Shown here in pieces: positions 1 to 64,000 of a DNA stretch of 64,000 bases (position 1 is the first letter of the stretch; the number at the start of each line of letters is the position of its first letter). Location of the stretch: assembly GCF_964355755.1 (NCBI RefSeq), contig NC_092674.1, positions 9,300,001 through 9,364,000 of the forward strand. Reading direction: 5' to 3'. The stretch comes from Antedon mediterranea (taxonomy: Eukaryota > Animalia > Echinodermata). The position numbers and the translations under genes were made by a program. Below the pieces are notes generated by a model, which saw nothing but the letters and a program-made list of their open reading frames with translations, made no database searches and had not been told where the DNA came from.

Positions 1-9
1 AGTACATAC

Positions 10-2051
10 CTGGCATGTACAAGGTTTTCTCTAGCCATACGGGCAAGCATGTCTGCTGTGTCTACTAGTAGAAGTCCCTGATGGTCCAGAAAAGCTGATA
101 TAGCCTGTTATAAACAACTGTATGTTAATTCTTTTAAATACAGGTATAATCCTACTGTGGGGCATCAGCCAATGTAGTGTACAATTATTGATCAAGGAAA
201 CCAATAAGTATTATTTTCTTATTATTTGAATAATTTGTAATCTTATATTCTACTTGGATAAATGACAACATTCATAACCGTAATAATTGTGGTAAACCAA
301 GTACTTTTATTTTTTTTATTTTATTTTTTTTTTATTTTATTCAATTTTCAGGTACAACAATACATGACAATACAGCGGTGCAGCACCCTGAGGATTGCCA
401 TGAGTGCAAAGCACTATCGAGATGGCTCTCCATATACTGCACTAGAACATATAAGACAAACATATACACAAGATGCTCTACATAAACAAAGACTTATTAT
501 TAAGTCGTTGGGAGTGGAGTTGTAAATTGTCATGAGAAAAAAAACCCTGACATATGACAGGACTTGAACCCAGGACCCTTAGATTGGTAGCCAAGCATCA
601 TAACCACCAAGCCACAGCTCCACTCCGAGCTTATTTTTTATAAACTAGACTTTGATCTACTATAAATAATGTTGTATTTATTACTACTTAAAATTGTTGA
701 TATACTTACTGCACATTTGTCTACTTTAGCAGCACTGCTTGCCCACTTCACCAGAGCCAGAAGCCTAATAAATGACTGCCGTGTTTTACTGGCAAACTTT
801 ACAATCTCAATTTTCCTAAGACACAAATGAAAATATACAAAACACAAATGTTGTGAAGCAAATATACAATGTTGCAATTATTTAAATGTTTACAATATAT
901 CTATTAATGATAATTTATTATTATTATTCAGCATAATATATATATATGTAAATCACAGTACATTAGAGTATAGGAAAATCTGTGGAAAACACTAATCAAC
1001 ACCCCTACACTAAGAGAACACTTTCCCATTAAATGAAAGAGAGGCAATATGTTTACATTAATGGTACACTATAGCTAAACCCCTATTCAGGGACAATTCA
1101 CTTCTACGAAAAATTATTTACAGTACCACCGTGTTAAATTACCCTATTGGGTGGGGGGGGGGGGGGGGGGGGGAGACACTTTGTTGGGTCCACAGAAGGT
1201 TCTACTGTATTTAAATAACTTACTTTTCCATGTCCATTTTTCGTGGTAGTCTATATGAAAAAAGCAAACCATTAAAAATGTTAACATTGTATTTTTTTTA
1301 TTTTTTTTTATTTTATTCAATTTTCAGGCACAACAATACATGACAATACAGCGGTGCAGCACCCTGAGTGCCATGAGTGCAAAGCACTATCGAGATGGCT
1401 CTCCATATACTGCACTAGAACATATAAGACAAACATATACACAAGATGCTCTACGTAGACAAAGACTTATTATTAAGTCTTTGGGAGTGGAGTTGTAAAT
1501 TGTTATGAGAAAAAAACCCTGACATATGACAGGACTTGAACCCAGGACCCTTAGATTGGTAGCCAAGCATCATAACCACCAAGCCACATCTCCACTTGTA
1601 GTAGTCATACTAGGCCTATGTAATAATCTATATCTTATCTAATTTTAAAAACACAAAACTGCTACTGTATTAATTATTAATATGTGGCTTACTATTATTT
1701 TTCATCAAGAGTATTAATATTATGTGTTCAGCACAAACTTTGTGTTTGTAATGGAATTTTGAAAATTAAAAAATAAGTAAATCAAAAATAAGTCAAATCT
1801 AAAAATCATGATAGTCTATATCACTGATAAAGGCTGAACAATTTCTTATTTTGAATATACACATACAAGCATCATGTACAAACTTACAATTCTGAGAGCA
1901 CTACAAGATCATGATATGTTCGTTGTATCAAGCTATCCAATAAAAAAGCTAACGATACATTTTGTCCCGCAGCATGATGTTGTGGGAATCCACCTATAGC
2001 GCCCATTGCCATGACGGCCATCTCTGATTGGTTGCTTTCAATGGGGGCCAT
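10..2051 (-). CDS. MED14: Mediator complex subunit 14, first four coding exons (1888-2051, 1224-1250, 710-815, 10-104); gene continues off the left edge
   Basis: GT-AG exons splice in frame to MAPIESNQ...[99 protein letters not shown]. This matches the conserved MED14/Rgr1 N-terminus as recalled. Includes a 27-nt microexon. An acceptor at 2088-2089 implies an upstream 5'UTR exon. Confidence 0.95.
305..626 (-). mobile_element. tRNA-derived SINE, copy 1 (MED14 intron)
   Basis: Minus-strand head gtggagctgtggcttggtgg (A-box-like) ... gggttcaagtcc (B-box), with an A-rich tail. Near-identical to 1290-1597. Confidence 0.75.
1290..1597 (-). mobile_element. tRNA-derived SINE, copy 2 (MED14 intron)
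   Basis: Near-identical to 305-626; same pol III boxes and tail. Confidence 0.75.
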
Positions 2052-2547
2052 GACTGTCTAACACGGTTAGATTTCAAACAAGGTTAGCTATGGAAAAAAA
2101 TACATACATTTTTTAATTGGTGTGGATGGTGATGTGGACAGTTTCTTGAACAATCTCCAAGTCTTAGTCCAAGTCTTGAATGATATCTCAGACTTACTAC
2201 CATGTACTAGTATGTTTGTAAATTGAAATATCAGGCACCTCCCCTCTCTACCGATAATATTTTGATTTTGGTTAGTTTCTTGTTATTTTGACTCATCCTC
2301 CCGCAGGGTGTGCACATTCCACCAATTGATTTTTTTTTAGGTAGAGAATAGAGGTATACTAGCGTCCAGGGCGTTTCTACTAGATTTCGTTTTTACGCCG
2401 AACTTACAATACACAAACGAAACAGTTAATACCAACGGTATCAGAAAAAAATACATTTAAATACATCTGATTGTTTAGTTCAAACACCTTGATAAGAAGT
2501 ACACAAAATTATAATATAGGCTTCTTCTACTAGGCCTACTAGGCTAG

Positions 2548-4535
2548 GGGATCCAGTCAAGTCGCCCCATCGCAAAGTCGCCCCATACAAAGTCGCCCAA
2601 TACAAAGTCGCCCCATCGCAAATTCGCCCCAAAACAAAGTCGCCCCGGCACAGTCGCCCCATCGCAAAGTCGCCCCATTACAAAGTCGCCCCATCGCAAA
2701 TTCGCCCCATCGCAAAGTCGCCCCAACGCAAAGTCGCCCCATCGCAAAGTCGCCCACGGTTTTAATCATATTGGTTGCGTTTGATATCGATTGCGTTGTT
2801 ACTTGTATACAGTATGTTTATCCTATATACATAATTTGTGTTTTAATTTTTATTTTACAGGTTTTAATGGAGTGATGTGCTTTTTTAAAAATCATTAAAA
2901 AAATAATCCCTTGTTTGAAAGTTCTAAAAAGATTATCCCTGATTTATAGTTTTGAAAATGTTAATTTAATATGATTTTAAAATTAGTTACCAGAGCCACA
3001 ATTACGAATCTTTCTTCAACCTACGCGTGGATCATACCAGCTAATTTTTTAGGATAATATAATAAATGTATAAATGTGTAGTAGCCTAGGCCTTCGTATA
3101 GATTTACAGTAGTTAAAACAATAACAGTGTTGTAAGACAATGAGTGTTTAGGCTACTTATTGATCATTTTGCATCATTTGCAAGTTATGTGTCTTAATTT
3201 TATAATGACTTTTCAAAATAAAGAAATTAAAAAAAAAGGATTTCATCGCCGATATGATTGTTTTACATGCAGGTATTTTAGTAAAATTAAAACGCTACAT
3301 TTTGACCATGGAAAAACCATCGTACAGTATCGTGTGCGTGTTTTTTAAAAAGGGGAATCCCCGACGGTCAGCAGAAAGACGTAGCAGCTGAGGAAACAGA
3401 TACCAGAAGGCGCAGCTCCGATTGGTTTCAGAGAATGTTTCAGATGGCGAGTCGCCTTTTATTCAACAGCACAATGATCATTTTACTGAAGAAATTCTTT
3501 TCAACCCTTTTGGTTAGGCCTAGAACATTCTAATTATCATGCCTAATAAATATCCTCATATCGGGTATTTATTTAATTTTAAATTAAACAAGACAGTGAA
3601 GAGGCACGGAATAATACGTACACGGACGTACGACGAATACACACACGCACGACATCATTTACGACATATAGTGGGGATATGATGCAATTTTATAATGGAT
3701 ATAATGATGGGATTGCCTTTCCAGGCTTACAATCAATGTTCATTACGTAATACTATGTATATAATAGTAAACTGAATGTTTATAAATAAATTGTTTTACG
3801 TAATTTGTTGCATATAAAATAAAAGACACAGACGTAGCCTACGTTTCCTATAAAATATTTCACATTTAAATAATTATGTACTGTTAAATGACATTATGCT
3901 GGATAATATTATAATCTTAAACTATGTTTACAAATTATTAATATAGGCCTAATAATAATAATACATATTCATCGACCAAAGTAAAAATAATCTAGATCGT
4001 ATAACATCATTTTATCGCGACCAAATTTAAACGCGACCGATTTCGAACGCGACTGATATCATCGTAAAACTCCGGCGGGGTTTCCCCATCTTCAGATGGT
4101 GCGTTGTAGTGCGACAACGGCGGAGTAATTACGGGGGTTTCCCTCTGGTAAGCTAGCACGTTAGTGCGACCGCGGAGTGATTAGTCGGGGGCTTCCTCTC
4201 TGATGATGGGGGTGCGTGCGTGCCGATCGTGTGACCTGAGACTACATGGCGGGGCTTCCCCTTTTTATGCCTTAAACGTTCCGTGTTATTTTGTGTATCA
4301 TTGCGACATTTTACGCACTTGTAAACTATTTTTTAACGTTTTGGGGCGACTTTGCGATAGGGCGACTTTGCGATGGGGCGACTTTGCGTTGGGGCGACTT
4401 TGCGATGGGGCGACTTTACGATGGGGCGACTGTGTCGGGGCGACTTTGTTTTGGGGCGACTTTGCGATGGGGCGACTGTGTAAGGGGCGACTTTGTATGG
4501 GGCGACTTTGCGATGGGGCGACTTGACTAGCATCC
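2548..4535. mobile_element. Non-autonomous foldback-type DNA transposon (Mutator-like TSD length)
   Basis: ~200-bp inverted arms built from 16-bp tandem units (aaagtcgccccatcgc at 2560-2755; reverse complement at 4340-4525). 9-bp direct repeat ctaggctag at 2539-2547 and 4536-4544. Confidence 0.85.
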
Positions 4536-6179
4536 CTAGGCTAGTACCAGCCCTTCATAGCTAGGCCTAGCCTAGCTAGCTATAGGCTACTACCTAGATG
4601 AGTAAATTAATGTTTATAATTAGCCTAGGCTAGGTAAATTGGCTTGTTTGGTCTAAAAAATGAAAGTGAACCGAATCGTTCCGGATTCACATGGCTTTAG
4701 TTAGCCTATAGCCTAGCTAGGTTACTTCCTAAATTTTTAAATTTAATTTACAGTCTTTCAAACAATATTACATTATAGAGGTAAGTGAAAGAATCATTTT
4801 AAAACAAAAATTATGAAATTTGGCCAATTATCACCAAAGATATTGCAATTTTAGTGTCGACCTTTTGTAACCCGATATCCCTATTATATAATGCATTATT
4901 ATTGTTTCCCTTGTGTGTAATCAGTGTGTATTTAGCCTATGTAAACAAATACACAACAGAAAATTACCAAGTACCATTTGTATGAATATTTTTTAATAAA
5001 CTTCTTACGAAACATTAGTACGGCAACACCAACAATTAAGTAAGTACTTAAATTTTGCAACGAGGTCAAAGGTCATCACATATGAGGTCAAAGGTCAATT
5101 TGTAATAAACACTAATAAATATATATTTACCATCCTAAAAACCCAAATTTTTTGAAGAAAACATACTTTAAAAGGTTAATAGATATAATGATGATATATT
5201 TGTATGTTTATTATCATAAGATATCATTGAATATCTACATAAATCCAAGATTTTATGTTGGTTAGCAGTTAAGTTCATACACTTAGTACAGTAAATTTAG
5301 AATATGGAATAAAATATTAACATTTTTCAATGCCTCAAGACCTTTGATGGTTTAAGTAAATGTTTAGATAATTTGTATGTGCTAATTTGGAAATCAAATA
5401 ATCAAAGTGGAGTTTAATATGAAACTAATTTGATTTAATTTCTTTTCCAGGCTATAAGAAATACAGTTCATTAAACATTTGAATAGAGTTGTTTCTTCTT
5501 TAGTCAATTGGTTTCAATGGACTTCTTTACTGTACATCATCCAGAAACTGCAGAAATATTTATTCTAGAATGTAAAGAAAGAAAAGAAAATCAAGTTAAT
5601 ATTAGTGTTCAAATTAACAATATAGTGAAAAACTACTTTTCTTGAGTAATGAGGAATACAAATAAAAACAATATTCAAGGTTGACCACGTCTAGGCCTAT
5701 ATTAATTAATTAGTCTTGCTGAGCATAAGTCTAGTTCACATTATATATATACTGTATAAGCCTAGGAAAATAAATAAAAACATTTAAATAAAGTTAAAAT
5801 AAAAATAAATTATTTTAGTTACAGTACTAATTAATAACATAAAAAAGTTCTATTTACTGTATTATAGACTAGAGGGCCTAGGAATAAGAGGGAAAAAAAT
5901 CAAAATTATTTAATGGTTTGCTAGGCCTAAAAATATAAATTTCACTTTTGGTGTTGTTTTTATGGATATAACATAAAATAAAGGTAAATTTAATACAAAG
6001 AAAGTAAAATCAGACAAGTTAACTATCTTTAATAGTCTAGGCCAACAAGGTGACGCCATCTGTTTACTTTGCCTGCCTTGGAAAATCTCTCAATCAGCCT
6101 AGGCGAAATGTAGTGCGCCCTCTATAATGGCCTAGCCTAATCAATTTTTAAATAGGGTCACTTTTCGCACTCTCTCATT

Positions 6180-7000
6180 TTTTTGCGCTAAGGAATATAA
6201 TAATCTAACAAACTTACCTTTATATTTCAAAATCCAAGGAAAACAGAGATGCGATCAAAAAACTTAATCTTTAATGTTTTCCGTAAGTAAAATCCGATCA
6301 AAAACTTGTTACCATCGTAAAATACGCTAAAAATTATATTTCGCGGTCAAAGGTCACTTTATATTTTTTGGCAAATATTCAAGACGTCATATCCGAAAGT
6401 AGTTCCAGCATAACTACAATAAGTCCGCCGAAAAACAAAAACAAACATAGGTATTCCCCTGTCGCGGAGGGACACATGTTTTGTATTTAAATTGTTGGTT
6501 CCCTTATACACAGCGCCCTCTAGCGATATTAAATAAAGCTAGCCTAGCTAGGCCGGGACCTACTACTAGCTAGCCCACGTCTAGGGCGGCCTAGCCTAAT
6601 TTTAGCAAGCTATTATTTATTAGCCTAAGGTCCGCCTAGGCTAGCCTCCTCTAGCTAGTAGGGCTAGGCTCCTAGGCTACTAGAAGCCTACTACTACTAG
6701 CCTAGTAGGCCTAGCTAGGGCCTAGCCTATCTAGCTAGTACTAAAAGTCACGGTTGCCTAAAAGCTACGTTACTTTTTGGGCATTTTCACAATACCAGCT
6801 AGACTAGGATAACTTTAAAACGTTTCTTAACAACTTAAAGAATTTATTTTTAAATAAAACGTAAGAAAAATTACATTTTAAACAGAAAGTCTGCTCGATC
6901 TTCGATAGGAATCTTCCATATTTTCCTCCTCCTCCCTGTTATCTGTGTAAACATATGCAACAATACGGCCCAGAAAGGAAGATATCGATGCGAACCGTAA
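6180..7000 (-). promoter_or_regulatory. Possible MED14 promoter / 5'UTR exon region
   Basis: CpG-enriched, with a strong minus-strand donor ag|gtaagt at 6217 and a ctag-rich low-complexity tract at 6540-6740. Lies upstream of the MED14 acceptor at 2088. Inferred from position only. Confidence 0.3.
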
Positions 7001-8339
7001 CATTTCCATGAATTTAATGTTTTTGTTTTGTTTGGTTGATCGCGTTCCACATTACGTTGAACGCGTTCGATGAGTATTAAATGTGTTTTTACTTACATTG
7101 TCTTGATTTAAAAAAAAAAACATCCAAGAAATTCGTAAGCAGTTGTTATATAGGCTAGTAGTTTGTTAATTTGTTAGGTTGTTAAGAGCAGGAATACAAA
7201 AATAAGTAGATATTTTGTGCAGTGACATTTATTGACAAATTAAATTTATTTATGATATTCTAGTCCATGTTTCAATCATTATTTAAACAAAACAAATGCC
7301 TTATCTGTGCCTAAAAACAATCATTGCCATTTACAATAAAAAAACAAACTTTATTTGTTGTAGGCCAACATTACATAACACTGTGTACCTACTGCCTGTA
7401 TCAATAATCTGATTACACAAATTACGATTACTATACTAAATTAATAGTGTAATGATAAATAAACACTATTTTGTATTGTGGCAATTCCACAAAAATATGA
7501 TCTTAAAAGATAATCATCTTAAAATAATCGAGATCGGATGATATTTAAGGATTCAATTTCAAAGAGATGTAATGAAAGAAAAAGTCTTCACGAAAACATG
7601 AAACAGACAAGCAAAGTTGTAAGAGGAACGATCACAAAACAGTACAAGTTGAGTGCTATGAACAAGAAACGTTAAAATAAAGATATTTAGACAATTCATT
7701 GTCCGAGGTCTTTACATATTGCACGAAATGTAGGTCTAAACCAATAAGATAACAATAACCATAAAAAATAACATATAACTTAAAAAACGTAAAAAATAGG
7801 CCTACAAAATATAAATAAACACTTCAAATTCACATATTTAAATTCTTAATAGCAACAAAGTAAATATTGTTTTTTTTATTTTTTTTTATTCAGTATATTA
7901 CACAGAGGCGCCTTACAAGATGGAACCACCTTAGCTTCAAGGCGCCTCAGATTAACAAATACAACATTTTAAATCAACTAACAGAAACATCAATCAAATC
8001 TTCCAGAATTAACAAGAAATTGTTGAATTTACAATATTAAAATAGCAATTAATAATTAAAATTAAAAGTGCATTACAACATATAAAAATGACATTAAAAT
8101 ATTTAAAGCATAATGATAAAATGTTATTTAAAAAATATAAAACACTAGCGCTGTGAATCATGTATTTATATATAGGCCTATTTATAATAAAAATTATCTG
8201 TTGATTTAGCGTTTTCTTATTAAATTCTCGGCTCCCATACAGTATACTACCAGGAGTCTCCAACCGGGAGCCATGGAGCCAGGGTTCCTCAGACCACCCC
8301 AAACAAAGACTGACCATTCATGTGATAATTCCAATTAAC

Positions 8340-8675
8340 ACGAATTGAATTGATTCGCGATATTCACACCCACTTAACACGTGGAGTAGAAAATTTGAAT
8401 GTAACAATACCTAAATACACCCTTAGTAAAATGAATTCGTCCTTTAAAGTTGCAGGCGCAAAAATATGGAACAGTTTACCAATTAATATTAAATCGGCAC
8501 CAACAATTACGTCCTTTAAGGCTAGATACAAATCTCATTTCTTTTCATAAACACTGTATTATATTTAATTAAGTTTCTCTTTTGTATATTTTGATTAAGA
8601 CAGATGTAAAACAGATACACTGTTATCTGATTGTTTTATCCTGTATAAATATATTATTTATTATTATTATAATAA
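8340..8675 (+). mobile_element. 3' remnant of CR1/L2-like LINE
   Basis: ORF end SFKVAGAKIWNSLPINIKSAPTITSFKARYK is typical of CR1/L2-group ORF2 C-termini; followed by an AT-rich (tta)n tail. Confidence 0.7.
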
Positions 8676-8782
8676 TTGTATTTGTCAGCCAAAAATTTCT
8701 TCACAGTTACTTATGAATAGAAAGCAATGACAGTAGGCCTAAACATGAAGATTGTTTGATCCGCTGGTGACGTAAGAATGTT

Positions 8783-11700
8783 TCATGCAATGCAGCAGGA
8801 TTGTGGCAGGTACCTCGAAAAACCACTACTTTCAGATTGAACATTAGTCTTTTCTTGATTGTCGGTGTCCTAAAAACAAATATACCATCATGGTGAATAA
8901 ACTATTTTTACAAGGAAAGGAAAATAAATAAAATGAGATTGCCTCGCAGGCCTAAACTACGAGATGTAATTTGGGACTTGGGCCCATATGGGCGAGTGTG
9001 CCAGTAATCCTATCAAATATCGGCAATAGTATATGGTTAGCCTACAATATTTCTTCTTCTTTCTGTCTAAATGGGTGAGGGTAAACGTAGCTAAATATGT
9101 TATTTTGAGTTTGTGTATTTAATCCATCAGGTCAACTTATTTTCTGGGCAAAAAAAGCGAAACTTTGAAGGGAAGACTGAGAAGGAAAACTTCTTACTTT
9201 GAATCGTTGTTTCCAGCGTCTGATGTTATATTTTCCTAGTGAATTAAGTACATCAATTATCTCTTCTTTGAGGCTTTCATAGTCGAGGCTTCGTCGATCA
9301 GCTCCCAGACTATGCTCCATATTGTAGGCCTCCTCGAGGAATTCCATACTAAGACTGAAGCGGTTTTCCGCATCCGCTGAAGAATATAATAAAAAACCTT
9401 TATTATTGCAATGAGAGTTTTTAGACTCTACAGATCACAATGTTGGTCGGTCGGTTGGTCGGTAAACACTAACTTGAGCACGCGACTGCAGCCATGTATA
9501 TGGCCTTGTTTTATATACTGCTTATAGAAATATAAAATACCAAAACATTGTAAAATAAGAAACAATTACTGAATAACCACACTTTATATATCGTCTCTAA
9601 AGATTCTTGAGGTGGCCGTTTCTATAATTGTGATACAGTATAAATTGGTGAAGGGTTGGCAATTTTAGATTTGCAATTGTCATAATATCGTTATTCCGAT
9701 CTTTTTTATTCTGGCGTTATCATAAAGTAAACAAATAACAGTAACTAACCTCGCTGGGCCTCTGATATTTCTGCGGCTCTTAATATTTTCTTACCAATAT
9801 GATGGTGAACACGACCAACAAAGTACAAGCACCTGGCCGTGTCTGGGTTTTCTTTCAAAATCCGTCGGCAAATACCCAAACTTTTCTCAGCATCTGGGAG
9901 AGCTTTTATATAATCTCCCTTTTCAAAGTTGCAAAGCGCCATGTTTTTCAATATTTTGGATCTATGTGAAATTTCTATACCCGGGAAACTATTCTTCTGT
10001 ATTTTCCATGCCTTTTTGAACCATTCTAAAGCTTCGTCGTACTTTGCTGTTTTCTCAGCACCCTTGAGTCTATTCCCCCAACTTCTTAAACAGGCTCCCA
10101 TATTCATGACATACACAGAATAATCAATATGTCCTTCTGGATAATTATCTGTAATTCTTTCAATTATGTCCAACGCCTGTTGGTGATACGATCTAGCCTC
10201 ATGATATTTTCCCCGACGGTGTTGCAAATGGCCAATTGAGTTCAATCCACGCGCCGTCATTGTATGATCTCTTTCGTGTTTTCGTCGTAGAGCCAAAGAT
10301 CGTTTAAGTGCATTCAAACTTTTCAAGTATTTTCTCTGTCCACTGTATGCTCGTCCTTTCACGTACAGACATGCGGCCTTAGCAATCATTGTATTTTTAT
10401 GACCTGTATCTTCAGATTTTAGTTTATCAATCGTCTTCAATCCGTCGTTGGCAGCATCGACTGCCATTGGCAGTTCGGCTTGACAAATGTGCTGGTCGCC
10501 TAACCATGCACAGAAAAAACTATAACTTGTATAGTCTCTTTCTTTCTTGGCTAATTTTGATTTCTTTTCAAAATACTCAACTCTTCGATCTGCTTCAACC
10601 AACCCATCCCAGATAGCATACTGCCTTTCTTCTTCGGAAAAGTCAAATTCGGCAACAGTGTTTCTTGGTGAAATGTTAGCTTCCTGTTTAAGATATTCGA
10701 TCAGATTTGATTTGTCACTCTGGAACCTTTCAAAACCCTCTTTGAAATTTCTATTTGCAAGTTCACAAATTCTATTCAACTTTTGATGGTAATGTTGAAA
10801 AAATGCTGCCTTGGCAGTATCAATACAGGTTTTCAAACACGGATCTTCGCCTATTGCAAAGTTGCAGGTCTGCCTCACCAATGTGTGGACAATGTACTGA
10901 TTACACTCGCCTTCACACGATGCAATGTTTTTAAATTGATCTAGCTTATCAAACTGCAAAACTCCGTAGGCGCAAAGTTCCTCTAGATGCAAACTAGTAG
11001 TACTCTTCTCTTCGTCAAGAATAATGGCAGCTACCTCTCTGTAAAAGAAACTTGGAAAGACGGCCAGCTTAACCAAATATGACTTGCAATTGTTATCGAG
11101 TTGATTAAACATGACATGCAGGCAACTGAGAACACTCTCTGTTTGTTCGATACCATGATTGTCAGTTTTGCCATACCTGTGCTCAAAAACTTTCTGTGCT
11201 GGAGTCGGGTTTTTCAGAAGTTCCAGTAGCTCTTTTGGTTGCATATGTCCCAGTTTCATACGACTGGCCACCGTTCGAATCGCATGAGGGTTTTGGCCAC
11301 AAGCAAGTACCAAATCTTTACAGATAGCATCGTCGAGCTTTCGTAGCTCAGACGAGCGACGAAGAAGGGACATGGCATCTAACACTTCAAGAGGTTTTAT
11401 TTCAAGTTGATGAAAGCTGTTTACCGACAATAAGGACTCATTATCAACTCTGTATCTTGATGTGATTAGGAATTTTACTCTCTGATTTTTCTCGGCAACA
11501 AACTCACGAAGAAAATTGATGAAGTCATCACGTGGTGGTATTCTTGGCTTCAAAACGTCGTCCGCATTATCTAAATAGATTATTGTTTCTGAAAAAACAG
11601 AGTAACATATACGGTAATATATCATGGTAGATTAAAATAATTATTCTGGATAATGTTACAATACACGCCTGTTAAAAGGTTTTGTATACTGAGAGTGCAA

Positions 11701-13901
11701 CAACGATACATATTTTGATGAATTTTCTCTTAAATTTAATTTTATGGTTACAGTAAAATCTCATTAATATGAGTTATTGTAAAAAAAGTGACAATGATGT
11801 TGGCGGCAATGGTCAAAAACGAAAATGCCAAATGATGTGTATAACTGGTACCTAATTTATTTTCTCGTATCCAGCAAAATAATTCGGCAGCGTTAAAGTT
11901 AGATGGTACCATGTCTTTGATACCAATTGCGTTCATGATGGCAGCTCCTACTTCACTCAATGACATTAGGTTCCTCAAGTTGACAAGATAAGTTCTGTTA
12001 AAAAAGAAATCGAAATAAAATTTGCAATACAATAGCTTGTAGGCTCATTTTTATTAATGTATTACTTATCTATATATAAATTTACGTAAGGGCAAAATTC
12101 GATAAATCGCGGTTTATTTCTAGAATTTTTACTCGATGGTATATAAAGTTGGTTCATACTTTCGGTACTGATTTTAACCACCTGATGTAACCCTGTTTAC
12201 TAATTAAATTGAGTTAGATAATTAGTTATTGACGATTAAAACGAATTTAGGTTCAACGATTTGCCCCAAATAGGGGTGTTTTCCGATCGTGGTATACACT
12301 GTCTAATGGATGTCCAACTTGAAAAATACCCGCACACAATAATACGAGGACGCTTCGCATTTTCCTATCTCCTCCTAAGATAATTGTTTTTAATAGCTGA
12401 AAACCGGTTGAACTGCTCGAGTACAGCATCATAATGTTGAAGACAGGCCGATTTTCTTTAAAAAATACTATTTTGATAGATTTAATTTACGTTTTTACAA
12501 ATGTATTGATTTGCGATGAATGGAACATTCCAATCTCCCAGTCTGCCAGTTTGGTTTAACACAAGTAGGTAAATTTATGAGCCCTTGGAGAATAAACTTG
12601 CAATACTTTGACAATACAGTACTGCAAATACCTATTAACCATTTTTGGTCGTCATTTGAATCGAACATTTCTTACTGTGAATACTGTTAGATGTAAAAAA
12701 AATATATACAAACATTTCTTACTGTGAATACTGTTAGATGTAAAAAAAAAAAATACAAATAAACTTTATTACTGTGATTGTGGGTAGGCTCTACTGTTAG
12801 ATATATAAACACGTAATATACAAATAAACTTTATTCCTGACATTTGCTTCTCAACGTTTGCATTAATTAATAATTACAAAAAATATAAACGTCGTAGTGG
12901 TGTATCGTTACATGTACTTTACTATTTCAATCGACTATGACAGTGACAGTTTTAACAAAGTATTAAATCGCAAATGTTTTACTATATTTAGTCACCGTTA
13001 GTGGTATATTATTTATAGGCCTATAAAAATGAAAACAATATTTCGTTACTGACGTGGATAAAGAATATATTTAAAAATTGTTCCTCTTTGTACCTATCCT
13101 CTTTCCCATCCCTCAACCCTAATTAAACAATTTGGACTCATTTTGTGGTAAGTTTCTCTTTCGGAAGTAATTCCCAGGGTGCTAATTTTGGTTGACTACA
13201 TAAATCATTGTGTCTACTTATTCGTTTCTGTAAACGACAATGTATTATAGTCCTGCGGTACGTGCATTTAAAATCGCCAGATTTTTTACCCTGAAATTAC
13301 TGTGTATTCGAGAACCATCTGTGGGCACGACCATCTAGTTAACTCAAATTAAACTAACTTAAAGATGTGTTTAATGTGCTTACGTAACAACAAATTCTTC
13401 TTTTAAATATGCGGAGTAGATTGCGCAAGTCTGAATAGATAACTTTGTTTTTCCAATTCCAGGCGAACCGGCGAGAATCACACAACAACATTTTCCAGTT
13501 TTCGCAGCAAAAGCCTGTAAGATTTTGTGCAATTCTTTGTCTCTTCCAACAAACAAAGAATCGTGTTTTACTGACAGCAACCTGATGCGTTCTTTATATT
13601 CTTTTATTTTCGGTTTATACTCTTCAATCTCGCCTAAGCCAGTTTTGTTCTTCATACGCTCGTATACTTCCTCTAGAAATCTAGTATCGTCCTCCGAAAT
13701 AATCCCATTGTCCCAGAGTTTCTCGAACAATTCTAGCGGTGTTGATAATTCATCGTAGACATCCTTGGCCAACTTATCTCTTGAGTATAGTTTAACTTTC
13801 TTGAATTCTTCATCTTTCATGCCATCATGCTGTTCAGTTAAGAATGCATAAAACGGATTAACAGTAACGGGAATTTGATCGTTTTCTTTACTTGACGTCA
13901 T
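8783..13901 (-). CDS. NLR-like DED-STAND NTPase (NB-ARC-like)-TPR protein, copy 1, 921 aa, C-terminal CaaX (CCIA); exons 13384-13901, 11852-11994, 9750-11588, 9198-9376, 8783-8869
   Basis: All introns are GT-AG and phase-consistent. DED-like N-terminus (PLELFEKLWDNGIISEDDTRFLEEVY), Walker A GSPGIGKT, Walker B IIYLDNAD, sensor-1 FLITSR, GxP CGQNPHAI, LAVFPSFF, MHD-like VHTLVR, then TPR repeats (HTMTARGLNSIGH, NPDTARCLYFVG). Confidence 0.9.
9420..9512 (-). mobile_element. Short Helentron/HINE-like element; also at ~34508-34590 and ~55203-55285 (+)
   Basis: Shared sequence aacaaggccatatacatggctgcagtcg...(ccga)n in three copies; absent from the equivalent intron of copy 2. Family assignment is tentative. 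Confidence 0.55.
12069..13338 (+). mobile_element. Helitron-like non-autonomous insertion in copy-1 intron
   Basis: Termini a|TCtatatata ... catCTAG|t. This intron is 1389 nt, against ~170-230 nt in the three paralogs. Confidence 0.6.
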
Positions 13902-13960
13902 GATTTCCTTAGTCCTATATAATAAAATATGTGAAAAAAATATGGTCATTACAGTGGGAC

Positions 13961-14003
13961 CAAAGATTGTATAGCGCCGCTACGCGGCGCTATACAATCT
14001 TTG
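13961..14003. mobile_element. 43-bp perfect hairpin mini-element with 7-bp TSD
   Basis: caaagattgtatagcgccgc-tac-gcggcgctatacaatctttg, flanked by gtgggac on both sides. Confidence 0.8.
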
Positions 14004-15628
14004 GTGGGACAGCCAGTCGACAAATCGTGTCAAATTTCGACTCTGAGAGGGCGCCCTACTTTTCTAATTTAGTTCAAAATTGCTAAATTTTAGGGTGTTG
14101 GAAAAACACAATATTTGTAAATTTAGCTGATTATCGGAAAAATATTGTTAGTGAAATAAATTCATAAATGGTTTTAATATATTGTCATGTAAAATTAAAT
14201 GTATTTGAACAAAACGATAATCTGTAATTTAACGGCAAAATCAACCAATGTCTTTTTTTCGAAATTGTACCCTAGAAAATCATTAAAATAAAATATTTAG
14301 AAAAATTGAACAGTCCTGAATTTAAAATCCCTGTTAGAAAAATTAATAATCTACAGAATACGATATTAAGATACAAAATTCGGTGGTTGGGATGCAGCTC
14401 CGACTATTCAAACTAAAGGTACCACTATTTGTTCCATCGAAAACTAGCGAAACCGCCATTTTGTAAACACATCGTCATCGTGTTTATGAATTTATTTATA
14501 TTGAACGATATACGCGATGTTTATAATTGTCCGCGTATAAGAATTCATATAAATAAATACATTCCAATACAACGTATATTATTACTTGTTTATTTATCAC
14601 AGTATACATTTTAGTTGAGGAATATTTATCATAACTATTATAATAGCTTTTATACGAGTCCGAGGCCTAGCCCTATTAGCGAGCGATTGTTCCAGGGGCG
14701 GAAAGTCACTTAGTGACGTTGTGATCGGGCGCGTCGGGCCTAGCTAATATTAATAATATGACCTGAAATAAGCGGCTAACAAGAACTGTTATATACTTGC
14801 TTACAATTGTTTTGTTATTGATGAACAAACAAGCAATTAGATTGAATAACAAATTATTTATTCATTTTTTTGGGGTAAAAACATGTACAAACTAGTACTG
14901 TATAATAGAAATTATAAAAATAGTAATATTAAACTAATACAGTATTAATAAAATATAAAATAGGCCTAAAATACAATAAATATTCAATTTTTAAGGTCTA
15001 CCACATGACAATAACATAATTTACAGAGTATAGTGTAGTAGGTTTGCATTCAACATAAATATTTGTATTGTAATTCATCTAAATCCTCTGCAACATACAT
15101 ATATATTTGTAATTCAACATGCTGTTTTAAATAATTAAATTATAGTTTGGGTATGACAATGTCGATAGGTACCGGTGTCATCTTTTTATCCACTTCACTC
15201 TCAGTTTGAAGTCACAAAGACAAAGAACTCTGCATCATCAACGATTCCTGAAAGTGTCAGAAAAAATAATAAACATTATTTTAAAAAAACGTTAATGTCT
15301 GGTTGTATATATAATTATAATATAATATTATATGATGACATAAAAGTAAGGCAAATGGAAGCTGTATTTTATTAATTAAATTACAGTATTTACTATTATT
15401 ATTTATATAATCTAGGCCTACTACTAGTACTAGTAGCCTGCTAGGCATCTATTGAGCCTAATAAATCAAATAATAAATGAAAAATAAAATAATAATATTA
15501 ATACTGATTGAAAAAAAGGTTTTTTTTGCGGGGATCAGATCACCAGGCTAGGCCGGCCAGGACCAATGATACTCGTAATCAGTACAACTTAACGACTATC
15601 GGATCAGCATCAACACAGTACAACACAC

Positions 15629-15752
15629 GTCTCGCTATCGCCTATACTGACACACGTGTCTCGCGTTGCCGAAACCACGCTCACAGCTAGGTCTCGCTAT
15701 CGCCTATACTGACACACGTGTCTCGCGTTGCCGAAACCACGCTCACAGCTAG
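15629..15752. repeat. 62-bp tandem duplication
   Basis: gtctcgctatcgcctatactgacacacgtgtctcgcgttgccgaaaccacgctcacagctag x2. Confidence 0.85.
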
Positions 15753-15999
15753 AAAATGTACCTACCTTTCGAGGCCTGAGAATACACCAACAAATTTTGA
15801 ACAGGATAGAAATATATCATACTCGATTAAACTAATATTATTTTTGATAAAACAATTGATTATAATTGTTTTAATTTGTTGGGATGCACCTCCGACTATT
15901 CAGAAAATGGACAACAAAACAGTAGTCAAATCGTACCACATTTATAAATTTCACGAGTCCCGACTTCAGTCGCCGAATGTATTGTATTAGCTTCGGTTT

Positions 16000-17540
16000 C
16001 AGCGTTGCCAGCGATAAAATTTAAATTATGCCGTATCCTGTCTCAAATAATGCCAGATTGGGAAAAATAATGCCAGATCCCCAAAATGTGGCCCTAAACA
16101 GCGCCACCAACGGTTGTATGTCTAATAAACGTTTGTAAAACCCCAACTGACACAATATAGGGCCTAAATTGTATCCCTATGTCGTTGCAAATGACACAAA
16201 CACCAAACCACGAACCCTTCTCCCCCCACCCCCCCCCCCCCAAAAAAATTTAGAATTTTTAAGCTGAAATATGAGAGCTGCTCGATCTTTGCACTTAATT
16301 TCAAATATGAAAGGATCTTAGCCCACCATAATTAGAAAATGGCAATTATAATTTAAAATAGGAAATAAAAATATATATTAAGTGTCTCCAGGACCTCAGC
16401 CCCACCATGGTTGATAAGAAAATTTTGAAAAATGCTGATGGCCGGAAATGCCACTTAATTTAGAATATGAAATAAAAATATATTTATTAGTGTCTCCAGG
16501 ATCTTAGCCCACCATAGTTTGAAAATGAAAATAGGAAATCAAAATATATATTAATTGTGTCCGCCAGGACCTCAGCTCCACCATGGCTGGTGCTGAGGTA
16601 AGAAAATTTGGGAAAATAGAGCTGCTCAATGGGCGGAAATGGCACTTAATTTCAAATATGAAATAAAAATATATTTATTAGTACCTCCAGGATCTTAGCC
16701 CATCATAGTTTTGAAAATGGCAATTATAATTTAAAATAGGAAATAAAAATATATATTAAGTGTCTCCATGACTTCAGCCCCACCATGGTTGGGGCTGAGG
16801 TAAAAAAAATTGAAAAATAGAGCTGCTCGATGGGCGGAAATGGCACTTAATTTTAAATAAAAATTACCTCGCCCACATGGTCACTACTGGGGCTGAGAGG
16901 TGAAGAACATTTGGAAAAATAGAGTTGCTACGACGATGCAAATGGAACATAATTTGAAATATGGAAAACAAATTCTGCTAGAAGAAATTCTTTTTAAAAT
17001 TAGAGCTTCTAATTAGTTACTGGAAATTGCCATTTCAAGGGTTGGGGTAGGGGTGCGGCCACTTATAATTATGAACTGAAACAACAAAACCCCTTTCATA
17101 ATGTTTTCGTTCAATTGTATCTGTGGATCCAATAACCTGCATGGTCTCTGAAATAGAGCAACATAATTGGCCAATAGCTAGCCTCTTCGGATTTGTTGTG
17201 CTGCCTATATCGCACACACGGTAGTTTTCGAGCAGCCTTCCTATCCGAAGAGTCTATTTAAGTCCGAAACAAAAGGATGGAAGAACTATTGTACGGAAAA
17301 CCCGAACAGATCTGTTTTGTACGATATGATATTGTGTAAGGTGATATGTATTAAATTTCAAGATTTAACAAAATATTTTATTTTTGTTCTGTGGTATATT
17401 ATTTTTTTGGTAGTTCAAAAAACACAAAATTATGCCAGATTATGCTAAAAACGGCTAAATAATGCCGCGGCATTATGCCAGATGCCGTGGGCCTCTAAAT
17501 AATGCCAAAAAGCATAATAATGCCAGAAATGGCAACTATG
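16000..17540. mobile_element. hAT-type non-autonomous element nested in the 13952-17791 element
   Basis: TIRs cagcgttgcca / tggcaactatg; 8-bp TSD ttcggttt / tccggttt; subterminal aatgccag repeats; degenerate internal tandem repeats at ~16250-16990. Confidence 0.75.
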
Positions 17541-17835
17541 TCCGGTTTCTTTGAAGGAAACCGATTGGTTATTCAATAATACTTATTAGGAAATGCTTTT
17601 ACCATAATAGGTAATGTTGGGCGGGTCTTAAATATTTATGAGAGCTTAAAATAAAACAGCACTTATTTGCTAGGCGACGAAAAATCGTGGTTTCAGTTTT
17701 CAACGATAGGTGGCGCTTCAAAATCGTCAATGCGGAAGTAAGTCGATTTTACACGATTTAACGGTCAAAACGCGAAGTGGCTTTCCCACTGATTAAAATC
17801 TACGCCATGTACAGTGTTGAAAGACGACAAAAATT

Positions 17836-18853
17836 ATGTTTATTGGAATGCTACAACTTAATTGTGAATTTAAAGACTTAAGGTATAAGTTTCTATCTTG
17901 TATAAACGATATTCTCTTGAAGTGTAATTGTGAATCCAAAAATATTTTCACCACTCTCTCAAATTATAAAGAAGTCTACTTTCCAATTTCTGAAATCTTA
18001 AGAAAACTTAACTATATAATGATAGATGAATGGAGAATTGAATTACAAAATAAATCAAGTCTCCACATCTATGAAACATTAAAATCAAAACCTGGACTTG
18101 AAAATTACTTAATTGATAAAACTAATTTTGAAGGTGCTGCATTAAAATTTAAAGCTCGTTCAAATACTCTACCTTTGAATGATAGAACTGCAAATTGGAA
18201 TATTGATAATAATAAAAAATGTAAATTGTGCGGTACAAATTCGGACGAAGACATCCATCATTTCATCCTTAATTGTCCAGCTTTAAATAATATACGTAAT
18301 CAGGAATTATTTCATTTATATGTGGATATGTATAGAAATGGCAGCAAAGATATGTTTGATACTTTTTATACTTCTCCTGAAAATGACAAACTTAAATATA
18401 TTTTGGGATACTCAGATAATTTAATTGATGAAGAGTGTGAAAATATTTTGGATAGTTTTTGTAAAAGATACCTAAAACAAGCATGGCAATTTCGAAATGA
18501 TTCACTGAATTCCATGACTCAATAACTATGTTATCTACATTGCTACATTAAGTAAATTGAAATAAAAGTGGGTTGGGGGTTTTTCGTAATAAGCTGTGTT
18601 TATCAGCTGATTTTATTTTATTTTATACACTTTTACTATATCTTGTTTTGTATTCATTGTGTAAAGTAATGATCTACTGTATGTATCGATGTAAATTGGG
18701 GGGGGGGGGGGGGTTAGGATAGGGGTTGATAGTTGATTTTGCCTTTTTTTACTTTTCTGTTAATTGTTATATTTTATATTGTGAAGGATGCACCTTTGTG
18801 CTAAGTGTGCCACCGATCTAAAGGTGTAATTCCAAATAAATAAATAAATAAAC
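17836..18853 (+). mobile_element. 5'-truncated non-LTR retrotransposon (ORF2 C-terminus, 3'UTR, (aaat)n tail)
   Basis: 229-aa open frame with LKFKARSNTLPLN...CKLC...EDIHHFILNC zinc-knuckle motif found after RT domains; (aaat)n tail at ~18834-18853. Confidence 0.8.
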
Positions 18854-19439
18854 ACCCGTAATTTCTTTGTTGTCGTTTTGCTCACCTTTTATTTTCTTTA
18901 TTTTCATTATCTTTATCATTGGTGTATATCATTGCTGTTCAATTTATTTCAGTAATTTGTTTTTTTTATTTGATTTTTCATTTGTTTTTGTTGTATGTTA
19001 AATCCATCATGAGATCTCCTCTTAGGTTAAATTTAACATGAAATAAAATAATAAAATGAATAGGATACTGAATCGGCATATACACTTGTTCCCAGAGTAG
19101 GCTACTCAACATTTTGTTTTAAGAGTAACCTTTTTTTAAATGTGACCACTTGGAGAGATGTCGAGTCGTGACGAAGTTGGAAGGGATATACTAAAATATG
19201 GATCCTGGACGGATATGGATCGGCTCACAGGTTACTAAAAGTGGAACTTGGTTCCTTTTATCCCACATTAGGTAAACTTGTACATATACTTCTACATATA
19301 CTTACGTACCGTTAGCTCAGGCTTAATGATGGCAATATAACGAACGGAGTTGCTTAGGCCTATTTTGCTCGATTTCGATCGACTATTTTATAGACTATTC
19401 ATTGGGAAACATTCAAAAAGAGGATACCTATCCACATAA

Positions 19440-20096
19440 TTCTCATGCATTCGTAAAACCACGATTAATTTCTGTAGGCCTACCTGTCTGCTTGATTATT
19501 TATATGGAAAGCTTCCATTTTCTATCATTGTGACCCGGATTGAATTATGCAAGCAAAATCGATGAACCGAATGGTTTGTTTATTGATTGTAATGTTTTTA
19601 AAACAAATCCTATTCGTTTGTTTGGCTATTCGCGTTAACCTCATTACAAAACGCGTCGTTTAATCGGGGTAAGATTTCAGTTCAGCACATTGGTAGGCCT
19701 AATAATATTTGATGTGTTAACATAATTAACACGTCGTAAAATTCCGACACGTACCATGTCCCCAAAATGATAGTTTCAAGCCTGTCAGCTCCAATATTTA
19801 CTATTCCATAAAAGTTAATACCTTTGAATTGTAATAACAGTAGATGTGACATCTACTGCAGTCATAGATTACATTTCGAAGGTATGTGTCATCATAATGT
19901 TTAGTTGACGCACATAATCATGCATTGACGGTAATTGCGTTTTTTATACTACATGCATGCATAGTTATTGAAAATTATTTTTTGCACTACCGTGTGTAAT
20001 TATTGTAACCGACATAGAGGCCTATATTCAGTTTTCGTAATTATTCCATGATAGGCCTTCTCTACAAGGTAACGTAAAATAGCTGAAGACTTTAAG
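19440..20096 (+). promoter_or_regulatory. Conserved upstream block / non-coding exon 1 of copy 2
   Basis: Block conserved at 28500-29032 and 49875-50360, each ending in a donor (actttaag|gta). Confidence 0.6.
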
Positions 20097-21704
20097 GTAA
20101 GAATCTACTTAAGCCTAGGCCTACTATGTTGGAATAATTATTCGTTAACTCTATCTATATGCCTATTCTGTTACATCGAATTACATTTTCAAATACCGTA
20201 ACAATAACATTCAGTCTGTTGATACATAATATAAATAAAATATATAACCACCTCTTCAGCATAACGACGCCATTAAAATGTCGTTAAAAGGAATTGGTTC
20301 ATTAGATATAGGTCTACTGTAGGCCTACTGCTCCGGGTTGCTAAGGTTTAATCGTTATAGGACGTTTGATCTCCTTATACAAGTACATACGAGGAAAACA
20401 TTTAAAGACATATTTCGGATCAGGCTACTATGTAGGCCTACATAGGCCTACAGATTGCATGTTCTTTTTCGTCATAAAATCTGATCACAAACACTCAAAG
20501 GTCTAAAATGCAAATGGTTCAACAATAAATGCTTTGCATTTTCTAACTTCTAACTTTATTAATCTAAAAAATAGAATTTGTAGAATTGGGATTTTGATAA
20601 CCATATCAAGATGATAGATATACTTAAAGATATATTGTACTCCTGAAAAAATAATATAAATTTGTGTTGTTAAATATGCTAGGATAATAGTTATTCACTT
20701 TGTGACCAAAAATTGGATAAAAAAAAAATATTTGTGACCTGAAAAACTGTAATTTAAAGCAAAAAATAGTCAGATTGGCTGCCAGCCAATTAATGTTTGC
20801 TTGAATATAACCGTTTGTTTGTCTTTTTATAATAAGTGAAAACGTTATTTTCCCGTTTTTTCTGATTTACTCTCTCAAAACTATAAAATCATCAATTCAC
20901 AATCTGATTTTCAATTAATCTTCATTTTTCATGTTTTCACTCTTCGCTGTTTATACTCACTTGAATTATTTTATCTCCCAACAAGAATGGCTGTCTACCC
21001 CAGCACTATACCACCACTAATACAACATTCGACCTTGCAAATACTAGAATAACTCTTTTATTTAAAATAACAAAAGCCTATTATTAAAAAGAGCTAGACC
21101 TATCATATTATGTAAAACGGAAACATTAGCATAATATAACGGCATAACGTATGCAGATGTGATTTTGTAAGTTGTAATAGCTTAACTAATATTTCAAAGA
21201 TTCCATCATGAAAAAGGAAATCATTTATTATAATAGTTCTTCCACGATTCCATGTACCATGTTTTACCAATTCTTTTTATTTGTGCCTATCCTCCACGGT
21301 ATACATTTCTCATAAAAAATAGGATTGAGCATTTCATGAAATAGTATTTTCATTTCTCCCTGATCATACTTTACTGTATGATGTTACTGATTTAAATAAA
21401 TCAAATGTTTAAATTCATGGGCTAGATACTGTACAATGAAAAAAAAACTACTGTTGTTCATAGTTATAATTAGAAAAGCGTCTATGAATATATGTAGTAG
21501 GCATATGTTCGCCAAAGCTTAAAAACAAATCACATAGGTACTGTACTGTATTAAATATTTTTTTAATTTAAAAGGTATATATCACAGTATTGTATTTACA
21601 ACACATTTCTATTTGTACATTTGCCATGATCTACATTAGACCAAGAATGTTCATACAATTTATACTTTATTTTATCACTTTTTTTTAACTATAGGCCTAC
21701 ATAT

Positions 21705-21832
21705 TACCATTATTCCACCCCGTATTCAAAACGCCTCCCTTCCGAGTAAACTCCTCTCTCGAATAAACTCCCCCTTTTTTAAAAACCGTCCTGAGCAATT
21801 ACCTGTAGGCGTTTATTCGAATAAATACGGTA
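21705..21832. mobile_element. Tc1/mariner-pogo-type MITE (similar element at 58482-58618)
   Basis: tacc...tacggta termini with internal inverted repeats. Confidence 0.5.
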
Positions 21833-22042
21833 TTTTTTACACGACCGTTTTCCTTATCGTTTTGTTGATCGTTGAAATAATGGTGAATGAAATTAAGTCT
21901 TAATTTCTTCACCATCAATGTAGTATTGCCTTTGAGACGAAGTGTACCGTATACACCAAGTTAGTATTGAATAATTCGCTATTAAGATAAGATATTCCGT
22001 AATTACGTATTACATTTGTTATATTTACAGGAGAAATGGGTC

Positions 22043-25000
22043 ATGGCGTCAAATAATGAAATCGATAATATTGCCATCACTGTTAATCCGTTTTATGCAT
22101 TCATAACTGATCAACATAATGGCATGGTCGATGAAGAATTCAAGAAAGTTAAACTCCATTCAAAAAACAAATTGGTCAGGATTGTCTACGATAAAATAAA
22201 AACACCACTAGATTTGTTTGAGAAACTCTGCGATAATGGGGTTATCTCGGAGGACGATACTAGATTTCTGGAGGAAGTATACCACCATATCCAGAACAAG
22301 ACTGGCCTAGATGAGATTGAAGAGTACAAACGTAAAAGAAAGGAATATCAAGAACGTATCAGGTTATTGTCAGTAAAAACCGATTCTTTGTTTGTTGGAA
22401 GAGACAAAGAATTGCACAAAATCTTACAGGCTTTTGCTGCGAAAACTGGAAAATGTTGTTGTGTGATTCTCGCCGGTTCGCCTGGAATTGGAAAAACAAA
22501 GTTATCTATTCAGACATGCGCAATCTACCCAGCATTTTTGATAGAAGAAAAAGTAGTTGTTACGTAAGTATAACGTATTGCTATTAAACTACTACATGAC
22601 GTATTCTAATCTTAGTTTCCGTTTTTGTGTTTTTAGATACTTAAGTTATAACCGAAAGTTTGTAACCAAACACATTATTTAATAATCATATTTTAAAGAC
22701 GACTTAAATATCTTATATTTTATATTTACTACAGTACTTATCTTGTAAACCTAAGGAACTTAATGTCATTGAGCGAAGTAGGAGCTGCTATCATGAATGC
22801 AATTGGTATCAAAGATATAGTACCATCTACGTTTGATGTAGACGGGTTATTAGAAAAGATACGAGATATGAAATCAGGTATATTTTAAATGTCCTTTTCC
22901 CAGAATGTTATCAATACAAAAAATAAAAAATTATAGGCAAATAAGAAATGGAATATGTGCTAAAAATAATTCCACAAAGCAAAATGATTACATTCATTTT
23001 ACTTATTCTACTAATAGAAAAATATTTTTAAGACTGATTATTATACTCAATATTGAAATTGGACTTAAAAAAACTACAGAACGGTAAAATTAAAAACTAC
23101 TACTTTACAGTCAATACACAGTAAACGCACTTAATTAGGCTTATATATCGAAGAGATGGTTAAATAGGGGATTCAGTAACTAAGTTACAATATAGTATAC
23201 AAATATTATGTTTTCCAGAAACAATATTCTACTTGGATAATGCTGATGATGTTTTGAGACCAAGACGTCCTGTGCGTGACCACTTCATTAATTTTCTCCT
23301 TGAATTTATTCGAGAAGAAAATCAGAGAGTAAAATTCCTAATCACAACAAGATACAGAGTTGATAATGAGTTCTTATTGTCGGTAAACAGCTTTCATCAA
23401 CTTGACATAAAACCTCTTCAGGTGTTGGATGCTATGTCTCTCCTTCGTCGCTCATCTAACCTTCCAAATCTTGATGACACGATTTGTAAAGATTTAGTGT
23501 TTGTTTGTGGCCATAACCCTCACGCAATTCGAGCTGTGGCCAGCCGTATGAAACTGGGACATATGAAACCAAAAGAGTTACTGGAACTTCTGAAAAAACC
23601 GACTCCAGCACAGATAGTTTTTGATCACAAATATGGCGCAAATATGTCTACTGAAGGCCAGGAGATCGAACAACAGGAGAGCGTCCTCAGATGCTTACGT
23701 GTTGTGTTTGATCAACTCGACAACAAGTACAAGTCATATTTGATAAAGCTGTCCGTCTTTCCAAGCTTTTTTTACAGAGATGTGGCTTCTATCATTCTTG
23801 GTGAGGAGAAGAGTTTCACCAGTTTGTATCTACAAGAGCTCTGTATCTATGGTCTTTTGGAATTCGATAAGCTTGATCAATTTAAAAACATCGAATCTTG
23901 TGAAGGGGATTGTAATCAATACAATGTTCATACACTGGTGCGGCTCACCTGTGAACTTGAGACAAGAGATGATGAGTCTTTAAAACCATTCATTGATACT
24001 GCCATGATAGCATTTCTCAATCATTACCATCGAGTGATCAATGACATCTGTGAACTTGCAAACAAACATTTCAAAGAAGGCCTTGAAAAGTACCAGAGTG
24101 ATAAAATCAATCTAGTACAATACCTGGAACATGAAGCAAACAGAAAACCGGCAAACACTGCAAAAGAATTGAACTTTTCGCAAGAGGACAGACGGTATGT
24201 TGTCTTTGATGGCTTGGTCGAGGCAGATCGAAGAGTTGAATATTTTGAGATCAAATCACGCATAGCTAAGGCAGAAGGAGACTTGATCAGTTACAGCTTT
24301 TTATGCGCATGGTTAGGTGACCAGTATATATGTCAAGCCCAGATATTAGAAGCACATAAAGCCGCGGATAACGGATTGACGACACTTGATAAACTAAAAT
24401 CTGGAGACAGAAGTCATGAAAATACAATGATTGCTAGGGCCGCCTGTCTGTACGTGAAAGGACGAGCATACACCGGGCAGCAGAAATACGAGGAAAGTTT
24501 GATGGTTCTCCACGAATCGTTAGCTTTGCGACGAAAACTTGAAGGAGACCATACGATGACCGCACGTGTACTCAACACAATTGGGCACGTGTTCTATCGT
24601 CAGAAAAAACTTCGGGATGCTCAGCGCTATCACGAAGAGGCATGGGAAATGATTGACAAAATCACAGGTGGTAAACCAGAAGTACATATTGATTTTTCTG
24701 TGTATGTCATGAATGTGGGAACCTGTTTTAGAAGCTGGGGAAATAGATACACTGATTCTAAGGAAACCGAAAAGGCCAAAGAACAATATGACAAAGCTTT
24801 AGATTTTTTCAATAATGCTTTAAAAATGCAGCAGAGGAGTTTTCCTGGTCTAGAGATTGAACTGACGTCAAAGATTCTTAGGAATAGAGCACTTTGCTAC
24901 TTTGAAATGGAAGAATACACCAAAGCTCTACCAGATGCTGAACGAAGCTTGCGTATTAGCCAACGGATTTTGAAAGAGAACCCTGACACAGCTAGATGTC

Positions 25001-26459
25001 TGTACTTTGTTGGATGTACTCACCATCATATTGGTAAGAAAATACTAACAGCCGAAGACTTATCAGAGGATGAGAAAGGTAAGTTCTGTGAGCAAGCGGG
25101 AAAAATAAAATTATCTTGTCAAATTTCAAATTATCGGATATACGTGATATGACATAAAAACTATTATAAACTATTCTGTTACCCTATAGCACTCTGGTCA
25201 GTATTTAGAAAATTAAAGGCATGTATGTATTTACATTTATTATAATCGTTTAAGTAGTTTATATCAGCTAATACTTTTACGCTTTTGTTCGAGAGCAGTA
25301 GCTGATATAAACTATTTAAAAAATTGCAAAACGTTCAGCGTGTTTCCAAAATGTATATCATTATAACCAATTCCATTTGTTATAATAATTTTTCTTCAGC
25401 GGATGCTTACAATCACTTCAGTCTTAGTATGAAATTCCTTGAGGAAGCCTACAATATGGAGCATAGTCTTGGACCCCATCGACGAAGCATTGACTATGAG
25501 GACCTCAAGGAAGAGATAATTGATGTACTCAGTTCACTCGGAAAAGACGAGGATGCCACCAATCTCTGGGAACAACGATTTGCGGTATGTTTTGTTTTCT
25601 AATGAAAACAGATGAAATTTTTTGATAATGAAAAGTATTTAAAATAAAGTACTAGGGTCAGATTTATCAAACATCTTTAGAAAGAAAAATTTAATTCAAC
25701 TTAGGTCAATTGTTTTTGCTTTAGTCAGTTTGTTTACAAATAATCTAAGCAATTATTTTCTTAACTCTTAGATGACGAAGTCTATTCCATAAGATACCAT
25801 GAAAAGAACTGGTCTGATAAATACAGCTTTTCACTCGAGTACTTCTTAACAAAAATATTGATATTTTAACTTACGGCAACGTGGTGTAAATTTAGCTCAT
25901 GAAACTCTATTCCTTGTCGAATCATAATCATACAAATAGATCACATCACAAATATGACGATATGTTTAATATCCTGTAATTAAACGTGTTCTTCGATCGT
26001 TGTCGACATTTTAAACCAGTATCTGAATTTGCAAGTTGTTTGAAATAAATCATTAAAAAAATGAGCTGTAAAGTTATGAAGAGAAATAGCCGAAATATTT
26101 TATTTTTACGAAATTAACTATACCATTATCAATAAACCTGCGTTTTTCTTTTTTTTAATTAGTTGATCAGTCAGTACATTCACGATATCATGTTTTTCTG
26201 TATTTAGGAAACAGACCAACAAGATACTACTGAAAGTTATCATACCTGTTATGAACATATCGGTGCACCAACGCAACCAACTGAAACCACTAAAGAAGAA
26301 GAAGAAGATGATGAACCTATGGAACCACATGGATCAACGGATGAAGAAGGTGCATCGTTGAAACAATCAGAGGGACCTAAAGAAGAAGATGTTGTAGCAG
26401 GTGGAAAGAGTTACACAACTCGAAAATTGTTTAAGATGGACAAGTGCTACGTTGCCTAA
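22043..26459 (+). CDS. NLR-like DED-STAND NTPase-TPR protein, copy 2, 986 aa, acidic tail plus C-terminal CaaX (RKLFKMDKCYVA); exons 22043-22563, 22735-22877, 23219-25078, 25400-25584, 26208-26459
   Basis: Open spliced frame with the same intron positions and phases as copy 1; GSPGIGKT, YLDNAD, FLITTR, CGHNPHAI, VHTLVR and TPRs all present. Confidence 0.92.
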
Positions 26460-28499
26460 AAAAGAAATCTGATTTTAGGTTTATTTAAACGGAGATCAAA
26501 ACATGAACCATAAATAAAATAATACAGTTATAAAATTTAAAATAAAATGTAATGACAAAAAAGATCGATGTTTCAGAACCAACATGAAACAATTCTCAAG
26601 AATAAATGAGAGAAAATGGTTCCATGATGGTTTCGAAACGTCAATCTTTATTGTCATTAAATTTTATTTTTAAGTTATAATAGTAAACGTCTCTTAATTC
26701 GTAAGTTACATTCCACAGAAAAAAAAATCGAACCAATAAACCAATAATTACTGATTGTTAAATTAGTTCAGTTAGTTTTGTTAGACATATTTTTATAGAA
26801 TGTTTTGGCAGCAACAACTGCTTAGCACTTATTAGCACCTACACGAAATTAGTTTCAAACTTATTTACATTCCAATTGTTATTATAGTAATTAATATACT
26901 TTTTTTTAATCGAACCTTGTCTAAATGCAATATTAATTTAATATTAAGGTCTAGATAACTGAGGCCATCGATTAGAAGGAATACGGCCTAGATTTTGACG
27001 ACTTAGAATTACCTTATTTAAAAATGTATATAATGCAATTAGTGGGAAATAATATTAATAGCCGCCTATAATATAATTTAACATCTTGAAATCTTAAATT
27101 ATTTAAAATTTTCAATAATCCATTTCTATTTAATTATTTAAAAGCTTTATATTCGTGTACAGTATTAAATGTGCATTTTTACTATGTGGACGATGTATCG
27201 ATACATGTTAGAAGGATGGAATACGAAGGGTTACCTGTTAGTTTGAGGAAGAAGCTGTTTTAGAGGTATCTGTTCACCCATTGTCTCTCCCTTCTCCCTT
27301 CAGTGTGATTAATTTAGCTGAATTTAGTGCAAAATTACTAAATTAGTATGTACTTGGTATGGCTTACATATTTCACAGAGTAAAGGTTGGTAATCACGGC
27401 TAAATCTATAAAAGAAAGTTACGGTATATACTGTTGGTCTGAACATTTTTTTTATTTTGAGACAGAATTTCAGTATAACAAGTTTAGTTTTCCGTATCTT
27501 CAATTAATTATTACTTAGACTAGTAATTTCTGTAGTATATGTCATGTCTTTTGGTGATGGTGTCGATGATTTCATATAATGAAACTGTATCAATGGGTCT
27601 TATTTTCTTCTTTCAAAATTTGTGTATTGCTATAAATAGTAACTAAATGTGTAGTCTGTGCTGCTTAAAAAAAGTTTTTATTTAGCCTATTTGTTTTGAA
27701 AGGAATATTATTGAAATAAAACAAACCGTATAGGCCTTTAGTATACAGTTCATAGCAAATTAGAAACCAGCACACACAGTAGTTGATCTTGCACACATCA
27801 AGCAAGTTTGACGAATAATGTGTATCACAGTAGTGATTTTAAAAGGGACAGATAGAAAAAACATAAAAAGGTACAAACACATTATAAAGAAAATGGTCCA
27901 ATAAAAGTCAAATAGCAGCAAACTAAAGTGTTATTTGTTGTTTTTGCAATTGTGTTACAATTAAGACAATTCATTGCATTATGTCATGTTTTCTACAGTT
28001 TCAATGTATAACAATTTTCTTTTGCCGCCTTGGGAATTGTACCAAATTTTGTTCCATTAAAAAAAGCGATTAGGACTCGAACCAATCGAGGCAGAATGGA
28101 AGAAGACTTACGTGCAGTCTAACGGAATGTTGCGCACACTGAACATACACAAGAAGCGACACGCGGTAAGCGTCAAATATAAAAGTCGAGCAAAGCTTGA
28201 AAAACTTGCCCAAGGAACATCTCAAGTCTTCGCGCGAGCATCGAGTTCACCACTAAAATAGTGTGCACCGGCCTTCCGGACTACTTGCTCGTTTTAGATC
28301 GAATATCTTTTATTTTGCTGGAAAAGCTACTCATTGCGTTACAGATGTATTGTCCCCCAAAAACATGAAAAATGAAGATTATTAAAATCAGACTCTGAAT
28401 ATGTCATTTTGTTGATTTAATCAATGTAATCACTTCCGTAGAAATAACCCCCATCCCCGCCTCCTACTTACATTTTTTTTAAAGTAAATATAACAAATG

Positions 28500-29032
28500 C
28501 ATTCGTAAAACTCCATTATTAATCCGTGTATTTGCTGATTGATTATTAAGACCCGGATTAAATTATGCAAGCAAAACCTATGAACCGAATGGTTTGTTTA
28601 TTGATTGTTGGTAATGTTTTAAAAACAAATTATTTTCGTTTGTTTGGCTATTCGCGTTAACCTCATTACAAAACGCGTCATCGGTGGTAAGTTTCAGTTC
28701 AGTAAACATTGGTAATGTTTAAGCAGGGAAGATGTAATTTAACTCTTCCCTGGCTTAAGTGTTCTTAACACGTCATCAAATTCTGATACGTGCCATGATA
28801 GTTCAAGCCCGTCACTATTCACTAATTCAGAAGTTATACACTTTAAATTGTAATCTGTAATACAGTATAACAGTAGGTTAATCAACATAATGTTTAGTTG
28901 ACGCATAGAAGCATGCGTTGACGATTATTGCGTTTTATTATATTGTAGGCACAGTAAAACAATATTGAATATGTAATTGTGTTTCCGTTGTAATCTCCAA
29001 AGCAACGTAACTAGATGTAGGAAGACTTTAAG
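28500..29032 (+). promoter_or_regulatory. Conserved upstream block / non-coding exon 1 of copy 3
   Basis: Homologous to 19440-20096 and 49875-50360; donor after 29032. Confidence 0.6.
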
Positions 29033-31063
29033 GTATGTTTAATTCAACCTATATCCTCTTCGTTTCACTCTATATATAGTCATATAGGATAGTCGGTTAG
29101 GCCTACATCTGCTGCAATTACATTTTACATATTTTCAAATAACAATGAAATTACGCTCTGTTGATATAAAATACATTTCAGCATCATGAGGCCCATAAAT
29201 AAAAAGGTCATACAAAGGGTTTTGTTGGTCTATTGAATGGAGTATAGACGAGTATAGTGTAGGCCTAATGTAGGTAGGTGGGAAGTTCTATATCATTAAT
29301 GGACGTTTTATACTGTACATTCACACTACCAGGAAATCATTAAAAGACATTTTGTGGCCAACATGTAGGCCTACATGCATGTTTTATATTCTCTATCATC
29401 ATAACATCTTATGACAAACAATTAAAGCTTTAAAATGCGAACTGTTCATATTATTGATCTGCATTTTATATTAATGGCAATGACAAGAATCTACTTAGAT
29501 GTTATATAGAACAAATAATGTTTTTATATTACCTATTAGTGCGATGGTAAAAATAATTTGGTGAAATATGAAATTCTATTTTTACTCGAGCTTCGCCTCA
29601 TAAAAATAGAATTTCATCTTTCACCACCTGAAATTATTTGTACCATCGCACTCATTATTTGTATAATAAACGAATTTAGGCCAGACCCGGCGGCTATTCC
29701 TAATGACTTACTAATGAAACAAAAACAAATTGAAAATATAAAATTCTTAGGATTTTAATATACTATAAATAAAATGAGAAAGATACCTGAAATTACATAT
29801 TTACTTACTTAAATAATATCTATAATTTATTTCTTATATCTTTCATTTATTATCATAATTTTGCGACACGCATGGCTAGTCCACTAAACACTAAATCACT
29901 CCTGTATTAGTCGTGCAAAGAATAGGCATTGAATGAGATACAGTGTTGGCTACAAGGTAGAAAAACTGATAGATTAAACGGTACTGTATATATGCTGGTA
30001 TGTTTTAGATTGCAACAGCATAAATTGCAAGAGCTATTATATTCTGGAAAAAGGAAACGTATCTATACAAATATATTAATAGACCTATACAGACGCGCTT
30101 TTGTATAATGAAAAAAAAACCCGTTTTGATTGTTGTAATTTATTTTACAGAACTGAAAATAGTTTGTTATTTTAATGGTATTCCATGGTTATCAATGACT
30201 GCAGATTATTACACAGTTATCTTTATGGTTTATATTTATTTTACATAGTTGTAAGCATTTATCATAGCTCAGTTATTGTACCATTCAAATTCATGAGCGG
30301 TCCAAAGTTTCAATCAATATTTGTATTATATCTGTTGAAGCTTTGAAAACAAATTGTATAATATAGATAAGATATTTCTTTTTGATTAAAAATGATTAAA
30401 TAGTGGTCCATATACAAGGAACCAATCTCTAAAGACCAGAGAAGTACTAGGAAGACCACTGTTATTTATAGTTTTGAAATATGACCCTGATTAGTGAATA
30501 CATTACGTTCTAAATTATTATTAGTTTAGTCCAAGATATTGTTTAGTGTATCAGTTTTATTTTTATTATTCAAAATTACATGTTATTGTCTCCTTTACCG
30601 ATAATAAAAGAAAACGAGATTTGTTCAGGAAAATGTAAACAGAAACGGAAATTGTTTAACATTATATAAGTAGGGCTATGATTTGTATGTTGCTTGTTTA
30701 GGGATCTTACGATTATTTTAAAATTATAATATAATTCCTAAACAATATAGTAATGTATCTGCTTGTGTTCGTTTATACGCGAATTTTGCAGTAGGTCAAC
30801 AAAAATAGGCGTTTCAAAAGCTGATGTTATAGATATATTAATTAAGTCATCCATCAATGGACCCGTAAACAAAACTGTATCCTCAATCAGCCATACAAGT
30901 CTGTGATACAGCAACAATTGTTGTTGTCGATTATCTTTTATGATAAAAATGGTGAATGAAATTAAGTAAAACCTTTGATACTCACTGCAGTCTTTCAGAC
31001 GAGATGTAAGTATATGTATATGTTAGTATTAAAGAATTATATTATAATAGTATACACACAAAC

Positions 31064-31433
31064 GCCTTTATCACGTGGAAACACCGGTTCTCGTCAGATC
31101 ACCGAAGTTAAGCAACGTTGGGGCTGGTTAAAGTTTGATTGGGAGACCATCTGGGAATATTGGGTGCTGTATATGGAGCTGGCGTTAGGCATTTGAAATC
31201 AGCATTGCTGACTCTTATGGCAGCCCCTGCATCTAGTATCTACCTCAGACGTATTGGCTTATGCCTTTCCTCTCGTCAAGGTGGACACTTGACGAGAGAA
31301 GCCCTTGATCAATGTTAGCACCAATCAAGGTGCTTTAAACAGTCCTGACTTTGTTTGTATCATCAAACCTGTTAGTGGCGGTAATTATCGCTGTTGGTTT
31401 CAATGAAATAAAATGTCAAAAAATAAAATAAAC
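31064..31433 (+). mobile_element. 5S rRNA-derived SINE (SINE3-like) in intron 1 of copy 3
   Basis: Head acaccggttctcgtcagatcaccgaagttaagcaacg...ctgggaatattgggtgctgta is a diverged 5S rRNA. It is followed by a ~250-bp unrelated body with a 10-bp-stem hairpin and an A-rich tail. The empty site is in copy 4 (tatacacacaaac|ctag, ~52188). Confidence 0.8.
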
Positions 31434-31500
31434 ATAATCGTTATAGTTATAGTTATAGTTCCTTATTACATGTTTGTTATATTTACAGAAGAAATGGATC

Positions 31501-34500
31501 ATGACGTCAAATAATGAAATCGATAATATTGCCGTCACTGTTAATCCTTTCTATGCATTCATAACCGATCAACATAATGACATGGTCAATGAAGAATTCA
31601 AGAAAGTCAAACTCCAGTCAAAAGACAAATTGGTCAAGATTGTCTACGATAAAATAAAAACACCGCTAGATTTATTTGAGAAACTCTGCGATAATGGAAT
31701 TATCTCGGAGGACGATACTACATTTCTGGAGGAAGTATACAACCATATCCAGAACAAGATTGGCCTAGAAGAGATTGAAGAGTACAAACGTAAAAGAAAG
31801 GATCATAAAGAACGTATCAGGTTATTGTCAGTAAAAACCGATTCTTTGTTTGTTGGAAGAGACAAAGAATTGCACAAAATCTTACAGGCTTTTGCTGCGA
31901 AAACTGGAAAATGTTGTTGTGTGATTCTCGCCGGTTCGCCTGGGATTGGAAAAACAAAGTTATCTATTCAGACATGCGCAATCTACCCAGCATTTTTGAT
32001 AGAAGAAAAAGTAGTTGTTACGTAAGTATGTCATATTGCTAACTACTACCTATTTTAATTATAGTTTCTGTTTCAAGTGTTGTAGATAATTAAATTAAAG
32101 TCAAACAGTCCTTGGGAAACTTTAGTAACTGCACATATTATTTAATAATAATAAATTATTTCTTTCAAATTTATGAATAGTTACATTTTAAATACAACTG
32201 AAATAGTTTATATGAAAGCCATTATTTTTTACTACTACTTTTTTTCTACAGTACTTATCTTGTAAACCTGAAGAACGTAATGACAATGAAAGAAGTAGGA
32301 GCAGCCATCATGAATGCAATTGGTGTCAAATATATATTACCATCTACGTTTGATGTAGACGAGTTATTAGGAAAGATACGCGATATCAAATCAGGTATAC
32401 TTTAAAATGTCTTTTTTTCCATCCAACAGTAGACCCAAGGTTCAAGTTCAAAACCCGAATCTGAAGCCCTACACATGTACATTAGAAAACCTATTTGATC
32501 ACTTTAAAATGATATACTATTATACTATGTATGGTATTAAGTTACAATATTATATAATAACATTATGATTTTTTTTCAGAAACAATAATCTACTTGGATA
32601 ATGCTGATGATGTTTTACGACTAAGACAGCCTGTACGTGACGACTTCACCAAGTTTCTTTGTGATTTTATTCGCGAAGAAAATCAGAGAGTAAAATTCCT
32701 AATAACAACAAGATATAGAGTTGATAATGAGTTCTTATTGTCGGTCGACAACTTTCATCAGCTTGATATCAAACCTCTCCAGGTGTTGGATGCAATATCT
32801 CTTCTTCGTCGGTCGTCTGGGCATCCAAATCTTGATGACACGATTTGTAATGATTTGGTATTTGTTTGTGGCCATAACCCTCACGCGATTCGAGCTGTGG
32901 CCAGTCGTATGAAACAAAGGAATATGAAACCAAAAGAGTTACTGGAACTTCTAAAAAAACCGGCTCCAGCTGGAAGAGTTTTCGATCACAGGTATGACGC
33001 AAATATGTCGACTGAAGGCCAAGAGATCGAACAACAGGAGAGCGTTCTCAAATGCCTACGTGTTGTGTTTGATCAACTCGACAACAATTGCAAGTCATAC
33101 TTGATAAAGCTGTCTGTCTTTCCAAGCTTCTTTTACAGAGATGTAGCTTCTATCATTCTTGGTAAGGAGAAGAGTTTCACCAGTTTGTATCTACAAGATC
33201 TCTATATCTATGGTCTTTTGGAATTCGATAAGCTTGATCAATTTAAAAACATCGATTCTTTTGAAGGGGATCGTAACCAGTACAATGTCCATACACTGGT
33301 GCGGCTCACCTGTGAACTCGAGACACGAGAAGATGAGTCTTTAAGACCCTTTTTTGATGCTGCCATGGTAGCATTCCTCAATCATTACCATCGAGTGATC
33401 AATGAAATCTGCGAGCATGCAAACAAACATTTCAAGGAAGGTCTTGAAAAGTACCAGAGTGATAAAATAAATCTAGTACAATACCTGGAACATGAAGCAA
33501 ACAGAAAACCGACAAACGCAAAAGAATTGAACTTTTCTCAGGAGGACAGACGGTATGTTATCTTTGATGGCTTAGTCGAGGCAGATCGAAGAGTTAAATA
33601 TTTTGAGATCAAATCACTCAAAGCTAAGGAAGAAGGAGACCTGATAAGTTACAGCTTTTTATGCGCATGGGTAGGTGAACAGTACATATGTCAAGCCCTG
33701 ATATTAGAGGCACATGAAGCTGCGGACAACGGTTTGACGACACTTGATAAACTAAAATCTGGAGACAGAAGCCATGAAAATACAATGATTGCTAAGGCCG
33801 CCTGCCTATACGTGAAAGGACGAGCATACATCAGGCAGCAGAAATACGAGGAAAGTTTGATAGTTCTTCATGAATCGTTAGCTTTGCGACGAAAGCTTGA
33901 AGGAGACCATACGATGACCGCACGTGTACTCAACACAATTGGGCACGTGTTCTATCATCAGAAAAAACTTCTGGAAGCCCAGCGCTATCACCAAGAGGCA
34001 TGGCAAATGATTGACAAAATTACAGGTGGTAAACCAGAAATACATATTGATTTTTCTGTATATGTCATGAATGTGGGAACCTGTTTTAGAAGCTGGGGAA
34101 ATAGATACACGGATGCTAAGGAAAGCGAAATGGCCAAAGAACAATATGACAAAGCTTTAGATTTTTTCAATAATGCTTTAAAAATGCAGAAGAGGAGCTT
34201 TCAGGATCAAGAGACTGAATTGACAGCAAAAATTCTTAGGAATAGGGGACTTTGCTACTTTGAAATGGAAGAATATACCAAAGCTCTACTAGATGCTGAA
34301 CGAAGCTTGCGTCTTAGCCAACGGATTTTGAAAGAGAACCCTTATACAGCCAGTTGTCTGTACTTTGTTGGATGTACTCACCATCATATTGGCAAGAAGA
34401 TACTAACAGCTGCAGACGTATCGGAGGACGAAAAAGGTAAGATAAATGTGTCCGGCCTTCTAGGAGCAAGCGGGAAAAATACATAATCTTGTCAAATTTC

Positions 34501-36351
34501 AAATGAAACAAGGCCATATACATGGCTGCAGTCGATCGCGTGCTCAAGTTAGTGTTTACCGACCAACCGACCGACATAGTGAGCTGAAAATGAAAAAATG
34601 ACAGTAGTTTTAGATGACATATACAACTATTCTATTACCCATAGCACTGTGGTCAGTATTTGAGAAATTTAAGAATAGAAATGTAGGTATATACCTACAT
34701 TATTATAACCAATTTCATTTGCTATGATAATTTTTCTGCAGCGGATGCTTACAACCACTACAGTCTTAGTATGAAATTCCTTGAAGAAGCCTACAATATG
34801 GAGAATAGTCTGGGACCCGATCGACGAAGCATTGACTATGAGAAGCTCAAGGAAGAGATAATCGATGTACTCACTTCACTCGGAAAAGACGAAGACGCCA
34901 CCAATCTATGGGAACAACGATTTGCAGTATGAGTTTTTTTTTCTATCAAAAAAAAGTATTTGAAAATAAAGTACTGGGGTCATAATTATCAAACACCCTT
35001 AGAAAAAAAAATCACCTTAACTTGGTTTTAAGTCAATTATTTTGCTTAGAAATAACCTTAGCAACTACTTTCTTAAAGGAAAGGAACACCCTGGGCTAAA
35101 TGTGCCACTGTGCTTATAGATAAATGTAATAAAAACATGATTACAATGGTTCAAGGTACAATAGTAAGCAATTTAGTTAAAAAATAGACTTTTAAACGAC
35201 AACATATCGGAAATTGAACAGCGCCATTTTGACAGGTTAAGAGCAAATATGTGACGTCAGATTAGGTGGACGCATTCAAGCAAATCCAAGCGTCCATCGT
35301 CTTAGTACAGTATTTCAATATGGAAGTGCGGGATATAACCATAAATAAAATCAATTAAATAGCCTAACATACCTAATAATTCGGAATATGGCTTGGAGTT
35401 TTTATAATTCAGAAAATTTGGAACCAGAATATACAGAAAGAGAGTTAGTTTTGCGTTGTGCAGATGAGGAAAAAAGAAGAGAAGAAGAACATTCTCGAGC
35501 ATAACAAGCCGTCGAAGAATGGTGTACTTGCGGCCAGTGTATCTGTACTGTATGCCTTACTAGGCCTAGAACTCGTGTTGAACGAAAATAAAGTAGACAC
35601 TGCATCGTCAACAGCCTTCGTTTGGAAGGTTTACCAGTTAATTCCCCATCCAAATCCCGTTTGAAACAGCTAGGCAATAAAAGTAACAATAGATTAATAA
35701 TAGCTGAAAGATTTACGAATTGGCTTGCAGAAGAAAAGATCGAGCGAAGGTTTGTTTACCAAGCCAGCGCATGCTCATACCGCGTCATCGCCGTCCTGCA
35801 TGACCGCATGTCGCGTTATTAGCCAATCATATTAGCGGATTCGCTTATCCAATAGAAGCGCCGAATGCAACCGCGAATCTTAAAATTTTCGTCGGCCGTA
35901 TCTGACGTCACAAACAGGCTGCCATGAGCACAAGATGGCGATTTTCAAATGTCTTGAAAACAGCTTTAAAATCCTGTTTACTAGAAAACTACAAATCCGA
36001 TTTAAACATAAATTGTTCTGAATATTAAGTTGGTAGGGTTACTTTTATAATAGTTAGGTAAAATATTAGGTTGTTCCTTTCCTTACTTAGATGACGAAGT
36101 CTATTCCATAAAAATACCCTGAAAAGAACTGGTCTGATAAATAAAGCCGTAGTTCTTCTTCTTAAAAAAAATTGATCTGTAAAGTTGTGAAGAGAAATAG
36201 GCCAATAGTTTTTTTAAACAAAGTTAACTATAGCATTATTAACGAACCTGTGGTTTTTTTCTTGTTTGAATTAGTTGATCAGCCAGTAAAATCACGATAT
36301 CATGTTTTTTTTTTCTGAATTTAGAAAACAGACCAACAAGATACTACTTAA
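31501..36351 (+). CDS. NLR-like DED-STAND NTPase-TPR protein, copy 3, 910 aa; premature TAA in last exon removes the acidic/CaaX tail; exons 31501-32021, 32252-32394, 32580-34436, 34742-34926, 36325-36351 (ancestral stop 36561)
   Basis: Open spliced frame through the TPRs. GAA>TAA at 36349-36351; the downstream frame is still open to ...KMDKCYVA*. Confidence 0.88.
35077..36083. mobile_element. ~1-kb TIR element inserted at TTAA (Kolobok-like MITE)
   Basis: TIRs aggaaaggaaca / tgttcctttcct after ttaa. The empty site ttcttaactcttag is in copy 2 (~25760). Confidence 0.7.
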
Positions 36352-38854
36352 AGTTATCATACGTGTTATGAACATATCGGTGCACCAACAGAAACCACTA
36401 AAGAAAATGACGATGAACCTATGCAACCACATGGATCAACGGATAAGGAAGGTACGTCGTTGAAACGAGAGAGAACAACGAAAGAAGAAGATGCTGTAGC
36501 AGGTGGAAAGAATTACACAACTCGAAAATTTGTTAAGATGGACAAGTGCTACGTCGCCTAAAAAAGAATTCAGATTTGAGGTTAATTTAACATGAAACAT
36601 ACATAAAATAATAAAGCTATACATTTCCACAGAAAAAAGCCCGAACCAATAGGCCTATAATTACTGAAAATTGATGAAAATAAACAGTTAAACAAAAACC
36701 TGTTGTCTGACCAGGGAAGTTAAATTAGTTAATTTTAATTTTTAATAATTCGTTTAACCTCTAATAGTTAGGCCTAGTTGTATGGGAAAATGTACATAGG
36801 CCCTAACTCTTCATGATTGTTAAATTAGTTCAGTTAGTTTTATTAGACATATCTTTATAAAATGCAGCAACAATTGCTTAAAACTTTTACGGAATTATTC
36901 TCAATTTATTTACATTCCAATTGTTATTATAGTAATTGATATACTTTTAATCGAACCTTGTCTAAATGCAATATTAATTTAATATTAAGGTTCTATACCT
37001 TGCATAGGACTAAATAACTGAGGCCACCGATTAGAAGGAATACGGCCTGAGATTTTGACGGCTCAGAATTAGCTTATTTGTATATAATGCATTTAGTGGG
37101 AAATAATATTAATAGCCGCCAAATATAATTTAACATCTTGAAATCTTAAATTATTTTTAATTTTCAATAATCCATTTCTATTTAAATTATTTAAACGCTT
37201 TATATTTTTTTTTGTCTTATGTAGGATCGACCCACTTTTATTTCTTCATCAATAAAATGTTCGTTTACAATGAGTACATTGAGCACATGAGTAATGTAAT
37301 GATACAATACAATATAATTGACATCAACTAACTTTCAGTACAACTGATATCTCACTCCTACCATTGCATTTTATATATAATAGTATAAGGAAAGAAAAAA
37401 AAAATTCCTCTATGTTATACACTCTATACGCTTTATATTTGTGTACAGTAATAAATGTGCATTTTTACTATATGGACGATGTATCGATACATGTTTAGAA
37501 GGACGGGATACGATAGGATACCTGTGTGTTTAAAGAAGAAGCTGTTTTAGAGGTATATATATATTATATATTCTCTCTTCATTGGCACTTTTAAGGTTTT
37601 TTTTTAGTATGTGTGCCTTGTAAAGTTTATTAAACAAATAAATAAAAAATTAATTTAAGGGAAAATTCCTGAAAATCTTTGTTACTCTCTTATTTTGGCA
37701 AGTATTTCGCTCTGTTTCTAAGCGCCAAATGTATTATTAAGGGAAATTGGTCTATTGAATAGAGTTTTATACTTTAGGCCTGCACTATGTATAGGAGGTA
37801 TCCTGTATTTACACTTCCACAGTAGGATTACATGTTCTGTAGGTCTACAGATAAATTTTGTATGCACAAGTGTTCAATATTGTATATGTAATATCTTGTA
37901 ATATCCAATTTAAGCCCGATCTACTATTAATTACTAACTAATTAAGAAAAACAGTAAGAACTAGAAACACTATGTTCAATAGAACATAACCCCAGTCAAT
38001 GGTGTGGACAAATCATCACGAGTTAAAGTCTCAGTAGATGACTTTTTTTAAATTTTATCGCCAAACGCGAGTGTTGCCACACGAAAATTACACAGTCAAT
38101 ATCATCGTACTCGAGAATTTACTGGATTTTATATGTTTAATGACAGGGACACGACAATTGCGCGAATTACTCAGTCAATATCATCGTACTCGAGGATATA
38201 TACGATTTACGATCCTCACAGCGGTAGTTATGTGATGCAGTTTCAACCAATCACGTTCACGTATTTACATAGGCTATGTAATATAATTATTTATTTGTTA
38301 CCCTGCTTGTTCACGAAATACGGTAAATATCTACGTTCTGATTCCATATTCTGATCCGCTTGACTGAGTAAATGGGCGTAATAATACGGAATTATATCTC
38401 ATACATATTGACCAATCGGATTACAGAATTCACGTACACTAAGAGATAAAATTAAATATTACCGTATTAATTCTTTTATTTAGACTCATCAGGGAAGTTA
38501 CCAAGGCTATACATGACGTTGACAAAAATACATTATTCTATTGTACATTGTGAATATGCTGGTATATACCTTAATACATTCTAGAAATATAATTGCGTTT
38601 CTATTATAATTAAACAGGGTTATCGAATATGATATTGATGGACTATGTAATTGTGGTAACCGACATATTCAGTTTTAGTATGTAATTGAAGACACTCTCC
38701 AAGGTACCGTAACTAGCTGTAGAAAAACGTTAAGGTAAGAATACTTAAGCCTACTATGTTGAATGCAACCTGTATATCCTCTTCGTTTAACTATATCTAT
38801 ATCTAAATCTATGCCTATTACATAGTTCCTAATCTAATTACATTTTACACACTT

Positions 38855-41457
38855 TTGTCCCCCTGAAAAAAATAATTCTCAACATTTTTTTGAATATGCC
38901 ATTTAACATATAGTTATCCACTTTGACAAAATTGGATCGAAACAAAATGTTTACCATGATCTCCAGCCTAATCTATCTCTTTCCTTCTCCACTGTGCGCC
39001 TCCAGGTTGTTTTGGGTCGACCCACACGACGCTTCTCTTCTGGCATCCATGGTAATGCAGTCATACAATGGCATTCAGGATTCATCCTCAGAACATGGCC
39101 TATCCACCTCCACATTTCCATTTTCATTTCTTTGCTGATTATTTTAACTTTCGTTTTAGTCATTATTTTTGCGTTAGACATAAACTTATGGCCATTTCAT
39201 TTTTAAGATTCGTCGTAAGCATTTGAATTGAAAGATATCCAATTTCTTCTTGTCTCCCTCATTGCTTTCCGTATTCTATTATTGATGTCTTCACCACTAC
39301 TAATAATGGCGCCTAGGTATGTTAATGTATTGACCTCATTTAGCTCCTGGTCGTCGATTTCAATTCTATTGTAATTCTTGCTGTTGATCCTTAATACTTC
39401 TGTTTTCTTTGTATTTATTTTAAGCCCTGTTTTTGGCAGTTGTTTTCCTCGTAATCCAGTCAACTACAATCAAGAATAAAAATCCAGACATCACATCTCC
39501 CTGCTTCACTCCTGATTTGACTTCGAACCACTCTGACTCTACTCCATCGTCCAAGACGGCACACTTTTATGATTTTATTTGGTATTCCATAGATTTCCAG
39601 GACTTTCCACAAACTTTCTCTGTGCTTTTTCAAAATCCACGGAAGTGATATATAAGGCAGACTGCCATTCTACAGCTTGTTCAACAATATTTCGTAGAAC
39701 AAATATTTGCTCCACCGTGCTTCTGCCTTTTCTGAAACCTGCTTGCTCATCTCTTATCATGTTATCCAGCCCATTGCTTATTCTGTTAATTAACACTTTA
39801 CCAAACACTTTGCTAGGAACAGAGGTAAGTGTTATGCCTCTCCAATTCCACATTCGGTAAGGTCACCCTTCCATGGTAATTTATGATGAGCGCCTGTTTT
39901 CATCTACTTCTTTTTCCCATATAATGTCTTAAATAAATCTTCAAGACATTCAATTGTTATGTTAATGTCAACTTTTAGCAATTCAGCTGTAATTTTATCT
40001 AAGCCACCAGATTTATCATTTTCCATTTTCTGAACTGCGGTTCTGGTTTCTGCTTTAGAAATATATTCAGTTGAGATTTCATCTATGGTTGGATACATAA
40101 TATTATCTGTATCATCTGCAACTGTATGTTCTGGAGTAGGCCTGTTAAAAATCTCTTCAAAGTGCTCTCGGCCACCTCTCTTTCTTCTCTGCCTCAGTTG
40201 TTATCACATTTCCGGACCTGTCCTTTACTAAATTGGTTTCTTTTTTGTCTTTTCATTGCTCAACGTCTTTGTAATCTCGTACAATTCTCTCAGCTATGGT
40301 TGCCAGGTCGCCTGCCCATTTCCTCTTATCTTTTCTCATGCTTTTCTTAACTTCTTATCTGTATCTCTGTATCTCTCTATGAGATTTTGTTTAATTCTAT
40401 CTGACTTTGCTTGTTCAATGTCTCCTTAATTTTCTTCTTTGGTCGACTATCTCCCACGAATCTTTCGTTATCCATGTTTTTTATTTCTTTTAGCCAAGTA
40501 CTTCTTTTGCAGTTTCCTTGTATGCATTTACAATGCTACTCCATTTTGTCTCCACGTCTTCTATTTCGTCGAAATCTTTTAACACTTCAAATCTGTTATT
40601 TAGTTTGATTGAAAATTGCTTTCTCGTATCTGGATGTTCAAGTTTAGTGTCAAACTTACTCCTGCTACTTCTGTGGTGGTGTTTTCTTTTCAGTTTCAGT
40701 TTGATTTTTGATGGTCACTTGCGATGTTGGCACCTTTCACAACACTCCTTATGGATGGTCTGTGTTGCCTACTAACCAGTATATGGTCTATTTGGTTGTG
40801 TGTCGTTCCTCCTGGGGATGTGCAGGTATATTTGTGTATATTTCGGTGTGAAAAGATTGTACCAGTTATCACCAAGTTGTTTAGACCGCAAAAGTCGACA
40901 AGTCTTTCTCCATTATTGTTTCTTTTTCCAATGCCGTGTTTCCCCATTATACTTCCGTATCCGTAATTTTCCATTTCCACTTTTGCATTAAAATTTCCCA
41001 TTACAATAAGTAGATCGTGTTTTGTGCATGCTGTCCGTGACCGATTGTAATTGCTCGTAAAAGTTTTCTTTCTCCTCTTTGGTTGAATCATTTGTTGGTG
41101 CATACGTTTGGATGATTGACAATTTCATGAATTTTGAGAAAACTCTTGCGTATATAATTCTGCTATTTTATTGGTTTCGAGTAGTGATTTCTCATCTCTC
41201 ATTTCTTTGACATCGTCAGTGCCACACCGTGACGATGTGTCGTCTTCTCTCCCTGAAAATAGTATGCTCTCTCCTGTGCTAAGTCGGACTTTTCCAAATA
41301 CTAGCCATCTGCATTCACTGACCCCCAGCATATTTTGAACCTATCCATTTCTTTTGCCAGTTGTGCTGATTTACCAATTGTTTACAATGTTCTGACATTC
41401 CAACACCTAACATTTGTAATTTCTTGTTTCTTCATTTTTCATGTTTTTGGGGAACAA
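38855..41457. mobile_element. MITE (ttgtcccc termini, 5-bp TSD cactt) split by an RTE LINE; related copies at ~20635-20937, from ~28350, and ~51938-52160
   Basis: cactt|ttgtccccctg ... ggggaacaa|cactt; the two halves match the uninterrupted copy at 51938-52160. Confidence 0.7.
38951..41425 (-). mobile_element. Degenerate RTE-clade LINE (APE endonuclease + reverse transcriptase, many frameshifts)
   Basis: APE fragments WNVRTL, LGVSECRW, IVMGNFNAKV, NQIDHIL. RT and C-terminal fragments NWRGITLTSVPSKVF, EQAGFRKGRST, VDFEKA, GLKINTKKTE, WRWIGHVLRM, GRPKTTWRR. Confidence 0.92.
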
Positions 41458-43037
41458 CACTTTAAATAACAATCAAGTATACGCTCTGTTGATACAAAAT
41501 GCATTACTACCCTTACAGCATCACGGCGCCATTAAACGCCGTAAAAGAAGAATTGGTCTTTTGAATAGAATATCATAAACTGTAGGCCTACTGCGCTCCG
41601 TAGGTTGCTAAGTTACACTCCTAAGACGTTTTATCTTGTACACTTTAAATACCAGAAAAACATTAAGAGTTTCTTACGCCTCCATAATTTCCATTTAAAT
41701 GTACCAAGTTTTACTAATTACTATCCTCCATGGTATAATTTTCGCTTAAAATAAATAAATATATATATTGTTTTACTATAAATTGTATATATATATTTTT
41801 TTACTATAAATAATAATATATTATAAACATTATAATATTTTTACAAATCAAATTTTTTAATTACATTCTGAATATCCTTCTATAATGTTTGCCTGTATTA
41901 AAAAGATGTAGAATAGTAAAAGATGACTTACTTGAATTTGTATATAAATAAATAATTGTTAATCTCAACGAATAATGATAATTATAATAGCTCAGTATAT
42001 TTTATACTTTTTAAATTTCTATAATCCTTTCTTATTTAATTGTCATTGTTGTGTATTGTAAATACAAAGTCTGTAGTTATTTCGAGGCTTTTCGATGTTT
42101 GTCTAGCTGAAGTAGTAGTAGTAGTATGTGACAAAATATTTATCTTTTATTAAGTCAAAACTCCGTCTGGAACTCGGACTACTGCAAACGTTATATCAAC
42201 ATCTATGTTGATTGTTGTTGAAAAATAATTTTCATTTAAGGAGAAAGCAGCAGTTTTCAACTAATTTAGTTGATTGTATACAATATCTTCCAATAATTTA
42301 CCTACACAATATTGAAAACACGTAGGCCTAATGGCACAAGAAACCGGAAATTAAACACAATGGGTTAGGGTTTAGGTTAGGGTTTTTGTAGTAGAATAGG
42401 CCTAATAGGTTTCAATTAAAATAAAATATTAACAAAATGTTGATTTTCAATAATTATGGATTACAAACCACTCGTGGGTACATTATATATTTCACAATGT
42501 ATAAACAAAAAGTCTAAAGTCACGCATGCTCATGGTACCGGGAATTTCCAAATAAATAATTATATTATTCACAATTATAGTGACACTGAAGGACGACGAG
42601 TTAAGGGTATCTAAACATTTCTGATAACACCTAAGATGCCTATTTACGTGTTGTGGTTTATGTCTAAAATCGTAAGCAAACTTTCTGGAAACTGTAGGCC
42701 TATAATTGAGATGCCCGTAAGCTTGGTTCCCACTACGACAGCGCCCACAACTGTTTAAAAAAAGAGACCTTTTCGGCCACAAATGTAAAAAAAATCCAAA
42801 TCAAATTTAGTGCTAGGCCCAATCAATTTTGATTGAGTTAATGTACTGTATTTATATATTGTATTGAGTTCTTGTTGTTTCAATTGTGTGTTCACGATAC
42901 GTCTGTTAGGGTGGTTGTTAACGTTGCTTTAATGTACGTATAGTCAAAGAATATATATCACAAGAATGAGTAATCCGCAATTTTTGCATGAGAAATTTGT
43001 AAGAGAGAGTGATGCCCGCCCTCATAAGGGCGGATGT

Positions 43038-43335
43038 ATAATAATAATACCCCATATATATAGCGCCCTTTTCATGAGTAATCATGCTCAAAGGCGCTTT
43101 ACAAGCATTATTACCCCAGTATTTTTTGGAGCAAACACGTATGGAAACATACTCACATAATGCAGTCAGTAACCAGCGCAAAGTTGTGTCTTGTTCTAAC
43201 CGGGTACCCATTTATACACCTGGGTGGAGAGAGGCAAACGTAAGTAAAGTATCTTGCCTACGGATACAAGCAATGCGGCGATAGTTGGATTCGAACGTAG
43301 GTCTGACGATCGGTAGTAGTCCACACTAAACAGAC
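43038..43335 (-). mobile_element. CORE-type tRNA SINE with L2-like tail
   Basis: Minus strand shows B-box-like gttcgaatcc, CORE-like ggcaagatacttt...ctctctccacccaggtgtataaatgggtacc, and tail tgtaaagcgcctttgag...gcgctatata...(tat)n. Confidence 0.7.
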
Positions 43336-46219
43336 TAAATAAAACTTGATTTAATAGATACTAACATGTCATATTAAATAGAATTATGATAATTTATTTT
43401 GCAATTGTAAAACATTTTATATAACATATTTAATAACAAACTAGTGTACATTCACTTCTACAGAAAATTATTTACAAAGAAAGGCCGAACAGCAACATAA
43501 AAAAATCAACCAAGAACTACTCAGCACGGCCTATTCTTTGCCATTGCCGCGTAATAATCTACGCCCGGTAAATAAGTATTGTTTTTATGATATAAATTAG
43601 TATAAAATACATGTTATTAACAGGATACAATTTTAAATTTCATTAACATTTTAATATTTGTTTTACCAGAAACAAGTTAAATATAGAAATATGATTAAAC
43701 TATCCTTCGTGAAACAACACGCCCGGTAGCGCCCGGTTGATGAAGCGAACTGTTTATTCGGCAGTTTTTACTAAATAAATTGCATGAAACGAACAATTAA
43801 ACCGTCACAAAAAGTTGTATACATCCTCACTTATGGCGGCGCCCTACCACATGGACAATATTACTGTTACAGGGAAAATCGCGGATTACTCATTCTTTTC
43901 TATATATTCTTTGGTATAGTTCAAGACGATATTTGTTATTTGCGCATGCACGATACTTCAAGGTCAAGGCCATGTTATAAACCAACGAGTTAACATGCAA
44001 ATATCGCGCGCACGAGCAGCAAATGGTAATAATCCAACGCGTTAACGACGACCCAATACCCTTTTTACACTATCGACTGAGAGAGGAACACGAGTTGAAC
44101 TCGGAGGCAATTTCCATTTACACTAGCCAAAAAAACTGCGAGATAAACTGGAGTTGCGCCCATTTACACTACATCGATCACCCCGGTGCTGTCAATCAAA
44201 TCACTATTGCAAGCGCACACGTGGAACTTAACTGACTATGGTGGTTTAAACGTTTAAACACAAATCGACAAATCTCATATAAAAACATAATAACCCGAAT
44301 TTACACACAATTTATTTAATTTTGAATGTAGTCCAGTGTAATATTTTCTTTGTGGCTATTAAGATTATCATTTATTATTTAAAAATTAGGGCCTAACAAT
44401 TATTTTTCTTTTTAAAATGACTGCATTTCCGGCTTGTAGACTGTACGTACATTAAATAGGCCTTAAATTGTTAGGTTGGCGTAAAAATAGGGTAGGTACG
44501 GTAAGTATTTAAAATAAAAATGTATTTTTAATTAGCATAACAATGTATCAATGAATAAAAATTATTATATGGAACTTTTTCAGTTCCTAAAAAAGATATC
44601 ATTTTCATCCATTGAGACGTCAGTATTATATATATTTTCCCCTTTTTCAATAATTAGGCCAACATAAAATCGGCCAGGGTAGAGTTACACCAATATTACA
44701 TTATTTTAGGCTTTCTGGTAAGGTAGAATGCACACGTCCACGAACAATTTCAATATTTTCAGCAGAAAAGAAAATCACAAATTTGTTTGTGCCTTTAAAA
44801 GAAAATAACGAACAGCACAATATATCGTACAATTATTATTTTAAGCAAAAAAAAGGTGTATTTTAAGCAAAAAACCTATTTTGTTTGCATAATATTGTAT
44901 TTCTGTGACAACATGTTACATTTTCACGTCAATGACCTTTAACAGCTCGGTGTTGAACCACAAAAACCGTTTACACTTCGTGTATCCGGTGTAGATTCGA
45001 CTACACCGGAGAAGGTACACCGGAAAACATTCAGCTTCGTTTCACCCCGGGGAGAACACACCGGGGTGGTTGGATTTTCCCATTTACACCAGTCAATAAA
45101 AACCACAACACCGGCGTTTAACGGCCCGGTGTACTAACAACAGCGGGGTTACACCGCTGTTACGGTGAACGAGTAAAAGGGGTATAACAGACTGTAGACT
45201 TCATTTGGCATTTTTTCGAAAAAAAAAAAGAAGGTAAAACCACATGAAACTGCTGATCAACGAATTCAAGAGATACTAGATAAGAGAAAGTGGAAAGATT
45301 TTCGGAATAAATTCAAAGATCTGTTACTATACCTTGTATCGGTGAGTGAGTTTTATCCGTTTAAGGTTTTCATTAAAGTCAGTTACAGTCATATCATCTG
45401 CATTATTAAAATAATGTTTGTTTGGTTTTATTTATTTATTTTATATTTTAACTAATACTTTTTTGTATTATAATGTTTAGTAAATAAATATAAATAATTT
45501 ATTTTTTATTTTTTCATGTTTTCTGTGTTAGATTCAACCTACCAATTGATGATAAGTTTAAATGGCTGCAGAACTTCAGTGATCTCAACAACGAGGAAAA
45601 GCATCGACGCCCATTAGAAAACTCAAGTGAAACCATTTCTGTTGCAAGAAATATGTGTTTTAACATTGAAGAAATAGAAAAAATATATAAATGTTGCTGA
45701 TTCACTGATTGACATTGGTTGACAAACTATGACAATGAGAAAGCAGATCAAATACACCAAGCGTTATTCTACTGTCTCCTTTGAATCAGCCTCTTGCACC
45801 TCTTATTATAGAATAGTGATTGAATCATATGAGACTCATCCAAATCACATAAAGCAAATTAAAATGACGAATTTAATAATAATCTGACAAATCAGCGAAT
45901 ACTGTAGATTTAAATTGTTTCCGCAGATTTTATCATTTTTGTATAAATTATTTTTATTTATCTCCGCGTACATTGTCGTCATTTACAATATTTAACAGCA
46001 TACCAAAAGAAGCAAGTGCTTGTCAGTTTGGTAACAATTTAAATGCATTTAAATGTACGATACATACCAGACAACATTCAACTAAAATTATGTAAAAGAA
46101 GGTCAGCACCTCCGGTGGGGCACTCCCATGTGGGAATAAGGGGAAATCCCCTCTACTTTAATAGTGACGCACATAAGCGCGACCAACAATCAAAGTGACC
46201 ACCACAGGAGAGGTATAAC

Positions 46220-46701
46220 CAGGCCCGTAGCCAGTTTTTTTTTTATAGTTTAGGCCCCCCCCCCCACCCCTATTACAGCGAACCCCTATCTCTGACATGC
46301 CCAATAGCTCACCACATCTCTTAAATTCATCCAAATACGTGCCCCACAGTACAAAAGGTTATTCGTAAATTGAAAAATTCGTGAACTCGTTCGTGAATAA
46401 CTCATACCTTCTTCCCTGTATGAGCGTACTATAGCGATACGTGTCTTTAAATTTCTAAGAGTTGCAAATGAATTGCCGATTTTCACCTGAAAAATAAATA
46501 GGAATTTTTGGTCCCTGGATGTATACCAAGTGAATGAATGATCAAACAATCGGCGGTTCCGCATAGGGCACGCACATCTAACATACGGCAACAAATGTTA
46601 TCGTCCTTAAATATATTCCACGTGTGTGAGAAGGAAAAATGTTCAGTGACCCAAATACTTAGTGTCCAAAGCCCCTTTGACAGATCCTGGCTACGGCCCT
46701 G
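46220..46701. mobile_element. MITE with caggcccgtagccag / ctggctacggccctg TIRs
   Basis: 15-bp TIRs with one mismatch; ataac duplicated on both flanks. Confidence 0.7.
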
Positions 46702-46762
46702 ATAACAGGACATAAGGCAGGATGAACCCTGTTTGGAGGCACTATGTCATGAGCGACTCATG

Positions 46763-46763
46763 G

Positions 46764-46796
<33 letters not shown>

Positions 46797-47340
46797 GCAT
46801 TAAAATCGTCATTCCACATTTGGAAGTGGACTGCCACCAGGTCTCTCCATCTACTATGTTCTGTAATCTGTATTGTCCATTATTCAAAATAACATATTAT
46901 CACTTGCCCCACGAATAACATTGCTATTTATGTCGTTAAAACGTTCCCATCTACTTCACAAAATGGATGACATTGTTCACAATAATTTACTTGAAACAAG
47001 TTTGCTCAATCTATTTCTATCTACCCGGTGTGTTTTTTCATAGCAACGGAATTTATATCATTTCCATATTTACGAGATGTATTTGTTTCTTCACTATAAC
47101 GGAATTCATATCACTCGATTGCAAATTTCCTACTCTTTTCTCGTCCATCCTCTTCAAATGAACAAGCCCTCTTAGCTCAATTTATTGCGAATGGGTCATA
47201 CGTGTCTTCGGATTTCCTCATTTCTTGTTTTGTCCAATCTTGTCTTATTGACAATTGCTCTGAGGGTTCTCATTTCTGAAGCTTGTATTCTACTTCAATC
47301 CGTTGTTGTTATTGCCCATGTTTCAGTACCAGGACTTTAT
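46763..47340 (-). mobile_element. RTE-like LINE 3' remnant with (CAT)n microsatellite
   Basis: Minus frame SEMRTLRAIVNKTRLDKTRNEEIR resembles RTE C-termini; (cat)n at 46765-46800. Confidence 0.6.
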
Positions 47341-48862
47341 CAAAGATTATCTTTTTTGGTTTCTTGGGTACACGGTCTATTTTTTTAGAATGGGATACAG
47401 AGCACCTTTCCCATTCTCACTGTGATATCCAGTCTATTTCCACCTTCTCTCATGATGATGTTTCCTAGAACCATCCTGGTTGGGAAGAAAATGGAAACAT
47501 TGATCTTTTAGTTGGTACAATCGTATCAAACTTCTCAATTCTTTAACACTAATGTTGTTGTTTTTACTGTCTACTTTTAATTTATGCATAGGGAAAGTCA
47601 CGCCGTCTCCACACACATAGACTGCCCAAATCATTATGCTACCTATAATACCAAATTTAAACTCTTGTAATAATTCACTTTAAAACTATACCCAGTTACT
47701 TTCTTGCTTGTGTTTAAAATCTAAAGAAAAATCTAAGAAAACCGTTGCTACAGTAGTATGACTATGTTATAATAATAATAATCCTAAAGGACATCCTCTT
47801 TTTGTTGGATTTACTAATAATTTATTCTAAATTTAGGTTTGTGAATCAAGATTACTATGTAACTAATTTACATATTTTTGTTTATTTGTATTAAAAAGAT
47901 TCAATATAACTAAGTATGTTGCATCAAACAGCTCATTGTAATGGAGGGAAATATTGGAACATCTGAACAAAACAAACCTAAGTTCTTTAGAATTGTTAGT
48001 TTTAATTAAATTCACATATACTGAGTAGTATGAATGATGTTTAAGGTTTACTGTGCAATGTCATAACAAACATGGTAAGCTTCTTAATTAGTATTAGTTA
48101 TAAATTATTATAAGATTCCAACAAAAAGGAGGACGAGTAAATAAACAATTTCTTTTATAACATAATATATAGTCATACTACGTTTACTTTGATTTGTTTT
48201 TATTGTTCAACTATGATTTTAAAATATCTAACAGTATTCTGTATAGCATTTGTCATTCATTTACCGGAGTTCTTTAAAATTGTGATATAGTTTAGATCTG
48301 TAAGTATAATACTAAATATTAATAATGATCTTGGTGATGAAAGATTTAACTGTGATGTTATTCATTAAAATTAATAGAATTATCTACTTAGGACTTGGTA
48401 CAAAAAATATTCCAATACACCCAGTCGTTACCAAGTTACGCAAAGTCTTAACTTTGACCATATTGACCTTTTGGCCCCTGTACTGACCAAGCATTCCAGT
48501 TTTTTTGGCCAACAGTAAAAAAATGATTTATATTGATATAAGGAAGCAAAAAAAACCTTGTTGGCATAGTTTGCTAGAGGGTGCAGGTGAACCATTTCTG
48601 GCTCCGCAACTACTTTCTTCTTCCCTCAACCATTTCAAACACATAATCATTTTCTCCAAACTATTCCTATTTTGTAACTACTGTAGTTTATTTTATGAAA
48701 CATATATTTGTTATTCACACTGTAATTTTCACTGATTCTGTAATAAAAATAATGTTTTTTATTCTAACTATTTGATGCATAAAGCCAATGCTTTTTAATT
48801 CCAAAGTATAGCAAACAATGTAACATCATTAAATGTTTTTGCAGACGAATATTGTTGGCGAA

Positions 48863-49213
48863 ATGGCAAACGATGATGAAATAATTGAGAAGTTCGATAA
48901 ATTCATCTTTGAATTCAGTAAAATTTACGAATCATATAAATTTAAATGGTTGAGATTCTGCTTATTTAACATACTGTGTTACAGTGACCTCATAGCTGCA
49001 ACTTCAGGACATCAGTTTTTAAATTCACTAGAAGATGTTGGAGTTATTCCACACGATGATGTTCATCTTTTATTAGATATCGCAAAACTGTCACGTTTAA
49101 AAAAGGCAGAAGATCTTGTAATTGATTATATTAAAACAAATGGTCAAAATAAGGCCAAACCAGTGCTGTCAAACTATCGGAAAAAGAATACGGCCAAGAT
49201 TATGACGGCTTAG
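48863..49213 (+). pseudogene. Orphan DED-like exon from a different gene family, truncated at ~49185 (potential 116-aa DED-only protein)
   Basis: Acceptor at 48843-48844, ATG at 48863. FDKFIFEFSKIY...LRFCLFNIL...FLNSLEDVGVIPHDDVHLLLDIAKLSRLKKAEDLVIDY fits a DED pattern. Joins the NLR 3'-flank repeat abruptly. Confidence 0.65.
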
Positions 49214-49874
49214 AATTAACTTATTTAAAAATGTATATAATGCAATTAATGGGAAATAATATTAATAGCCGCCTATAATATAATTTAAGATCTTGAAATC
49301 TTAAATTATTTTCAATTTTTAATAATCCATTTCTATTTAAATTATTTAAAAGCTTTATATTTGTGTACAGTATTAAATTTGCATCTTTACTAGGCCTATA
49401 TGAACGATGTTTCGATACCTGTTAGACAGATGGGATACGATGGGATACCTGCTAGTTTGGGGAAGAATTTGTTTTAGAGGTGTCTGTTACCCATTGTCTT
49501 CTCCCTTCAGTGTGAATAATTTAGCTGAATTTTGTTCAAGATTACGGCTAAATTAGTTTCCCGTATCTATAATTAATTATTACTTAGGCTAGTCATTTGT
49601 GTAGTAAATGTCTTTTGGTGATGGTGTCGACGACTTCATATAATGAAACTGTTTCAATGCGTCTTATTTTCTTCTTTAAATATGTGTGTATTGCTATTTA
49701 ATGGTAAACAAATGTGTGTCTTTGCTGCTTAAACAGTTTCTATTTATTTGGTTTGGAAAGGAAAATTATCGAAATAAAAAATAAATTGTTATTTGTTGTT
49801 TTTGTAATAAGACAATTCATTGTACTATTTCATATAAAACGTATTTTTGTTTAGGGGACAATGCACAAATATCA

Positions 49875-50360
49875 TTCATTCGTAAAACTCCATTATTAGT
49901 CCCTGTATTTGATGATTGATTATTACAACCCGGATTGAATTATGCAAGCAAAACCGATGAACCGAATGGTTTTGTTTATTGATTGGTAATGTTAATTAAA
50001 AACAAATTATATTCGTTTGTTTGGCTATTCGCGTTAACCTCATTACCAAACGCGTCATTGGTTCAGTAAACATTGGTAATGTTTAAGTGTTAAACTTAAC
50101 ACGTCATCAAATTCTGATACGTGCCACGATAGTTTCAAGCCCGTCACTATTCACTAATCCAAATTGAATTGTAATCTGTAATTTAACAGTAGGTGAGTCA
50201 ACATAATGTTTAGTTGACGCACAGAAACCTGCGTTGACGATTATTACGTTTCATTATGTTGTAGGCATAGTAAAACAATATTGAATATGTAATTGTGTTT
50301 TCTTTGTAGGCCTACTCTCGTAGTAAAAAGTAACGTAACTAGCTGCAGGAAGACTTTAAG
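49875..50360 (+). promoter_or_regulatory. Conserved upstream block / non-coding exon 1 of copy 4
   Basis: Homologous to the blocks of copies 2 and 3; donor after 50360. Confidence 0.6.
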
Positions 50361-51466
50361 GTAGGTTGAATTTAACCTATATCCTCTTCTATTCGCTCTA
50401 TCTATAGTCATGTAGCATAGTCTGTTAGGCCTACATCTACTGCAATTACATTTTACACATTTTCAAATAACAACGAAATTACGCTCTGTTGGTATAAAAT
50501 ACATTACCACCATTTCAGCGTCATGACGCCAAGAAATGAAACATCGTACAAAGGGGAATTGATCTATTGAATAGAGTATAGACATATATAGTGTAGGCCT
50601 AATGTGGGTAGTTAGGAAGTTCTATAATCATTAACGGACGTTTTATCCTGTACATTCACACTACCAGGAAAACATTAAAATCCATGTTTCGTGGCCTACA
50701 TGTACATACATGTGTTATGTTATCTTTCATCATAAAATCTTATGATAAACATTAAAAAAACTGTTCAATATTATTGGTCTACATTTTAATAATATCTTAT
50801 ATTAATGACAATGACAAGAATATACTTAGATTAGGTTATATAGAAAAAATAATGTTTTTATATTTGTGCGATGTTAAAAATAATATAAATTCTATTATTA
50901 ATCGGGCTTCGCCTCATGAAAATAGAATTTCATCTTTCACCTTCTGAAACTATTTGTACCATCGCACTCATTATTTGTATATAGGCCTAATAAACCAATT
51001 TAGGCAAGACCCGGTGGCTATTATTAATGACTTACTAATGAAACAAAAACAAATTGAAAATATAACATTCTTAGGATTTTATTATAATATAAATAAAATG
51101 AGAAAGTTACCTGAACTTATTCGTGCAAATAATAGTCATGTAATGGGATACAGTAGGGACTAGTGAGTTTTATATTGCAAAAGCATAAGATTACAAGAGT
51201 TATTATATTCCGTAAAAAGGAAACGAAACATCTACAAATAAATTAATAGATCTATACAGGTGCGATTTTGTATAATGAAACAAAGCAAACAGTTTTGTTT
51301 TAATTTAATTGCAGAAGTGGAAATAATTTGTTTTATTTTAATAGTGTTCCTTGTTATCAATGAATGTAGAGTATTGCGCAGTTATCTTTAGGTTTGTATT
51401 TATTTTACCGATAAAAAGAGATTTATTTAGGAAAATGTAAATAGACAAAGAAATTGTGTAACCTTA

Positions 51467-51564
51467 TACCCCTTTCACACCAAAAGCAAAACTCCGGAGA
51501 CACTCCGGAGACACCCCGGAGACACCCCGGAGTTGACGTCCCGCTGTTTGGTGTGAAAGGGGTA
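51467..51564. mobile_element. 98-bp PIF/Harbinger-type MITE
   Basis: TIR tacccctttcacacca, TTA TSD; empty site in the paralogous block at ~30662. Confidence 0.8.
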
Positions 51565-52242
51565 TTATATAAGTAGGCCTGTTATTTGTATGTTGCTTGT
51601 TGTTTGTTTAGAGACCTTACGATCATTTTTAAATTATAATTATGATTCTTAAACAATATAGTAATGTATCTGATTGTGTTCGTTTATACGCGAATTTTGC
51701 AGTAGGCGTTTCAAAAGCTGATGTTATAGATGTTTTAATTAAGTCAGCCATCAATGGACCCGTAAAAATAACTGTATCCTCAACCAGCCATACAAGTCTG
51801 TGATACAGCAACAATTGTTGTTGTCGATTATCTTTTATGATAAAAATGGTGAATGAAATTAAGTAAAACCTTTGATACCCACTGCAGTCTTTCAGACGAG
51901 ATGTAAGTATATGTATATGTTAATATTAAAGATGTGTTATCCCCCAAAAACATGAAAAATGAAGATTAATTAAATCAGACTTTTAATAGGTTATTTTGTA
52001 GTTTTAATAAAGTTAATCACTTCTGTAGAAAAAATAACCGTTTTCACTTATATTTTTTTTCCAATCTAATTTTTGGTCAAAGTGGATAACTAATATATGA
52101 CATTAAAATGGCAAATTTAACAGAAATGTTTTTAATAATTATTTTTTTCAGGGGGACAATTTACATCTATATATTATACACACAAACCTAGTTGCTATAG
52201 TTCCTTATTACATGTTTGTTATATTTACAGCAGAAATTGATC

Positions 52243-55200
52243 ATGGCGTCAAATAATGAAATCGATAATATTGCCCTCACTGCTAATCCGTTTTATGCAT
52301 TCATAACTGATCAACATAATGGCATGGTCGATGAAGAATTCAAGAAAGTCAAACTCCAGTCAAAAGACAAGTTGGTCAGGATTGTCTACGATAAAATAAA
52401 AACACCGCTAGATTTATTTGAGAAACTCTGCGATAATGGAATTATCTCGGAGGACGATACTACATTTCTGGAGGAAGTATACCATCATATCCAGAACAAG
52501 ATTGGCCTACACGAGATTGAAGAGTACAAACGTAAAAGAAAGGAACATAAAGAACGTATCAGGTTATTGTCAGTAAAAACCGATTCATTGTTTGTTGGAA
52601 GAGACAAAGTATTGCACAAGATCTTACAGGCTTTTGCTGCGAAAACTGGAAAATGTTGTTGTGTGATTCTCGCCGGTTCGCCTGGAATTGGAAAAACAAA
52701 GTTATCGATTCAGACATGCGCAATCTACCCAGCATTTCTAATAGAAGAAAAAGTGGTTGTTACGTAAGCATGTTATAATATTGCTATTAAACTACTACGT
52801 ATTTTAATTTTAGTTTCTGTTTTAGGTGTTAGATATATAAATTATAGCCGAACCATCCTTAAGAGACTGAACACATTATTTAATAACAATTACAATTTTC
52901 TTTTCAATTTATGAATAATTAAAATTCTAAATATGACTGAAATATTTTTTTTGTCTACAGTACTTACCTTATAAACTTGAGGAACTTGATGTCAATGAAC
53001 GAAGTAGGGGCTGCTATCATGAATGCAATTGGTGTCAAAGATGTAGTACCATCTACATTTGATGTAGACGAGTTATTAGGAAAGATACGAGATATGAAAT
53101 CAGGTATATTTTACAGTAGACAGTACAGTAGACTAACGGTTAAAACCCCAAAATTTGAGGCACTACACATATCAATTTGAAATCAACCAATCACAAATGT
53201 TAATCAATTTATCAGTTCTAAATTATATACTATTATACTGTGTATGATAATAAGTTACAATATGGTATATATAACATTTGTTTTTCAGAAACAATAGTCT
53301 ACTTGGATAATGCTGATGATGTTTTGAGACCAAGACGCCCTGTACGAGAACACTTCATCAATTTTCTTGTTAAATTTATTCGTGAAGAAAATCAGAGAGT
53401 AAAATTCCTAATCACAACAAGATACAGAGTTGATAATGAGTCCTTATTGTCTGTAATCAGCTTTCATCAGCTTGATATAAAACCTCTTCAGGTGTTGGAT
53501 GCCATGTCTCTCCTTCGTCGCTCATCTGACCTTCCAAATCTTGATGAGACGATTTGTAAAGATTTGGTTTTTGTTTGTGGCCACAACCCTCACGCGATTC
53601 GAGCTGTGGCCAGCCGTATGAAACTAGGACATATGCAACCAAAAGAGTTTCTGGAACTTCTGAAAACCCCGGCTCTGGCTAAACAAGTTTTCGATCACAA
53701 GTATGGCGTAAAAATGTCTACTGAAGGCCAGGAGATCGAACAACAGGAGAGCGTTGTCAGATGCCTACGTGTTGTGTTTGATCAACTGGACAACAAGTAC
53801 AAGTCATTGTTGATAAAGCTGTCCGTCTTTCCGAGCTTCTTTTACAGAGATGTAGCTTCTATCATTCTTGGTGAGGAGAAGAGCGTCACTGGCTTGTATC
53901 TACAAGATCTCTGTATCTATGGTCTTTTGGAATTCGATAAGCTTGATCAATTTAAAAACATCGATTCTTGTGAAGGGGATTGTAATCAGTACAATGTCCA
54001 TACACTGGTGAGGCTCACCTGTGAACTTGAGACAAGAGATGATTCTTTAAGACCCTTTTTTTATACTGCCATGATAGCATTCCTCAATCATTACCATCGA
54101 GTGATCAATGACATCTGTGAACTTGCAAACAAACATTTCAAGGAAGGCCTTGAAAAGTACCAGAGTGATAAAATCAATCTAGTACAATATCTGGAACATG
54201 AAGCAAACAGAAAACCGACAAACTCTGCAAAAGAATTAAACTTTTCTCAGGAGGACAGACGGTATGTTGTCTTTGATGGCTTGGTCGAGGCAGATCGAAG
54301 CCAAATCACGCAAAGCTAAGGCAGAAGGAGACTTGATCAGTTACAGCTTTTTATGCGCATGGGTAGGTGACCAATATATATGTCAAGCCCAGATATTAGA
54401 GGCACACAAAGCCGCAGACAACGGATTGACGACACTTGATAAACTAAAATCTGGAGACAAAAGTCATGAAAATACAATGATTGCCAAAGCCGCCTGCCTG
54501 TACGTGAGAGGACGAGCCTATATCGGGCAGCAGAAATATGAGGAAAGTTTGATAGTTCTTCATGAATCGTTAGCTTTGCGACGAAAACTTGAAGGAGACC
54601 ATACGATGACCGCACGTGTACTCAACACAATTGGTCAGGTGTTCTATTGTCAGAAAAAACTTCGGGATGCCCAGCGCTATCACCAAGAGGCATGGGACAT
54701 GATTGACAAAATCACAGGCGGTAAACCAGAAGTACATATTGATTTTTCTGTGTATGTCATGAATGTGGGAACCTGTTTTAGAAGCTGGGGAAATAGATAC
54801 ACTGATGCTAAGGAAACAGAAAAGGCCAAGGAGCAATATGAAAAAGCTTTAGATTTTTTCAATAATGCTTTAAAAATGCAGCAGAGGAGCTTTCCTGGTC
54901 TAGAGATTAAACTGACGTCAAAGATTCTTAGGAATAGAGCACTTTGCTACTTTGAAATGGAAGAATACACCAAAGCTCTACCAGATGCTGAACGAAGCTT
55001 GCGCATTAGCCAACGGATTTTGAAAGAGAACCCTGACACAGCTAGATGTCTGTACTTTGTTGGATGTACTCACCATCATATTGGTAAGAAAATACTAACA
55101 GCTGAAGACGTATCGGAGGACGAAAAAGGTAAGATAAATGTGTCCGGCCTTCTAGGAGCAAGCGGGAAAAATACATAATCTTGTCAAATTTCAAATGAAA

Positions 55201-56592
55201 GAAGGCCATATACATGGCTGCAGTCGATCGCGTGCTCAAGTTAGTGTTTACCGACCAACCGACCGACATAGTGAGCTAGCTGAAAATGAAAAAAATGACA
55301 GTAGTTTTAGATGACATACAACTATTCTATTACCCATAGCACTGTGGTCAGTATTTGGGAAATTTAAGAATAGAAATGTAGGTATATACCTACATTATTA
55401 TAACCAATTTCATTTGCTATGATAATTTTTCTGCAGCGGATGCTTACAACCACTACAGTCTTAGTATGAAATTCCTTGAGGAAGCCTACAATATGGAGCA
55501 TAGTCTGGGACCCCATCGACGAAGCATTGACTATGATGACCTTAAGAAAGAGATAATGGATGTACTCAGTTCACTCCGAAAAGATGAGGATGCCAAAAAT
55601 CTCTGGGAACAACGATTTGCAGTATGAATTTTTTTTTCTAAAGAAAAGTATTTGAAAATAAAATACTGGGGTCAGATTTATCAAACACGCTTAGAAAAAA
55701 AATCCTCTAAACCTGGTTTTAAATATTTTGTTTTAGTCAGTTTACAAATACCCTAAGCAACTATTTGTAAGTTTATTTTCTTAATTCCATAACCTACCGT
55801 GGACTAGTTTGATAAATAAAGCCGTAGTTTTTCTCTTGAGCTTCTTCTTAAAAATCTTGACAACAAGATTGATATATTTTCCGCCAGGCCTGGTGGTATA
55901 AGATGTGACTGACGGGTAAAATAGTTTAAAATTAGCTCAAGGAACTTTTTTCCTTGTTAAATCAAATAATATACAGTACCGTATCACATGTCAAACCATG
56001 ATAACGATACTTTTAATATCCTGTAATTGAAATATACTCTTATCTGCTCACTTGTTAAAACGTGTTCATCGTCGTCGACATTTTAACTAATGAATCCGAA
56101 TTCGGAACATTGCTTTGTGCAAGTTGTTTAAAATTATTATTAAAATAAATTTAGCGGTAAAGTTGTAAAAATAAATCGGCTAATATTTTTCTTACGAAAT
56201 TAACTATACCAATATCAACTGGAAATGTTCTCATTTTTTAATTCTGTAGGCCTACACTCATGATATGATCATGTTCGTTTGTTTTTTAGAAAACCGACCA
56301 ACAAGATACTACTGGAAGTTATTATACGTGTTATGAACATATCGGTGCACCAACGCAACCAACAGAAACCACCAAAGAAGAAGATGATGATGAACCTATG
56401 CAACCAACGCAACCAACAGAAACCACTAAAGAAGAAGAAGATAATGAACCTATGCAACCACATAAATCAACGGATGAAGATGGTGCATCGGTTAAACGTT
56501 CAGAAGGAAGAAAAAAAGGAGGTGATGCTTTAGCAGATAGAAAGAATTGCGCGAGGGCTACGTCGCCTAAAAAAAGAAAATTGGAAAAATAA
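52243..56592 (+). pseudogene. NLR-like DED-STAND-TPR copy 4, frameshifted at ~54300 (stop 54319, 564 aa); exons 52243-52763, 52961-53103, 53289-55128, 55437-55621, 56290-56592
   Basis: 17-nt deletion relative to copy 2 (agttgaatattttgaga); other exons and splice sites intact; last exon ends SPKKRKLEK*. Confidence 0.85.
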
Positions 56593-56624
56593 ATGATGTT
56601 AGGTTGATTTAACGGAGATAAGTT

Positions 56625-57075
56625 AAGAGAAAGGCTTGCATATTTTAAACATATACCAAAAGCAACTTCGCAAAATTATAGGTATCAGGTTCCCAGACAG
56701 GATATCAAACATAAATGTGTATACAGAAGAACAGGAACAAAAACCAATTTCGTTCGTAGTCGACGCAAGATGGAGACTATTCGGTCACATACTCAGACAA
56801 GACCCATGTACACCAGCCAACACAGCAATAAACTATTATTTCAGCCACACTACCAATATAAAATTTCGAGGAAGACCGAGAACCACACTACCAATTGATG
56901 GCAACGACCTACTCACCCTTAATAAGCAGAATACAAACATCAAGTATCCCGGACAATTGAAAACCAAGAAAGACATCAAACAACTAGCCAATGAAAGATT
57001 CGATTGGAAGAAACTGGTAAAAGAGATATACGGAGCAGGCCAAGCGGAAATGTCGGCAGTAATCATCATCATCAT
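56625..57075 (+). mobile_element. RTE-like LINE 3' fragment in the 3'UTR of copy 4
   Basis: LRKIIGIRFPDRISN...RWRLFGHILR...RGRPRTTL; short (atc)n tail; absent in the paralogs. Confidence 0.8.
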
Positions 57076-59785
57076 ACCAAAAATTCACAGAAAGCAAACC
57101 GAACCAAAATATTGATTGAAAAATGATGAAAATAAACTATGAATTAAATTTAAACCAAAACCCGTTGTCTGACCATGGAAGTTAATTTAAATTACGTTTT
57201 AAAATAATTGTTTTAACCTCTATTTGTATGGAAAATGTACCTGTGCCCTAAATCTTCATGATTATTAAATTAGTTTAGTTACTGTAGTTTGTTTTGACAT
57301 ATTTTTTATCAAATTTCATGGCAACAACAAATTCTTAGAACTTTTACGGAATTATTCCAAATGTATTAAATTGTTATAGTCATTGATACACTGTATTTTT
57401 TTTATCGAACATTGTATAAATGCAATATTAATTCAAGGTTATACATTGCATAGGCCTAGATAACTGAGGCCACCGATTAGAAGGAATACGGCCAAGATTT
57501 TGACGGCTTAAAACTAGCTTATTATAAATGTATATAATGCCATTAGTGGGAAATAATATTAATAGCCGCCAAATATAATTTAACATCTTGAAATCTTAAA
57601 TTCTTTTGAATTTCCCATAATCAGTTTAAGTTTCTATTTAAGTATTTAAAAGCTTTATATTTGTGTAGGCCTACAGCATTAAAAGTGCATTTCTATAAAG
57701 GTGTGATGCGACAGAGTACCTACTAATGGAGTGGGGGATAGAGGAGAGTTTAGAGAAGGTGGTGGTTAGGTTTAGTAGAGGTGTCTGTTAACCTGTTAGC
57801 TTCTCCCTTCATTTGCACTTTTTCTAATATGTGTGCCTTTTAAAGTTTAAAAAGGTAAAAAACGCGCCATTTGAATGACCGAAATTCCTGTGATACAGGA
57901 CATATATTTTGGCCCCCCGGTTTACTTCTATTAATTTGTCAAATGTATTGCTATAAGATTACGGCAATATTAGTTTCAAAAGTAGTCACTTGGTAGGCCT
58001 ACATAATAACATAGATAAAAAGTAAAAGAATCAATTAATTTAGTTCCAACATGGAGCTACATGTTTATGGTTTTGTTTTGTGATCTTAGAAAACTTATGA
58101 ATTTCAGCAAGTATTTTTAGGCACTGACATTTCATTCAGTATAAAACGTTTCTTCTCCATGTTCTCATATAAAATAATACTAAATATAAGTGATGAATGA
58201 TAATGAATTTAACATTTATATAATGCAACAATTTCTATTTTAAATCTCTTGTCTTGTTAGTGGTGTTTGTGATTTCATAAAATGAAACTGTTCCAATTTG
58301 TCTTATTTTCTTCTTTCAATATATTATGTATGTTACTTTAAATGCTAAATAAATGTGTAGTGTGTGCAGCTTAAACAGTTGTTTATTTGGTTTGGAACGG
58401 AAAATTATTAAAATAAAAAGGTTCATCGAAATTATAAATTGTTCGATTTCACCGTAAACAACATACGGCAGCAGATCGTGCATACCGTAGCCTAAATCTT
58501 CTAATTGTAACCCTGGGTTTTTATTCTTTGATTGTTTTTTAAGGTGGGTTACTATTAGAAGGGGGGTTACTATTAGAAGGGGGTTACTATTAGAGTGTGG
58601 GTTAGAAGATTTACGGTACTAGGAGGGGAGTGGCGATTTGACGAATATCGTATGGAGCTAGTTCCCTTTCTTCCCATCTGTCATTATTGTAAAAACCATC
58701 CGTAGAATTAAGCCTCATAAGTACTTTTATGACGGACAATAAAATAAAGGGTAACAAATAAATCTTTTAAATTGATGATTTTACAGACGTGTTTCTCGCA
58801 AATTGGTCACATACTACACCCACAGTATTATGATTTTAAAAGTGGATCACATACATACATACTTTACTTTATATAGCAGAAAGATTCCAAAGGAAATGAA
58901 TTTGGTTTCAATATTGTTTGGAACAATATTTATTTGCATTTTTGTTCCATTAAAACAATTTAACAAAAGAAATAAATCAATTGAGGGCAATCAAAACAAA
59001 TATTTATAAATTAAAAATAACAAATAATATGAAACCAAACCTTACATAAATGGATCAGTCAAGTCTATTTGGAATATGTAGTCCTACAAAGTTCCTAAAA
59101 AATAAGCAAATTAATAATTTTAAAGATGAACCTGGCGTTTTTTTAGTACCTATTTAGTCAATTGAAAATTTGTTTAAAACAAAATAAGACTTTTTAAAAA
59201 TGTTTTGAATGACTCTTGTTACAAAAGTGAACACACCTTTTTCCTTTGGATGAGTAATAGCTACCGGTATGAATGATGTATATGCTGGATTGCTGTCGGC
59301 TGCCCTCTATGTTCAACAACTTTAAAGTTAGTCCATGTCCGAAAGTTTAGTAACATCTGCAAGTTAATTTTAAAAACAGTATTATTATAATAAAAAATGG
59401 TATTTCTAGACTAAAAACACAATCAAGTATTATCTAGTACAGAAATATATATTCAAAAAATGGCAGGACAGACATTGAAAACTGTATAATTTCCAGAGTT
59501 TGCCTTTGAATAATTAAAATTTAACATTAACTACAAAAAGTTACTTTCCTACCAGTTTGTAAGTAAAGACTCCAAATGTATTTTTTCTGGTATTTAAGAT
59601 GATCAATAACAGGTTACACTTTCCAGAAAATTTCCTTTTCAGAAGTAAACTAATTTGTATATTTTGACAGCGTGTATTGTATGTAGGCATATTGGAGACG
59701 GACACTGGTATTCCCCAGAAGACCTTGCTGAAGCAATGGCAGACAAAAGCTTATGGAAAACCTAGTCGGTTATTTTCTGGACTAA

Positions 59786-60135
59786 GCAAGTCTTGTGTAT
59801 AGTGGCACTGTGGCTTGGTGGACGACGTGCTTGCAAGTCTTGTGTATTATAGTGGCACTGTGGCTTGGTGGACGACGTGCTTGCAAGTCTTGTGTATTAT
59901 AGTGGCACTGTGGCTTGGTGGACGACGTGCTTGCAAGTCTTGTGTATTATAATGGCACTGTGGCTTGGTGGACGACGTGCTTGCAAGTCTTGTGTATTAT
60001 AGTGGCACTGTGGCTTGGTGGACGACGTGCTTGCAAGTCTTGTGTATTATAGTGGCACTGTGGCTTGGTGGACGACGTGCTTGCAAGTCTTGTGTATTAT
60101 AGTGGCACTGTGGCTTGGTGGACGACGTGCTTGCA
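59786..60135 (+). repeat. 50-bp minisatellite, 7 near-identical units
   Basis: Unit agtggcactgtggcttggtggacgacgtgcttgcaagtcttgtgtattat starting at 59801, 59851 ... 60101. Confidence 0.95.
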
Positions 60136-60203
60136 TAACTTGGTTCAAATCTCGTTACAATTCCAGCATTTTTTCTGACGTTCAAATACATAGCCACTAC
60201 CTA

Positions 60204-60384
60204 AAGCTTGGTTCCCACTAGAACGTAACGCAAGGACGTAAACGCAACGCAAGCGTTTTAACCAATGACAAGCGAAGTTATAGACAGTTAGCAATCGCAA
60301 GCGAATAAGCCATCGCGTGTGATTGGTCAATTCACTTGCGTTGCGTTATGTCATTGTGTTACGTCGCTAGTGGGAACCACGCTT
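60204..60384. mobile_element. Harbinger-like MITE
   Basis: TIRs aagcttggttcccactag / ctagtgggaaccacgctt; the same terminus occurs at ~42719. Confidence 0.7.
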
Positions 60385-60954
60385 TAGCCTCAAGTGAGAC
60401 TTGGTTTACAAACTTCTCATCCAAGAATATGCATGTGTTGTTAAATGGTGTGAAAATAATAACAAATTACAAGTACAGTAAAAGGAACAAAAACGAAATA
60501 CAAGTTATCTCTACCAAATTCCTTTTTTAATATATTATATTTTCTTAGCAAGCAGGCAATAAACAAAGCTCTCAGACGAATACTCTATAAAAAGATAGTG
60601 TATACAAATAGCTATAGAAAATGAGATGTTACTACAATACTGCTATACTTCCAACAACAGATTACACATTCCTGTACATCTAGTGTTCATTTTACAAAGT
60701 GTTTTTTTCTTTGATATCAAAATGATATCAAAATACAATATATAAAAAGTACAATTCACTTTCCCTTAAATTTCAAGCAGGGTTTAACTTTATAACTTTA
60801 AAATTTATTTTCTTCTAATGCTATGCAAATGATGATGATTAAATTCAGTGAAAATGTTTTACGATATCATAAATGGACTAAAAACCATTAAAAATCAGCA
60901 TTTACAGTACCACTAATAAATGTACGAAAAACATGTTACATGACCTCTTTGGAT

Positions 60955-61265
60955 AGCCATGAATATTCATAGCTGAAAGATTACAAATTAAACAAAAGTC
61001 ATGAATATTCATAGATGCAAGTTTACATATTGAACATAAACCATGAATATTCATAAGTGAAAGTTTACATATTTGACATTTATTTCATGAATATTCATAA
61101 TCGTGAAAGTTTACATATTGAACATAATGAATCAAAAATGAAATTTTACATATTGAACGTAACAATTAATATTCATAAGATGTAAGTTCACAAAATGAAC
61201 ATAAGAAAATGAATATTCATTGAAATACGATTACAAATTAAACACATATACATGAATATTCATTG
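60955..61265. repeat. Degenerate ~40-bp repeat containing the palindrome atgaatattcat
   Basis: About 7 units of catgaatattcata...ttacatattgaacat. Confidence 0.7.
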
Positions 61266-61469
61266 CCACTTTAAAAATAAGGACAAATGCAATTTCATAC
61301 GATGTGTTCAAGTACACCCGCCTCCATGACCACCTGTAAAATGAGCATTTATTAGCATATGAAATGGCTATATCTGCATATCAGATGAAATACAATAAAC
61401 ATACGAGATATGATAATCTGCATAATATGTAATATGAAAATTTGCAAGATATCATAATTTACTTAAAGA

Positions 61470-62345
61470 TATGATCATCTGTAATTAAATATAATATGGA
61501 CATCTGCATATGAGATGTCTCACTATACATAGATACATGATCATCTGTATATGTAATATGGACATTTGTATGAGATGTCTCACTATACACATGAGACTTG
61601 ATCATCTGTATATGTAATATGAACATCTGCATGAGATGTCTCGCTATACATATGAGACATGATCATCTGTATATGTAATATGAACATCTGCATGAGATGT
61701 CTCACCATACATATGAGACATGATCATCTGTATATGTAATATGAACATCTGCATGAGATGTCTCACTATACATATGAGACTTGATCATCCGTATATGTAA
61801 TATGAACATCTGCATGAGATGTCTCACCATACATATGAGACATGATCATCTGTATATGTAATATGAACATCTGCATGAGATGTCTCGCTATACATATGAG
61901 ACATGATCATCTGTATATGTAATATGAACATCTGCATGAGATGTCTCACCATACATATGAGACATGATCATCTGTATATGTAATATGAACATCTGCATGA
62001 GATGTCTCACTATACATATGAGACATGATCATCTGTATATGTAATATGAACACCTGCATGAGATGTCTCACTATACATATGAGACATGATCATCTGTATA
62101 TGTAATATGAACATCTGCATGAGATGTCTCACCATACATATGAGACATGATCATCTGTATATGTAATATGAACATCTGCATGAGATGTCTCACTATACAT
62201 ATGAGACTTGATCATCTGTATATGTAATATGAACATCTGCATGAGATGTCTCACTATACATATGAGACATGATCATCTGTATATGTAAAATGATCATCTG
62301 CATATGAGATATAAATATACATAAGAGACATGATCATCTGTATGT
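61470..62345. repeat. 61-bp minisatellite, ~14 units
   Basis: Unit gatcatctgtatatgtaatatgaacatctgcatgagatgtctcactatacatatgagacat; degenerate at the edges. Confidence 0.95.
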
Positions 62346-62536
62346 AACAGATTGAGATCAAATAACATGTATAAGTATATCACTTTAAAACGTCATTAGC
62401 ATATGATCACCTGTATACTCTATAATATATTCAAAATCATTGTTGCAAATATCTTTCTTCTACATACAAAAAGAAATATGATTATGTACATTTTTTGAAA
62501 TACAGTTATTTGCATACAAGTGCCAGTCATAGTATA

Positions 62537-62991
62537 CAGTAGAAAATCGCTATTTAGGAGACATCATTTTAAGGTGACACTTTTCCAGTGTGTTATATTT
62601 TAACACTACAGCCAACCCCTATTTAGGGGCCACTTTTCCAGTGTGTTATATTTTAACACTACAGCCATCCCCTATTTAGGGGCCACTTTTCCAGTGTGTT
62701 ATATTTTAACACTACAGCCAACCCCTATTTAGGGGCCACTTTTCCAGTGTGTTATATTTTAACACTACAGCCAACCCCTATTTAGGGGCCACTTTTCCAG
62801 TGTGTTATATTTTAACACTACAGCCAACCCCTATTTAGGGGCCACTTTTCCAGTGTGTTATATTTTAACACTACAGCCAACCCCTATTTAGGGGCCACTT
62901 TTCCAGTGTGTTATATTTTAACACTACAGCCATCCCCTATTTAGGGGCCACTTTTTGGCCCGGCAGATGTCCCCTTGATAGTGTTCTACTG
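62537..62991. mobile_element. Tc1/mariner-type MITE carrying a 53-bp x7 internal minisatellite
   Basis: ta|cagtagaa ... ttctactg|ta; unit cacttttccagtgtgttatattttaacactacagccaacccctatttaggggc at 62578-62955. Confidence 0.8.
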
Positions 62992-64000
62992 TATTTCTTA
63001 AGTCTCATAATGCCATCGTAAATTATATTGAAGGTAAAATTAAACTTATAAAAAGTAATGAAATTGTTAATGTTACAAGATTAAAGCAGAATACATAGAC
63101 TTAAAACTAAAAGTAACGAACATTGTGAGCCAAAAACTAAAAAAAAATAAATGTAATGGTCCAATGCAGAAAAAATATGTATGTATTTTGCATTAGCTAG
63201 CTCTCTCCTCCGCTGGATTTGACACATTTCATAGATTGTTCAGATAATTTTAAAGGTATATTTCATTTCAATTACAACTTGGTGATTTCCTCTACAACAA
63301 AAATATTTGAAAAAATAAAAGCAAAACTCATAATCGACTAGAATGTATGTTGATTCCCACATACACTTGACACAATCGAACTCGTATCATACTACACACA
63401 TTCGGTCTCTCTCACACGCAGCAATTACTAGTTTGCGAAAAGAAACATGCACAAAAATTCTTAAATGCAACACAATTATTTATGTTGCCAAGAATAATTG
63501 AAACACCTTCTTATTATCAAGTTTGAACTGTTGAGCTGGTCCCCTGTCAACTTGTCCACAGCCTATGACATCATCATCAGCAGCATCATTTAAATATCAT
63601 GCATAATTCATTACCTTACTTATCATAGCAACCAGCCTGTGGTATATTTAATATGATACATTGCTTAAAAAACGTACAATAAAATAATATCAACATTTAT
63701 AAAATCAATTAATTTGTATCCAAATTATTTAAAGGGTCATCATACATATAATTAAGGCTTTGATGCCAAAATATTTATTTTCGGTAGATCTGAAAAATCA
63801 CTTTTCGTTCATTTTTTTTAGTAATATATCTAACATTCATATAAAACTACAAATATCTATTCACTTCTTTATACAGTAATAATAAATATATACAATGGCT
63901 ATACAACAGAAGACAGTGTGGTATATGTTTAAATGCTATTGGTATCCATATGTATTTTATCAGATTTTAAACAACAGTTGTTGGCAAATCATCTGCCTGA

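Follow-up and report, generated by a model that had tools for sequence, protein, structure and literature searches.

A family of invertebrate DED–NB-ARC–TPR STAND proteins with predicted C-terminal prenylation motifs

The location of a STAND receptor decides what it can sense, and the known membrane routes for such receptors are palmitoylation and myristoylation. Plant NLRs include N-myristoylated examples. The innate sensors GBP1, OAS1 p46 and ZAP-L are prenylated, and CaaX motifs have been gained and lost among paralogs; to our knowledge, none of the three belongs to the STAND ATPases or has a DED. According to the accessible part of PMC10940682, NOD1, NOD2 and NLRP3 are palmitoylated, and the lipid is needed for NOD1/2 signalling. 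In the literature searched, we found neither a prenylated STAND protein nor an encoded isoprenoid anchor as a mode of placing STAND receptors at membranes.

The available sections of PMC2246300 describe an N-terminal DED (in Nematostella) and TPRs replacing WD40 repeats in some invertebrate NB-ARC homologs, and in those sections we found no mention of a lipid signal on Apaf-1-type NB-ARC proteins. The coral NACHT/NB-ARC repertoire (Hamada et al., as presented in the available part of PMC4083563) includes DED, CARD or Death N-termini, LRR, TPR, ankyrin or WD40 repeats, and tandem duplication. A bona fide animal NLR combines NACHT with LRR (PMC3879445).

Here, we describe a cluster of genes in a 64,000-nt stretch of the Antedon mediterranea genome (the window) that belongs to a so far unnamed family; no paper on the locus ids of these genes was found in the literature searched. 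Our reading, to which we give a probability of roughly 0.6, is that these DED–NB-ARC–TPR STAND proteins with a conserved CaaX motif are likely farnesylated and membrane-tethered, and would work as Apaf-1-like switches for the recruitment of a DED partner, for example FADD or caspase-8.

The gene cluster and its domains

The window holds four five-exon paralogs, each encoding a DED, an NB-ARC-type STAND ATPase and TPRs (Table 1). Copies 1 and 2 translate without internal stops, have GT..AG at all four introns, and are identical, letter for letter, to NCBI models P0005 and P0001, respectively. Their products end in SRYLPQSCCIA* and KLFKMDKCYVA*; the CCIA* and CYVA* endings given in the preliminary description, with junctions 9198>8869 and 25584>26208, are thus confirmed by splice sites and by the NCBI models. 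The motif is delivered by only these two of the four copies. In copy 3, a TAA after eight codons of the last exon precedes an intact, in-frame CYVA*, and the product therefore lacks a CaaX motif. In copy 4 the motif was lost through frameshifts, and the NCBI model (P0003) bypasses the exon 3 gap by an extra intron. The NLS-type tail of copy 4 was rejected as the ancestral state because relatives among the crinoids, sea stars and urchins have a CaaX ending.

Table 1. Features of the four gene copies, in window positions (an asterisk marks a stop)
Feature	Position	Strand	Basis
Copy 1, 5 exons	13901-13384, 11994-11852, 11588-9750, 9376-9198, 8869-8783	-	Translation, GT..AG, P0005
Copy 1 exon 1: DED and Walker A (GSPGIGKT)	13384..13901	-	Pfam DED, exon limits, FADD DED alignment
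Copy 1 exon 2: part of ATPase domain	11852..11994	-	NCBI model match, open reading
Copy 1 exon 3: Walker B, sensor 1, GxP, xHxL, helical domains, most TPRs	9750..11588	-	Pfam, motif scan, X1
Copy 1 exon 4: last TPR helices	9198..9376	-	NCBI model match, open reading
Copy 1 last exon, ends CCIA*; motif and stop 8797-8783	8783..8869	-	NCBI models P0005, P0011, P0012
Copy 2 exons 1-4: DED, NB-ARC-type ATPase, TPRs	22043-22563, 22735-22877, 23219-25078, 25400-25584	+	Pfam DED, GT..AG, P0001
Copy 2 last exon: acidic low-complexity linker, ends RKLFKMDKCYVA*	26208..26459	+	Translation, X1 record 7
Copy 3 exons 1-4, DED-ATPase-TPR intact	31501..34926	+	Open reading, P0002
Copy 3 last exon: TAA 36349-36351, in-frame CYVA* 36547-36561 beyond it	36325..36561	+	P0002 end TDQQDTT
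Copy 4 exons 1-4: exon 3 has, near 54300, a 17-nt gap against copy 2	52243..55621	+	Frame shift; codon 565 is the first stop
Copy 4 last exon: frame-shifted, ends ATSPKKRKLEK*; old motif is GYVA* in other frame	56290..56592	+	Translation

The last exons of copies 1 and 2 are homologous, starting with DTDNQE and ETDQQD, and their last 15 bases show four differences with the Cys, aliphatic a2, Ala and stop all preserved. An independent origin of the two motifs was therefore rejected, and the common ending reflects ancestral conservation rather than convergence. Sequencing run X1, which is RNA by guess, also covers these exons. Its record 1 matches copy 1 over 9750-11431 and ends at the splice donor, and the pieces of a 2090-nt contig fit spliced exons 3-4-5 of copy 1 (1682+179+230 = 2091; the genomic span is 2792 nt), and none of the listed differences falls in the CCIA codons. 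Record 7 spans 26320-26642 of copy 2 with four other letters. We infer last-exon splicing of copy 1 from the X1 contig; that of copy 2 follows the NCBI model.

The earlier DED, NB-ARC-type ATPase and TPR calls were borne out. Pfam scored the DED at 36.7 bits in copy 1 and 39.0 bits in copy 2 (cut-off 35.9), and residues 14-100 of the copy 1 model aligned with the FADD DED over 87 of 87 residues (rmsd 1.3, Z 14.2). The family profile matched the DEDs of caspase-8, FADD and cFLIP (1.6e-11 to 5e-9) as well as NRC4 (5e-21) and Apaf-1 (7e-10). Five ATPase motifs, which we take to be Walker A, Walker B, sensor-1 hhTxR, GxP and an MHD-like xHxL, occur in order among the 31 long members (in 31, 28, 31, 31 and 30, respectively), and all five are present in every window copy. 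Pfam NB-ARC was over its cut-off in 12 of 15 proteins scanned, with the chiton protein just under, and was not listed at E 0.001 for the two window copies scanned. The first structure model had pLDDT <50 over residues 348-552, so that fold searches with it mostly report TPRs, and a second, sea-star model was used for the ATPase. The top matches of the sea-star member were the STAND-TPR protein 6MFV, Apaf-1 and CED-4, with NRC3 also matched; 6MFV was the best match for both models. Motif order together with the profile and fold matches places the family in the STAND NB-ARC (AP-ATPase) clade, and the intact motifs make a working STAND switch quite probable.

Pfam NACHT appeared in 3 of 15 proteins at 19.8-24.3 bits, below the 26.7 cut-off and below their own NB-ARC scores, and both Pfam and the fold comparison show TPRs, not C-terminal LRRs, in the sensor region. 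With NACHT below cut-off and no LRR, a bona fide NLR was rejected; "NLR-like", the earlier wording, is fair, but not NLR in the strict sense of NACHT plus LRR. An Apaf-1 ortholog was likewise rejected, the family having a DED rather than a CARD and TPRs rather than WD40 repeats.

The CaaX motif and its fit to prenyltransferases

Tabulating the last four residues of homologs, a check suggested in the preliminary description, showed that 24 of 36 family genes (non-redundant and reaching the C-terminus) carry Cys at -4, versus 3 of 202 other matches. At positions -5 to -12, Cys was found in 0, 0, 1, 0, 0, 0, 0 and 0 of the 36, so the frequency at -4 exceeds chance. Excluding the window copies left 22 of 32, and genes retrieved with a tail-less query gave 14 of 22. 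The genes with Cys at -4 come from crinoids, sea stars, urchins, a brittle star, a sea cucumber, amphioxus and a chiton. Upstream of CaaX the tails are mutually unalignable among family members; within the motif a1 varies freely, whereas a2 (I, L, V or M in 21/24) and X (S, Q, A, M or C in 22/24) are in line with transferase preferences. Twelve of the 36 genes lack the Cys as annotated, including the hemichordate member, which has an internal Cys cluster, a pearl-oyster clade and two second-subfamily crinoid genes. These absences, and the loss from two of the four window copies, speak against our main reading. Judged from these sequences, selection on the motif is supported across three phyla; it had first been argued from copies 1 and 2, whose last exons differ in length and sequence but share Cys-x-aliphatic-Ala.

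In copies 1 and 2, as in 24/36 family genes, the residue fourth from the true C-terminus is a Cys, and a2 and X are permissive. Motifs were scored with published SVM and PrePS tables (PMC9231725 supplement), using all 8000 motifs as background. Each table returned 18 positives among 19 distinct family motifs, compared with 33% (SVM) and 20% (PrePS) of the 8000 (binomial 3e-8 and 4e-12, for motifs that are related and hence not independent). CCIA is in the experimental positive sets for prenylation and cleavage in yeast reporters; CHIA and CNVS are experimentally positive for prenylation and CTVQ for cleavage (PMC9231725). This support comes from predictors or yeast reporters of tetrapeptides, not from the family's own proteins, and the non-canonical CKCC, CSPS and CNVS are each negative in one or more predictors. 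The earlier identification of a farnesyltransferase-type substrate agrees with these scores, and on the basis of their tetrapeptides the family proteins with CaaX are very probably prenylated. Farnesylation appears likely, and the chiton CNIL may be taken by GGTase-I.

Signals beside the motif are weak and variable, and a lone farnesyl may thus give only loose binding. Of the 24 genes that have the -4 Cys, only copy 1 shows an adjacent Cys (CC-a-X), and 14 have at least two K/R within -10..-5, often with acidic residues beside them; several other family genes have aromatic residues upstream. These counts weaken the earlier suggestion of a conserved second membrane signal. The tail has pLDDT <50 in both structure models, as a disordered tail would.

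Two unrelated NLR-like TPR proteins also end in CIIS, a hint that STAND-TPR prenylation may have been adopted more than once.

Possible mechanism and alternative readings

Beyond the domain order, intact ATPase motifs, disordered tail and CaaX, the mechanism proposed here draws on STAND and CaaX biochemistry. Farnesyltransferase would add a C15 lipid to the CaaX Cys, and this lipid would keep the resting ADP-bound monomer loosely at the cytosolic face of a membrane, its flexible tether lying next to the TPR sensor. A membrane-located ligand would bind the TPRs, upon which ATP would replace ADP; the ATPase domains could then assemble into a ring that many lipid tails jointly keep on the membrane, and the clustered DEDs would seed a DED filament and activate an initiator caspase. 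A DED partner of the FADD/caspase-8 type is rather likely, and that the trigger is microbial or damage-related is about an even bet. A bolder version, which we offer tentatively and would not favour over its negation, is an unrecognised, bilaterian-age class of prenylated STAND proteins, in which a farnesyl-parked TPR sensor forms a membrane DED 'apoptosome' firing caspase-8 from within the cell, without a death receptor. If true, intrinsic (Apaf-1-like) sensing would be joined to the extrinsic caspase, and some paralogs would be retargeted or silenced by losing the tail.

Copy number and selection bear on the role of such a switch. There are 1 to 4 genes per subfamily per genome among the matches, and two subfamilies are kept across echinoderm classes in a quick tree that broadly follows class lines. 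Pairwise dN/dS, a crude whole-domain test, is 0.21-0.39 in every domain (0.27-0.39 in the TPRs), and the variants listed for the X1 allele comprise 10 changed codons and 7 silent ones, for about 425 and 120 sites. Neither of these crude tests showed positive selection on the TPR sensor; the purifying selection in the TPRs and the X1 allele does not look like an arms race, weakening the picture of a fast-evolving immune receptor. With low copy number added, an immune role is about even. The same low copy number, retention and dN/dS would suit a prenylated STAND switch for a housekeeping or developmental signal (e.g., at the cilium, nuclear envelope or a trafficking compartment) with a non-caspase DED partner. 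Upstream of CaaX, short basic SP-K/R stretches occur in several tails, as they do in NLS+CaaX proteins. In humans, the ciliary NTPase-TPR protein NPHP3 is lipid-targeted; the Pfam NPHP3 hits here are weak and below cut-off. We nevertheless consider this reading unlikely, given the DED, the intact NB-ARC motifs and the fold likeness to Apaf-1, CED-4 and plant resistosome proteins; tandem duplication, seen also in Anneissia and Patiria, and decay of two of the four window copies are usual for defence genes.

It is far less probable that the terminal Cys is kept for a reason other than prenylation, such as palmitoylation alone, disulfide bonding or recognition of the C-terminal peptide by a TPR or PDZ domain, in a cytosolic protein. 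The predictor failures of CKCC, CSPS and CNVS, the Cys cluster replacing the motif in the hemichordate member and the loss of the motif in several lineages would fit; the placement of Cys exactly at -4, with a1 free and a2 and X following the transferase, and the 18/19 positives in each of two predictors would not. That the last exons are annotation or assembly artefacts with a motif arising by chance is already largely refuted: no sequencing run is on record as RNA, but the GT..AG junctions are canonical and in phase, the X1 contig arithmetic (2091 spliced versus 2792 genomic) fits copy 1, and the same motif class appears in independent NCBI annotations of more than 12 species.

The motif is retained in echinoderms, amphioxus and a mollusc. 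This speaks for an old pathway, which flies, worms and vertebrates may have lost; no family member from these three groups was among the matches of our non-exhaustive searches. The family would offer a direct way into the death and immune signalling of invertebrates, with the DED predicting the partner. Sea urchin and sea star have one to few genes per subfamily among the matches.

Comparison with known systems

Like Apaf-1, CED-4 and the invertebrate NB-ARC paralogs, as far as the available literature describes them, the family has a death-fold domain at the N-terminus, an NB-ARC ATPase, and a repeat sensor towards the C-terminus. It differs from Apaf-1 in having a DED for the CARD, TPRs for the WD40 repeats and a disordered tail ending in CaaX. 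The coral repertoire, in the portion described, shares the death-fold N-terminus, repeat sensor and tandem duplication, whereas our family is low-copy and orthologous across echinoderm classes. Nearest by features (0.99) is a mostly cnidarian cluster of the ESM Atlas that combines DED, AAA_22 and TPR.

Archaeal and bacterial STAND-TPR proteins (6MFV, AfsR, MalT) and fungal NB-ARC-TPR NLR-like proteins, in the available part of PMC4986451, also place a STAND ATPase before a TPR sensor; the family differs in its animal DED effector and its CaaX tail. The words 'prenyl', 'CaaX' and 'farnesyl' turn up 0 times in the main text of that fungal survey. With GBP1, OAS1 p46 and ZAP-L, immune proteins that a CaaX motif puts at membranes, the family shares that motif, and with NOD1/NOD2, NLRP3 and plant NLRs, in the accounts available, it would share the principle of a lipid that takes a STAND receptor there. 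The chemistry sets them apart in those accounts: NOD1/2 and NLRP3 undergo reversible S-acylation and plant NLRs N-terminal myristoylation, whereas the family would carry a predicted irreversible C-terminal isoprenoid added through CaaX.

Paralogs, domain architecture and transcripts

Six-frame translation and self-alignment identified four paralogs, copy 1 on the minus strand and copies 2-4 on the plus strand, whose long exon 3 is 75-92% alike by self-alignment. Each has five coding exons, GT..AG introns and an NCBI model, and exon 3 of copy 2 is identical to an NCBI protein of the crinoid Antedon mediterranea. As the preliminary description had read them, copies 1 and 2 end in a CaaX motif when the five exons are translated, giving products of 921 residues (CCIA*) and 986 residues (CYVA*). 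Only these two of the four copies carry it: copy 3 has a stop 8 codons into its last exon, upstream of an in-frame CYVA*, and copy 4, compared with copy 2, shows a gap of 17 nt in exon 3, and its frame-shifted last exon ends ATSPKKRKLEK*. The terminal exons of copies 1 and 2 had been described as different in sequence, with selection on the motif; the selection is borne out family-wide, but the exons are homologous at both ends, and their final 15 bases have 4 differences with the Cys, aliphatic a2, Ala and stop all kept. Pieces of decayed non-LTR retroelements lie among the copies.

Features of the window
Feature	Coordinates	Strand	Remark
Neighbouring-gene exon	641-877	-	putative similarity to the N-terminal region of Mediator subunit 14
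Copy 1	8783-13901	-	
Decayed non-LTR retroelement piece	17821-18522	+	zf-RVT match
Copy 2	22043-26459	+	
Copy 3	31501-36561	+	
Decayed non-LTR retroelement piece	38900-41400	-	by eye from six-frame translation
Frame of 126 codons between copy 3 and copy 4	48833-49210	+	DED-like by eye; no Pfam match
Copy 4	52243-56592	+	
Copy 4 frameshift	56540-56592	+	CaaX region becomes SPKKRKLEK, similar to a nuclear localisation signal; upstream frameshift makes copy 4 expression doubtful
Decayed non-LTR retroelement piece	56627-57112	+	by eye from six-frame translation
Tandem repeat arrays	59786-60135, 61357-62343, 62569-62955		self-alignment

The DED, NB-ARC and TPR calls made from the sequence were upheld by profile and structure comparisons. 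Pfam places an over-cut-off DED in the first exon of both copy 1 and copy 2, TPR families on the C-terminal third, and NB-ARC above cut-off in 12 of the 15 family proteins scanned (two window copies not listed); NACHT passed in none of the 15. Residues 14-100 of the copy 1 model align to the FADD DED (87/87 residues, rmsd 1.3, Z 14.2), and a family profile of 12 sequences matches NRC4, AfsR, Apaf-1 and the DEDs of caspase-8, FADD and cFLIP. The top fold matches of a sea-star member's model (mean pLDDT 75) were the STAND-TPR structure 6MFV, Apaf-1 and CED-4. Of 31 long members, all 31 carry the ATPase motifs Walker A, sensor 1 and GxP, 30 carry an MHD-like motif and 28 carry Walker B. In both models the region after the last TPR is of low confidence, as expected for a predicted disordered linker. 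The nearest ESM Atlas cluster by features has 75 members, mostly cnidarian, with DED, AAA_22 and TPR.

Expression of copy 1 was assessed with X1, a sequencing run that is RNA by guess, none of the listed runs being recorded as RNA. An X1 contig of 2090 nt fits 9750-11431 and ends at the copy 1 exon 3 donor; contigs from three other runs (one sample) run on through that intron without differences. X1 variants at equal depth lie in exon 4 and the last exon, at distances that imply ends at 8869 and 8640. The pieces of this contig total 2091, versus 2792 for unspliced DNA. Our reading, inferred from these pieces, is a transcript of another copy 1 allele in which exons 3, 4 and 5 are spliced together. 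No X1 variant listed falls in the CCIA codons. In copy 2, X1 pieces lie within exons and over the stop (26320-26642), and the last-exon junction is that of the NCBI model. Against copy 1, the X1 allele has 75 differences in 1682 bases (4.5%; 9750-11431); against copy 2 it has 16 in 1844 (0.9%; within 22029-25071). The 4.5% divergence would reflect either a deep allele or one more paralog.

The CaaX motif across the family

Homologs came from two exon 3-only searches, whose query lacks the tail, and two profile searches. Family membership required a single domain scoring 300 bits or more against the profile, and 51 of the 261 proteins collected qualified; leaving out 7 that end short of the last TPR and 8 isoform or allele rows gave 36 genes. 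Tabulating the last four residues, a check proposed in the preliminary description, placed Cys at -4 in 24 of the 36 (22/32 with window copies excluded; 14/22 among tail-less-query finds), versus 3/202 in the control, the remaining collected proteins of at least 400 residues, which are mixed TPR proteins, many prokaryotic (Fisher 6e-21, overstated as the rows are related). No position from -5 to -12 has Cys in more than one of the 36 family genes, and tails upstream of the motif do not align between separate CaaX-bearing branches. The endings are CCIA, CYVA, CHIA and CDIV in crinoids; CSLS, CSMS, CSIS, CIIC and CKCC in sea stars; CNVS, CLLS, CILS, CRVM and CHVM in urchins; CRIS in a brittle star; CSPS in a sea cucumber; CQLQ and CTVQ in amphioxus; and CNIL in a chiton. 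The CaaX observation is confirmed and is stronger than a first reading of the sequence could show: these DED-NB-ARC-TPR proteins form an unnamed bilaterian family in which CaaX is conserved over three phyla.

Twelve genes lack Cys at -4. They include copies 3 and 4 of the window, a short Anneissia sister, an unnamed fragment and three models, one each from Patiria, S. purpuratus and Amphiura, with close relatives that do carry the motif. The others are the gene of the hemichordate Ptychodera, a pair from pearl oyster and two second-subfamily genes from Anneissia. In a quick tree the window copies fall inside one echinoderm clade (support 99), and a second clade joins echinoderms and the hemichordate (support 95). 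The Ptychodera protein (P0087) has a basic Cys cluster, KACCRRLRCCCS, ~40 residues from its C-terminus; this cluster may serve as a signal for palmitoylation, or the C-terminal end of the model may be wrong. The three control proteins that have Cys at -4 include two large NLR-like TPR proteins (P0056 and P0075), both ending CIIS, with the architectures Ulp1-type protease + NB-ARC + TPR and PARP + DUF7779 + TPR, and other STAND-TPR lineages may carry CaaX as well.

By established rules the last residue, X, points to farnesylation: 22 of the 24 CaaX genes have S, Q, A, M or C there. A second membrane signal had also been proposed; a double Cys is found in copy 1 only among the 24, and at least two K/R lie within -10 to -5 in 14, often next to acidic residues; the putative signal is modest across the family. 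CYVA is positive in 3 of 4 prenylation predictors. In the tables of PMC9231725 that bear on these motifs, 18 of 19 distinct family motifs are positive by SVM (exception CKCC), versus 33% of all 8000 Cxxx, and 18 of 19 by PrePS (exception CNVS), versus 20%. Entries in the supplement of the same paper include CCIA in experimental positive sets (yeast) for prenylation and cleavage, CHIA and CNVS as yeast positives for prenylation, and CTVQ for cleavage in yeast.

Proposed role and known relatives

The architecture, intact ATPase motifs and conserved CaaX are established for the family. Farnesylation would tether the resting monomer loosely to a membrane; ligand binding by the TPRs would drive nucleotide exchange and ring formation, the clustered lipid tails would stabilise the ring at the membrane, and the clustered DEDs would recruit FADD or a caspase-8-like protease. 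We give this whole chain a probability of roughly 0.6. A microbial trigger is about as likely as not. Counting for it, copies in the window have duplicated in tandem and decayed, and Anneissia and Patiria have tandem copies too. Counting against it, copy number is low, orthologs are retained, every domain has a dN/dS of 0.21-0.39 and the X1 allele shows no surplus of changed codons. The main rival, a prenylated switch with a developmental or trafficking role, seems rather unlikely.

DED-NB-ARC and NB-ARC-TPR combinations in invertebrates are already recorded in a passage of PMC2246300 and are cited second-hand from Hamada et al. in one of PMC4083563; amphioxus DED-NACHT proteins appear in PMC2575513, and NOD1/2 and NLRP3 palmitoylation is reviewed in part of PMC10940682. 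The receptors had been called NLR-like, which is fair, but they are not bona fide NLRs by the NACHT+LRR definition given in PMC3879445. Neither 'prenyl' nor 'CaaX' occurs in the passages of PMC8195603 and PMC4986451. Among the full-text matches listed, which leave most subscription journals outside their scope, none connects a STAND, NB-ARC or NACHT protein with prenylation or CaaX, and six of the family loci are named in none of them; supplements of inventory papers may include these genes. Further systems with which the family can be compared are GBP1, OAS1 p46, ZAP-L, NPHP3 and the myristoylated plant NLRs.
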